Part shown: positions 1-64,000 of the stretch, piece by piece
Numbering within the stretch: the first letter of the stretch is position 1
How the letters are laid out: each line of letters opens with the position of its first letter
Source of the DNA: Eukaryota sp. GEM-RC1
Taxonomy: Eukaryota
NCBI GenBank assembly: GCA_040285855.1
Contig: JAUFOQ010000004.1
Location: forward strand, 2,542,001 to 2,606,000
Direction: 5' to 3'
Length of the DNA stretch: 64,000 nt
Translations under genes and position numbers: made by a program
Notes under the pieces: generated by a model
What the model was told of the DNA's origin: nothing
What the model saw: only the letters and a program-made list of their open reading frames with translations
The model's database searches: none

Positions 1-643
1 GAATAAATGTACTTTTTTCAAAAAAAAATAATTGAAAAATTATTTATTTCACTGATTGATTATAAGCCCCGTTGTTTCATTCATTATCCTCAAAGTCCAA
101 TTATATGTCTGTTTGACTATAAATTATGAACAAGCTAATGGATTTGTTGAGCATAGTCATTCCAATAATACTAAACGGTTCTTTATCTGAAGTCAAATCT
201 TAAGACGAACGAACACGAAGACGTGAAGTACGTCCTGTGCAACCATATTTCCACATTGAATCATTCGTTTCTGTTTCCGCTTTGTCATTTCTTCATTGTT
301 TTGATTGATATGATGACGTGCTGGAACTTCAAATTTGGTGTTGTCCATTTGATCATTGGTAAAATTAACTTCATGTTAATAGGTCCTTTTACGGTCAAGG
401 AGTTGACTAACTCATGAGATCTTCTTAACATAATGTTTAAGGACAGAAAGCAGGAAAACAAGCTCAGCGAATACTATGTTCCGTTGACGTCGCATTCCCA
501 TACATATCTTCTTTCAACAATTGTCGGCCGCAGTCACCCCAGAGTACTATGTGATGGATCGCCTGTACATATACTGATTCTTCTCCGCATTTTTCCTTCT
601 CCTGCTTTGCTGTCTTAGTAAATTAGTAGTATGGACGTTGATG

Positions 644-772
644 TAGAGCTGTCAACGACTTGAGTCATATCACTTGACTTGGACAATTTCAAGACTTATG
701 GGATTTTGGCTTTATTTGAGTAAGTCAAGTCAAATTTGGATATGACTTGACTCGAGTTGTTCGTCACCTCTA
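644..772. mobile_element. Degenerate MITE-like remnant with GACTT/GAGTC internal repeats
   Basis: Imperfect inverted ends TAGAGCTGTC / GTCACCTCTA and repeated GACTTGA/TCAAGTC motifs shared with 20153-20635. No TSD found. Confidence 0.35.
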
Positions 773-1002
773 CCGATGGTGTCTATGAGAAGATCTTAAA
801 TTAGATGACCCGACATAAATAATTGTTCATGAACCTAGTTTATAGTTTTGTTGTTTCCCATATCGTTTCCACATGCATTAGTATGACAGCTACGATGTTC
901 TAACACATAGTATTGGATGAATGTTTCAGATCATTTGATTGTACATGGTTAAGTTTTGTTTCAAAATTTTGTCCTTCATCCTCACACTTTTAGTTCTTCC
1001 TT

Positions 1003-1674
1003 ATGACTTCTACTCTGCATGAAATTGACCACGAACTTCTCTCAGAAGCCGATACCGATTCTGAAATAGACTTTGAAATCACAGAAGAAATGGCTGCTAA
1101 AGCTAGAATGAGACACCCAGAACCTGAAATCTCAACGGATAAGTTGGAAATTGCGCTCTCAAAACTATCCAAGATATCCGAGTTAACTTGGGTTGATACT
1201 CTCTCTATTACAGCTCCAGACTCCGTCTCTACCATTATTGATGCAGATTTCAACGATGATTTGAAGCGAGAAGTCGCCTTCTACAATCAGGCTCTTGTCT
1301 CTGCTCGTTTGGCTAAAGAACTTTGTACAGAACACAACTGTCATTGGCAACGACCTGCTGACTATTATGCTGAGATGATCAAGAGTGATACTCATATGGA
1401 GAAGATCCGTAGCAAAATGGTTCATGAGAAGAAGCGTATTGAAGGTGCTCAGAGGAGGAGAAAGGAACGAGAACAACGTAAATTTGGAAAACAGCTACAA
1501 GCTCAGCAAGGACAACAGAAAGCCAAAGAAAGAAGAGAAGCAATGACTAATGTTTCGGAATTCACTGATGCACCAGACGCTGGAGAGAAAAGAAGGAGCG
1601 ATAAGCGGAAGCCATCAAACAGACCTGGAAAGCGATCACGCCAATCTCTACGACTGAAGGGCAAAAATATTTAA
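1003..1674 (+). CDS. EBP2: rRNA-processing protein EBP2
   Basis: Family motifs DDLKREVAFYNQAL, RPADYYAEMIKSDTHMEKIR and RKFGKQLQ. Confidence 0.93.
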   Translation: MTSTLHEIDHELLSEADTDSEIDFEITEEMAAKARMRHPEPEISTDKLEIALSKLSKISELTWVDTLSITAPDSVSTIIDADFNDDLKREVAFYNQALVSARLAKELCTEHNCHWQRPADYYAEMIKSDTHMEKIRSKMVHEKKRIEGAQRRRKEREQRKFGKQLQAQQGQQKAKERREAMTNVSEFTDAPDAGEKRRSDKRKPSNRPGKRSRQSLRLKGKNI

Positions 1675-1946
1675 AATATTTAGTAGTTTTAGTTTTTTAT
1701 CATTTATGCTATGACATAGCGATCTTTCACTTGACTTCTTTAATGTCAATTAAATCCAGAATTTAACAAATATATGTTCATTCATTATCAAAATTTGGTA
1801 CAAACCACACAGTATTGTAACAATTGTAGTAAATCACACACACAATAGTATGAGTCTGCTGGAATCTTCTAGTTGAACAGTACATTGTTGTGCGAACCAT
1901 AGTTGAGAAAACTCTTAAGTCTTCATTCATTTGCATTTTAATCCCA

Positions 1947-3049
1947 ATGATCTTCAACAACCCAAGTCCCGTTGATACAGCCTTACAAGGAATTAACTCC
2001 TTTACTAATCCCGCTGTTGCTCATTCCCATGTCAAACAACTTTGCCAATCATATCCTTCCTTAAAGCCTGAACAACGTCGTTTCCCTCGTAACGGTGGTT
2101 ATGCTCTTGGTATTATTCTAACTGGAACTGTTCCAATGATCTATCAGGGTAGAAAGTACAACATTCCCGTCAACATCGTCCTTGATAACTATCCTCAACG
2201 CCCTATAGTCATTGTAACTCCAACAGCTACAATGCAAGTGTCTAACAATCACCCTTTCGTCGCTTCCAACGGTCGCTGTGATAAACTTCAATACCTACAA
2301 GGCTGGCAACCCGGCAATTCCACCCTACTCAATCTCGCTGCCATTCTTTCTCGTGAGTTCGGCAATCGACCACCTGTTCACGCCAAGCCTGCTTCCGGAG
2401 CTCAACCTGTGAATACTCAACCTGCCGGGAACTACTCACAGCCACTAGTAGAACCAATGACTAACCCCCAGTCTCCCACAACCCCGGGTATAACCCTAAT
2501 ATTAACCCCGGTTTCAACCCAGGTTACGGTGCCCCTATCCCAACCCCTTCTTCCAACATTGGTGCTGCTAAAAGTACCGCTATTTCAAAGGTAAAGAAAG
2601 AACTTGGTTCTATCCACAATGATGCAGACCAGGAATTGGCTAAACTAAAACGTGATCAACAGACGCTTCAGGCAAGTACTATCGACATATCCTCTTCGAT
2701 TGAAAAAATGGTGGGTGAAAAGGAAGATCTCGTCAAGAACATAAGTGTTCTAAAACAAAAGCTAAACGACATGAACCAAGGAATTGCTTCTCTGCAGCAA
2801 ACCTCTTCCAATACCAAACCTTTGTCAGAGTCTGTAGTTCCCGCTGATGCTTGGTCTAAACAAATTCTAGAGGGTAGGGTGCTCATCAGTTCTACTGAAG
2901 AGCTGTTGTTTGCCTTGTCTTCTAGTGTTTCCGATGGTCATATTACCATTGAGGAGTGTCTTAAGGGACTGCGAGATTTGTTTAAGAAGCAGTTCTATGC
3001 AAAGGAATTAGAACGGAAGATCGTTTCTCAACGTAAGATAATTGTGTAG
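1947..3049 (+). CDS. TSG101: ESCRT-I subunit TSG101/Vps23 (UEV, Pro-rich, coiled coil, steadiness box); 1 frameshift near 2465
   Basis: UEV motifs LTGTVPMIYQGRKYNIPV and HPFVASNG, C-terminal LRDLFKKQF. The two ORFs join across a C run at ~2465-2469. Confidence 0.88.
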
Positions 3050-3127
3050 GTATTTTGTTTGTAAATAAATTGGCGATATTATTGATTCACTTTATTCTTT
3101 TCAAGATTGTAGTTATGGACGATGATA

Positions 3128-3185
3128 CAGTCTACCCTCGATATAGTGACTGCCGCAAGGGTGTCACTATACCTAGAGTAGTCTG
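3128..3185. mobile_element. 58-bp minimal pogo/Tc1-type MITE
   Basis: 23-bp inverted ends (19/23 match) starting CAG, a 12-bp spacer, and TA on both flanks. Confidence 0.6.
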
Positions 3186-3305
3186 TACTGGTTCTATCTA
3201 TGATTAATACATGTAGACATTTGCTAATAGGACGACAGCAGAGGTGATTTGATTCTTAGTCATACATGTAGTCTCTATTTTCCAATCTTCTTTTATCCAA
3301 TCCTC

Positions 3306-6223
3306 ATGTCAAATCCTTGCATTGACGATGGTCTTCCTGAACACGAGACAGTTACTGTCATGTCTGCTAAACAAATTAAGCAGTTTGTTCGCCCTCAATT
3401 TGAGGCTTCTCCCGACGATTACTATCCAACAGAAATCATGAAAACCCGTGGTTTCACTCGATCTCAATGTCCTAAATGCAATCACTTCTACTGGCGTCAC
3501 TCTGACTCAATTACTTGCTGTGGAGATTCCAACTGTCTTGGTGAGTACCAGTTCATCGGAACTGGTGTAGGAAAAAGGCACCCGTGGTGTTAAAATCTCT
3601 TACAAGGAAGCTTGGGATGGCTATGAACGCATCTTTTCCTCCAACACAGTTCCCTCAACTGCCATCGACCGCTATCCCGTGGTTGCACGTTGGAGAAATG
3701 ACATTGACTTTGTTGCTGCCGGCATCTTTTGCTTCCAACCTTACTGTGTCACTGGTGAACTTGAACCCCCGCTAACCCCCCTCATCTGCCCCCAGTTTTG
3801 TCTCCGATTCAATGATCTTGATTCAATTGGTCTTTCCGGTCGCCATCACTCAGGATTCGTGATGATTGGCAATCAAGTCTTCAACTCTAAAGAGAAGTAC
3901 GTCTACTTCCAAAGAGGAAGTTGTTGACTATCACTTACGTTGGTTAACAGAAGAGCTCGAGATCTCTCTTGATGACATTACTTTGATTGAAGACGTTTGG
4001 TCAGGTGGTGGAAACCTCGGCCCTTGTGTTGAGATCTTTGTCAAGGGACTAGAGGTTGGTAACATGGTCTTCATGGAGTATAGATATGCTCAGGACGGTT
4101 CCTTGCACAAGCTAGACGTCCAAGTAGTTGACGTTGGAATTGGTTTAGAGAGGATTCCCTGGTTGATCAATGGTACCCTCACCTCCTACCTCGATGTCTA
4201 CCCAGATACTCTCTCTCTGTTATCTTCCATTGTAGGAGTCCCTCTTGGTAATGAGACGTGGGAGAAGTTTGCTAGGTATTCGTGTTTGTTGAATGTTGAC
4301 GAGTGTGATGACGTGGCAGAAGCTTTTAATGACATCAGTAAACAGTTGCAAATGGATTCAAAGTCCTTAGTTACTGAAATCGCTCCTCTCCGAGACTTGT
4401 TCATCATTTGTGACCACACAAGAACCATTCTAATGGCTATCACCGATGGCTGTCTTCCTTCCAGTGTTGGAGGGGGTTTTAACCTGAGAAACTTGCTTCG
4501 AAGAGTGTTTTCTATAATGATCAAAAATGATTGGATGGAGAAAGTTGGATTAGAAGGACTGTTTAAGTTGTTTGATAGTCATCGTCTGGAATTGGCAGGT
4601 ATATATGGTGAGTTTGCACCCTACTCGTCGTTCAACTCAATCATTGAGATTGAATTTGACCGTTGGAAGAGTTCTGATGAAGAAGCAAAGAAGAAGCTCA
4701 AAACTGTGCTCAAAAAGAACCCTATTTTAGAGCTCAATGATTGGATTAAGTTGGTCACGTCATTTGGACTGTCACCTGACAAGATTGCTGAGATTTCTGG
4801 CCAAACTGTCCCTTCTAATTTATACTATGAAATTGCTGAACGTCAAGAGAAAGTGGCAAGGAAAGAAATGCTTCAATTGTACGAAGTTGGAAGGTTTAAC
4901 GCTACTGGTGAGCTCTTTTATGACGTTGAGAGTCAGAATGAGTGGTCTGCCACTGTATTGGGAATCTTGGAGAATCCTGTTGAAAATAACAGAAAAAACG
5001 TCATCGTCTTAGATCAAACTGCCGTTTATCCCACAAGTGGAGGTCAAGATCACGACAATGCCATTTTGATGTTGGAAAGTGGAGCTCAAGTTAACGTGAT
5101 TGATGCAATCAGAGTAGGAAAGGTCGTTTTACACATGACAGACACTGATTTGACTGATGACGTCATTGGAACAGAAGTCGTTGGAATTCTTGACCGTGAT
5201 CGTCGTAATCAACTCAGACAACATCACACTGCCACTCACATCATCCACGCTGCTTCCGTTGAAGTCTTGGGACCACACGTGTGGCAAAACGGTGCTAAAA
5301 AGACTGCAGAGATTGCTCATTTAGATATCACTCATTACAGATCTCTTACTCGAGAAGAAGAAACAACTATTGAGGAAAGAGCCAATGAGATTGTCAATCA
5401 GTGCATTAACATCTCAATCAGTGACGTCAGCAAGAAAGAAGCTGAAGCTGAGCACGGATTCTCTCTTTATCAGGGGGGTGTTGTTCCAGGAAATACTTTA
5501 CGTGTTGTTGATATTAATGGTGTTGACCAAGAAGCCTGTTGTGGTACGCATTGTACTAACACTGGACAAGTTGGCTTTGTTAGGTTAATTAGATCAAACC
5601 GAATCTCTGATGGAATTGTCAGACTTTACTTCGTTGCTGGTAAGAAAGCGAGAGAGTTTACTATTGATCAGGGAAATAGAGAAGCTGAGCTTTGTAGAGT
5701 TGTTTCTATGCAACCAGAGGATTTGATTGGCGCTGTGTCTAAATATTTTGAAGGATTTAAAAAATTCGACAAATTTTCAGATGGTTTTGTTCGATTGTGT
5801 CTTGATCACCTCACGGTTCCAACACTTGAACTTTCTTCTGTTTTCGTTAGGTTCGATCCCCCTAATACTTCAATGTATTCAATGATTGTCCCTCCTTATT
5901 GTGAAAAACTCAAGCAATTGAATCGCAATATCTTGTTCGTTGGCACTAGTTATATCTATGGTTTACTCGGAGATCCTAGTGGAATTGACCTCAGTCAAGT
6001 TGAAGGATTGGTTCTTAACCAGTTTAAGGATGTAGCAGATTTTAACAAGAAGAAAGCAATTAATAGTAGAACTAAGATAGTTTGGAGTGTGAAAGATGGT
6101 AAAAAGAGAGTTAAGAAAAGTGCAGACAATGTGTTGGAAATCTCAATTCCTCGGTTGAGAAATAGTGCAGCGGTATTGGATTATTTCATTGATCAGGGAT
6201 TTAGTGATTCATTGCTTGAATAG
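3306..6223 (+). CDS. alaS: Alanyl-tRNA synthetase, archaeal-type; frameshifts near 3575 and 3910
   Basis: N-terminal CxxC..FYW..CGD..C..YQFIG, YPVVARWR, CLRFNDLDSIGLSGRH, WSGGGNLGP, DVGIGLER, and editing motifs HHTATH and CCGTH. Confidence 0.95.
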
Positions 6224-7336
6224 GTTCTTTTTGTTTAGTTTGTGTTTGGTATTAAATAGATTTAATTTAGTTCATTGTTCGTTTTAAGCTCAACAAACAG
6301 ATGTCATGTTTTTCTGTTTAATACAAAAGCCTTAAGTTTGAAACTAATGAAGACCACGAATTTTCGATGAAATATACAAACCTAGAATCATTTGTTGACT
6401 AAAGCTACTAAGAGAATGCATCATTGTTACTAACTAGACAGATCAGTTAAAGTTCTGTTATCAACTTCTCCTGAACTGTGGGAATTTATGTTACATGTTC
6501 ACTTAAAAAAGACTCCTTTAAAAAACATTTCATCTCTGCCGTCTGATGTATGTCAACTGCAGACAAATTGATTTTGGAGTTTGAGCTCTTGGACTTTAAT
6601 AATCGTTGACGCTTGGCTAAAACAAATAGTCTAGTATATATATAGGAACCTATATATAGTTAAGTACACACCTTTCATGCTGATTCTAGAAAACTGTGGG
6701 TAGATTTTTACAGTGTAGAGGTAGAGGTATCTCCTTTGTAAATATCGGTGATGATCTTGATTTGTATGATAAATTAAAGGCGTTTTGCACTCACAACTTC
6801 TAAATATTAGAAATGTGGCAACAATTCATTCGCAACAGTCTAGGTGTTTCTTTGAGGAAGATCTTCTGTCAATGGAAATTGAATCCCAGTAGTTATAGAA
6901 CATTTAATATCTTTATAGTGGTATATAGTGTTGCTAGAGTTATTCTATTTTGGAAATTAATCACATTGAAATTACATTTAAATTTTTTAATTAGAAACAC
7001 ACGTACACTAACTCTAGATCACTTGTTGTTTTCAATATATTAATACAATTCCTCTGTGCATATATTTTGGACCAACAGATGTTGTAAAAGCTAGAAATAC
7101 AGGAACCTGACCACCAAAGTTACAGTTGTAGCCTCGTTAAGAGAGTTCGTTTTCCAGCAAAGTTGACAAAACAGGGAGATAGAATCAAACACAATTTCTC
7201 AATATTCAAAAAGGTTTTTTAAGGTTTATCCGAATAAAAATGGTGTCGATAAATGTTGGTGGGAAATAATGTTGGTGCGTTGATTGAGATTTGTCTAGGT
7301 GCCAAAAACACATTTATTCGGTACACGTTACTCTTA

Positions 7337-9911
7337 ATGCTGTCCTCAATTCGTCATCTGGTACTCTTCCAAGAGTTTATCAAGCTTTCTACTGATGCAT
7401 GCTTGTTTCTATCAGTCTTTTATGAGGATCCTAACACAGAACTTACTACAAAATTCCTATCTTGGCTCTTCCCGTCCATCCACCAACACAACCTTGACTC
7501 TCTTTCATTGACCATCCACGCCAATGGTGTCCGTATCATCGCACCAGCCTCTCTCCATTCATCTCTCCTTCCACATCTCCAACTTCTCCCCTTCATTGAG
7601 CTTCTGGACTCTGATGCCCATGACTACGTTGACCTGCTGACGTCATCACTTTCCTCTTTCTCTTCCATTATGACCTTGTCCGGGGTCAAACCTGGTGATG
7701 TCATTGTTATAGAAGATGTTTTAGGTTTTTCTTTTGTGGTTGAAAAGGCACCTGTTGAAATATTTGAAATATTGGACGTATTTGATTTTAAATTTGTCGA
7801 AGACTTGTTATTTGATGTGCAAAAGTTGTCAAATATCTTTTGGGAATCTGTTTCTTTTTTAAAATCTAATGGAAATTTAGAATTAAAATCTTTAATTGAA
7901 TGTTTTGACGAGAATTTCTTCCAATTTTATTGCCAACATGCTACTCTTCGACATGATCCCGTTGAATATTTTAAAAATTCCAAACAATGTGGTGTGAAAG
8001 CAAACTCTGAAAATTCTTTCATTTTTCAATTTATTCACCCTTTAAAACCAATTTCATTTGGTCGAACCTATTTTTCAAATTCTGTTGAATCTTTTAATTC
8101 GTTGTCTGTCATTTACTCTGAAATTGATTCTCTTTTTCCAATCAAAACCACAACTTTTTAGATCCAGTTGGTCTTGTTGATTTACTTGAAGACCGATTAA
8201 CACGAGAACTTTCCAAATCTAGTTTTGATTACCTTCCTAAAGCAACCCTTTCCATTGCTGAACAATCATCTTCTGATTTTTGGACTGTTTGTTTCCTATC
8301 TGTCGACTTAACGTCATCAAATTCTGATGACGTCATCACAGTCGGAGAAACCATTTCATTTATTAAATCGAACAATTCTTGTTTTTCTACTGTATTGACC
8401 TCTGAAATACCTAGATTTGTTTCATTCAACAGTCAATTTTTGAATTTGGATTACAAATCAAATATTCTTTCTTTGGCAAATTGTGACATTTCAACTTCAA
8501 TTAAGAAATCCAAAACTCGATTTTCTGGAAAATTGTCCCTATTTGAAAATGAGATTTCAGTTATTCCTTCAATGAAATATGGTGACGTATGTATTGTTGA
8601 TCTATATCACGTTAACTTTCCTATTCGGTCAGTAGTTTCAATCAAAATGTCGTCTGTGAGCTCCTCCTTTTGTTTTCTTTCTTTTCCTTAAAAAATGATG
8701 TAATTGATTACTTAGAAGTTAAAAGTTCAAATGCTTGGTCGTTGTCCATGTACAAGAAAATTTTAAAATATTTCGAAAGTTGTAATATTGTACCTAATTT
8801 GATAGATGAACCAGTTCTTTCTCCTAATATTGATTTCCTTACTGAATTCAGCTCAAAATGGATCAATAATCAACTAATCAATTTTGATCTGGACCACAGT
8901 CCAATTTTGGAAGTTACTCTGATTTTTTCAGGAATTGATGTGGATTTTGATTCTATCCTCCTTCCTAAACTCTCCAATCAATCAGATTTGATTGTCTGTC
9001 GTGAGGGTCAGCATTCGCTCTTGATTGAAGAATTGAACAAAGTAGTTGAGCTTCATTCTACTGTTTTTGTACTATGTGATTTTAATGTCATAATGTCCAA
9101 AATTTTAAATTATTTGAAATGCAATTCTTCTTCGATTTCGGTTCCATTCAAAGTTACAAACATTATTACTCTTTGTGATGACGTTTACCTGCCAAATCGG
9201 ATAGACTTTGATCCCTTTTTGATTAATGCACTGAGACTTTCCACCAATGTTTTGTCTCCAACAAACAAATTTGAATTTCTCCAACATTTTAATAATGTTG
9301 CTCAATTCCATGATATCGCTGATATTCCTTCCTTTTTCCCTAGAAGACCCGTCAGTTTTTTAAATTTTCACTTCCAAGAATCATTTAAGCCAGTTTTTTC
9401 TCTTGAACATATCTATTCACATGTGCCGTTCAAAATTGACAAAGCGCAATTTTTGAAAAAAGTCAATATTTTAATTCATGAACCTACTTTCAGAACAGTC
9501 CATTTTGTCATTGGAAAATTGTTTTTAGGCGACCAGGAAATGTTTGTTTTAAAAAGAACCAGTGATTCTCAAATTCAACTCTTTCCTATCGATGATTCAA
9601 TCCCGTTCCAATCAAAATTGATTGGTCTAGATCGCGGGGTTTTGATTGTTGGTACCGGATTGAAAACATTTGATGTTAAAGATATTCTATTTGGAACAAA
9701 AGAAGATAAAGTTGTCAAGTCTAGATCGAATCTTACGGTTGAGGATATGAAATTTGTCAACAAACAATCTAAATTATTAAATATTTCGCCTCCTGAGGGT
9801 TGGTTCTTTAATGGAAACTATTGGGTTTCTATTGATGGGAATGGCTCATTATTTCATCCCAATCAGTTGACGATTGTTGACGATTTGATTGAAGAAAGTA
9901 ACCATCAATAA
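7337..9911 (+). CDS. Divergent DNAAF9/Shulin (C20orf194)-like dynein assembly factor; frameshifts near 8135 and 8685
   Basis: Three ORFs join across T runs. C-terminal PPEGWFFNGNYWVSIDG..FHP resembles my recollection of the DNAAF9 C-terminal motif; not verified by search. Confidence 0.55.
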
Positions 9912-10045
9912 TTGACTCAATCATATTTGTTGACAAATAGTTGTTGTTTTCAGATGCAGAATTGTTTTATTGTAAATGTATATTGAAAAATCTGTGACCA
10001 GATATAAACTGTATTTTAATCATAATTTACTTTAAATTTCCGTCT

Positions 10046-10264
10046 TTGCAGCTTTTTTTATGTGACATTCAACAACCTAGAACTTTTGAGTTACATTTGA
10101 ACAATGATGCTTGGATGCAAAAAATGCGTCTTCGATTCGGTTTATTCTCTAGTGGTTTGCTAAATAATTCAATATGTGTTTGCGATAACCGATCTACAGC
10201 CACATTTCGTCATGTTGTTAGTTGCAAGAAATTTTTACAATTTCGAAATTGCTTCAAATTGTAG
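10046..10264 (+). mobile_element. Non-LTR retrotransposon fragment (CCHC region)
   Basis: LHLNNDAW..MRLRFGL..CVC..FRHVVSC, homologous to the other copies in the window. Confidence 0.7.
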
Positions 10265-10662
10265 TCTTGACTCGACTTGACTCGGCTCATTTTTTAAAAA
10301 TAACTACAAGACTGATTTTTGGTCACGTCATCTTGTTCCTGGGGTTTGAAAAGGCACTGTCACAACAGTCTGTTGTTTGTTCTGAGAAAACGGTGGCTGT
10401 ACAGTTCAGTAGCACAAAAGAATCATACATGGCCATCGAGAATGTAGGAATCGTCAGCAAGACGAAGAATGGTAAATGTTTCCCAATAAAACAGTCTGAT
10501 GATATCATAAAAGAGGATCATCTTGCCTGACAAAGTTGTGATCATGGTGTATCAAGTGGTGAGTTATGGTTTTGTCAGATCCACCTAGACGGAAGAGAAT
10601 GAAGTGATTGGAAAGAAACAAGAAGCTTGGACTCTTTGATCTTGAATCTAGTCTCTGATTAT

Positions 10663-11809
10663 ATGAACACAATCACCCACAGTCTCTCAAATCAGCATAA
10701 GTGCATTGCTCTTGTTCTTAGATCCTTTCAAAAGTTCCTTTCATCGTCTGCAGGTACGTTGGATATTGAAATCGCCAATGATTTTGTGAAGTTCTTCTCG
10801 CAATACGCATGTGGCTTCCATGATGCCTTTGAAGAGGAGTTTATGTACAACCACGCTCTTCAACTTAAGGATGTTTTAGATTGTGTGTTGGTCATCAAAA
10901 ATGAGCACATAAGACTACAAGGTTTGTTTCCACTTGTTCTCTTATCATAGATCTCTGCAAGGAAATGGAGAAAGCTCTTTCCGGTCCATTGTCAAGTTTC
11001 AAGAAGATCGCAACTCAATACTTCAGTTGCCAACTATTCCATGTCTATGTTGAAGATACTCAGCTCTTTCCTAAGCTCTCCATGTACATTGGGGAGTTTG
11101 ATTTGGAGAAGTCCAATTTGGACTTCGAACTCCAAGCTTCCATTAGGGATAATATACACCTCGAAGACCTTGGTTATTCATTGATAGCCAAGTTTCTTCC
11201 TGAAGACGTTGACTATCACTTTTCTTGGGAATCATTCACAAATAGTATAGCCAGTTTTGATCCTGTGTTTGCTCACTTGAAGAACGACCATCAACTTATT
11301 CTCAATGTGATTTCTTCCTTTGAGAAGAAGTTTGAAACAGATTCTTGTTCGGAATCTCGAAAAGTTCATAGTGCTGTCTTTATCTCTTTCCTGTCACGCT
11401 ACTTTCTAGACGTTCATTCAAAGAAAGAATCTCATGTTCTTTTCCCATTGCTAAACAGCTTGGATTTCCCTCTGATTTTGGACCCTTACCCCTTTTGATT
11501 GGAGATCTTGAATATATTAGAGATTTGATTGCTGATTGTCATGATTGCGATGATGATTTTGATTGCATTTTTGATCTCATTTCTGATGTTAGAATCCTCT
11601 TAAAGAGTAAGTCAGGTGTTTTATATAGACTTATGAACTTCCACCTTGCTGAACATGGTTTTGCTGACTCTCAAAAGGTTTTAGCAGAATTTGAACTTCT
11701 TGAAGATAATTGTCGTTCTCTCTTTGATGAGCTTGATGACGTGTTTGTTTTTTCTCAGGATCAAAATGGTTATAGCGCAGGTCAATCTGAGTCTGCCAAT
11801 CAAAGTTAA
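10663..11809 (+). CDS. Tandem hemerythrin-like (HHE) domain protein, copy 1; intron 10922-10950; frameshift near 11443
   Basis: Pattern H..HDAFEE..EH..HVYVE..LFP. The T run at the frameshift is one T shorter than in copy 2. Confidence 0.75.
10922..10950 (+). other. 29-nt spliceosomal intron
   Basis: GTTTGT...CTTATCATAG. Removal restores LQDLCKEMEK; the intron is conserved in the paralog. Confidence 0.9.
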
Positions 11810-12330
11810 TAGTTAATCACTTAGAATAACAGTGGTACATCTACATTTTAGTCTATCAACCAATATTAAGATTTGTTTATAAAGTCAAAGTATTTCAAGT
11901 ATCAAATAGCTACTTATTATGCTATTGATATCAAAAGTTCATCTAGAAGTGGCTTTTTGAAGAGGAAAACAGACAGATCACAAATAGACAGTTACAATGT
12001 GGTTGAAAGAAAGCAAACTGTTGGCCACATTTGTATATTATCATGCAGATAGCCTTTGTTCATAGAGAAAACATAGGCAACATTCATTTGAATCTTTTCC
12101 AGTTATCATGCAATTGTGGATGAAGTTCTATGGAATCACCATAAATCAGCTAAATAAGAATGTTTTTCAAGAAATGACATCTGCGCAATGGTGAAGTGAT
12201 AGCGCATCATTGCAATTAGAGACAAACAAATGCTAATGAGGTGATGACGTGATGAAAGAGTCTGATCCGCGACTTTTTTATACAAACACACTCTCCCTGA
12301 TTGAATTCCTTCCCATTTTGGCTAGCCAAG

Positions 12331-13490
12331 ATGTCCCTTGCGTATCATCTCTCAAATCAACATAAGTGCATTGCCCTTGTCCTCAGTTCCTTCCAGAAGT
12401 TTGTGTCATCTTCAGTAGATTCATTGGACACCACTACCGCCCAAGAGTTTGTCACCTTCTTCTCACAATACGCTTGTGGCTTCCATGATGCATTTGAAGA
12501 AGAGTTTATCTACAAGAATGCCCTCCAACTTGAGGATATTATAGACTGTGTGTTGGTCATCGAAAAGGAACACATAAGACTACAAGGTTTGTCCCCGTTT
12601 GTTCTCTTATCATAGATCTCTGTAAGGAAATGGAGAAAGCTCTTTCCGGTCCATTGTCAACTTTCAAGAAGATCGCAACTCAATACTTCAGTTGTCAGTT
12701 ATTCCATGACTATGTTGAAGATACTCAGCTCTTTCCTAAGCTCTCCATGTACATTGGGGAGTTTGATTTGGAGAAGTCAAATGCAGATTTAGAATGCCGA
12801 AACTTGGAAATTGATCATCTTGAAAACCTCGGATATTCATTGATCGCCAAGTTTCTTCCTGACAACGTTGACTACTTCTTCTCCTGGGAATCCTTCACCA
12901 ATAGTTGTACTGCTAGCTTTGATCCTGTGTTTGCTCACTTGAAGAACGACCATCAACTTATTCTCAATGTGATTTCTTCCTTCGAGAAGAAGTTTGTAGC
13001 AGATACTTGTCCGGAATCTCGAAAAGTTCATAGTGCTGTCTTTATCTCTTTCCTGTCACGCTACTTTCTAGACGTTCATTCAAAGAAAGAATCTGATGTT
13101 CTTTTTCCCATTGCTAAACAGCTTGGATTTCCCTCTGATTTTGGACCCTTACCTGTTTTGATTGGAGATCTTGAATATATTAGAGATTTGATTACTGATT
13201 GTCAAGATTCAGATCGATTAATTGATGATGCTGATTGCGTTTTTGATCTCATTTCTGATGTTAGAATCCTCCTAAAGAGTAAGTCAGGTGTTTTATATAG
13301 ACTTATGAATTTCCACCTTGCTGAACATGGTTTTGCTGACTCTCAAAAGGTTTTAGCTGAATTTGAACTACTTGAAGATAATTGCCGTTCTCTGTTTGAT
13401 GAGCTTGATGACGTGTTTGTTTTTTCTCAGGATCAAAATGGATATAATGTTCGACAATCTGAGTGCATCCAGCGAGGTATTATTCTCTAG
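12331..13490 (+). CDS. Tandem hemerythrin-like (HHE) domain protein, copy 2; intron 12587-12615
   Basis: Paralog of copy 1 with an intact frame after splicing. Confidence 0.78.
12587..12615 (+). other. 29-nt spliceosomal intron
   Basis: GTTTGT...CTTATCATAG at the same position as in the paralog. Confidence 0.9.
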
Positions 13491-13734
13491 ACTTTTTTGG
13501 TGGTTAGTTTGATAGTTTTCCTAGTTACATATTCTAGTTTTTCAAAATTTATTGCATCTCTGTTATTTGGAATTTTCTAAAAATTTGAAATGACCATATT
13601 GATTAGATCTTCATAGTTTGCATCTATTTAAAAAGAAACAGTTTCAGTTGTAGGTGTACAAATTGTTAGAGTTGAAAAACTACGTACAGTAGTTCAAATG
13701 GTCAAGGATTCTTAAACCAGGCCGTAATATTTCC

Positions 13735-15998
13735 ATGTTGATATGTCCAACAACTTTCTCATTCAAACTGTCCTCAAAAGCTTCATCGTGTCTTGTTTCT
13801 ATCCAAGTAACACTAACTGATAACAACCAAGCTTCTCCAAATCACAAACCTCTACTTCTATCTTCTTTTCTTGTTGACAAGACCGTCTCCGTTATTGACC
13901 TTAATGACGAGATCTTCCTCCCTCTACCTCCTTTTCTCCATCCGTCCTCTAAGCTAGTCTTCTCAGTTACTGCCGTTAGCTCTTTCCTAACAGAGGATCT
14001 CATTGGAAGCGTCTCCTTAAATCTTTTCAACAACAATTCTCTCAACTTTGGTCACCACTTACTTTCTCTTTCTGGTTCATCCATTCTTTTTTCTCCTATC
14101 AGCTTCTCCTTGTCCTCCCCTCACTGCCTTTGCTCCTTGGTGTTAGTTCTTAAAGAGTCAAAGTCTGGGAATGTTGTTATTCCAGTAGAAAGTCAGATAA
14201 ATTCTACGATTTTCCATGGAAACCCATTGACTTCTTTAAATGTCTTGTTAGAAAAGAGCGGAATCACGTCACATACCAATCTATCTGTCGATGAGAGCAA
14301 TCGTTTGATTGAAATAATCAATCAACGGTTAAAAACTCCTCTTGATTTTGACCTTCCAATTTCTGATTTAGAGCTCATCTGGAAGAGTCGACGGTCAAAA
14401 ATCTTAATCAATTCACATCATGGACTATCTCTTCTATTGAGCTCCTTTAGCTTCAATGATTCATGGAAGTTTGAAGAAGTCTTAAGACTCCTTGAGAATT
14501 CCTGGTCTTTTGTCCCATTCGAAAGTCTGTTTTTAACACTTGGACAATTTTCACTTTATTTTGATTTTAATAATTCAATTTCGGTGGATTCCCAAGCCAA
14601 ATTTGAGATTTTTGTTTCCAAAAGACCTTTTATTCACCATTATTGTAAACTTTTAATTACTATCATTTTTTCAAAATTATGTCTTCATTTAAAAGAAGAA
14701 ACGGTTCCGAGTTGGGTAAATTTAAAGACAATTTTACCCACCTTGATTTTCCAATTTCCATTGATTTGGTATTTTGAAGGTGATTGTGAAGATCACGTTT
14801 TGATTGGAACTTTGATTGAGCTCACTAAAGGTGATTTTCGGTATTTTTCACAGCTATATTGGCTTTTAAGAACTGAAGAAAAGAGATTTTTCAACCGAAA
14901 TTTCTATGATTTGGCAGTATATTTGAAAAAAGTGCGACGACTTCTAATCAAACATTTTAAAAATTCTGAAGTTTCCAAATTATTCACACAACGAGACTTT
15001 ATTCGTATTATCCAACAATATTCATCGTCAATCAAACAAAAAACTGCTCAATCAAGTCCAAAAACCCCCTTGACTTCCGAAGACCAACACTCGTTATTTT
15101 TGACCCGAATAGAATCTTTTCTTTCTAAGAACAACGTATATTTCCCATTTCATAATTTTAAATTCAAGCACTTAACTAGCGATGGCATTGAAGCTAAAGT
15201 TAAGATCTTTAGTAGTGCCCAGAAACCAATATTGTTAGCTTTGAATCAAAATATCGGAGTAATTTTTAAAATTGGTGATGATTTAAGAAATGACCATTTT
15301 TGTCTGTCGTTGATTGAGCTCATGACGAGTTTCCTTCAATCATCTGGTTCTTTTAGGTCAAAAAACCCTCTAATTTCTTATTCTGTTATTCCAACTGGTC
15401 ATTTAGAAGGTATAATAGAAGTTATACCAAACATTAAACCAATGTCTTCAATACCAGAAATATCTTCCTTTTTTCCGACAATTCAAACTTAAATAATTCA
15501 TCCACCATGCTAACTAACTTTATTGACACCCTTGCTGCTTCAGTAGTTGTCACCTTTATCATTGGTGTTGGAGATCGACATTTGGATAATATTTTGTTCC
15601 AAATAGACACTGGAAAAGTTGTTCATATTGACTTTGGGTTTATTTGTGATTTGGACCCTAAGTTCTTCCAACCTTCAATCAGATTGGTTCAGGATTGGGT
15701 AAGGCTCATGGGAGACAGATTTTCAGAGTTTCAAGATTTGTGCTGTACGTTTTATTCTTGTTTAAGGAAAAACGCGTCTGTTATTTTGTCTTATGTCAGC
15801 AGTTGCCTAAATTCAGAGCTTCAATCCTTTTTGATTGTTGGTAAAGAGAAAGTAATTGATAATCTACAGAAAAAGTTTGCCCTCCATTTGACGGAAGAGG
15901 AAAGTTTTGGACTGATTAGGGATCAGATTGAGATCGCTTATAGGTCAGTTTTTGCCAAATTAAATGAAACAGCTCATCGATTGGCTTCAAAAACTTGA
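13735..15998 (+). CDS. VPS34: Class III PI3-kinase Vps34-like; frameshift near 15470
   Basis: IFSSAQKP, IFKIGDDLRND, IIGVGDRHLDNIL, HIDFGFI..DPK, and a C-terminal helix ending in H-R-L-A. Confidence 0.85.
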
Positions 15999-17159
15999 AA
16001 ATTGTTACACTTTTTGACTTTTGAACAAAAAAAACACTGTGTTTATTGCACTGTAGTAGTTTTAAAAAATTTCTAATATTTTTAAATGGATTATGTTGAT
16101 TGTAAATATTGTACATTTTTCTGTCTTTAAGTGCATCTTAACTAATTTTGAATTTTTTCGTGTTCTCTGTCTAATTAAAATATTAAAATATTCTAAAAGT
16201 CGGAAGTAATGGAGTGTAGAATCTTGAACTTTTCTTTGTGTGTAACTGACTTTAGCACATTTAACCCCATCTCCAAAACTTTACATACAGTTAAAAGTAG
16301 ATTTCAAAATTGGATCCAAGACAGGTACGAGTGTAACTCTGATAACTAATACAATGTATAAATTGATAAAACCAATACTAAAATGAGCAGAAATAAACAA
16401 ATGACTTCAACCTCGAACAACGATGCAAAAAAAATCAATCCTCAACTCGTTTTAAAGATGAACAACCCTCTTAAGAGCGATTGTAGGAGCTCTAGATTTC
16501 AAAAGATGAGTGGCTTTTTCAGGAGTAGCAAATGTTTAAAATAAAAAACTTACTATGGTTTTTCATTGTCATATGAAGAAATGGTGTTGAGTTCTGAACC
16601 AATATTTTCCAAACAATTAGATAATTCCTGAGAAATTTTTGGAACATTCGCAGCCTACATCCTAGAAAACGAAAAGCGTCTTCAACATAATTGATAAATG
16701 GAATCTGAACTCCATTAATATATAATTCTTGTGTAGATCTACCAATTAGTAAACATTTGTCTGGGTTCAGAGATAAACCTAATGTATCATAAATATCAGC
16801 CTTCCACAGCGACCTTTTTTAACTAATCAAGGGGACCAATATTGAAGATATCATCAAATGACTATGACCTTCAAGTGATTTATTTCACTTGCAAGTGCAT
16901 TCATTCGTGGTCGACTTTGTCTTTGCTCTTCACAATTTGGAACCAATTGGCTCTGGTGGTTTTATGCGCAGAGCTACTGTGTTACTATAGAATCAATCCA
17001 GGTTCACACTTTTCTGTGGATCCTCACTATGTTGGTCCGTCTTTGCCTACAGTTTTGTGTCATTGATTAGATCTGATCTTGTTTTCTACCTAACAATGTA
17101 ACGATCAGTGTCTACAAGGTTTCAACAAAAGTCTTTCCACACTTTTCTTCTTACTAAAC

Positions 17160-17829
17160 ATGCAGCTTGTTGACCTCTCTCATGTCATCAGAAATGGTCT
17201 GCCCGTATATGTATGTACACTTGCTTATCGTCTCATTTCATCCTGGAACTGAACCTATTTCAGTTGAGCAGGCTAACAGTATTCCTGTTCATGGATACGA
17301 AGAAGTCAAGTTGACCATCACTTCCCATGTTGGTACTCACATCGATCTCCCTTCTCACATGAAAGTTGGTGCTGAAAACATCTCCACAGCTCCTGTTTCT
17401 AAGTATTACGGCCCCGCTATCAAGGTTGATGTACGTCATGTATCAGGTCTCATCAATATTGAAGATTTGAAGCCCTTTGAAGAAACCATCTCTAAGTCTG
17501 ACTTTTTGATTCTTCAAACCGGTCATGATCAGTACTTTGGTTCTGACCAGTACTTTGAAGGATTTCCAGTATTATCTCCTGATGCTGCGTCTTATATCAT
17601 TAAGGTCAACCCTGACATTAAGGGGGTTGGAATGGACTGCATTTCTCCTGATCCATGTGATACTACTACGTTTGATATTCACCATATCCTATTCAATCAT
17701 AACATGGTCATTATTGAAAATCTGAAGGATCTCGATGCAATTCCTTCAAATGTCTTTACTTTTGCAGGGTTTCCAATGCACATTGAAAACGGAGATGGAT
17801 CTCCCATCCGAGCTGTAGCTATTGTTTAA
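17160..17829 (+). CDS. Cyclase family / kynurenine formamidase (KynB)-like metal hydrolase; intron 17211-17241
   Basis: MQLVDLSH..GLPVY|PGTEP, HVGTHIDLPSH, IENL and GDGSPIRAVA. Confidence 0.9.
17211..17241 (+). other. 31-nt intron with non-canonical GT-AT ends (or a base-call error)
   Basis: GTATGT...CTCATTTCAT. Exact removal restores the conserved PVYPG. Confidence 0.75.
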
Positions 17830-18042
17830 TCAATAGATGATCTTTGTGACTTTTTGTTTATTTTGTTTATTTTTTTATAAAGGTTTATCGATAAGATTTG
17901 GATTATGTTTGAGTCAACTCAATTGATCAGCTACATACTAACAAGGAGGTTGATCAACTAGAATCAGCTACATACTGTTGATCAACTAGAAGTTCAAACG
18001 AAAAACAATTAATCTTCAACACCTTAACAACACTACTAGTAA

Positions 18043-19893
18043 ATGTCTCTTTCAATTAAACATTGTTGGGGTTTTAATGGTACTCTACCTCACTCTTTAG
18101 TTGCTGTACATGACAAACTCTTCTATGTTTCTGGTGGAACTTTGATCGATTCAGATCTCTCTTTTGAAGTGCAAAACTTCTATCGAGGACATGACAACAA
18201 CATTACAGCCATAGACTGTTCTCCAGATGGTTTAACTGCTGCCACAGGTTGTGATGGATACAATAGTGACATTTGTGTGTGGGATATTTACCACAAATCT
18301 CTCTTATACCGCCTCTCTGAACATGATAACACCATCTCCTCACTCTCTTTCTCCGACGATTGTCGCTTCCTCGTATCTACTGGTGGTATCCATTCAATAT
18401 CTGATGGACATTTCTACGTGTGGGACATCAAAACAGGCTGCTACGTCACTTCTGGTTCCTGTGATCTTCCCTCTGTCCTTGCAGTTAAATGGGCAGACAG
18501 AGTTCTTGATATTAAAGGGAGAAAAACTGACCTTTTCCAGTTCATTGTGATTGGTGAATCTGGGGCAAGATTGATTGTTTTTGACCCTCAATCAGGTGAC
18601 GTGATGGAAGTAATCAAACCTTCACTCGGAACCTTTCATCGACAATTCACAGGTAGCATTGCTTTCTCAGCAGATTATCACAATGTTTACCTTGGAACTA
18701 GCAGTGGTGACGTATGCGTGTTTTCTATTAAAACACGTACCTTCACTCTTACTTCAGTTGTTCCAGTAACTTCAGGAGGTGTGTCGTCTCTATTAGCTCA
18801 ACCACGAGGATTCTTAGCTGGAGGAGGTAACGGAAACATTGTGGGAATTGAATTCAACGGAAGTCAAGAGAAGAACGCAATCAAAGTTCTTTCTCAGAAG
18901 GTAGGTAGTTCGGTGACCTCCATGAATGATTGTGATGGTAAACTCATTATTGGATGTTCCTCAGGTACCATCTACGCACTCAGAATGACTCAACGTGACA
19001 CACGTGGTTGTTTTGGACTTTTGACCGAGAAAAAGCTTGAAAATCACAATCAAGCTGTATCAAGTGTCGTTTACAAAGAGTCTGGTCAAGTCTATTCCCT
19101 TTCTGATGATCTCACTCTTCGTTGCTGGAATTCTCGAGACTTCTCGTGTATGTCCACTGGTTATATTAGATCCTCTTACTGTGGTGCTTCACTTTCTCTT
19201 GCTGTTGGATCTGTGTTGGCTTTTGCTGGTCATGAAGATGGCCAGATCAGATGCTTTGATGCGGAGAGAGGTGGAGATATGTTGTGGTCGTTAAGTACAT
19301 CCCAGTCTGCTGTTAATTCTGTTAAATTATTTAAAAATGAGAGATATTTCATGACTGGTACTGGTGATGGTTGTGTAAGGACATGGGATGTCCGCAAACA
19401 ATCGTTGATGACCCAGTTTAAAAACCACAGGCAATCAGTCTCAGATGTTTCCCTAATCAATAATGATGCTTATGCCATTTCAGTCTCTAAAGATAGCTAT
19501 TTAAACGTAACAGATCTATCTTCTCAAGCTAAAATCTCTAGTTTTAAAGCTAGTGGTCCCCTAACTAGATGTAGTGTTTCCAGGAATGAAAGAGTTGTCT
19601 ATGGAACGTCATCTGATGGCAGTTTGACAGTTTTTGATCTATCTGTACGTGATCCAGTTCATGTGATTAATATTGATAACAAACCTTCCTTGACTTGCGT
19701 TGACTTGAGCTCTTCTGGTGATTTGTTGGCAGTGGGGGCCAATGATTCGTTGGTTTACTTGTTAGATACTAGAAATATGCAACAAGTAGTGGCTGGGCTT
19801 GGTCATTCTGCTACGGTGCGTGACGTGGCATTTGGTAGAAGTCAATTGATTTCTTGTGGTAATGACTCTGCTGTTACACTTTGGGATGTTTAA
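18043..19893 (+). CDS. WD40-repeat protein, CFAP52/WDR16-like
   Basis: N-terminal GFNG..QNFYRGHDNNIT and multiple WD repeats over ~616 aa. Confidence 0.7.
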   Translation: MSLSIKHCWGFNGTLPHSLVAVHDKLFYVSGGTLIDSDLSFEVQNFYRGHDNNITAIDCSPDGLTAATGCDGYNSDICVWDIYHKSLLYRLSEHDNTISSLSFSDDCRFLVSTGGIHSISDGHFYVWDIKTGCYVTSGSCDLPSVLAVKWADRVLDIKGRKTDLFQFIVIGESGARLIVFDPQSGDVMEVIKPSLGTFHRQFTGSIAFSADYHNVYLGTSSGDVCVFSIKTRTFTLTSVVPVTSGGVSSLLAQPRGFLAGGGNGNIVGIEFNGSQEKNAIKVLSQKVGSSVTSMNDCDGKLIIGCSSGTIYALRMTQRDTRGCFGLLTEKKLENHNQAVSSVVYKESGQVYSLSDDLTLRCWNSRDFSCMSTGYIRSSYCGASLSLAVGSVLAFAGHEDGQIRCFDAERGGDMLWSLSTSQSAVNSVKLFKNERYFMTGTGDGCVRTWDVRKQSLMTQFKNHRQSVSDVSLINNDAYAISVSKDSYLNVTDLSSQAKISSFKASGPLTRCSVSRNERVVYGTSSDGSLTVFDLSVRDPVHVINIDNKPSLTCVDLSSSGDLLAVGANDSLVYLLDTRNMQQVVAGLGHSATVRDVAFGRSQLISCGNDSAVTLWDV

Positions 19894-20152
19894 ATATTTT
19901 AATATTTGTAAAATACAATAATTTTTATTATAGAATTATTATTTGAAACAAAAACTAACAATCAAAGCTTAAGCCTTTTCCTTCATAGACACTATTCAGA
20001 GCTAAAAGAGCGTTTGTCATTATAACATGAATTGATATAAAGTAAACACAATGCGATTCAGCCAAATTGATTGATCAAAAATGAGTGAGGAAAAGATCAG
20101 TCTTAATTGCCATAGCAATAGTGAAATATGATACAATTTACCGTTACTTGAG

Positions 20153-20635
20153 TATGGTTGTTAAAATGAGCCGAGTCAAGCCTACCAATTGCAGCTTGAC
20201 TTGACTCATGAGTCAACCAAGCCTGACTCATTTTGGATGCTCTTTTCTATTGTACTTTATATCATGGCGTGGTGGTACATGGCAAGTATGGAAGTTATGG
20301 TACTACTAATGCATTTGTACAGCTGTCAAAGATTTACTTGACTTCTTAACTCGGCTCAAGCCGTAAGCCGATCGACTTGAGCCAAGTCAGATCCAAATTT
20401 GCCTTGACTTACTCAAATGGCTCAAGTCAAAACCAAGTCAGTTTGGATTTCTCCAAGCCAAACCATATGACTCAAGCCGTTGATATGTGTGATTTGCAGG
20501 ATTGTGTTTTTGAGTCGGGTGCGTGCGGACTCTCTGATTTGAATCTCTCCTGACTCAGCTCGAGTCAGGTTTCGTTGACTCATGAGTCGAGCCAAGCTTG
20601 AACTCAGCTTGACTGGACTCATTTTAACATTCTTA
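20153..20635. mobile_element. MITE-like element with GACTC/GAGTC subterminal repeats (hAT-like)
   Basis: Inverted ends TGTTAAAATGAG.C.AGTCAAGC and dense GACTCA/TGAGTC repeats. No clean TSD. Confidence 0.6.
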
Positions 20636-20711
20636 GATACACCAGTTGAACCCTAGTTGAGGTATCTTCCTACCTACCGTCATATCTCAACGACTCGTTT
20701 ATTGGGCAATA

Positions 20712-21434
20712 CAGTCAGGTTCCTATAATTTCAACCCTATCCGGACCTTGAAATTACAGGAACCTTGAAATTATAGGATCTCTCTATCTTCTCAAGTACT
20801 TTCACTCATGATACACTCTGTAGTCACTGTGTAACCTAATAAAACACCAATTCTTCATTGTATTGCTTAGTCCTTCACATGGATCGAACTGATCCGATAA
20901 GTGTTCATATCTTGTTGATCTTGTCGTCCGCAAGGGTGTCAAATTATGTTCTTTTCCGTGGACTTCATCAACGTAACGTGTAGAGCTGAGTTCTGCATGT
21001 TTCAGACCACATTCAACAAGATTTGCGGAAACGAGTAACCAACAGTACTACCACAACAACGAAGAAGACGTTTGTGTTGTATAGTTATGTATTTTGGGAT
21101 GTAAGTGAGTGGAAGAATCCACAAGTTGAAACGCAGGCAAACGCGAAAACACGATTTGTGACACACATAGTAACATCAAACTGACTCTATCGATCATCAG
21201 CATAGCTAGAACGTACTTAGAGAACTATCTGAAGTCTAAAGGCTCGACAACAGGAAATTCCATGTAGACTCATATCAACGTTTCAGAAGATGCACTTAAG
21301 TTGTTGTAGTGGCTGACAGCAGTTATATTAGAGAAAAGTTGATGTTAGAGGTATCGGAAGGGTGTAACATTTTGGGACCTTGAAATTAGAGGAACCTTGA
21401 AATTATAGGGGTTGAAATTACAGGAACCTGACTG
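20712..21434. mobile_element. Tc1/mariner-pogo-type MITE (723 bp)
   Basis: TIRs CAGTCAGGTTCCT(A/G)TAATTTCAACCC, TA on both flanks, and internal GGA(A)CCTTGAAATTA repeats. Confidence 0.85.
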
Positions 21435-23599
21435 TACCAAAGAATGACTTCTTTTTAATTTTGTAATTCTGCTCCGTGAAAGAAGTAATTTCTTTTACTT
21501 ATTTCTTCAGAACTTCAATTAAGTAATCACATCAATACTAAACATTTAGAATGTACTTATTTGTTTATTGATTTTGAACCATCAAATTTATATATTTTCC
21601 AAGATGAAGGGTTGCTGAAAGTCTAGAAATTTTAAAAAAAGATATTCATAATTGATCTTATAAATGATATATGAGAGGAAATACTGCACTTGCACTGAAC
21701 ATCTATAGGACAATCATTAAAAACGGAACTTTCACAACTCAATCTTATACTTAAAACAATTTTATTAGATTAATTACTTTTGGGGGTCTGTAAAAACTAG
21801 CAAAGATCTTCGTTTAGATTCAAATTTTGCATTTATGGATTTTTTTATGATCTTTTTTTGATTTAAATATCCATGTCTTAGTTTAATTTCATTAGAATTC
21901 CAAATCCCACGTCATCAACTTGATGACGTCATCATTCTGGAATAACCAAGGCCAGAGATACAATGGAAACCCTTTAGATGTTGTTATGAAAAGACCAATA
22001 GCGAGCACACCATAGTCCTTTTTCAAAAATAAAAGATTAATACTTTTAGATTATGATTACATTATTACTCTGTGGTGTCAAGAACAAAATGTCCAAAATA
22101 AATTCCAATGTTTTGTAAAGACAATCTTCATGGAAAGGTGGTGCTATTTCCACCACTTTTTCAAGTACAAGTCGATAATCGTTTTAAAAGAAGTGGAAAT
22201 CAATATCAAGAAGTTCTCTATACCAGATGGCAGTATTGCAGAGTACTTAGCTCTAGTCCTATACAGTAGATTTAAGCAGTATTTAGTACTACTGTATAGG
22301 ACTAGCCGCAGTATCAGCTGACATCTCGGTCTAACCAAAATATACTTTAATTTACTTGGTGGCTGGGATTAAGAACACCTTCTTTGAAGGAGTGAATGAC
22401 AGCAATTACGGCAATCTTGGGAGCTCCACAATAATAGCGTCTATGTTTGTGGAAGATTCTGGCAATCCAGAATGAATACATATGGATTTACAGTGTCCAT
22501 GTGTTCTGAACTACTGAACCATGAAGGCAAGGGAAGGTCAAATTTAGAGTGCTGTAGTGGATGTCTTTTGTCAAAGAATCATTACCTAAGTTAGAACAAT
22601 CCTTTCTAAGCAAGCAGATTCATAATATCAAACCATAACCTAGAGATCAAATAACGAAGTATTGAGGTCGTCCAAAGTGTCCGCACGAAGATTTGGGCAG
22701 TCTATTAAATATCTGGTAGACAATGAAGGAAAAGATTGTGGTGCATTGAGATGATTTATGGTACATCCTGTTATGTGTTGCATTTGATGAAATAAGTATA
22801 ATTTATGGTGCTTTAGATGGTGCATAAAGGTAAAGGCTAGATTAAATAGATTCGTTCAGTCTTACTTTAAAAAAAAGTCAATAGGTTGGAACCCAGAAGA
22901 CTGGAGAAAATCTTCAAACACAGAAGTAAAAAAATAAAAAAAGGTACTAGTAAGTGATTACGGGGAGAGTGGAATCATGGAAGGTCAATGAAAAGAGTCG
23001 TGCATCTCTAAATTCAGAAAAAATAATATATAAAAGAGTTATTCACATCACCCATTGTAAGACAGAAGGAATGACTTGAATTCAAGTTTAATACGTAGTC
23101 CACGTAGGTGGGTTTGTCCTGGAGGGGCGACAACAACTGTAAGGTAAAGTCCAGAGAACTGGCTTCAGAAGAAGTGACTGTCGAGCGTAGTTCAATTGGG
23201 ATGAAGCATTCTTGGATTTTGTGGAAGTCCCCAGGTGGAGAATCTATTGATGTAGCTTCTACAAGTAGTTGCTTAAAGTGATTGTTAGGATTGTTAATCA
23301 GTCCAAAGTAGAGACTTACAGTTCTAATCATTGGTTTTTTTAAAATGTAATAATTTGGAATAATACAAGGGAAACGTATTACTTCTTGACAATATTAAAT
23401 TTCATATTGAATTTTTGATGGAGAGTAGCAACAAACCATTTACATTTAATGTTTCTTATTTTGTATCGTGCAATTTTGACCATGTGGGACACTAAATCTC
23501 GGTACTAGTAAATCTTGATCCAAATTTTAGTGGAGTGATCAAAAATCTTGTTTATTTCTTGTAAGTTTAGAAAAAACTTCATCAATCAAGGGCACACTA

Positions 23600-24489
23600 A
23601 TAGATATCACAATGAGAGCAATGAAACCCTAGACACCGGAAATTCCTGGTCAACACTACTACAGTTCTTATACAACTTCATGATAATTGATTAAAAAACT
23701 TGGGCACCGAACGGAACAAAGCAATAATCAAACGGTTATACCAAATTGATAAGTTAAATCTCGTATTCGGAGACTTACACATAGATCCAAAATCAGTTAA
23801 AAACTTAGAAGCAATGTCACCAATACTACTAAAAAAGAAATATTAAATGAAACAAATACAAATTTTTAATATAGATATTTTGATTGAGTTTAGCAACATC
23901 TTTGGAATACAAATCAATATATTACGTTTTTCAGCTGTTTCTAGATGATTGAAACCTTGTGAATTGAAGCCATTAACATAAGTTTGACCACATGGATAAA
24001 CTGTTGTAGCATCAAGGATAATTTGACTAGAATCAACAAAAGGACCATGTAAGTCACCTCGACGAGAATTACTAATTAAATCAAGACCCCACTTACTAAA
24101 TAAGGGTTAAACTTTGGTATGAAATCCATGAGCTTTAAACATTTCTAATGTAACATCTCTTACATCACTATGAAGAACAGAACGAAACTGAATAAATTTG
24201 GGGCAATTAATTACATGTCTAAAAGTTGCATTGCGAGGATGACTAGATACAAATTCAGATTTGGCGAGCAATTCCGCAGAAAACAAACCTAAACGTAAGC
24301 GCATCTTTATAATTTCCAAGTCTCATCAGACAAATGCAAACCAAAAGGTCGTGGTTGTTGAGTGATCAAACAAGTGGAATTCTTAATATCATTTAAGAAA
24401 ACAGCAAAAACGGGATTATTTAGTAACACTAAAACGATTTGCGAAATCGAGGTTTTCAAATGGATAAATTTGAAACTTAACCCACACAC
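23600..24489 (-). mobile_element. 5'-truncated CRE-like non-LTR retrotransposon
   Basis: FGLHLSDE..MRLRLGL..FRHVINC..HGFHTKV, RRGDL and PD-(D/E)xK-like remnants. Confidence 0.8.
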
Positions 24490-24509
24490 AACGGGAGAGA
24501 CAATAGAGA

Positions 24510-25325
24510 TTTAGAAAACCTTAAATGTTCTCGTTTGCCAAGAAAATTTTGTTTTAATCTCAAGGATCATGAATGGCTTATAAACATGAGACTTAGGTTA
24601 AGTTTATGGCCTTCAGGTCTTTTGAAGCATTCTCCATGTCTTTGTGGTCGTTCAAAGGCTTCAAAGTTTCATCATTCAGTTAACTGTCATCAATTTATTC
24701 ATTTTCGATCAATTATTCACAACAGTATCCGGGATACATGTTTGGATATGTTTAAGGCTAATGGTTTTCATGGAAAAATTGAACCTTTACTTGCTAATCT
24801 TTCTGATCAGCCAAAAGTTGATAGAAGTCGTGGTGATTTGATTGGTCCTTGGTTATCTTGTCAGGAAATTATCATGGATTTCACGACTGTTGATCCTTGT
24901 AATTCAAGGTCAATTTCCAAAAATTTTGATGATTTTTCTGCTCTTGAAGTGGCTGAAAAAGGAACAATACAAATTACTGTCACTTAATTAACCAATTGAA
25001 TGTTGACAGGTACAATGTACAATTCTTTTGTGTTTCAACCTTTTGCGATGTCGATATACGGTAATATTGGACCAGCTGCACAAGGTTTTTTAACTTCTCT
25101 TGGTAAATTGTGTACTGAGTTGGTAAAGTTTTCAATGAAACTTTTTGGTTGAGTAGGTTAACGTTTGCGTTGTTTCGTTCAATGCACAGATATTTTAATT
25201 CAATTTTAGGTAAGTGGTTCGGTGATGGACAGAAGGATCATAGTTTAGATACTTTAGTTAGTGTCTGTTAGTTATTAACTTCTGCAAATGCATTATTTCA
25301 CTGACTGATCATAAACCCCGTTTTA
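24510..25325 (+). mobile_element. 5'-truncated CRE-like non-LTR retrotransposon
   Basis: CLC..H..C zinc knuckle and RGDL..DFTTVD..E.AEK restriction-like endonuclease motifs. Confidence 0.82.
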
Positions 25326-25449
25326 TAATGTCCGATTATAGTCACTGTAGATTATGTGGAGTGCTGTAAACAACAAGAAATTCAAGTGAATTGAAGATTT
25401 CCGCTGAGGAATTGTTTATAAAGTCAGATGTGTTGATGAAACAGTTGTT

Positions 25450-25592
25450 GAATTAAACAAAAATTAGAGTACCCCACCCTACGCCAAGTAGCCATAAGGG
25501 AGCCGGACTGCCACTGTCACACCGCAGTGCAATGGTGGAGGACAATCCAGTTGTGACTATTCTTGAGCAGTCACAATGTACTAAGGTATGTT
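25450..25592 (-). ncRNA. U1: U1 spliceosomal snRNA (variant 5' end ACAUAC)
   Basis: In order: 5' AACAUACCU; helix H AGUAC/GUACU; SL I 8-bp stem with loop GCUCAAGAAU (U1-70K-like); SL II loop AUUGCACUGC (U1A site); SL III; Sm site AAUUUUUG. The ends are approximate. Confidence 0.9.
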
Positions 25593-25984
25593 AAAGAGAA
25601 AGTGAAAATTTGTAAATTTAAATAGATTTCACTAGTGCTCCCACTAGTGGGGGATCCTTCAAATGACTAAATTTAACTTTTCTCTTCACAATCCTTTGTG
25701 GAGGTGATGAATACAGCAATGATGTTTTACATACTGCTGGTTTGATGCTAAAACGCAAACTATCATCCATTACCTCATCCGTCTTGCACGGGAATTTTTT
25801 GTTAACTCAACAACTGTACTTGTATGTTTCTTAATGAAACTTCTTTATGAATGGTCTTCTGTGGTGTCCTTATAGTTCGGCGATGTTCCATTTGGAAACT
25901 TGTCACACAATCTCGTACATCTTGGTCTCTATGTGACTTTGACTCTCAAGACAAGAATATTTATTCAGAATATATACATCAAAA

Positions 25985-27763
25985 TTAGACCTTGTTAGAA
26001 GTCAATGGATTGAAAGACTGAGACTCAAAAGAGGCCAAACTCTTTCTAATCATAAAGAACACCAACCCTCCAACAACTACAGAAGCAATCAAACCAACAA
26101 TTACACCAAGGATTAGAGCAATTGGCATGTTGTTAGTATGAACAGCAGGTTCAACAAACTTTACCACTGTGGGATCCTGAGTAGCAGCATCATTGGGATG
26201 AAAAGACAAATCCTCATTCAAATAGCTCTCAGAAGTGAGTAGAGCATTCTCACCACCAAAGAACAACTTTACGGAAGTGATAAATCCAGTTACCGGACAT
26301 CTCATGAACTGAACAAGCATCCTACCATAAGCTGAATCAGCATAGTAAACATTGCTATGAAAATGAGAGAGTTCTAAAGGCAGATGATTGTACCGGCATT
26401 CAGAATCAACAATAGAATCACTTAAATTCAAGACAAGAGAACCATAGAAAGGATGGTGCCATGAGGTTTCACTAAAATCTGAAGGAGAGATTGATGATTG
26501 CAAACTGTCTTTCACAACAGGAACACCATCAAACTTGGATGGAAGAGGTGAAAAATCGTCCTTGAACCGTGTTCCCATATCGTTTGTGAAGGAAAAAGCT
26601 GACAATGGGTCTATTTCGTCTGGTAGAGGAACACCTCCTGTCATGTACTGATAGAGTCCTAAAAAGGCAGTAACCATAAGGTTGTCGTTACCCCCGTAAA
26701 TGTTGTTGAGACCAGCAAAACCATAATCAACTGCTGGGCAAGCAACATACAAAGAGGTATGTCCAAAGGAATTACCACCATGTGAGTAGCATCGGATGCC
26801 CATCACGTCATAGATGAACACCCCACGTCCAAGACCCACTGGAGTAACAGCACCATCGCCAAACAGCATTGTTCCTCCAGGGTAGAAGTTTCCCATTTGT
26901 CTCATTGGAGCATGAGAGGAGCTGTTGATGACAGGGAGGAACCATTGGGTGAATTCAGCTAGTCCTTTAAGAGACAGAGCTAACCCCCAGCAGGAGCACT
27001 GCTGTGGCTAAGTCCCTCATCCATGGCTTGAGGAGGTTCATATAATTCTCCAGTCTCTTCATCGACCATATACCCCTTAGAGTAATCCATGTCATCAGCT
27101 TTAAGATCAGCAAGTGTATAGTAGCCCTTAGGTTTGGATTCCAGCTTGTTCAAGATCCGTTCTTGGATTAAGTCTTTAAAGTCAGTATCTTCAAGGTACT
27201 CTGGGATAAAACCAGCAAGGGAAAACGCGGCGTTATTGTAGAGGAACAATGGAGCACGGAACTCAGCCAGAGGCATGTAAAACTTCAGACTGTAGACGTA
27301 ATCTCGAAGGGACAGTTCTGGATTCGTAAAGGAGGGGAACGAGCCACTGTAAGCCCCAAAGCCTGTCTGATGGTAAACCAAATCTTGTAGTGTCATCATT
27401 GATGAACGGACTGGATCCCCACATTCCCAAAAGGGGGAGAATTGACGCAATGCGACTATCCCAAGTACACTTACCCTCAAGAGTGAGATTGTGGATCAGC
27501 AGCGTGGTCAGTGTTTTGGTGATACTGGCAATTGGAAAGTAGGTATCTCGGGTGACAGGATCTTCAGTATTGATGTCTTTCACTCCTGTGACATAATCGT
27601 GAACGAAACCGTCCTTTGTAACAATAGCATAACCTCCTCCTGGAGAAGGCAGCGTGGAATCAAACCAAGTATCAATAACAGCGTAATCCGTTTCGTCCGC
27701 TTTGCATGGAATAATGCTTACTAGGAGTAAAAGAGACGTAAATACATATACAATATTCATCAT
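25985..27763 (-). CDS. Beta-lactamase/penicillin-binding-protein-like serine hydrolase with signal peptide and C-terminal TM helix; frameshifts near 27432 and 26983
   Basis: SxxK (IASITK), YxN (YNN) and HGG motifs, with hydrophobic N- and C-termini. Confidence 0.85.
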
Positions 27764-30412
27764 TTTGTGAGAGGTATGAGTGCTTTTTTATGTTTCACCC
27801 ATAAAACAATGACAAGCGTGATGACACGTTTGTCAGTATTAGATTTAGCTAGCATTATCTCTGTCCACTCTTTCTTGTGTCAATCCCCATTATCCATCTC
27901 ATATGGTTTTCAATAAATTAGTTATAGATATTGCGTATAGTCCATTGATTTTTTGTTTCTAGGAAAAACGTTCCAAGGGTCAGAGGTTCCAGGACACAAT
28001 TACTACTGTCTTCTTTGTTCATATGTCATTTGTTAAGTTGACCCTTTTGTATTCTCCTTGTACGGCTCTCTTGGTGAATCAGCACAATCATTACTGCAAA
28101 TCTTTCCTAAGAAAGAAATCAAATAATTTAATAAAGAAATCAACATCTACGACTTTTGGTCATAGATTTTGGAAAAATAAAAGTGTGTTTGCTGTATTTA
28201 AAGGTATGCTGACTTCTGTATCTAGCGCTTTATTATCTCTTGGCAGACACTTTGAGGATAATGATTATTAGATGTATGTACACGGTAGTGTTGTTGTTCA
28301 TAAAATAATCATATGTGTTAAGTCTTAGCGCTTACATTTATACATAGAAGAATGTAAATTTACAGTCTTCTACATGTATGTATAACAAAAAAACATTTTA
28401 CTTGAAGACACCAACTTACCACGTACAATGTACACTAACCAAAACTAGAAGAAAGTAGAGTTAGGTTGTTGTGACAGAAGTGGTTGGACATAAATCTAAG
28501 TCAACAGTGATATTTGCGATGCTTGTGTGTGTGGCATTGAACGCTAACACGTAACACGGCTTGACACCTAACACGCGTGTTAACACGTGTGTAGAAGTAC
28601 CAAAATATTTTGTTGTTTAATAAATGAAGTATAAACCCAATCACTTGTTTTTATGTTGTGTGTATTTTTGAACGATTTATATGACTCAATCTTGAAAGAA
28701 TGCAAGGGATAATATTTACTTTCTGTCTTATTTGTTACATGACCACAGCTATATAATCCAAAAAGGAACTCACTGATAGTACAGCTTTTGCGATGATTAA
28801 AGGAATTGTTTTACAAACAGTTTAAACTATACTAACAGATGATCAAAACGGTTGTTATCCTTTTTTACTATTTTTCGACATCATTTATGCAGAGTTTTTC
28901 CCACTGCTCTTTTAGTACCCCTCTTTTCTCAAAAAGAAGGGGTAGATACTTCAAGTAAAGCACTGATCATGACATTCTACGAGGCTGCTTAAAGAAGACT
29001 TTTCAGTACCAATCCAGTATCATTAGACTTGCTGTTGAAGTGACAAAAGTATATAGTGACATTGGTTTTGATGAACCTACTTTTTCTTAACTTAAAAAAT
29101 TAAAATAGCATCAAACCAAGGGTGTCCAAAGCTATATTTCTTCCTTTGAAACTATATTGTTTTCTCTGAGAGAATATATTCTTTTGCTGCCAAAGAACTT
29201 AACTTCGGAGAATCTCAATTGCATTGTACTGTTCTTGACTTTGGTACATCTAGTTTTGTTTCATCGGGTTTATACCATATTTCTTTTGAGGGAAAACAAC
29301 TTCAACTTGATGTATTTTTCGAACACATCACTAAGCTAACAATCAATTAAGATTGTTGCTGTAAGACAGTAGAAGTATATAAACAGCTGCAGTTATCTCA
29401 TTTTTCTTTTGTTCATGAACAAGTGTTCCAACTGGTATTACCTCTGATATCAGTGGTGAAAAGAATTGTATTTTATGATGGAGCAGTATCTTCAAAAAAA
29501 TTCAAAAAATTCAGTTGATGATCTAGACGGTACTGGAAGGAAATTCCAGTTTCAAGAACTTCAACAACAACTCTTGGGTTGTGTATTGGGTATTGAAACT
29601 ACCCAATCCCATCATTTCAAATCTGGGAATGAAGTCAGGACTCAGTTGTCGGAGACGTTAGCATTATGTATGATGAGGAGTGTACAGTACTAGAAGTATA
29701 TGAGTGCACTGCCAAAAAGTGCTATCGTCTTCACTTCTGTATGGTACTTTTGTTGATAAGTCAAAACATTTCCATGAAAAATTCCTATAACAATGCCATT
29801 TAAATTAACAACGACAGTTTTGAACAATGAACAATTCTTGTTGCGGTGCTCGTTAGACCGAGAGTATTTTCGTCTACAACAATAAAAAAATGATTAAAAA
29901 TCCGATTGGATGACCGATCCGAAGTTGATCCGATTACAAGGTCTATTACAAAAGAAGATTATGATGTAAAATTCTTTCGTTATTTAGATATTTTAATAAC
30001 CAAAGGGTTCTGTGTCCATTTCACAACAGGATGAAGTCCAAGGTAGAAGTAGTTCAGTAATACCGGATATGATATTTCTTTTTTTTTTATGAACAGTGCT
30101 CAATGAAGATATAACAACTTGAAGCACAATTGATTGATTAATTATATGTAGCAGAATGAAAACAAGGAGGTTCAGTAGAGCTTCTCACAAATTACTAGCA
30201 TACCATGTGTCACTTTCAACTCTTGTTTCCAAAGTCCTCTAGTGTAGTAGATTGCTTTATCAAAGAGATTTCTTCTGAATGTGATGCTGTAAGGCTGTGA
30301 TGCAAGCGTATTTGAACACGCATCTTAACTTGGTAGTAAAGAAGTGAAACTTTACTGCAGTGCTGTGCAATAAATATTGCACGTCTTTTGATGCGCAATA
30401 TATTTATTGCAA

Positions 30413-30811
30413 TAAAGTAAAATATGAAATTGAAGCCCCTCCACGTAATAGTGGCCCCCACGCAATAGTGGCCGATTTTTGGATGGGGCTTATACGGAGA
30501 GGCCTCACCACGTAATAGTAGCCCCTGGTTATAAAGAATTTTGAAGTATCGATCTTCGAGGATTTGGCCATATTGTGTGAGTTAGAATTGGGTGAGTCAC
30601 ATGTGGAAGTTGTTGATGAGTAACTGTTTTTATTGTTTTTGACAGTGAATCCACTACATGCGACACAACTGAGACTTCAGAACATGATTTGGTAAGGGGC
30701 TTATAGAGAGAAGCCCCACCACGTAATAGTAGCCCCCACGTAATAGTAGCCGATTTAAAGATGGGGCTTATACGGACAGGCCCCGGGGCTTCAATTTCAT
30801 ATTTTACTTTA
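30413..30811. mobile_element. 399-bp MITE with perfect 27-bp inverted ends and internal direct repeats
   Basis: TAAAGTAAAATATGAAATTGAAGCCCC and its exact reverse complement, plus five CCACG(T/C)AATAGT(A/G)GCC copies. Confidence 0.8.
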
Positions 30812-31489
30812 TATTTCCAATATATTGCAATATGTCACAACGAGATTTAAGCAGAGTAACTCTAACAAGTCTTGTTCATAAGAACACTTTCTTTCACTGC
30901 ATATCCACTCCAAGTCCAAAAAAAGTTAAAAGGGGACCTACAGTTGGTTTCTACATCTCTATTGTCATCACTCACCACATACTTCAAGCAAGGAGATTTG
31001 TGGAAACTGGTACATGTGTTAATTTACGTATCAATCAAGACACGTTCCAATCATAGTGGCACCCAGCAATACAATTTATTTTTTTCGATCCCTGCCCAAA
31101 GTCTGTATCAGGAAGCGGGAAGTCTTATCATATAGTAGGTGGGACTGTAATGAACGTGGTATTCGTACGTGACGATTCGCTTAAAAGTTGAAACATGCAT
31201 ATACATCACATCATAGGATCCATTGGAAGTAAATAAGTATTAATACCAACAGAAGAGTAAAGTAGAAAGATGGGTTGTGAAGTCTGAGCGTCCATTATGA
31301 TCAGAAGCGGTGTCAAGATTTACAGTACGTTAAGAGTATTTATTTTTTGCAATGTTAATGAATAGATACATGCATCTATCTGAAAGGGTAACCGACTAAA
31401 AGCTCTGACGGTCTACTACATGTAGTGGGTGATTTTCAGTCAGTCAATTTCAGCTGGACGTCTCAACTTCTTACATTTTCACGAACCAA

Positions 31490-31648
31490 ATTTTACCCAA
31501 AATATTGCAATATATTTCAATTATTTATTGCAATCATCTCAGTTTCCAATATATTTATTGCAATGATCGCATTTTCCAATATATTGATTGTACATTTTTT
31601 ATGCTAGAAATATATTGCAATACAATGTATATTTTATTTCGATCCCTG
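31490..31648. mobile_element. Right end of a hAT-like element (CAGGGATCG family) with ATTGCAAT repeats
   Basis: Ends in TTCGATCCCTG, as at 31084-31094; the related end at 46362-46373 reads TTCCGATCCCTG. Confidence 0.5.
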
Positions 31649-31652
31649 GACC

Positions 31653-32203
31653 ATGTCCACTCAACAATTTATTGATAAACCTTTAGTCTGGTTCGATGGA
31701 GAGTATACTGGCTTGAACATTTCTAAAGATCGCGTTCTTGAATATGCTGTCATCATAACTGACTCCGATCTGAACGTTGTTGATACACTTGGACCTATCG
31801 TATTGCATCAAAGTGATGAACTTCTTGCTACCATGGATGAGTGGTGCACCAGAACTCATACTGATAGCGGACTTGTTGCCAAAGTCAAGGAGTCTTCTGT
31901 AACCGAGGGCGAAGCCCAAACCCTCCCTCTTCGATTTCATCTCTAGGTATTGTCGTCCTGGAGAAGGAATCCTTGCTGGGAACACTATTCACGCTGATAT
32001 GGTTTATGTGAAGAAGTTTTTCCCCAAGGTGGCTAACCATTTGCACTACCGCCTCGTTGACGTCTCTACAATCAAGGAAATCTATGCTCGCAAGTACCCC
32101 GCCCTTCCCCCCCTTCGCCAAGAAACTCAGCCATCGTGCTCTGGATGATATTCAAGAAAGTATCGCTGAGCTGAAGTATTATTATGAGACCATTTTCAAG
32201 TAA
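31653..32203 (+). CDS. orn: Oligoribonuclease (Orn/REXO2); frameshifts near 31925 and 32110
   Basis: LVWFDGEYTGL, MDEWCTRTH..SGL, LAGNTIH.D, HYRLVDVSTIKE and HRALDDIQESIAELKYY. Confidence 0.93.
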
Positions 32204-32216
32204 GTACTCAGAGTAG

Positions 32217-32270
32217 AGTTGCTCGGACTCAGCGTACTCGAAAGTCTGAGTACGCTGAGTCCGAGCAACT
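32217..32270. repeat. Perfect 23-bp inverted repeat with 8-nt loop
   Basis: AGTTGCTCGGACTCAGCGTACTC-gaaagtct-GAGTACGCTGAGTCCGAGCAACT. Confidence 0.95.
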
Positions 32271-33359
32271 TTATACTCAAGTCTATTCCATTATCTTATT
32301 TTTGTTTGGAAATTGTCATAATACATCCGTTTTAGTAGTGCGCTTTAAGTGAAACAAACGTTTATCGTTTTAAGATCTACAGCAAGTGTATAAGTTGTTT
32401 GACATTATAGTGGCGACTCACAACAATTCGACTTTGTGAATTTGTGCAATCACATCACAAGCAATATTTTTGTGATATTTGTGATTTAACATCACAATAC
32501 TGTATCACTATGATTGATCAATATTTATTTTAGAAAGTGAAAGTTACAGCTGCAGTACGCGTTGTCTAGTTCTTACGCTTAATTTCACACTTAGAAAAAG
32601 AAGACCTTTGGAGTTATTAGTACATGTAGTAAGGTTCAACAATATTCCAAACCCGACCTTTGACTAATACAATCAAAGTGCTTCACTTTTTTGACTTTTA
32701 AAATGGGCTATCAGATTTCGTAACTCTCCAATCGTATCCCAAAGGAAGTTCCTCAATTCTTTTATGGAGTCTTAAATAGATGGGGAATATTAAAACAATT
32801 TTTTAAAAAACAGTCATTAATTGCTTCCTCGGATCCGATGTAAAATTTGTTTGTATGTCATAAGTTGGTGAATCGAGTTCTTGTACTTAACAACAATTAT
32901 GACAGTAATACACACATGGTATTGAAAAATCTTTAAAATTACATGGCACAACAATCAAATCACAAAAATTTGTGACTTCGCATCCATGTTTTGACATTTC
33001 ACAAATTTAATCTCCAAATATAAAGTTTAGATTTTCACCTAGATTTTTACTCTAAGAACATTAGGGAATGAGTTTGAGAGGTCTGTTTTATATTTGTCGT
33101 GCTGCCTTTAGTTCAGGTAATTGTTTACATTTAAATCATCAAAAGTCTACTGTTTTAGCACTAGGATTTAAGATACAGACAATTATGTGGTACAACGATA
33201 GCGAAAAATGATGGTACAAAATTAGCTTCACTCCTTAAAAGAGGCAAAAAGAGAAACAATGTAGAATGTAGTTTGTATTCTCTTGGTTTATCATCTAAAT
33301 AACTTTGATCTTTTTTTTTGTTATCTATATGTTTATTATAAATGTAATAGATCAAACAA

Positions 33360-35370
33360 CTAGAATTTGATATCATTAAAACAACACCCGTCGCTATCAA
33401 ACCTTACAACAGCTTTGTCCTCATAAAACGAACTCACTGATAATAAAGCTTTGGAGATGATTAGGGGAACTGTTTTAAAAACAGTAAAAACGATCCGATT
33501 CAACCATAACATATGATCAAAACGTTTGTTCATCCTATTTTTTACGATTTTTCCGAAATCGTTTAAAAAATGCAATGCACTTTTCCTAAACGTCCGTAAA
33601 TTGAAACGGCAAAAGGGCATAATTCGTACTCAACATGTTTAACATGTTTTAAAGCCATCAATGGTTTTCTGTACTTATCCTGTTTGGCCTGTTCAGAAAT
33701 GTATAAAGGAGAAGTTTCAGACGAAGCGTTCTTTAAAGATGTCTTTTTACAAACATCCACTGACACTACATCAACAACAAACAATTTGTCTGAAGAAGAA
33801 GGGACAACAACATCTGCTCTCCGTTTACCAAAAAATTGGTTCTGTTTTTCGACATTACAATTATTACTTGGTTCTTAAGATCTTAGAAGTGGTTCAACAA
33901 ATAACTCAATTTTGTAAGACTTACACATAGCATGTATTTGATCTCTTACAGCATCATGCATACACGTTCGATAAGTTATGTAGCGATTACAACTTAACAG
34001 ATGAGAAAACGTTAATTGTTCTCCACAACTACATTGAAGATCATTTGGCAAATTAAATGGCCATAAATAACAACGAAGTCTCATTGTAGTGGTCCATTGA
34101 TGATCATTTAATAACAAACCGTATACTTGTGGAATTTGATTGATTAATGCCACAGCAGAACTCTCCTTTAAATCAATCAAAAAATTAGCGAAAGCTGGAT
34201 TTTTTCCTTAGCCGAGCTAAGACGGACTGTAAAATCTACACTTTCAAAATATTTTAATAAATGATTTTGTAGATTTTTAAAGCAAACTTTAAAGACAAAA
34301 TGTTTCGACATGGAATTTCTTTGATATCAACAGGAAAGCAAGTTGACCATAGCTCAGGAGAAAGATTTCCTAATTCACCACGGAGATGATTAAGATAAAA
34401 GCTGCTAGTACTTTCAAGAAGAGAAGTTCTTGATGGATATCGATTACAAAACTCGATTACAAAATTCTTTCCACCACCAATCAAAGCTGCTTTAGTCCAC
34501 CATTTAGAAGATGTAAATCCCAAACCTCCAAGACATGGACTGGAAAATGTGTGGTTATTTAAAATATTGGGGTTGACTTGAAGAAGAAAAGAAAGAAAGT
34601 CTGTGCGAATTTTGTTAAAAGCTCTACAGAAATCATACGATAACTCAGGAGCAGGGGACCTTAAAAGATGAGTAATTTTGCCAGAATAACAAATTTTGAG
34701 CATGAAGAATTTTAAATGTTTTTCAATTTCAAGAACTTTAATCTTATCCAACTCTTGTTGAATCGAATTCAAATAATCATCAAGGTTTTTGACAATATCT
34801 TCCTTTTTACCAAAAAAAACAACCAAGAAATCTGAAACTTGAAGCAGAATAACTAATGAAAGGGACTTCAATTGAACGAATTGTTAATAACTTTGGTTCT
34901 TTTCCTATAACGGAACATTTTTGAATATTTAAATTTAAACCAATCTCTTCATACAAAGTGGCAGCTTCTGCAGAAATTGCTTGTATAGTCTCAAAAGGTG
35001 TAATAAAAGAAATGTCATCCATATAAGCCACAATTTCCAAATCCTTATACTTGGATTTAAGATAGTTGAGAATGGGGTGAATAGCAAGGCAGAAGAAAAA
35101 AGGTCCAAGAGGATCGCCTTGTTTAACACCGGTTAGTGAAGAAAGATTAGCCGAGTTGTAGACCAAATCAGACGAATTACCATAAAAAATATGAAAAAAA
35201 GATTCCAATTCTGGAAAATGTTCTTGTAATTGTGGCAAAATAACAGCACGTTTAACAGAGTTGAATGCGTTTTTAAAGTCAAGATTAAAAACATAATTGT
35301 CAATTTTGGTGTTCAAAAAAAGATCAGAAGTCAAAGCTGCATCTGAAGCACCATCAATTGTTTTAATTCC
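33360..35370 (-). mobile_element. CRE/SLACS-like non-LTR retrotransposon (RT + CCHC + restriction-like endonuclease), 5'-truncated and frameshifted
   Basis: LDFKNAFNSV, GVKQGDPLGPFFF, AYMDD, FLGC, CSC..HLLSC, VDV..E.AK.DKY and PFAVSIYG. Confidence 0.9.
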
Positions 35371-35515
35371 ACTTTGATCTTGTGGGTAAACTTAATTGTA
35401 AAGTATCTTCAACACTAACAAGAAAAGAGATCAACAAAAGAAAAAGTTAATTAAAAGCCTGAAAAAATTCTATGATACACTATAAATAAATAACTACAAC
35501 AATCAATTAACTAAA

Positions 35516-37946
35516 TCAATAAAACACAACTGAATCATCTTGAACAGCCAATATCTCATCATCCTTTAATCGATCTAATACAATTTCAAACTCTTCACTA
35601 GAAAAAGGCTTAACCGCAGCTTGATTAACAGAGCCCAATAACTCCTCAAGTTTCATCAAAGATCTACGTTTACGAGCCCTAATAACCGAGAAGCTATTAT
35701 ACATGAGCTCTGTGAACTCCTCATAACGACTGTCTGTCACGTCATTAGAGATTGAATTGGGCTCAATCAATGGAGTGTCCACGTCACTATCCAAATACAC
35801 TTCTTCATCATCTCCAGTTCTACTTCTCTTTGGTTCTCCGTTATTAGACTGAGTTCTAGTTCTAGCTTCAGCAATGACTCGAGAGACAGTTTCTGAGTAG
35901 AAGTTAGTAAATGGAGAGTTCAAAGCAGCAGCAGCTACTTCTATTGCCACTTCTACATCCTCCACCTCTACAACTGAGCTCCACCTAATCTTAGCATGAG
36001 CACATGACAGTCGAAACAACGTTTCTAGAGCTCTCGGAGTGATTGGGACCGAGAACTGAATTCCCTGCTCTTTGGACAACCCTTCATACTTCTCCCTTAA
36101 TTGACAGTAGTAGTCAACGGCAGCTTGGCTGGCTTCAGGGGTAAGCCTGGGACTGAACCTAGTCTTAATGTAGTAGAGGTATTTCTTTAAGAAATCTTGT
36201 TTAAGGGATTCGGTGCCGTAGGAATCTTTAATGAAGTAGTCATCGGATTCAACGTCAACATTTTGACCTTCAATCAAATTCTGTTCGAGGGCATTCAAAT
36301 CGACAGACTCATCATCAACTTTGTCAGATATAGAAACATTTAACAACTTGGCAACTGCACAATCATCTTGATCTCTATTCTGAGCTGATTCCTGATGAAT
36401 CCTAAGTACATGAGAGGCGATCTTCGAGTCAGATTCAGTATCACCAGCACCTCTAATAACAAACACCAAATCAAAACGTGATAGCAAAGAATCCGGAATC
36501 CCAATGTTCTCAGACAAACTCTTTTCAGAATCAAACAAGTTATGTAAAGGATTTGCTGCAGCCAGGATACTACTCCTAGCGTTAAGAGTGGCTTGGATTC
36601 CAGCTTTGGCAATAGAAACTGTCTGCTGTTCCATGGCTTCATGTAGAACACCTCTGTCTTGATCATCAAGCTTGTCAAACTCATCAATCACACAGAAACC
36701 TCTATCAGCCAACACTAGAGCACCAGCTTCAAGTCTCTTCTCATTGACAACTCCTAAAGAGGAGAGGTGGGAGGAGGCAAAAGTATCTGGAACAACTGCA
36801 GCTGTCAAACCAGCGCTAGATGAACCTCTACCAGAAGCTGAAACTCCAATAGTAACTGTTCGGAGAGTGTATCGAAGCATTTGACTCTTGGCAGTGGCGG
36901 GATCTCCAACTAAGAGCACGTTGATATCCCCTCTGATTCTACCGTGATTGCCAATCACGTGTTCGACACCACCAGCGAGCATTAGAAGGATTCCTTTCTT
37001 GACTGCGTTGTGACCAAAAATAGAAGGTGCGATTGATGACGATAAGAGCTCAAATAGATTGGGCTTAAAGGAAAGTTCCTTAATCATTGCAAAATCAGCG
37101 ACAGAATAGGCAGGTCTTCTAGAATCCTCGTTCAAGACTTGAACTGACACTCCAATCAAGACAGTAGCAAAAGAGGAAGAAGAGGGAGCGAAGGAAGAGC
37201 CAGATAGTAACCTAAAAACCCCCGCTACTAAGAGTCTACTGCCAACAGGTGCTGAGTCAGCAAGGTCAGAAAGAAGCAAGCACTCAACAGAACGAGGAAG
37301 TTGACCTGCAGGGGAGTTGTTCAGGAGCTTCTTGAATGGTGACCAGTTGAGCGTCAGTAAACTCAGAGAGGCCAAACTCTTGGGTAAGAGGATTGTTCTC
37401 GTGGTCAGTGGTGGCTATCCTACCTCCAAAGGAAGAGAGAGGACCAGCAACGAGAGGGTGGGGGTAGACTCTGGTGTGCCATTCATTCTTGGTTGGGCAG
37501 AAATGTTTCATTTGACGAGGGAGGGGGAGTACGGGGAAGCTCTGGCGATGACACCTTCGAGACAGACGAGTTTGTGGATGTGGAAGGCACGAAGGTTACG
37601 TGGGGTGGCGTGATTAGGACCAAAAGAGCCTTGGAATCCAATAGAGAAATGAGGAGCTACTTTTCCTTGAGGTTGACAACCCTGCAAGAATAGCAGGGAA
37701 ATTGAGTTGAATGGTGGATGAAAGTGCATCTTCAAAAGGAGGAATGAACTGAAGAGGAGAATTGAGGAGACCGTTGTACAGTTCGGGATCAAACTGTTCA
37801 ACGTCTTTAAGATCAACAGTGAGACGAGTTTTGCCTGACTTAAGGAGGTTTTCAATTTTCTTGTGATACTTTCCACCTAGGATATCGGGTGACAGGAACT
37901 GTACATAAGAACCACGTATAAGATCTGGCGAAACATTGTGACTCAT
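35516..37946 (-). CDS. MCM3: DNA replication licensing factor MCM3; several frameshifts in 37310-37690
   Basis: [49 protein letters not shown] and TPRALETL. Confidence 0.92.
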
Positions 37947-37976
37947 TTATAAGAAGAAATTTGTTTGAAGGAAAAG

Positions 37977-37985
37977 TTTCCCGCC
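37977..37985 (+). promoter_or_regulatory. E2F-type site TTTCCCGCC in the 47-bp MCM3/CFAP20 divergent spacer
   Basis: Matches TTTSSCGC and lies ~30 bp upstream of the MCM3 ATG. Confidence 0.5.
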
Positions 37986-37993
37986 CATTGCAC

Positions 37994-38605
37994 ATGTTCA
38001 GAAACAGCTATCAGTCAGGTTTTCTATCAATTCTATATTCCATTGGATCAAAACCGCTCCAAATATGGAACAAAAGTGTGCGGAATGGACATATCAAAAG
38101 AATCACAGATCCTGATATTCAGTCGCTCGCTCTTGAAATTGCTGGTACCAACGTCAGCACCACTTATATAACGTGTCCGGCGGATCCTAAACAAACACTC
38201 GGAATCAAACTCCCCTTTATCGTCTTCATCTTGAAGAATCTTAAACGTTACTTTACCTTTGAAGTTGAGATTCTTGATGATAAGAATGTCCGTCGCCGTT
38301 TCCGTGCAAGTAACTATCAAGCAAACTGCCGTGTAAAGCCTTTCATCTGCTCCATGCCTATGCGTCTTGAACCTGGTTGGAATCAAATCCAGTTCAATCT
38401 CAGTGACTTTACTCGCCGTGCTTTTGGTACCAATTACATTGAAACCCTTCGAGTCCAAATTCATGCAAATTGTCGTCTCCGTCGTATCTATTTCACTGAC
38501 AGGCTATACTCTGAGGAAGAACTACCAGCTGAATTCAAGTTGTTCTTGCCTTTCCAGAAAACGCAACAAGAACCAACTGAGCAACCTCAGTTCATGGATA
38601 ATTAA
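37994..38605 (+). CDS. CFAP20: Cilia- and flagella-associated protein 20 (BUG22)
   Basis: [25 protein letters not shown]...[15 protein letters not shown], a near-invariant family sequence. Confidence 0.97.
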
Positions 38606-38839
38606 TTAATGGATGTACAATATATAATACTTAAGCTTTTAAATTTTTGAATAAAAATGAGTTACATGAATTGCCCACAGTGATACATCATAAACTCTTG
38701 ATTTTGTGTATTGTGTTGGTCCCTTGCTCCTTAATTGCATAATGACATGCAGTAGCCGGCTTTAAACGAAGCGATAAGGGTGGGATCAACCCAACGGAAG
38801 TTGAATTCAATTCAGTCATTACTTTCCGTTCATTGAGTC

Positions 38840-39607
38840 ATGATTCCAATTACTCTATTGTTGCTGTTTGCGTTTGCCGCATTTGTTTCTGCTGATGTTA
38901 ATTGCTGTGTTGGAACACTCTGCGTTAATGCTCAAGAAGATGTGCTTGATCTTCAGCTTATGAAGTATTTATGTGGTTCCGATGTTGAGAATTGTAGCCC
39001 TGTATGCAAACCACTCGAAATTCCCTCCACTTTTACCGGTCCCTGTACCACTGAAGGTGATCAGGAAGGATTACCTTTCTGTGAATTTGACCTTGAAGCT
39101 GAACTTGGAAGTGAACTCGGATCTCTTGGCTGTGTGTCCCGTAAGACTATGCTTGTATGTTCCTCATATTGATTCAGAGTAACTGAAGGCGCGAGGTAAA
39201 TCTTGGGTTGACAAAAAGATCCCTTACTCTCAGAAGAAGACTTATCAAGGATATAGGACTGATTGTTCAGGTTTGTCCTATGTCATTGCTCATTTCAGGA
39301 TTTGTTAGTATGTGTTGGGGAGAAAAGAAACCTGGTTACACTACCCGAACCATCAACCAAGTGAGTCACACGATCTCCAAAGGGTCATTACAGGCAGGTG
39401 ACGCTCTTTTAAATGCTGGATCTCATGTTGTTCTATTTGTTAAATGGGCAAACAGTGCAAAAACCAAGTATGTCTCCTATGAAGAGTCTGGTTCAAAGGG
39501 TTCTGTTGCACGGTATGTCACTCATCTAATGTATTCACCTCAGTGTTACTCCTTATCCTTACTGGAGTGGAAGCTATCATCCCATCCGTTATAACAAAGC
39601 ATGTTAG
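38840..39607 (+). CDS. Secreted NlpC/P60-like cysteine hydrolase, copy 1; introns 39155-39188, 39271-39298, 39513-39543
   Basis: Signal peptide and Cys-rich N-domain. Spliced product reads IPYSQ..GYRTDCSGFVSMCW..GDALL..HVVLF..YEE..PYPYW. Confidence 0.85.
39155..39188 (+). other. 34-nt intron
   Basis: GTATGT...GTAACTGAAG. Removal gives collinearity with the paralog, which has no intron here. Confidence 0.85.
39271..39298 (+). other. 28-nt intron
   Basis: GTTTGT...CTCATTTCAG. Removal restores DCSGFVS. Confidence 0.9.
39513..39543 (+). other. 31-nt intron
   Basis: GTATGT...TTCACCTCAG. Removal restores VARVTPYPYW. Confidence 0.88.
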
Positions 39608-39787
39608 TGTTTAAGGTTTAGGTTATTTGTTAATAAATTATTTCTTATACTTGTACTTAGAGCAATTGATTTGGTGACTTATCGTCAAGAATACTCAAAA
39701 TTGAATTGCCAATTAAGGGTTCGGTCATTGGACAACCGTTTAATTACCAATCAATTGACCAATTAATATTTATTTATTAGAGAGAGA

Positions 39788-40830
39788 AATGTTTATTCGG
39801 CACCCAATAAGGTAACCTTCCTACAAACTATGAAATTGTAAAAACAAACAAATAATACTAAGATTAATCCAAACGACTTCATCACCACCCGGTAAAAGAT
39901 TACGTTTATCAACATTAACCTTCACACCAAACTTGTACAATTTCTCAATTAATCTAGAGAAATAGAAAGGCATATTCCGATATATGAAAAACACTATACG
40001 GTTTTTCCATTCAGCCATTCTAAACTTACGCTTCTTTTCTTTACACAATTCTTCGAAATCCTTGAAAAATTGATCACCAGCAGGACTAATAGATCCAAAA
40101 AGAGAAACAGCAAAAGGTTGAAACACAAATTTAGAATATGAGTTTCTATTTAATTCTTCTACTTGAGAGTCATACTTGGAGTGTTTGAGCTTTTCAGCTG
40201 CTGTTAATGGATTAAAAGTAGAATCTAATATCCTACTAACACAAGATTTGTTACATACATCTACTGTAGTAAAATCCATTAATGATTGACCCGATTTAAG
40301 CCACGGAGTATGTAGATCCCCTCTTTTTGATCAGTAAATTCATTTTCTGAAAGATGATTCAAAACTGGTTCAACTTTAGAGTGAAAACCATGTGCTTTAA
40401 ACATGGAATAACAAGAATCACGTACACCATCATGAATTACTGCACGTAGATGAATAAAATAACGACAATTAATTAAATGACGAAAAACACCATTAGCTCC
40501 ACAAGAGCACGTTGAATAGTTTAATAAATTTGCAGGCCAAATAGCCAAACGAAGACGCATATTGATCATCCAAGCTTCATCAGATAGATGTAATCCATAC
40601 ACCTTTGGAATTTGAGAAATAAATCCAGAAGGTCCACTATTACAAAGATCGATCAAAAAGCAGCGAACTCGGGACTATTAGTTTTAGCCAAGCTAATACG
40701 ATTATTAAAGTCCAAGAGTTCAAACTCCTTGTCAATTTATTTTGCAGCTTACATACAGCAGACGGTAGAGATGAAATATTTTTAAAGGAGTCTCCTTCAA
40801 ATGAGCAGGGAACAAAGATTCCCACATTTC
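39788..40830 (-). mobile_element. 5'-truncated CRE-like retrotransposon with 3' UTR
   Basis: CCHC and endonuclease motifs. Near-identical segments occur at 45865-46152 and ~62900-63105. Confidence 0.85.
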
Positions 40831-40859
40831 AGGAGACAAAAAATTATTTATTTGTTTAT

Positions 40860-41335
40860 AATTGCTCCTTTCCTGGATTCATCTCAAGTTGTGGTTGATT
40901 TTCCTGCAGTTGACCCGTTTGCAAAAGTCTACCAAGACTCCATATTGAATGATTCAAATGGTCATCTTGAAAAGGCTGAACAGCGAAAGTGTTCAAATAA
41001 TGCGGATGCTTTGAAGAAGCTCAATGAAAATCTATATTCTATGTTTTCTTTTGCTCCATTTACAATTTGAATTTTTGGTAATATTGGTCCAGCCGGTTTG
41101 TAGTTTTTCAACGATTTTAGTCTTTTATGTCGTTCTAATGGCAAGGTATTTAATGGTGTTGTATGGATTAATCGAATTATGTTTGCTCTTTATAGAAGCA
41201 TTGCCAAGTATTTAAGTTCCATTTATTCGAAGTTGTATAGGGACAATTCTCGTGTTGATGTCTAGGTGGAGAATTTAACTTCTTTCATTTTCTGAATAAC
41301 AGTAGTATGTATTAATTTATTGTTGCAAATAAACT
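40860..41335 (+). mobile_element. CRE-like retrotransposon 3' fragment
   Basis: VVDFPAVDP..LEKAEQRK..FAPF remnants. Confidence 0.7.
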
Positions 41336-41424
41336 CTCTTCATAAAAATGAATATTTTACTATTAAATTTGATGAAAACATCTTGACTGATATACCAAAG
41401 AATTTATTCACAAAGATTACCCAT

Positions 41425-42112
41425 CTAACAAATATTGTTATAACGAATAGGACTGAAGGAACCAGACCAATAAGGACTAGAGTTAGTGAGAAGAACTGAA
41501 ACAAACTAGGGAGTGACGCGAGCAACAGAACCCTTGGACGAAGACTCCTCGTAAGCCAGATACTGGGTATGAGCACTATTGGCCCATTTGACGAACAATA
41601 CAACGTGTCCAGATCCTAACAAAGCATCACCTTCACGTAAGTCATTCTTAGAGATACTGCGAGATACTGAGGAGATGGTGCGAGTGGTTAAACCAGGTTT
41701 AGATAATCCCCAAGCCATGCTAACGAATCCTGAGGTAAGAAAGAAGGACCAAAATACCAGAGCAATCAGTTCTATATCCTTCAAAAGTCTTGGACTGAGA
41801 GTATGGAATATGAAGGTCAACCCAGCGTTTTCCATGAGCCAATACTGTCTGACGAGAGACACAGCCAAGAGATTCACAGAGAGGAATTCCTTCTTGATCT
41901 CCATTAGCGGAGCAAGGACCGTTAAATGGTGATGGAACACTTAGACTATGGCAGGACAGGTCACAGTTTTCAACATCATCGCCACACAAATACTTAAGAG
42001 ACTGCTCCTGAAGTAGATCTGTTTGAGAGTTTACACATAATGATCCAACGCAGCAGGTTACATCGGCGGACACCAAAACTAGGACAAGAGCTAAGAAGAG
42101 ATAGAGTTGCAT
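41425..42112 (-). CDS. Secreted NlpC/P60-like cysteine hydrolase, copy 2; introns 41730-41757 and 41477-41506
   Basis: Spliced product reads IPYSQ..GYRTDCSGFVSMAW..GDALL..GHVVLF..YEE..PYPYWSG..PIRYNNIC. Confidence 0.85.
41477..41506 (-). other. 30-nt intron
   Basis: GTTTGT...CTAACTCTAG. Removal restores TPYPYW. Confidence 0.88.
41730..41757 (-). other. 28-nt intron
   Basis: GTATTT...CTTACCTCAG at the same position as paralog intron 39271-39298. Confidence 0.88.
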
Positions 42113-43653
42113 TGCAATTGAAAATGATGGAACATTATTGAAGGAATTAGTCATTTAACATGACGTTTCCTAATACCATCGTGTAGTGTTGTTTACAAAC
42201 AAGTTCAAGTGCTGCTGCAGAGTTAAATGCTCTTGATTGAGATATTGTCAACAGAGGAAATGATAGGCTTATGACACTTCTGAATTAGCGCACAACATAA
42301 TGATTAAATCACGTCATGACCAATGTCCATATCAGTATTTAAGTGTTGGTGTTAAATTGATAATGTTGTAGTGTATGTGTTCATAATCATGGTTGATTTA
42401 ACTACTTTTAACTTTATTAAAGTGAAGACAAAGCTTCAACAAAGTTCCATTCTAAGGAATCTTGCTTTGATGGTATTCAGTTTTAGACTATTTATTTCAT
42501 TATATTTGCCATAAAAAATAGTAGAAAAACAAATTTAACTACATTGTTCCAAGATTTGTGTTTGCTGTCTTTAAAAGTATGGTGACTTCTGTTTCTAGCG
42601 CTTTATTATCTCTTGGCAGACATTATGAGGATAAGGTTGGTGAGAATATCTAGATAGGAAATCTGGACTTTGAGGATATTGATTATTAGATGCATGTACA
42701 CTGTAGTGTTGTTGTCAATAAATACGAATGTTGAAAAAATGTACCAAACTAGTAGATTAGATTTTCCAAGCAATGTTTATAACATCAGCATCAGAATATG
42801 AACTAAGTGTTACACATTAGTGTCAATTAGCCTAATTGTCGTCCACAACAAGCTTCTACATAATTCGTTTAGCTCTCAGTTTTTCTTCTGATGAATCTCT
42901 CCTTCAACATCTACACTTAGCTCTGTCGTCATTTCCCTTTGTTTATCCATCGTCTTCATTTCTGTATACACTTCTTCTCGCTGTCTCGTTTCACCCACTT
43001 CTTCCTTGTACTCTCTCTTCAATTCCACAAGTGATGACGTGTCTGGTGATGACGTTTCCGATCCCTTCGGGTTTCTCTCTTTTCTCCCCTCTTTCAGCTA
43101 TTCTTACGAATTCTTCTTCGATATTTCTTGTTAGATGGAGTTGTGTCGATCCTTCTTGAGATTCTTAAAAAAAAACAATCAAGACTGAACCATGTACAGT
43201 TTTCTATTTCAAACCATTAATCCTTCTCAATAATTCGAAAAATTGCAATTTTTCTGCTCTATTGTTTTCAATGATACAGTTTTAGTGATGGAAGAAATTT
43301 CCGTCACCTTCATTTTCTTCCTCAATTTTGTAGATATTAAATATTGTTAAAGAGTTTTAAATAACCTGAATTTTAAGTCTAAACATTAAAGTTCACGCTA
43401 CATACATGATTATAACTTCATCATAGTTCTTTTAAAGTCAGTTCACATTAAATTTGTTAGTTATTCTAATAATTAGAACTTGATCACGTTTATCCATTGT
43501 TTAATCATTTCATTTTATGCTCACTTTTTGATACAATTAAATTGTTTGACTCTAATCACTTATTGATATCAAACAGAGGAAGAACTGACAGACTCGAAGA
43601 CTTGCAGTAAGTACAGAAGAACAACTCTCAAGGACAATCTCTAATGAAAGAGC

Positions 43654-43940
43654 TTGCAAGGGAAAACAGTATGTGTTCGTAACGAAGAACAATCAACTGA
43701 GTTAGATGAACTTGATATCTATCTCAGTGATGGACTTATTGAAAAGGATCAAGATCCTGTGATGTGGTGGAAACTTACTGAATCAAAGTTCCCTAGAATT
43801 GCACTATCAGTTCAAGCCTGTAATGTAGCTTCTGAATCTCTTTTCTCACAGGCTGGAAGAGTTGTCCTGTCAGATCACGTCTAACAGATTTACATGTTGA
43901 ACCATGTGTCTGTATTAAGCGCTGGACAGTAGAATAGTTT
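43654..43940 (+). mobile_element. hAT transposase C-terminal dimerisation-domain remnant
   Basis: ELDIYL..DPVMWWK..FPRIA..QACNVASESLFSQAG. Confidence 0.8.
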
Positions 43941-44159
43941 TGTTTTATGTAATGTTTGATAAGATACTTAATCAAGATTGTTTATGACGTGAGACTCAAG
44001 ATCAGACTTCGACTCAGAATTGCTGAGTCCGAGTCGAGATCCAACATAAGTATCATAAGTGTCATAGTCGATGTCTAAACCCTCATAGTTTTGCATAACT
44101 ATTTAGAAGTTTGTTTATTGAAGGCCAAGACGTGTCTTTTGGAAGAATTGGACTGCTTA

Positions 44160-44441
44160 TAAAATGGAATTTTATAATACAAGGAGAACAACGAACACTG
44201 GTTGTGGTTTATGAACATGTTTGAACAAGCGGTAACAATGGAAAACACTCCTGCCTTTGTCAGTGATCGACAGAAAGGTTTGCTAGATGTAATAACTTCA
44301 GTCTTTCCAGATTCACCTCATGCTTTTTGCGTAAGAAATTTAACTGAAAACTTGGCCAAAAAATGTGGAAAACAGGAAGTATGCAAAAACCTCTGCAGAG
44401 GTTCGGATATCAGCTCTTTCTGTGTTGTTTGGTATTTTTAA
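44160..44441 (+). mobile_element. MULE/Mutator transposase remnant
   Basis: W.WF..FVSDRQKGL..VFP.SPHAFC.RNL.EN. Confidence 0.75.
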
Positions 44442-45075
44442 AAGATGCTATTCATAAAAGTGTTATTTATGATTGAGGTGTGTGAGAAAATTGGTATTTA
44501 TGACAAAGATCCATTCTAGAATTGGTATCCGTGACTACAAGAACTTTGGTTTTTAAAATCGAGAGAAATTGTAGACAGAACAAGGAATAATTGAAGATAA
44601 TTTACTGGACAGAGTAAGCAAAGGACAAAAAAATTCGGTGAAGAAAGCACTTTTGGGTTTTTTTGAGCTAGCACGGTTTATCAATGAAAAGAATAATTAA
44701 ACTGTTTCCACTAGTGCATCCACTAATGGAGGGTTTTTGGAGGGAGTTCACTGGAGTCATAGTATATTGTCTGAATCTTTAGCCATGTCATTAGTGGTTT
44801 TTTCACCAAAGTTTCGCGATTTTCTACTCAACCGTGGGCAGGTCATTCCTGCGAAAATCGTGTTGGGTTCAAAGCAAAACGTTCCATCAGGTACGTTTCG
44901 ACCAGATCGAAGTGTCATTATGAATAAATTTCAAAATACTCTCTATGAAACAGTAAAAACTGACCAGTTTCTGACCAACAACAACACAGTTCGTATCCAA
45001 CCTAGAACTAGTATTACCTTATTAAGTTTAAACCACAGAACAAAAGAGGTGAATGTCTCATTGTTGGATTGGATG

Positions 45076-46373
45076 CAGTGATCGGAACTAAATAATTGCA
45101 CTACAAATAATTTAAATACAATATATCCCAATTATTTATTGTTCGAGTACCACAATACAATACAATAAATAAAATATACTGATTACAATACAAATTATTT
45201 TTCATGTCTACTTTCCTAAGATCTACTCATCCAAACAGATCAGTGACAACTTTTTGAGGTCAGAGATGATTGTGACGACCGTACTGCTTCTCCTAGAGAC
45301 AACCATGTGAAGTACGATTGTTAATGCAGCAGTTATCAACCGCTGCATCCCACATCCATCCACTCAATGAATAAAATTGTCATGTATGTGTCCAAAACTA
45401 TCGCCATAAATAGTAAATATTGGTTGTTGTGTTTTCAATGTGAACACTATATGAATTCTATTTTAGACAAGTATGTTGCTGGTACATGGAGATTCGTCTT
45501 TTCCACCGAGCAGCTTCTTACTGTTAGTATACTCTCACAGTTCGTGTGAAATTCTGGTTTTTCTTTAGCATTTATTGTCTTCAAACATTATATCAATGGC
45601 GACGGTCTGCTTCTGAATGAATGACACCCTAAGACAATTTTTGTAGCTAACAAATGCACGAATTTTGAGAATGATGGGATATACCTTCAAACACTTGTTA
45701 CCGCCAATCTGCTGGACCATATACTAAGTAGAGTGTAGAAATACGTGTATATTGTTCTTGGTATTTCATTTTTTCTTCAACGATTTTGTATAGCCATCCC
45801 TTTTACCAATAGATGTGTGGTGTTTCGATCGTGAATTACTTTTTGTACATCCATGAACTTTTTTGATCAATTTTTCAAGGATTTCGAAGAATTGTGTAAA
45901 GAAAAGAAGCGTAAGTTTAGAATGGCTGAATGGAAAAACCGTATAGTGTTTTCCATATATCGGAATATGCCTTTCTATTTCTCTAGATTAATTGAGAAAT
46001 TGTACAAGTTTGGTGTGAAGGTTCATGTAGATAAACGTAATCTTTTACCGGGTGGTGATGAAGTCGTTTGGATTTAATCTTAGTATTATTTGTTTGTTTT
46101 TACAATTTCATAGTTTGTAGAAAGGTTACCTTATTGGGTGCCGAATAAACATATTGGTTTTCCATGAACTAGTAATGTCATTATTAACACTGACTATGAC
46201 CATTGCAAAATCGACTGTATCATACTAGCAAATGTTAGTTAATGATATTTTTCAGTACAAATAGAATCAATATTGTTCACAATATTTTGTGATTATTGAT
46301 TAACAATACAATTATTTATTGTTGCAGTTTGCAAAAGTGCAATACAATACAATACAATAAATTCCGATCCCTG
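45076..46373. mobile_element. Non-autonomous hAT element (1298 bp) with a nested retrotransposon 3' end
   Basis: TIR CAG(T/G)GATCGGAA, perfect 8-bp TSD ATTGGATG, and CAATA subterminal repeats. Confidence 0.88.
45865..46152 (+). mobile_element. Short 3' end of a CRE-like retrotransposon
   Basis: Near-identical to the reverse complement of ~39789-40075. Confidence 0.85.
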
Positions 46374-46599
46374 ATTGGATGTCCTATATATGTCGGTGAA
46401 AATAGCAAACCACTGGTGTTAGCACGACTATTTCACACATTCATTTGTTAGGAAGACGTGTTTGAATTGTAAACATTGTTAAACCAATAGTGTATTTCCT
46501 AAAGAATCTATTGTAGGGTAATAGGGAGCATTATATTAGTGGTTACAGTTCTTGTAGTTCTTTAAGAATTTTTTAAATATATTATTGGAATGTATGATT

Positions 46600-47100
46600 G
46601 TAATTACGAAAAGAGAATCAATTTGTTAGTAAACGTAGTGCAGATGTTCTTCTTCTTCAGACAAATTGTATGTTGTCGATGTGCTGTCTGTTGATGTTTA
46701 TAAAAAGACGTCCTTAAAGAATGCCCAGCTGGAAACTGTGTCTTGAGATATTTCTGAACATGAAGCCAAAGAGGATAAGTACAAAAATCCATTGAATGAT
46801 CTGAAACATGTAAAACATGTTGAATATGAATTATGTCTTTTGTTGTATCAATTTACAGCCGATTACCAAAAAGTGTATAGAATTGTCTAAACGATTTCCG
46901 AAAATAGTTAAGAAAAAGGAGGGCCTTTGATCATATGTTATGGTCGGATCGTATCGCATTTGCTATTTGTAAAACAATTCCCCTAATCATCTCCAAAGCT
47001 TAATTGACTGTGAGTTCCTTTTATAAGAATATAACTGCTGTAAGAATCGATAGCGACGGGTGTTGTTTTAAGCAAATCAAATTTTAGTGTCTGTCAGTCA
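46600..47100 (+). mobile_element. Degenerate CRE-like retrotransposon 3' fragment
   Basis: Similar to the reverse complement of 33360-33850. Confidence 0.75.
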
Positions 47101-47269
47101 CTACATTTCTATGTAAGAATTTCTATGTAAGCATGCTAGTTTTTTTTCACGAATGCAGTCTGCTATTCACAAATATGAAATACAGTCACTATTTGATGTA
47201 CTCAAATGTTTTTTATACCTTTGTTTAAAAATCAAAGTATATAGAACAAAAACAAAAAGTACAAAAACT

Positions 47270-47580
47270 AGAACTCAATATCATTAAAGCAACAATTAAT
47301 TATTGCCATTAAAACTCATTTCAGCGTTTTTTCATGAAAAATACTGAGAGCTAATAGAGCTTTTGAAAACAAAATAGGAATTGTTTTACATATTGTAAAG
47401 ACAATTCGATTCAACCAAAACTTAACATCAAATTTCTTGTTCATTGTCTTTTTGATACACTTTCTCAAAATCAGAGAGAAAACAAAAAGAATCATTACTA
47501 AATCGACCATAAATGCAAAAGGACATAATTTGTACTCAAGATGTTTAGTATGATTGACAGCAGTCAAGGGAACATTGTAC
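47270..47580 (-). mobile_element. CRE-like retrotransposon 3' fragment
   Basis: KHLEYKLCPFA..FWLNRIVF..K.IP..SKAL. Confidence 0.72.
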
Positions 47581-47659
47581 ATGTATCTGTTTATCTAATA
47601 TTGTTCTGAAAAATCAAGGGGAGACACTATCTAGTTATTTATACATATCAGGTACTGAT

Positions 47660-48200
47660 TTGTGTTCGTGATCAGTGTTTATCTATGTTCAGATCTAATG
47701 GTTTCCATGACAAAGTTGAACTTCTTTTATCTGCATTTTCTGATTCTGTTATTCGGAACAAAAGTCGTGTTGATTTAATTGGACTTTTGAGGAATTCTCA
47801 AGAAATTGTACTGGACGTTACTACAGTTGATCCTTGTATTTCTACTTCGACCAAAAAAGTACTTAATGATGAAATTTCGGCCATTGAACATGTTGAAGAC
47901 AAGAAAGTTCTTCGATACATGGATTGTTTTGAAAAGAAACTCTCAAAGACACAATTCTTTTGCTTTTCAACATTTTGGAATTTCTTTCTATGGAAATTAA
48001 GGTACTGCAGCAAATAACTTCTTCTGTTCGTTTAAGGATTTGTGTAATGATTTCAGTAAAAAGTTCAACAATGGTTATTGGAAGTTTTTGCTGTATTTCG
48101 TTCTGTGCACAATTACTTTGATGATATCTTGAAGAGTTTGTTTGGTTGTATAGTAGGTTGTGTGATGGGGTAGGTTTATCTGTCTATTTTATTTTCTACA
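47660..48200 (+). mobile_element. CRE-like retrotransposon 3' fragment
   Basis: MFRSNGFH.KVE..RVDL..LDVTTVDP..E.KK..Y. Confidence 0.75.
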
Positions 48201-48639
48201 GTGTAAGTTTATAGAATATATCACTTTTTTCTTATCAGGTCTTGCTATAATGTTAATACAACAAACAGAAAACTACACCGTTTTATGTACATTTTTAACA
48301 AATATATCCAATATCATCCAAAATCTATTTTGTTTACACAACTATAAGCGGAACTAAAGACTTCTTCGATTTCTCAGCATCTGAGCAATGGTCTCTAATT
48401 TGCTTGTCCTACGACGTTGAGGAAACTTGTTTCGCCACCTCGCCAAGTTCTGGTAGCCATTTCATGACCAAACGCAAGGGTTGTTTGCAGTCACATTCAA
48501 AACAGTTTTAGAGAAAATTAGTACATCTTTTATACAAACGAATAAAATTTCCGAAACTCCAAAAACATGTGTTAAAATCAAAAACACGTGTTAGCAACAC
48601 TTACAAACAGCCAATCAAAATGACTTCAATTACTTTTGA

Positions 48640-50594
48640 TTACAAAATATGATCCATTTCACTGTCAGTTTCACGTGCTAAATCTGATATCTGAGAGTTT
48701 GTTCTAGACAAATGCTTCTTCACTTTACTCCTACATTGCCTTAGATTAGTACTAAACCTTGCACATTTATCTCTTCTTCGTTCTCTCTCTAAATCAACCC
48801 CAATTGGAGGTGCTCCAGACAATGTGTTCTTCACAAGATCTCCATAAGTATTAATAATACTTAATATATATGTCAAACCTGAAACAACATGACATTCCAC
48901 ATTAGAATCTAACAAAACATTGACAGCTGGAATCAAAATGACTGCTAAATCAAGATTTACACTTGCTCGATTTGAAGATCCTAATTCCAGAGCATTAAAA
49001 ACGTCATAAACAACCGAAGGATCACTCTTACTGATTAGCTCTTTGATTGCCTGTGACTGATCCCTACTCCATCGACTGGAAACTGATTTTAGAGATGTCA
49101 GTCGCGACATCAAAACTGATTGCAGAGTGCCCGTTTGAGTCTTTACCAATTCTAAAAAAGTCCTCAGCAAGGGAATTGAGAGAAGAATCTAGATTATTAC
49201 TATTGTTGTTCACAAGGAACGCTGACGGATCCAATCCAATCGGCGTGTCTTTTGGTTGTGGTATCATTGACAACTCAAATGAGCTCTTTTGTGATTGATT
49301 TTGACTTTGATGTGATGGATCAAAGTTTTTAGGAGCTGATTTTGAGCGGTGACTGTCATCTCCTTTAGATGAGTCAATCACTTTAGAATCTAATTTTTCT
49401 GTAATACCTTCATTCTGACCTCTTTCCTCTTTCGGAACAGATCCTAACTCGGGACTTATGTCTTCCTTTGGATAACTTCCTTTTGTCTGACTACTGCTAA
49501 CAACTGATGAATTAGGCATTTGAACTACATTTACACTTCGCCTCTCATCATCGTTTCTCCTCGGGACCCGTACTTCAACTGAATTATAGTAGTTCTTCGG
49601 AGGTTTCCCAATCGGGGCAATCAATTTTAAATCAGCCACGTGTATAGAGGCCACTGATCCATTACCCACAGCTGCTACTAGACTTTTACTATCTTGAGGT
49701 TGCACTAAGAGATCCATAACTCTAGCAGAATGACTAGTACTCCCACCCCAGTTAGCTACAACTGAGTCAGCTGAAGAGAGAGAACCGTTGGAGGATTGGG
49801 AGAAGGTCCAGGATTTGAGTAGAGTCTGGGTGGTGGAGAAAAGAGCATCACCATTGGGAGAGAAAGCGACGTTAGTTACAGGGGTGGCTTCAGTGGGAGA
49901 TGAAGCAGACAAGCTGAAGGTATCAAGCTCCCATAGCTTTGTAGTTCTATCCTCACTACCTGGAAGCAAGGAGGAAGTCAGTGGGATGAAAGGAGAGAGA
50001 AGTAAAGACACCTCCATCGTCAGTGAGAGTGGAGAGGACTTTGCCGGCAGTGATGTCCCATATTTTAAGCTTACCGTCAGCTCCAGCACTTATCACCCAG
50101 CGTCCATGAGGAGAGATTTTAACAGAAGTAACAGCAGATGAGTGCCCACGATAAGTAAAGATGTCCCGTCTAGAACGAATATCCCAGATTTTGATGTTAG
50201 TATCACGACTTCCGGAGACCATGACGTGACCATAAGGATGGAAGTCTAGACAAGTGGTAGAAGTACGATGTCCAACAAAAGTTTTCGATATTGATTCATG
50301 GGCAAGGTCAAATAGTTTTATAGCACCAGAATCAGATCCAGCAGCAATAACTTGCTCTTCAGGATCAAAAGAGATAGATGTAACGGGTGCATTGTGTTTT
50401 AAAGACTAAAGTCAGAAGAACAATAAGAAAGAGCATACAAGAGTGAGGTCTGGTTTGCCAATGGTCCAGACATTGACAGCTTTGTCTTTTCCTCCAGATG
50501 CAAAAACTAGTCCGGATTTTCGTCCAACATTAAGACAGTTGGTATCGTCTGTATGTGCAACAAGTTCTTGCACTCTAGAAATGCGTTTGGACAT
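48640..50594 (-). CDS. KATNB1: Katanin p80 WD40 subunit; intron 50406-50438; frameshifts near 49960 and 49160
   Basis: QELVAH..GRKSG..ASGG.DK.VNVW.IGKP, WD repeats, and C-terminal con80 motif PPIGVDLERERRRDKC. Confidence 0.92.
50406..50438 (-). other. 33-nt intron (contains an in-frame stop)
   Basis: GTATGC...CTGACTTTAG. Removal restores KPDLTLSLKHNAPV. Confidence 0.88.
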
Positions 50595-50669
50595 GAAAGG
50601 ATGTGAAAGTTAAAGTCAAGTGTAGATGAGAGGTGAGTTCAAGTGTTAAACTTGGTTTAGGCTAAATAC

Positions 50670-51834
50670 TAGGGCTGTTAATGGGAGATGGGAGTTTCTC
50701 CCACTCCCAACACGTGTTCTCCCACTACCACTCCCACCTCCCACTTGTCATAGGTGAGACTCCCACTCCCACTCCCACTCCCAACAAATTCTCCCAACTC
50801 CCACCCAACTCCCATTTTTGTATCTTCTAGTACAATGACACTTTACTTTATAAACATAACAATCACTAACTCTATCTCTGATTCATGAACAACTCTCTCA
50901 TCTCCCGACCTTTGAACCATGATTTCAAACAAAGGACTACTTCAATAGAATCACTACTCAAGGAAGCTCGTAACTTCGTAACAACACACCCTGCCTGAGA
51001 AAATAACTGTTCACTTGGATCTGATGAGGCTTGTGTTGTCATAAAGTTCTTAGCATACAATGTATGCGGATAGTCGTGAATACCTGTTGAAACACAACAC
51101 ATTTTGTATTTTAAACCAAATTCAGTAATAATTTCTTCCACAGCATCGGCAATGTTGATGGCAGTGTGGTTTTCTTTCAAGTGCTTAAAACCGTGGACGT
51201 ACATTGTAAATGTTTAAATTCCAGTCTTCAATACAGTGAACTGTTACCCCATTAAAATGCTTGTTTGTATTCGATGTCCATCTATCAATCCTAATAGATA
51301 CTTTAGAAGAATTACACACATTTTTGAATTTATCTATCAAGTATCCTTTAAATGACTCATAAACATTCAACATATCATTTCTTATCGTGGTTCTTTTTGG
51401 AATTTTGAAACTGAAAGAGAGGAAACAAATTCAATAAAATCAGGATGTTTAAACAGACCAGAGTTTTCAGGATCTTCAGATAAATCAAGCGATGACATTG
51501 GTTGAAATTTACAGATAAACAACCACGCTCTTTATAAAACGAAAATAAATAAAACAAAACAAAGACAGTAAAAATGTAATACACCTAGTCCTATTAATAT
51601 TCTAGAAAAATTATAACTGTATTTGTCTAGCTAGCTTGTTTCTGTTTTAAATTGAAGTTAGAGTTGTGTCTGTAAATGGGAGATGGGAGATTTTGGGAGT
51701 TCCCACCTCCCAACGGAGAGCTCCCACTCCCACTCCCAAAAATTGCTACTGAAGCTCCCACTCCCACTCCCAAGGGTCATGAGAGATGGGAGTTGGGTGG
51801 GAGTTGGGAGAAATGGGAGAAATTGACAGCCCTA
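50670..51834 (-). mobile_element. Internally deleted hAT transposon (1165 bp)
   Basis: TIR TAGGGCTGT(T/C)AAT, perfect 8-bp TSD CTAAATAC, CTCCCA subterminal repeats, and transposase remnants (IDRWTS, HTA.NI, SEQLFSQAG). Confidence 0.93.
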
Positions 51835-52780
51835 CTAAATACACACCCCCATGGACGACAATTTTTCCTTGACACAACAATTCTTCCCCTGATTGATTCC
51901 TTCTTATCTCAATCCATATAACTCGTACATGTGTTCCTCAATGCATTACACTCAATGTTTTCTTTTAGGAGTAGTGTTTACTTAAGCGAACGTGTTCAGC
52001 AAGCATTAATAAATCGGCTTCCATTGTATTACAACACTTTCCAAGAGCCGAGACATTGTGACCTGTCGCTCTATGATCAGAAGAGATCAACGGAAATCTA
52101 GTGATACTCTAGTTACTGGAAGATTGTCTTGTGACATCTGCTTCCCACATTTGACTCATGGAGAAATAAGCAGAAAGAGTAGAACATGTTTGGTTTATTG
52201 ATGCAGATAAATGTGTCTTAGATCGTACTCCAGATCATACTGTCTAGGTGTGATGAGACCATACACTAGGTACAACAACTGACTTTAATTATGATGTACG
52301 TTGCAATTTATCAAACTCAAGATTGTAGTCTTCCATTGAAAGCTGATAACTTCCTTTTTTTGGGGAGTGATGTCTCCATCAGATGTGACAGGCTTGTTTC
52401 TTAATAGCCTTAGTCATGCTGTTGACTACTTTATGATGACTATCATCCACAGTGTCACTTATCAAGCTGTTGTCGAAGAAAAGTACGATCTCAATTTACG
52501 AGTTCAAAAACTGAAATAGTGAATGCGCTAAGAACAACGAGGAAATAGCGAGAACAATAAACAATCACTGTTACAAAGGAAAGAAGGAAGAAACAGATTA
52601 GATAACGTAATGTATAACGATATCAAAAAAAGGAAAGTCTATGTTTGCAAGGAAAGTAGATGGAGAGAACAACGGCAACCAAGGAAAAGAATTGTTGTGC
52701 AAGAAAGAAAATGTCGTCCGTGGGGGTGTGTATTTAGCCTATCCCTTAAACTTTCGGTTCATCCTAGACTTACTTTTCTT

Positions 52781-55700
52781 ATGGAGAAAGTCTCACAGAA
52801 TAACTTCTTGGAAGCTTATTCTACTGTGATAAGCTTTCTATCGTCTCATGGGTGTACAGACACCGTCAAATTGTATGTCTTTTTTGCTCTAACATTAGAG
52901 CAAAACGTGATTTTGGTGTTGAGATCGATCTTGATGAAATCGAGCAATGTATCTTGTCTATGGACTATTTTCGAGCACTTGAACTTATATCTCAGTCTTT
53001 TAAAGACACTCCTTCAATCTTACAAACTAAACACGACATATCCTTACAAGCTTTAGCCGATGCCATTGTTTCTGGTGACAATGATCTGGCTGAAAAGTAC
53101 TTCTCTTACAACATTGGTCTTTTGAAGAAGCATCCATCAAAGAATGAAGAGCTACTTGCCCAGGCTCACCAAGTCCTAGATGTCTTCATCACCGAAGACC
53201 TAGAACTTGTAACTGGAAGTCAAGAGTCCAACAAGGAGTGGCTGGAATCTTGGAGACCTCACCTTGCTGCCTCAGTCAAACAGTCTCTTCAAACTGAGTG
53301 GATCTCCCAAGGCCATCCCCACCCTACCTCTCTTCCTCCACCCACTGCTTCTCTTGAGGAGCTCATATCTAAGTCCAAGGTCGTCGTCCCTGCCCCCGTT
53401 ACTGCAGGTCTCCCCCGTAGAAGCAGAGCTCTACGCAGACCTCTTTTCACTATGTCTGGAATTCCTCCTCCAGTCCCTAAGAAAGCTAGAGAAGTTGAAC
53501 TTCCTCTTACCCCACCTCCTACTAAACCTTCTAAACCAACACCCTCTGTCCCCACTCAGCCTACCCCAACTGTCCCCTCCACTCTCTCTCAAAGTGTTCC
53601 TTCAGCTCCACCTCTCCCTGAGACTCCAGCCAAGGAGGTTTCTGCTCCAGAGGTTGAAGAACCAATGGAAGATGACTCAGAAGTGATTAGAGAAAAGGAA
53701 GAGGCTCGAAGCCTTGAGATTAGGAAGGATTCCCTAGCACCATTTACTTATCGTGGATATTTAGATCTTAATACCGCAATTACAAAAGCTCATCCACTTG
53801 ATAGCAGTTGTGTGTTAGAAGGTGGATTTGATGGATCTGTGAGATTAGTCAAGTTTGAAATCACCAATCAAAATTCAATCATCGTCTATCAAGATGACAG
53901 TCGCAAATCGTCAGTCTCTTGTCTTTGTTTCTCTAGTGATGGAGGTTACTTTGCAGCTGGATCTAAGTCTGGTAGGATAGCTGTCTACAAAATGACTGAG
54001 GATGGTGCTGTTCGAAACCTGTCTGAAAGTAGATCTTCTCATAACAAACCAATTGTTGACGTTTGCTTTTACACTCGTGAGACATCTAATGGATCTCAAT
54101 TCCTAGTTTTTTCTGTATCTCAAGACAATGATTTGAAGTGTTTTAATGCTTTTACTGGAGAATTGGTTCATGAAACTACTGTTACCAATGTTAAACCTAA
54201 GGGAAAGCCAGCTAGATTATTAGTTGAGTTCATTAGCAACTCTTTAGTTCTTTTCATGGACAATGGAACCCACTTTTGCTTCACTTCTTTAGATGGAGAC
54301 TTTGGCCAGGCACAACCTCTACCAATCACAATGTCCAAACAATGCCAAGTTGTTGACGCTATTTTTGGCTCTGAATCATGCTACGTGTTAATGATTGGCG
54401 TCACATCACACGTCGTTAGATTAGATCTCTCCATCCCATCCCCGGTACCACCCCGGTGTTCGAGTTCTGTCGTGAACTCACGGGAGTAGTCCTCCCCTCT
54501 TCTCTTCCTGAGAATACTCACTTATCTTTGGCTATTGTCAACGATCTCCTCTTTGTCCCGTGTACAGCAGGTTTAGGTCTCCATTGGACTCAGAACAAGG
54601 ACGTGTTGTTGGAGGTTTATACAATGAAGGATGTTAATAACGTATATTACTCTCTTTCAGTTAGTAATGATGGTAACACTCTGTTCTTGGCAGATGCTCA
54701 TAACAAGTTATCCTTATACTCTAATCAGAACTCTTTCCTTCCTCAAGTCCCAATCACGTCATTTGATGTAAGCCTCCAACAAGTCCCCGGGTTACCCTTA
54801 CCTCCCCCCTCCTAGAATGAAAACTCCTAGACTGAAGCCCTACCAGCTGACTCTGTCTAAGTCTTGTGGAAATCCTATTAAAAGAGGAGCTATCAACAAG
54901 TCATGTCAGTCATCCCAACTTCTGTACACTGTCAATTCAGCTAATGAAGTTTTCCCTTGGAGAGTTCCTATCTCTTTAGATGAACCTATGGTCATTGAAC
55001 CTCTCCTTGACCACACTGTTAAGATCGTACCTACCCGTGGTGAAGTTTCAGGTTTCTCACTCGTACCTAACGGTAAATATCTCCTAGTAGGATCTGGAGA
55101 TAACGCTACTGTTCTCAAGAGTGTCTTTGAGGATTCTACACTCCAATCATTTGGCCCTATGCCCCATCATATTGGATTTGATCGGTTGGTACCTACTGAT
55201 TTTGTTTATTCTATCTGTAGTTGTCCAACTGACCCCAACTTCCCTTGCATATGGAACTTACAAGTCTATCTGTGGTACTTCGAAAGTACAACGTAATTCT
55301 CCCAAGGAAACGTTACCACGACCCACAAATGACGTGACCTCAGTGATTGATGTTGCCTTTTGCCTGGTTTCCTTCTATCAATGTCTGAGTGGACTCTACT
55401 CTGTTATAAACACTCTTTCTCATCAGGACCTAAGAAGGAGCACACCGTCTCTCATCAATATGACGTGATGATTCAGGACCACACGTGTCAATTCAAAGGA
55501 TTTTCTCCAAATCCTAACCACCAGTTTGATGAAGAAGGTTTTTCAATTCTCTCTGTTGCTGATAATTTCATTGATGAATTAACAATTGTTGAGGAGAAAG
55601 TAGATGTTACTAGAGTTTTGGACGTTAAGAAACAAGGATTTGGTCCTTTAGTCGGCGCTACTCTTGTGTATGGACCTCACAAAGTCATTTTCTACATTGC

Positions 55701-55878
55701 AAAACAAGTATTTGGTGCTTTTTATCCTGGAGAACCTAACCTTTCTTTTGAAAAGAACTATTCATCTCAAATGGAGCCAGATGTGGTCTTTGTGCAAGTT
55801 TTACCCAGTTATTACTTTTCTGGAGTGTTTATATTATGTTCAGATGGTTCTGTTATGTGTGTTCAGACTTTATCCTAA
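52781..55878 (+). CDS. LisH/CTLH-like N-terminus, Pro-rich linker and WD40/beta-propeller protein; intron 52873-52898; several frameshifts
   Basis: VISFLSSHGCTDTVKLAKRDFGVEIDLDEIEQCIL, followed by WD-like repeats. ORFs join across homopolymer indels. Confidence 0.6.
52873..52898 (+). other. 26-nt intron
   Basis: GTATGT...CTAACATTAG. Removal joins the ATG exon to the long ORF in frame. Confidence 0.85.
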
Positions 55879-56119
55879 ATTTTTAAATTTTGTAGAAGTC
55901 GTTATGTACGATTTGCTTTTAAATAAGTTATAACGTACCAAAAAGTAATTATTTTTGAATATAAAATACTACTGTAATTTGAATGCTCAGTATTTAGACA
56001 TCGATAACGATTATAATATAATCATTATAACAATTTATTAATGATTGGAATTAAAGATATCAAATCACCTTGATTAATCAGAAACTTTCCATTCTCAGTA
56101 AAGTAATTATCATTGGATT

Positions 56120-57418
56120 TCACTCTTTCCTTTCCAAAAACTTGATTGATTCGACTAGTTCAAAACCAACTGATTGCATTGCTTTATAAAGGTCAAAAAT
56201 CGAAATTAGACCTAAGAATTGTCCCGAGAAAGCAAAAATACCATTAAAATGTGAAATTTTTGTGATTTGAAATTTGGATGACTGTTCGTATTTTTTCGTG
56301 ATGGTAGGTAAAATTTCAAAAATCAATAACATTTCATTAGATGTCGCACAAATCAAAAGACCATGTCCAAAAGACCATAAAGCTGCTGCAGTAATTTTGG
56401 ACCATGAGAACTGCAAATGATTGTAACTATTAATTACTTTTGATTGATTAGAATCAATCAAAAGAATAGAGACATCAGTAACAACCAAGAACAGATCAGA
56501 ATGAGATAAATTAAAAAATCCGATTACATCTGTAACATTTTCATCAAGAAATGTAATTGTACTAGATATAGGTTCACTCCCAGAAAGATTTGTAGCTGCG
56601 AAACCTTTTACAAACGCAGAATAAACAGAATTACTACTACTTTTGAATATAGAAACACCATTGTCTATTTTCTTTGAAATTAATCTGCTTTTCTTCTGAT
56701 TTTCAATAAAAACCTCATTTTTAAATTCTGGAAAAGTTACAACTTTGTGGTTTCGCCTACTACCTTTAGAATTATACACAAATCCGTACTCAAAAGTCCC
56801 AATAAAACCGTCATAAAAGGGCTCAAAATGAGTGATTGGTGCTGGAGATGATTGCAATGACGTGTGCTTCATTGTTGATTCTGTCCTCATCACCCACAGA
56901 TTGGATTTCGTTCCAGATACTACAATGAGTGGGGAGCTTGAAGTGGTAATGAAGAGAGAAAGTGGAGAAAATGTAATAGATGAGGATGAGAGCGAGGTTC
57001 CAATAGAGGAATACATGATAATCTCCCTAAAAGAAGTGGTGGTAGCTATGAGGAATGAATGACTGTCATTGGCATAGGAAGCAGTAATTGAAGAAGAGTG
57101 GGAAAGAGGGATGTGAGAGATGGGAAGATGTGTGAAATGATGATTGGAGAACAGTGGAGCACATGAGCAGAGAGAAAGCTTTGGAAGCAGAGGATGGCAG
57201 ATGGGGCAGGACGAAATGACGTGATTCTCAGAAAGAGGACAAGAAAGTTGTCGTGCTAGAGGTAGGGATACTCTCCATGAACTGAACTTATTGAAGAAGT
57301 GTTTGGATGTGAGGCTTAGAGAGAACAGGTCTTGCAGATCCAGATGAGAGAACACATTGAATAGAAGTGGATCAGGGAGCTGAAGAAGAAGACAATCAGT
57401 TTTGGCTCTCTTTTGCAT
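56120..57418 (-). CDS. F-box protein with putative beta-propeller
   Basis: LLQLPDPLLFNVFSHLDLQDLFSLSLTSKHF is an F-box consensus. Confidence 0.72.
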   Translation of the reverse strand: MQKRAKTDCLLLQLPDPLLFNVFSHLDLQDLFSLSLTSKHFFNKFSSWRVSLPLARQLSCPLSENHVISSCPICHPLLPKLSLCSCAPLFSNHHFTHLPISHIPLSHSSSITASYANDSHSFLIATTTSFREIIMYSSIGTSLSSSSITFSPLSLFITTSSSPLIVVSGTKSNLWVMRTESTMKHTSLQSSPAPITHFEPFYDGFIGTFEYGFVYNSKGSRRNHKVVTFPEFKNEVFIENQKKSRLISKKIDNGVSIFKSSSNSVYSAFVKGFAATNLSGSEPISSTITFLDENVTDVIGFFNLSHSDLFLVVTDVSILLIDSNQSKVINSYNHLQFSWSKITAAALWSFGHGLLICATSNEMLLIFEILPTITKKYEQSSKFQITKISHFNGIFAFSGQFLGLISIFDLYKAMQSVGFELVESIKFLERKE

Positions 57419-57512
57419 GGTTTCAGCATTCAACGAGGAGGGAACATCAACAAAATGGTACACGTAAATACCTTTAGAACTCACTTGGAGAGCATAGAAC
57501 AGCAAACCATTA

Positions 57513-57584
57513 TCTTCTGTAGTGTAATGGTTAGCACAGATGACTCTGAATCATCTAATCCCAGTTCGATTCTGGGCAGAAGAA
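57513..57584 (+). tRNA. tRNA-Gln (anticodon CUG)
   Basis: Full cloverleaf: acceptor TCTTCTG/CAGAAGA, D arm GTGT/GCAC, anticodon stem GATGA/TCATC with loop CTCTGAA, T arm CCCAG-TTCGATT-CTGGG. Confidence 0.93.
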
Positions 57585-57768
57585 TATCATTTTCTTTAGA
57601 ATTCGGTCTTTTCAGACTATGTTCTTCTGTTTATGCTAATAATTACTCAAGTTAATCACTTAACGTTGGCCAGTGCACTAGGTGAGTGACAATTTAGTTT
57701 ACAGGAATCATCTTTCAGTCAGTACTTTATAATCAGTTGTCAAGTGTTGTTTATAGATCAGTTTTAAA

Positions 57769-58083
57769 CATAGCTGTCCATAACACCAACTACCTGATTG
57801 TCATGAAGTAATGGTGTCATGACATTCATTACATCATTACACCCATAATTGAAAAGTAGATGTGATCAAATCAAAATACAGATACAACAAATTACAGTCT
57901 TATGCAAACTCAATTGGTTATTTACTTCTCTGTGTGATTAGCATACTTTACTATTGATTGTATATCAAAAATGTCAAAAAACTACCCTGTTGAACTATTT
58001 AACGATGTTACGTTTGTCATGACATAAAGTGTTAATTTGTCATGACGTCATTACAGAGTGTCATGACGTAATGGACAGCTATG
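57769..58083. mobile_element. hAT-type MITE (315 bp)
   Basis: Perfect 13-bp TIR CATAGCTGTCCAT, 8-bp TSD GTTTTAAA, and GTCATGA(C) repeats. Confidence 0.9.
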
Positions 58084-58458
58084 GTTTTAAACAGGAAAAC
58101 AGGACTCAAATCAGGTGACAGGTCAAACATTCAGACCAAATATGGTTTTTGTTTTCAATGGTAACGTATTTCATTAATCACAAATTCATGTTAATAACGT
58201 TAAGCACAATTATCCAAGAAATTTATTAGCGTTTTTCTATGATTATTGATAGTTAAAAGAACCATTGAAAATATGGATTTCAAGTCATGTCAGGGTAATC
58301 AAAAGGAATTCACCTAACCATGGCCCTTTCTAGGTTGAGGGTTCCAAAAGGTCAAACTGTCACTTACACTTAGCGAGAATGCTAAACTATCTATGTTCCC
58401 ATTATAATGGTAACTGCTACTGAATTATAAACATCATCAATGAAACCACAATCCATGA

Positions 58459-59871
58459 TCAATCAACAATCATTTTGTGCTTTAATTCTTTTGGAATTAA
58501 ACTACTCACCTCATTTTCAAAACAATTCCTTACCAATACAACTTGCCTTAAAATCTTATTAACAGAGAACACCTTGACAAAGAGCTTTAAGGTAGATATT
58601 CTGCCTCCATTTTCTGACAAATTCAACCACTCCAAAGATGAATTCCTCAACAACGCTCTCCCCAATGCTACGCCTCCATCAAGCCCAATGAAGTTCCACT
58701 CTAGATCCAGCCGTCTAAGTTCTGTATTCAGAGACAGACCACTAGCGATCTCTTTAGCCCCTTCATTTCCTAATCCATTTCCCTTTAAGGAAAGTGAACG
58801 TAGTCCTTGATTGAGGGCCAGCGATTGACCGATAGCTGACCCTCCTTCTGGATTGAGTTTGGTATAATTCAATTCAAGTGATTTTAGAGTTGAATTGACT
58901 ATTAAAAGACGACTGAATGCAACACCACCAGCAACTTCAATTGAATTACTACTAAGAATTAATGAAGTCAAGGTAGTATTAAACTCAAGGGAATTAGCCA
59001 AAGCAAAAGCTCCTACACTAGTAATGTTGTTACCTTCAAGATTTAAGTTCTGTAAGGAGGAATTCACTTTAAGGAGATCTGCAAGGAACACGCACCTTCA
59101 TCTTTTATTCCATTCATTCGAAGAACAAAAGATTTAAGTGAGAAGTTGGTGGACAGAGAAGATGAGAGAACAAGAGATCCAGCGGTGGTTACTTGTACAT
59201 GGGATAAGTCAATATGAGTAAGAGAGGTAGAAGAAGAAAGAAAGTTGGCAGAGTTTCAGATCCAATAATTCCTATTGGATTGTAGCTAAGGTTGAGAGAG
59301 GAAAGTGGAGTAAAAGAGATCAAATTGATTAGATTAACAAGGTTATCGTGGGACATTAGGCATCGAGACAAATTGAGATATTTTAAATTTTGACAATATG
59401 TTAGAGAATCTGGTTTGAGATAATCAAAAACGGTTCAGAAGCAGAAACTGCGATGGAGAGTACATAGATAGGATTGAAGTGAAGAGTTCCAGAGGAAAGA
59501 TTTTCTAGGTGGATTTGATGAGGACTACTGTTGAAGAAAGTGAACAAGTTTATCCATTCAAAGCTATACGTAGAGTCAATGGTAAAAGGAAGTGAAAAGA
59601 GATGGCTTTTAATGGCAACAGTCGTGGCTTCAAGGAATCTACCACTTACAAAGCCAAAGTTCAATAAAACATTGTGGAGAGAGAGTACAGTAGAAAAGTA
59701 ACTGTTAGAGTTAGTACTACCTAGGAGTGAGTGGTAGACTATGAGAGATATTTGACTTTGGGGTAGGTGTATAGGATCTCCATGGATAGGTTGCTCGATT
59801 GATTCTGGATTACGTACAACTGAATCACTTTCGTCTGAGGATCGGAGTAAAGCAAGAACTTTGTTGAACAT
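58459..59871 (-). CDS. RI-like leucine-rich repeat protein (frameshifted)
   Basis: 28-aa repeats of the type L..N..L..L.L..N.I...G...LA. Confidence 0.8.
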
Positions 59872-60089
59872 CCATACAGATGTAGTTAGAATGTTGCATC
59901 ACGGACTTATGCAATGGAAACACGAGAGTTTTCTCGAATTACTTTTTCTAATTGTGTCTGGGATACATTACAAATAGATGACAAAAAACTCCAGATGTTA
60001 GGTTTACGGCCTTGCTATTCGGTTGTAACTCAAAGTGTGTTTTCTGCTCATTCTCTATCAACTAAATTAAAAGAAATTTAAAGTGTGAT

Positions 60090-60549
60090 TTATAATTTGG
60101 GAGTTCCAAAAGCATACAGTTTTGAAACATAAATTCCAGATCCACCAAAGTTTTCTGTCTAAAATAAGTAGGAAAATAAAACAAACAATTTCCAGTTTAA
60201 TAAAGCAAGCATCCATAGGATTCTCGAGATCAAACAAATGATCCCCAGCCCTGTGTTCTAGTTCACCTTCTGTAACGTTTTCCCAAGTAGATCCATCCAT
60301 TGACAGATAGAAGTTGACGATACGAGGATTTTGGTTGTTTTCTCCATGAAGATACACACCGACACGATGTATGACACTAGGATCGGCAAATTTCATGACG
60401 ACAAAGTGTGGAGGTTGACAAGAAACATGAGTGAACCAAACAAGAGATGCATCACGAAGAAGCAGATTCGAGCATCGACTTTCATGATGATATTGTGAAG
60501 AGAATTCGACTATCTCAGCACCAGATTCAGAGATAGCAAGATTACGCAT
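60090..60549 (-). CDS. Small discoidin/F5-8 type C (galactose-binding-like) domain protein; intron 60159-60186
   Basis: W....PPHFVV.....P....FYLSMDGSTW...ACFIKLEI|TENFGG..IYVSKLYAFG. Confidence 0.65.
60159..60186 (-). other. 28-nt intron
   Basis: GTTTGT...CTTATTTTAG. Removal gives a plausible domain C-terminus. Confidence 0.82.
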
Positions 60550-60600
60550 ACAAGAGAAGAGTGAAAGATCTTGACAAGAAAATTCCCGGCACTTTGCAAA

Positions 60601-61913
60601 ATGATCTGCTTGAAGGGTGAAACCAGTTACTTTCTTCATCCGGGTAGCTATACTGTAGGTAGAAAGCGAACTCAAGACATTCCTTTATCATCTGTGTGTG
60701 TTTCTAGAGAACATGCTCTGATACAAGTCGAAAGTGATTTTTCTGTTTTTATCAAGGATCTTTCCACTGACGGTACCTTTGTGGATGATCAAAGACTTCC
60801 CAAAGGTGATTTTGTCGCTGTTCAACCCTTTTCACAAGTCCGTTTTGCCACCCAAGGAGATCATGTATTCATCATAGAACCCATCGTCTTCAATCTTCTG
60901 CTTTCTCAGTCCTCTGCTGCTAATCCAGTCGTACAATCCTTTACTGCTTTAACTGGAGCCACCATCTACTCTTCCTATACCCCTGAAATAACTCACTATG
61001 TTTGCAATCAGTTCAACTTCTCTTCTTCAGGATTTTGGTCTCTCGCTAGTGGTATCCCCATAATCTCAATTTCTTTTCTCAACGCAATCCTCCAAAAGTC
61101 AAACTTTTCCTCTTTCCCTGACATCTCTAAACATCTTCCCCCTGTTCACCCTTCTATACAGTCCACCATTATCTCTGACCAACTTCTACCAAACCCAGAC
61201 CGTTGTAAAGTTCTTCAAGGAGTCTGCGTATTCGTCCCTTCTTCTTGGGGCAGAGAGTCTATCCAGTTGATCTCAGCATTGGGGGGAGTGGTGTTGGAAG
61301 AAGGAGATCCCAGATGTGGTGAGTTTTCACTTCATTTAAAGTTTGAGAAAAAGAAGATGTGCTGCAGTTAGCTAGGGCAACTGCATTGGTGAGTAGGGAT
61401 CACTTGCCTATTGTGGAAGTTGATTGTAGAAATGATGACATGATGGATGACTGTGATGACTCTCATGTGGATAATTATCCTAATCCAACTGGGCAGTATT
61501 CAGTTGAAGTCCCAATCAGATCAACGGAACAGGCAAGTGATGATGATTACGAAGAGATCGATTTGGATGATGTTCACGAGCAAGAGTGGCTGTCACCTGC
61601 TAAAAGCAAGCAATCAGCTTCCCAATCAAATTCCAGTCAATCAGATAAGGTCAAAAATGATTCCAAAGTAACAACTGCACAAGATGCGTTTCAGGTTTAT
61701 CTCAATCATAAGGAAAAGTTGGAGCAAATGAATCCTAGTAAACCTTCATCTCTTATTGAACTTCCATGGAAGGTGGTTAAAACCAAAACTGAAGGAGATT
61801 CAATTACTGGTGGGATATTACCTGTTAGAAGTCAGTCAAGAAATGTAGAGGTGAGAGACAGTGAAGTCGTGATTAATGTTAAAAGATTTCGAAAACAACG
61901 TGTTGGAAATTAA
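60601..61913 (+). CDS. NBS1: Nibrin/NBS1-like (FHA, BRCT, Mre11-binding motif); frameshift near 61350
   Basis: FHA motifs VGR..VSREHA..DLSTDGTFV, BRCT-like THYV..SLASGIPII, and C-terminal NVKRFRK. Confidence 0.78.
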
Positions 61914-62899
61914 GTGGAGGTTTCCTTTTTGATTGTATTTTTAAATTTTTAAAATTCGATCCTGTTGAAGACTTAGATTTAAAACTTAAGGTATTGCCTT
62001 CTATATGTTTCTGGTTTTGTTTTGAAACTATTCAACTCTTGAAACTGCTGAAAGGAAGAAATTAGATCGTTATGGTGAATTAACTCGACTTTAGACAACT
62101 TTCATAAAAATCATGGTGAGAACTTTTTCTATTTAAAACTGTATTTTGTGTGTTATGTATTGTATTATTATTTTGTCCGTGTATTTTGCAACTATGTGTA
62201 AAAGTGACAATGACTAAAATTATACGGATTTCACAACCAAACTAACCAGAACAAAACACAAACAATACCAAAACAAATACCAACAGCGACGATTTAGTTT
62301 TCCCTCTGTTCTGAGCAGCTGCCATTCCAAAACACTTCCCCAACCATTTAGCAGGTGGAGATTCCTCAAAAACATCAAGAGGATTCATCATCAGACGAGT
62401 TTGTGACAACAATAAATTCATCAAGAGCAACTGGTTCCAATTCATCTTCCAATCAAAACTCAGTTGTATATGGTATCATTATTATCATCAATAGTAGCTT
62501 CATTCTCGAGAAGAAGTTCTTCAACACGAGAGCTCTGATCATTCCTCATTTCATATGTGAGTTCATTTCTCCATCCGTAGTTAATGAATGTGTTTCACGT
62601 AATCAATTGTGGTGCCATTTTTCTAAAGCTGTGGTAAATTTTGTTACAGGAACTTATCCAGTGTTGTGTGTGAAAGACATTTTGGTCTTATTGACTCTTC
62701 ATGGTCAAGATAAAACCAATTAGCGTCTATTATGTTTGAAAAGTACGGCCAACAGGTCGAAATTTAGGAAATTGGTCAATACATCTTCATCAACAGATTC
62801 CTGTAGCACCTTTTCATCCATAAAACTACAAAAAACTACCACATCGATTCAGTATAAAAAATACAAAAAATACAAAAAAATACAGTATTTGTATTTTCC

Positions 62900-63105
62900 A
62901 AGTTTGCTTGGAATGCATGGGCTTTTCAGCAGAAGTTAACGGATTAAAAGAAGAATCTAATATCCTACTAACACAAGATTTGTTACAAACATCTACTGTA
63001 ATAAAATCCATTAATGACTGACTCGATTTAAGCCACTGAGTATGGAGATTCTGTTTTTTTATCAGTAAATTCATTTTGTCAAAGGTGATTCAAAACTGGT
63101 TCAAC
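62900..63105 (-). mobile_element. CRE-like retrotransposon fragment
   Basis: Near-identical to ~40190-40375. Confidence 0.8.
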
Positions 63106-63169
63106 TTGATATGTAGATAACTAAGAGTCCATGGTAGGACTCCATTCAGTGTTCTTAATATTTGTTTTC

Positions 63170-63620
63170 CGAATATTGATTTTACAAACGCATTCAATTC
63201 TGGTTTAAGGTCTAGCGTTTTTGCTGATTTGAAATTTGAAATTCCGGACTTAATTCTTTACTTTTGCTTAATGTATGGCCAGAACTCTGATCTTATTTAT
63301 AATTCTGATAATCTGGTTTCTCAACGTGGAGTCAAACAAGGTGATCCTCTTGGTCCCTTTTTATTTTGTGTGGCTTTGCAGTCATTTTTTCGTAAGTTTC
63401 AAATGAAGTTCCGTTCTTTGAATTTGTGTGCTTATGCTGATGATGCTCCTGCAATTGGATTCATTGATGATATATTATCAGCTTTTACAGTTTTTATAGA
63501 GCTTTCTAATGAAATTGGTCTTCAGTAGAATTATGAAAAATGTTTTTCATCGGTTCTTCACCATTTGAGTTGATTTTTGAAGGGCATTCTATTCCTTTTT
63601 CCAATTATAAGTACAATGCC
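63170..63620 (+). mobile_element. CRE-like reverse transcriptase fragment
   Basis: DFTNAFNS, GVKQGDPLGPFLF and AYADD. Confidence 0.85.
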
Positions 63621-64000
63621 GTACCGTATTTCATGGTAGTGTACGCCACGCTATTTTTATACATCACTGACATAAACAGTTTATTGAGGGAGGGTACAAA
63701 TATACATATCATAATAACAGCTATGAAACACTAGACACCGAAAATTCCAGGTCAACAGTGCCACAGTTTATATACCTTTGTGAAAATTGATTTAAAAATC
63801 TTACATATAAACAAAAAAAAAGATCGTTATCCTGTGTTATGGAAAACGAAAGATTTTTTACTTCACTCACCTTGTGCATGGTTAATTTGCCTTCAAAATT
63901 TAATTGATAGTCTTGACTCCAATTTGGGGTCAGGTTTATTTCCTGTTGGGGTAACAGAAATTCAACAGAGAAGCATTGTCATTTGCCTTTGTGTGTTCGC

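Follow-up and report, generated by a model that had tools for sequence, protein, structure and literature searches.

The window analysed here, a stretch of 64,000 nucleotides, has a source that matches Skoliomonas sp. GEM-RC, a BaSk metamonad and free-living relative of Giardia. It contains 11 predicted introns of 26-34 nt, about 0.36 per kb of coding span, which a first-pass annotation had proposed on frame or motif support and all of which were located where it had put them; its 10 distinct 3' decamers were all found, each closing a segment of 26-34 nt that starts with GT. Two hemerythrin-domain genes on the forward strand carry a 29-nt intron each. That of gene A (10922..10950, GTTTGT..TAG) is spliced identically in public model P0155, and its paralogues P0154, P0156 and P0157 are uninterrupted over the junction; that of gene B (12587..12615), at the paralogous position, is spliced in public model P0153. 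In a cyclase/arylformamidase gene, deletion of a 31-nt intron (17211..17241, forward, GTATGT..CAT) leads to a gap-free alignment with 4/4 homologues tested. An NlpC/P60-like gene on the forward strand carries three: one of 34 nt ending in AAG (39155..39188), which its paralogue lacks and across whose junction the residue count is equal in 79/80 bacterial homologues; one of 28 nt (39271..39298), at a position common to the paralogue, with 80/80 bacterial homologues colinear across the junction; and one of 31 nt at a private position (39513..39543), with equal counts in 64/80 bacterial rows. The first and third of these give gap-free alignments to the paralogue.

The paralogous NlpC/P60-like gene on the reverse strand has two introns. 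One of 30 nt (41477..41506), a multiple of three with an in-frame stop, lies 12 nt away from the third intron of its paralogue and aligns to that gene without gaps, with equal residue counts in 44/80 bacterial rows of what is a variable region; the other, of 28 nt with a GTATTT donor (41730..41757), is colinear with 80/80 bacterial homologues. The 26-nt intron of a LisH-like/WD40 gene (52873..52898, forward) is spliced in public model P0158 and is gap-free against paralogue P0159. For two reverse-strand introns the boundaries come from GT/AG and frame: that of a katanin p80-like gene (50406..50438, 33 nt, a multiple of three with two in-frame stops) is flanked on both sides by WD40 matches, a PDB search having given no alignment that spans its junction, and that of an F5/8 type C domain gene (60159..60186, 28 nt) follows a Pfam match ending at profile position 111 of 127, residue 120 of a 121-residue first exon. 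In all, nine introns are supported by a homologue, paralogue or public gene model and two by frame together with Pfam or domain fit; public models were retrieved for four, of which three splice identically. Two pairs of introns are paralogous, so that about nine observations are independent.

The ends are GT...AG in 10/11 introns and GT...AT in the eleventh. With these ends, the restoration of conserved frame and a branch motif resembling WCTRAYN, the set would fit U2-type introns. Minor, U12-type introns have a strict donor and branch consensus, and this reading was ruled out by the donors, GT[A/T]T[G/T][T/C].

A regularity at the 3' end is shared by the whole set. T at -9, A at -7 and a pyrimidine at -6 each occur in 11/11 introns and C at -10 in 9/11, a recount identical to the figures first reported. 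None of 200,000 within-intron shuffles reproduced the invariant A column, whether all 11 introns were used or the nine left when one member of each paralogous pair is dropped. When the introns are aligned on the 5' end there is no invariant column beyond +6, and a length ruler or a 5'-anchored model was ruled out, the conserved A aligning on the 3' end only. The distance from the 5' end to this A spans about 20-28 nt, whereas that from the A to the AG is constant, with 4 nt between them, too little for a pyrimidine tract. Position -7 is likely to act as the branch point, since no other internal A is shared by all 11 introns, and it is likely that this A fixes the position at which the intron is cut. 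The description of the branch motif as degenerate also stands, for TNAY occupies -9 to -6 in 11/11 introns and strict CTRAY is found in only three, while positions -8 and -5 to -3 are variable.

How far the spacing can be generalised is bounded by the sample. With A at -7 in 9/9 independent introns, the one-sided 95% lower bound for the genome-wide share is 0.72; the claim of invariant spacing thus holds for 11/11 introns in the window and extends to at least about 72% of introns genome-wide, short of invariance. The set was, moreover, hand-picked by a reader who possibly favoured the motif. A rule combining a GTWTGY donor, a length of 26-34 nt, TNAY at -7 and a final AG gave nine matches in 20 gene spans (30.7 kb), all of them among the 11 introns; the same rule with GTWTTT donors gave two matches in coding sequence, neither a known intron. 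A donor-anchored tally found TNAY in 9/58 GT[A/T]TGT..AG pairs of 26-34 nt, compared with 4.4% of all AGs, and it is not independent because eight of its nine are introns of the first-pass set. A blind intron scan that left the 3' motif unscored returned 108 noisy candidates, mostly indel breaks, and was unusable as evidence; one of these, at 26984..26959 on the reverse strand, proved by eye to be an indel in a G run.

The cyclase/arylformamidase intron (17211..17241) deserves separate mention. Thirteen shifted deletions of 31 nt were tried, of which three preserve the peptide, with the ends AT-TC, TG-CA or GT-AT; public model P0001 leaves the intron unspliced. The next AG lies 22 nt downstream and its use would break the frame. 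The intron is either a genuine GT-AT intron or the product of a G>T error in an indel-ridden assembly. Giardia is described as having non-canonical ends: CT-AG and AT-AC, together with a 30-nt GT-AT candidate that is rarely spliced (PMC10711314). The assembly contains many single-base errors and frequent frameshifts, and the other frame breaks that were compared with homologues are 1-nt indels. Five introns of the public models apparently patch frameshifts, and 3/5 of them carry TNAY at -7 against a base rate of 4.6% (P=0.0009), an indirect hint that the gene predictor learned the -7 motif genome-wide. The -7 rule helps to correct the gene models of these genomes, from which the GT-AT intron is absent and in which spurious introns appear at frameshifts.

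The window also holds a U1 snRNA candidate with the 5' end ACAUAC, which the first-pass annotation had missed. It lies at 25432..25593 on the reverse strand and matches positions 1-166 of Rfam model RF00003 with 29.2 bits (E=0.0017 for the window); it is filed as divergent because the Rfam gathering score is 69.5. Its 5' end reads ACAUAC instead of ACUUAC, and a U1-70K-like loop (UCAAGAA), a U1A loop (AUUGCAC) and the Sm site AAUUUUUG align to RF00003 in order. The window contains this chain of motifs once, as against 0/300 window shuffles, the pattern having been written after the match was seen. Free folding and the centroid both give a four-way junction, with a closing helix and stem-loops I-III, in which the stem sequences differ from the consensus (z=-2.61; 6/200 shuffles equally good). 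Stem-loop IV is weak and no stable hairpin follows the Sm site; the U1 RNAs of Giardia and Candida are described without stem-loop IV (PMC2483917, PMC6679479, PMC3510501, PMC6260720). No Rfam match to U2, U4, U5 or U6 was found within the window.

Across the 11 donors, the ACAUAC end makes 59/66 core Watson-Crick pairs compared with 48/66 for the canonical end, and its duplex energy is better for 10/11. It pairs with the +4U of every donor and mismatches the five GUUUGU donors at +3. From this complementarity, the altered recognition end of the candidate appears to compensate for the +4U donors. The U1 of Euglena gracilis, an unrelated lineage, also reads ACAUAC, the same position 5 change fitting +4U donors. 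Physarum polycephalum, again unrelated, is described as having this change in a U1 that matches +4U donors, alongside a standard U1 (bioRxiv 10.1101/2022.06.08.495308). In Saccharomycotina, by contrast, the ACUUACC end is reported as invariant in 227/230 genomes with a U1 candidate despite switches to +4U (PMC10581693), and Giardia U1 retains ACUUAC in published accounts; compensation for +4U appears to occur here and, in these sources, is absent from yeasts and Giardia. Loss or alteration of METTL16 and SNRNP27K is predicted to accompany +4U (PMC10581693).

Fixed spacing has known parallels. Giardia, Trichomonas and Spironucleus are, like the source organism, metamonads with a fixed branch-to-acceptor distance, no pyrimidine tract past the branch and GUAUGU-type donors, and the type B introns of Trichomonas, at 25-26 nt, are comparable in length to those in the window (PMC2483917, PMC6679479, PMC3510501, PMC6260720). 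In these accounts, however, the motif is a strict consensus of 11-13 nt at offset -8 (-9 in Spironucleus), as opposed to a free spacer and -7 here, and the genomes hold few to a few dozen introns. The arrangement would work like a fused branch point-3' splice site, and it is not classed as one, the strict -8 consensus being absent. In Entamoeba invadens, the branch A is described at a near-fixed offset and its motif as partly degenerate (at two offsets, TNA accounts for 98%), the donors are GUUUGU, the 5' end of U1 is altered to fit them, and recent intron gains follow the same branch rule (bioRxiv 10.1101/2022.06.08.495308). The likeness is convergent, as E. invadens is an amoebozoan, and as reported there the offset is -8, the U1 end is ACAAAC, the donors are not divided between GUAUGU and GUUUGU as they are here, and the motif is tighter (AYURAY at 5-6 of 6 positions in 87.6%). 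The 15-16 nt introns of Stentor coeruleus share the lack of a strong branch consensus, with the branch A fixed at the 10th of 15 or 11th of 16 positions (-6), but their total length is nearly fixed and U1 is canonical there (PMC9505925). The contrast originally implied with known systems is too strong, since E. invadens and Stentor pair near-fixed spacing with a loose motif and Trichomonas type B introns, at 25-26 nt, also have near-fixed spacing. As fixed spacing was already known, with looser motifs at -8 in E. invadens and -6 in Stentor, what is new is the -7 form. Literature searches turned up no account of splicing in BaSk metamonads. Metagenome scans detected neither skoliomonad DNA nor a match for P0153; for alanyl-tRNA synthetase, metagenome identities were at most 52% among the best 80 of 105 matches, compared with 66-69% between skoliomonads. 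A phage search and a short PDB search were empty.

We consider it probable that three elements act jointly: a U1 ending in ACAUAC on the donors, weak U2 pairing at the fixed -7 A, and docking of the branch region as a unit. U1 would pair with GU[A/U]UGU, for which the complementarity is evident and binding is presumed, and U2 would pair weakly with yUnAy, bulging the A. Since a pyrimidine tract would not fit into the 4 nt that separate the branch A from the AG, the branch helix and its six-nucleotide tail may be docked as one unit in step 2. The distance from the 5' end to the branch would be free within about 20-28 nt, with a lower limit on total length probably just above 23 nt, as suggested by three look-alikes of 19-23 nt that are not spliced. 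The 34-nt intron (39155..39188) bypasses AGs at +23 and +25; counted from the bypassed CAG and GAG, the closest branch-like A is at -6 and -8, respectively, whereas the AAG that is used has one at -7. These AGs are also excludable by minimum length, at 23 and 25 nt.

The ruler-type choice of 3' splice site that had been suggested is not established, given that 10/10 AG introns have no AG between -7 and the acceptor and equally fit use of the first AG after the branch point. Under such scanning, -7 would be a strong preference arising from short-intron pressure, with a minority at -6, -8 or -9 as in E. invadens, for which 81% and 17% are reported at two adjacent offsets (bioRxiv 10.1101/2022.06.08.495308); were the true share here 81%, 9/9 at -7 would be expected with P=0.15. 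Yet the distance from the 5' end to the branch covers a range of 8 nt and that from the branch to the AG is constant, and if the GT-AT intron is real a scan would run on to the AG 22 nt away, so that we regard scanning as unlikely. It is distinctly less plausible that yTnAy at -10 to -6 belongs to an extended acceptor motif which a U2AF/SF1-like protein recognises, with branching at another, variable adenosine: 6/11 introns do carry an extra TNAY at -11 to -19 as an alternative branch candidate, the -17 site of the 34-nt intron pairs with U2 better than its -7 site (6/6 vs 4/6) and strict CTRAY is rare, but one intron (41730..41757) has -7 as its sole internal A (after +6 and before -2), another (12587..12615) has only -7 and -4, and yTnAy is shaped like the general branch consensus WCTRAYN. 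An artefact of reader selection or assembly error is more improbable still, for although frameshifts are frequent and the introns are hand-picked predictions from genomic sequence, the insertions start with GT[A/T]T and are bounded by independent homologues, three of the four with a public model are spliced alike there, and the remaining frame breaks that were checked are single-nucleotide indels.

If the joint reading of U1, U2 and docking is carried further, it is conceivable, if rather doubtful, that skoliomonads have thousands of introns of about 30 nt whose 3' ends are recognised by geometry more than by sequence, with the acceptor strictly six nucleotides past a barely specified branch A even when it is not AG, a U1 hardened to GUAUGU(U) and perhaps a second U1 for GUUUGU, and that as sister to Fornicata they reveal how the strict fused motifs of Giardia came about, with spacing fixed before sequence. 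Published comparisons link fixed branch spacing with extreme intron loss and a strict consensus (PMC2483917), and a free-living metamonad near Giardia that combines a loose motif with fixed spacing and has a moderate number of introns would allow a test of whether spacing or sequence hardens first. With offsets of -7, -8 and -9 across metamonads, one may also ask whether fixed spacing is ancestral. Lineages with +4U donors are described as almost never compensating in U1, which is a puzzle (bioRxiv 10.1101/2022.06.08.495308; PMC10581693), and it is on this puzzle that the present lineage bears, as it appears to have done so.

All 11 of the 26-34-nt introns proposed in the first-pass annotation lie at the claimed places and have the claimed sequence when checked against the window DNA, and on sequence evidence they are confirmed as a real feature. 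The two hemerythrin-gene introns and that of the LisH gene are spliced identically in the public models, with the paralogues continuous and gap-free. The two NlpC/P60-like paralogues contain five introns that validate one another, the alignment being gap-free at 5/5 junctions; against intronless bacterial homologues the residue count at these junctions was equal in 79, 80, 64, 80 and 44 of 80 rows, and pieces of the bacterial homologues matched Pfam NLPC_P60 in 4/4 cases, one passing the cut-off. For the cyclase gene, alignment with four homologues forces a 31-nt deletion at the intron site (17211-17241, +), where the sole GT-starting placement preserving the conserved motif has an AT end; the public model (P0001) continues through the intron in a different frame and scores far lower against the homologues (with P0002, 85 as opposed to 150 for the spliced reading). 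The katanin and F5/8 introns are based on stops or frame, GT/AG ends and domain fit.

Counting from the intron 3′ end, position -7 is A in 11/11 introns, as previously annotated, and in 9/9 when one of each paralogous pair is dropped. An invariant A column arose in 0/200,000 shuffles for the 11-intron and 9-intron sets alike, and the shares of shuffles with two invariant columns were 0.001% and 0.013% for the two sets; the pattern thus exceeds chance. When the introns were aligned by their 5′ ends no position beyond +6 was invariant, which places the anchor at the 3′ end. As -7 is the only internal A common to every intron, and the only one at all in intron 41730-41757 (-), it is likely to be the branch nucleotide. 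However, six introns carry a further TNAY, the putative branch motif, at -11 to -19, one of which pairs better with U2 than the -7 site does. With 9/9 independent introns in the window showing the -7 spacing, the genome-wide lower bound is just 0.72. Five public-model introns apparently patching frameshifts or a false start have TNAY at -7 in 3/5 (base rate 4.6%, P=0.0009) and A at -7 in 4/5 (P=0.04); we infer that these introns are spurious and that the gene predictor had learned the -7 motif genome-wide, an indirect hint.

The branch A is separated from the acceptor AG by only four bases, and it had been proposed that this fixed distance sets the acceptor, as if by a ruler. The 34-nt intron (39155-39188, +) agrees, skipping CAG at +23 and GAG at +25, for which the nearest branch-like A would be at -6 and -8 respectively, compared to -7 for the AAG actually used; however, a lower limit on intron size would also explain the skipping: 19-, 22- and 23-nt look-alikes that have a good donor as well as TNAY at -7 sit in frames requiring no splice, one of them inside a 616-residue ORF present unspliced in the public collection. 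Choice of the first AG after the branch agrees too, this AG being the acceptor in all ten AG introns. The GT-AT end of the cyclase intron, if real, would settle the matter for the ruler, because the next AG is 22 nt downstream and out of frame. Most of the remaining frame breaks in the window are indels of one base, frequently located in homopolymers. Introns are therefore sparse, with 11 of them in 8/20 genes over a coding span of about 30.7 kb, and an assembly error may account for the AT end. Homologues confirmed two indels in the alanyl-tRNA synthetase gene, and the paralogue of hemerythrin gene A confirmed one there; the others were judged by eye. Frequent indels of this kind disrupt conserved genes at 3306-6223, 35516-37945, 48640-50594 and other places (alanyl-tRNA synthetase, MCM3, katanin p80, PI3-kinase, TSG101), and public models bridge some broken genes with apparently false introns.

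An Rfam scan of the window gave a full-length U1 snRNA candidate at 25432-25593 (-), at 29.2 bits (E=0.0017), below the gathering score of 69.5. It is intergenic, and its free fold contains the closing helix and stem-loops I-III. It carries a U1-70K-like loop, a loop reading AUUGCAC and an Sm site, but its stem-loop IV is weak. At its 5′ end ACAUAC, preceded by an extra A, replaces ACUUAC, and the changed base faces +4, which is U in 11/11 donors. The candidate forms 59/66 core pairs with the 11 donors, versus 48/66 for an ACUUAC end, and duplex energy favours it for 10/11, although five GUUUGU donors still have a U-U mismatch at +3. A base error is an unlikely source of ACAUAC, since the change matches every donor. 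It is fairly probable, in our judgement, that the acceptor would be chosen by anchoring to the branch point and that U1 would have co-evolved with the donors.

Several neighbouring genes were also characterized. The NlpC/P60-like paralogues (38840-39606, +; 41424-42112, -) are secreted and have close bacterial homologues, mostly actinobacterial among the 80 loci retained; they are probably laterally acquired cell-wall hydrolases. They have one intron position in common and three private ones, two of these 12 nt apart, suggesting that introns were gained following transfer; the private introns follow the -7 rule. The cyclase/arylformamidase (17160-17829, +), whose public model is without the first exon, has bacterial sequences among its closest matches after S. 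litria, and is probably an intron-bearing transferred gene. The tandem hemerythrin-domain genes (10663-13490, +), for which the search gave five matches, all GEM-RC1, represent a possible family expansion for oxygen handling. Directly upstream of the U1 candidate is an indel-broken beta-lactamase-fold serine hydrolase (25985-27765, -) with a signal peptide and C-terminal membrane anchor. MCM3 (35516-37945, -) and CFAP20 (37994-38605, +) are head to head, their start codons about 48 bases apart, and a tRNA-Gln (CTG) gene lies at 57513-57584 (+). Decayed non-LTR retrotransposon (reverse transcriptase) pieces occur at 24100-25000, 34254-35391, 39800-40700, 45800-48000 and 62900-63528, two copies about 5.8 kb apart forming inverted repeats of 99% identity.

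In public protein comparison the closest relatives of the window proteins were from TZLM1-RC and TZLM3-RCL, with identical proteins in Eukaryota sp. GEM-RC1 entries. All three are described as Skoliomonas isolates of the BaSk clade, free-living anaerobic metamonads sister to Fornicata, with long-read, short-read-corrected assemblies and gene models built using HISAT2, GeneMark-ET, AUGUSTUS and PASA (PMC11316075). The available text of that paper mentions introns once, in the methods, and its six searchable supplementary files (a picture-only PDF excepted) mention neither introns, spliceosome, snRNA, U2AF nor splicing. No description of BaSk splicing (Skoliomonas, Barthelona; metamonad U1 compensation) was found in the literature searched, subscription papers and preprint supplements being outside it.

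Fixed branch spacing with strict motifs is established for Giardia, Trichomonas, Spironucleus and Yarrowia (PMC2483917, PMC6679479), the type B introns of Trichomonas being 25-26 nt with fixed spacing. Introns of <30 nt are known in ciliates, microsporidia, dicyemids and myxozoans (PMC13644364), and therefore neither intron size nor fixed spacing is new in kind. Fixed spacing is also established with less strict sequence, at offsets other than the -7 of the GEM-RC1 window introns: of 904 Entamoeba invadens introns, 81% have the branch at -8, with a looser motif (bioRxiv 10.1101/2022.06.08.495308), and in Stentor it lies at -6, without consensus (PMC9505925). The ACUUAC end of U1 is reportedly unchanged in yeasts and Giardia despite +4U donors (PMC10581693; bioRxiv 10.1101/2022.06.08.495308), unlike the GEM-RC1 candidate; the same preprint describes different compensations in Entamoeba and Mastigamoeba U1 and cites ACAUAC, as in our candidate, for Physarum. 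What is new is a -7 offset with free spacer and variable length in the BaSk clade. Every element has precedent, but the U1 change is rare and this is a clean, testable case adjoining the Giardia lineage.

Follow-up and report, generated by a model that had tools for sequence, protein, structure and literature searches.

The 5' splice-site recognition box of U1 snRNA, usually ACUUAC, is nearly invariant even where donors have moved to a uridine at intron position +4 (+4U). U1 has been described as unchanged in Giardia, Trichomonas, Thecamonas, Mamiellales and yeasts (10.1101/2022.06.08.495308). Trichomonas combines +4U donors with a canonical U1 (as cited in 10.1101/2022.06.08.495308), Giardia combines them with ACUUAC (PMC3510501), and ACUUACC is invariant in 227 of the 227 Saccharomycotina U1s detected (PMC10581693), which bears out the statement of an earlier, sequence-only reading of this DNA that budding yeast keeps the usual box. 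Roy and Bowser reported an AACAAAC U1 in five Entamoeba species, for which they argue coevolution, and ACGUAC in Mastigamoeba; Physarum polycephalum is stated in the same paper to hold an ACAUAC U1 alongside standard copies, with GUAUGU donors, and the missing U1 compensation in +4U lineages is called mysterious (10.1101/2022.06.08.495308). Parker et al. linked +4U to the loss of METTL16 or SNRNP27K, named an adenosine at U1 position 5 as a possible compensation and detected no METTL16 in the Excavata that they sampled (PMC10581693). A U1 matched to its donors is thus a known, rare kind.

In this study, a 64-kb stretch of DNA (the window) was analyzed, and we describe from it a U1 gene with the box ACAUAC, the changed base being U to A at position 25589. 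Our main reading, to which we assign a probability of about 0.68, is that this gene encodes what is likely the working U1 of the organism, that it is likely transcribed outward together with the U4 gene beside it, and that its RNA is predicted to form an A-U pair at donor +4. As far as we found, the metamonad case is new: the literature search brought up no metamonad with an altered U1, and supplements and subscription journals may hold one; in the accessible text of the genome paper on the lineage (10.1101/2023.05.03.539051) the term 'snRNA' is absent from the main text, and the accessible portions of PMC6679479, PMC2396436 and PMC12316389 hold nothing on U1 boxes.

The window U1 and the Rfam U1 family (RF00003) have in common the 5' box, helix H, stem-loops (SL) I-III, the U1-70K and U1A loops and the Sm site; the window gene differs in ACAUAC, in CUU for CUG and in having no SL IV. 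Entamoeba and Mastigamoeba resemble it in that the box has been altered and now matches donors with a pyrimidine at +4; in Entamoeba, too, the changed position is an A, and a preceding A is able to pair with +7U. However, Entamoeba is described with two box changes and a full match to GUUUGU, whereas the window U1 has one change and donors split between GUAUG and GUUUG, and the lineages (Amoebozoa and Metamonada, respectively) are unrelated. Physarum shares the identical box and GUAUGU donors, but holds both U1 forms. Giardia, likewise a metamonad with +4U donors, has a U1 that ends at the Sm site without SL IV (also absent from Candida albicans U1; PMC3510501), and its ncRNA genes have a common 3' motif, as the U1 and the U4 candidate of the window do; it has retained ACUUAC but not the U1-70K loop, whereas the window U1 has ACAUAC and both protein loops. 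Saccharomycotina are like the window host in their +4U donors and differ from it in an invariant U1 box.

The host is a Skoliomonas-like metamonad, a free-living flagellate. Its MCM3 is 99, 62 and 59% identical to the nearest proteins (P0001-P0003), whose labels we take to be those of isolates of Skoliomonas, a metamonad genus. The genes of the window, including MCM3, CFAP20 and a katanin p80-like gene among others, are eukaryotic, and MCM3 and CFAP20 lie head-to-head with starts about 60 nt apart (37930-37995). The features of the window used in this analysis are listed in Table 1.

Table 1. Positions of the U1 gene, the likely U4 gene, their flanks and the introns in the window
Feature	Position	Strand	Basis or remark
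U1 snRNA gene	25593-25458	-	Rfam U1 match and MFE cloverleaf; ends inferred
5' splice-site recognition box ACAUAC	25591-25586	-	Sequence; register 11 nt before helix H (Rfam alignment)
Helix H	25582-25578 with 25472-25468	-	Closes four-way junction
U1 SL I	25576-25551	-	U1-70K-type loop 25568-25559
U1 SL II	25550-25503	-	10-bp basal stem; U1A loop AUUGCAC at 25533-25524
U1 SL III	25502-25473	-	Fold
U1 Sm site	25465-25458	-	3' of helix H
U1 Sm site and 3' flank in common with U4 candidate	25441-25465	-	Inverted repeat I1
Spacer, 97 nt, likely bidirectional promoter	25594-25690	.	Role inferred
Likely U4 snRNA gene	25691-25801	+	Rfam U4 weak match; Sm site; pairs with U6 of L010
U4 candidate Sm site	25793-25801	+	Sequence
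U4 candidate Sm site and 3' flank in common with U1	25793-25817	+	Inverted repeat
Intron, GTTTGT, 29 nt, hemerythrin-like copy 1	10922-10950	+	Frame restored, stop removed; top donor-blind candidate
Intron, GTTTGT, 29 nt, hemerythrin-like copy 2	12587-12615	+	Position same as copy 1
Intron, GTATGT, 31 nt, cyclase gene	17211-17241	+	Length forced by homologue spacing; ends AT
Intron, GTATGT, 34 nt	39155-39188	+	Absent, colinear in paralogue 41420-42120
Intron, GTTTGT, 28 nt	39271-39298	+	Frame change; same position as paralogue's 41757-41730
Intron, GTATGT, 31 nt	39513-39543	+	Absent, colinear in paralogue
Intron, GTATTT, 28 nt	41730-41757	-	Top donor-blind candidate
Intron, GTTTGT, 30 nt	41477-41506	-	In-frame stop removed; absent in paralogue
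Intron, GTATGC, 33 nt, katanin p80-like gene	50406-50438	-	In-frame stop removed
Intron, GTATGT, 26 nt, WD40 gene	52873-52898	+	Deposited protein P0121 spliced here; top donor-blind candidate
Intron, GTTTGT, 28 nt, F5/8 type C domain gene	60159-60186	-	Frame change, by eye

The U1 gene measures about 135 nt when its 5' end is placed at 25593 or 25592 and the Sm site is taken as its other limit, both ends being presumed. The elements of a U1 cloverleaf that the sequence-only reading had named on the minus strand were all recovered in their places by sequence and fold. The Rfam U1 model was the top match in a 1.2-kb region (29.2 bits, E 3.1e-5, full model length) and, when the whole window was compared with 4227 families, the only non-tRNA match with E<0.1 (E 0.0017); the score lies far below the gathering threshold of RF00003 (69.5), and at gathering thresholds Rfam detected neither U1 nor the U4 candidate. 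The loop of SL I is identical to the Rfam consensus loop at 8 of 10 positions and the U1A loop at 7 of 7. The cloverleaf is the MFE fold (z = -2.76, a value matched by 1 of 200 shuffles), with a mean pair probability of 0.89; the first 11 bases are predicted to be single-stranded and the box to be unpaired with probabilities of 0.88-0.99. A composite U1 motif pattern that allows any base at the two variable box positions has a single occurrence in the window and none in 300 resampled windows. The tail 3' of the Sm site is unpaired in the fold, and no SL IV appeared there or in the Rfam alignment. The stems are all intact and the protein-binding motifs are all present in order, as is expected of a constrained gene, and we regard 25593-25458 as almost certainly a real, divergent U1 snRNA gene. 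The low Rfam score and the adjoining degraded retroelement-like DNA are what a silent pseudogene, or a chance look-alike among transposon remnants, would show; with the intact, ordered structure, the empty resampled windows and the flanks in common with U4 set against it, this explanation is barely credible.

In the Rfam alignment 25589 corresponds to U1 position 5, and the change there is exactly the compensation named by Parker et al., which supports the reading of a retuned U1. The adenosine (A5) is predicted to pair with donor +4U, replacing a U-U mismatch. Donor-pairing energies were computed for 10 of the 11 introns, the cyclase intron being left out; with 25589 reverted to U, one Watson-Crick pair was lost in all 10 donors computed, and A5 is predicted to add about 4.0 kcal/mol in the four GUAUG donors computed and about 0.9 kcal/mol in GUAUUU and each of the five GUUUG donors. 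The exon-facing bases of the window U1 are CUU, against the usual CUG. GUAUGU pairs with the box at six of six positions and GUUUGU at five of six, with a U-U mismatch at +3. The earlier claim that pairing is restored therefore stood for a Watson-Crick pair at +4, but not for the commonest donor as a whole (GUUUGU, 5/11), which is mismatched at +3. Only four of the 11 donors pair across all six box positions, so this U1 matches a fixed +4U and not the whole donor population.

This assembly contains many errors. Three frameshifts in MCM3 were confirmed against homologues, frameshifts are frequent in base runs (e.g. 35516-37950 on the minus strand and 3300-6223 on the plus strand), and 17 of the 22 frame breaks listed are unexplained by called introns. 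Deposited models (e.g. P0001) bridge such frameshifts with false introns, which would contaminate any donor logo based on the annotation. In an assembly with so many frameshifts, A at 25589 might be a base-calling or polishing error in an otherwise normal U1; the missing AG of the cyclase intron and a U for G in the kink-turn of the U4 candidate could be substitutions of this sort, and the metagenome scan described below yielded no relative of the window U1 to confirm the base. However, the confirmed errors are indels in base runs, and 25589 lies outside any run. With retroelement remnants excluded, same-frame stops flanked by at least 60 open codons on each side numbered 0 in 27,237 host coding bases, i.e. 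0 stops over 1233 A/T stop-making opportunities, which bounds A/T substitutions at about 0.24% or less (95% bound). The change at 25589 is also the single one that complements the donors. An alternative 5' register of U1 with an inserted C was rejected, for it leaves no AC to pair with the intron GU. We accordingly judge the A very probably real and a sequencing error very improbable.

Introns were read from the DNA of the 64-kb window, by eye at frame breaks, a procedure that in-frame stop-free introns escape. Eleven introns of 26-34 nt at nine independent positions were called, and the tally given by the sequence-only reading (GTATGT in four, GTTTGT in five, GTATGC and GTATTT in one each), with T at +4 in all, was reproduced. 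Base counts (n = 11) were A in six and T in five at +3, T in 11 at +4, G in 10 at +5, T in 10 at +6, T in six at +7 and G in five at -1; given an intron-interior T frequency of 0.49, T at +4 in all nine independent positions has p = 0.0015. Among the 11 introns, three are absent from a colinear paralogue, two share a position in the paralogue pair, one is used by the deposited protein P0121, one is forced by homologues and four are supported by frame restoration or stop removal. When candidates were ranked blind to the donor, the called intron came first at four of five intron breaks, with the highest pyrimidine content among the spans that restore the frame; the fifth, whose two ORFs do not overlap, gave no candidate. 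At the frame break 54791-54815 the same test found a competing pyrimidine-rich span with +4A; this break is probably a C-run indel, with a +4A intron as the alternative. Thirty GTRAG sites on the coding strands were inspected by eye, and not one resembled the beginning of an intron. A program that called introns automatically from codon scores was set aside as too noisy.

The length of the cyclase intron, 31 nt, follows from homologue spacing in 57 of 62 cases. It has a GTATGT donor and its 3' end reads AT where AG is expected, which reflects either a substitution error of the assembly or an acceptor that is truly non-canonical. Shifting this intron along the sequence was rejected, as it gave neither a GT-AG nor an AT-AC reading. 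The deposited protein P0122 reads through the intron unspliced. The nearest matches of the cyclase gene (17155-17829, plus strand), after two sister proteins, are bacterial where named, and lateral transfer followed by a later intron gain is possible. For the gene with the katanin p80-like intron, a search of protein representatives gave only many-repeat WD40 proteins. Tandem hemerythrin-like genes (10650-13490, plus strand) have one intron in common.

A candidate U4 gene, overlooked in the sequence-only reading, was found through the inverted repeat that flanks U1 and lies head-to-head with it, 97 nt away. The Rfam U4 model (RF00015) scored 14 bits (E 0.39 on 221 nt; gathering threshold 46). 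The U6 used as its partner is foreign, coming from the metagenome locus L010; with it both stems form, via the 5' end of the candidate and UGCUAA. The duplex of -24.7 kcal/mol was equalled by 42 of 3654 window tiles and the cofold by 23 of 600 controls, and the U4 of the control locus L009 was stronger (-29.2 vs -24.7 kcal/mol). The 5' stem-loop forms, with an imperfect kink-turn in which the second GA is UA and one base is extra. Over the 25 nt from each Sm site, U1 and the U4 candidate are identical at 22 of 25 positions, the next best in the window being 18 of 25, and the 30 nt upstream of the two genes align better than all but three of 5000 intergenic controls. The spacer has a similar AT-rich and pyrimidine element ahead of each gene and two 8-nt palindromes (25630-25637 and 25642-25649). 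The common 3' flank is a likely 3'-end signal; its equation with the 12-nt motif of Giardia was unsupported, at 9 of 12 matches, a level reached by 5.7% of window positions.

Each of these lines is modest, but jointly they point to a pair of snRNA genes transcribed outward from the 97-nt spacer, 25691-25801 being likely a U4 gene. The likely U4 neighbour and the common flanks argue for a working snRNA locus, and this pair of genes is the best evidence here for a maintained U1 gene. The U1-U4 pair with its common flanks also offers a search handle for other sub-threshold snRNAs of the lineage (U2, U5 and others).

A metagenome scan that queried only the ACAUAC variant, and therefore gives no frequency, returned 16 loci, of which 10 were Rfam U1 matches (nine above gathering and one cut by a contig end); the other six had no RNA match in Rfam and were treated as chance. 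None of the 10 ACAUAC U1s resembles the window gene. Six of them (L001, L002, L003, L004, L007 and L008, with L001 and L007 the same sequence) are plant-type U1 genes with identical first 13 nt and a common upstream promoter motif, which we take to be the plant USE, and in five of the six a canonical U1 lies 600-1400 nt from the ACAUAC U1. They may represent a conserved plant variant for +4U donors, on which the literature search found no paper. The other four (L009, L010, L011 and L014) belong to a GC-rich (56-60%) eukaryote lineage and score 87-89 bits where complete. There a dense RNA-gene cluster (SRP, U4, U5, U6, U3-like, 5S, tRNA-Sec and many tRNAs) shows no U1 other than the ACAUAC form, and the U6 in L010 keeps ACAGAGA; a further independent ACAUAC case is possible in this lineage. 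ACAUAC thus recurs and can be a side copy, and since canonical U1s accompany five of the six plant-type genes, the box alone is no proof of a retuned spliceosome.

The same could hold for the window gene, which would then be an expressed variant in a genome that also encodes a canonical ACUUAC U1 at another place; it would aid recognition of +4U donors while the spliceosome in general stayed as it was. Both forms are reported from Physarum (10.1101/2022.06.08.495308), five of the six plant-type loci have a canonical neighbour, and the search for further U1 copies covered 64 kb. Against this, the Rfam covariance-model search detected one U1 in the window and no other, the gene has the U4 candidate as its partner and flanks in common with it, and none of the 11 donors has the +4A that would need a canonical copy. 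We therefore consider a side copy unlikely and infer that the window U1 is probably the organism's main U1. That ACAUAC is the host's only U1, so that its spliceosome would be retuned and halfway to the Entamoeba state (matched at +4, with donors divided between GUAUG and GUUUG at +3), is a reading towards which we lean slightly. If true, the host would, beside Giardia and Trichomonas with their ACUUAC and like +4U donors, serve as a natural test of two questions: why compensation by U1 is so very rare, and whether U1 leads or trails donor change.

The sequence-only reading proposed that a compensatory U-to-A change in U1 coevolved with +4U. Such a claim needs the window U1 to be the main copy, as Physarum and five plant-type loci hold canonical copies too. 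The complementarity it invoked is present, but +4U arises without U1 change in Giardia, Trichomonas and yeasts, which makes U1 more likely a follower than a driver. In the order of events that we propose, donors would have shifted first to +4U, probably via loss of m6A (METTL16) from the U6 ACAGA box, to which the shift has been linked in yeasts, and U1 would then have fixed the compensating change of U5 to A. The likely bidirectional promoter would express U1 and U4, and the U1 RNA would assemble with U1-70K, U1A and Sm proteins. A5 would matter more than in yeast, exon-side pairing being weak (-1G in 5/11) and +3 often U. The converse, a U1 change that preceded or accompanied the donor shift and pushed donors towards +4U, would fit a sample in which +4U is complete together with a matched U1, and coevolution of this kind has been argued for Entamoeba (10.1101/2022.06.08.495308). 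It is distinctly unlikely here, considering that +4U donors are described with a canonical U1 in Giardia, Trichomonas and 227 of 227 Saccharomycotina and that the +4U shift probably predates the host lineage. A compensated U1 in a third supergroup, beside uncompensated relatives, provides a contrast by which the order of events (U6/METTL16 first, U1 later) can be tested.

Further observations were made in the window. Two paralogues (38835-39610 on the plus strand and 41420-42120 on the minus strand) have signal-peptide-like starts and a DCSG motif, presumably that of an NlpC/P60-like cell-wall hydrolase; Pfam left their exon pieces unnamed. Three intron positions occur in one paralogue only, which suggests recent intron gain or loss. 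Degraded reverse-transcriptase remnants are located at 24100-25150, 33560-35400 and 39820-40680, with a Pfam RVT_1 match at 34810-35391, and a tRNA-Gln(CUG) gene lies at 57513-57584 on the plus strand.
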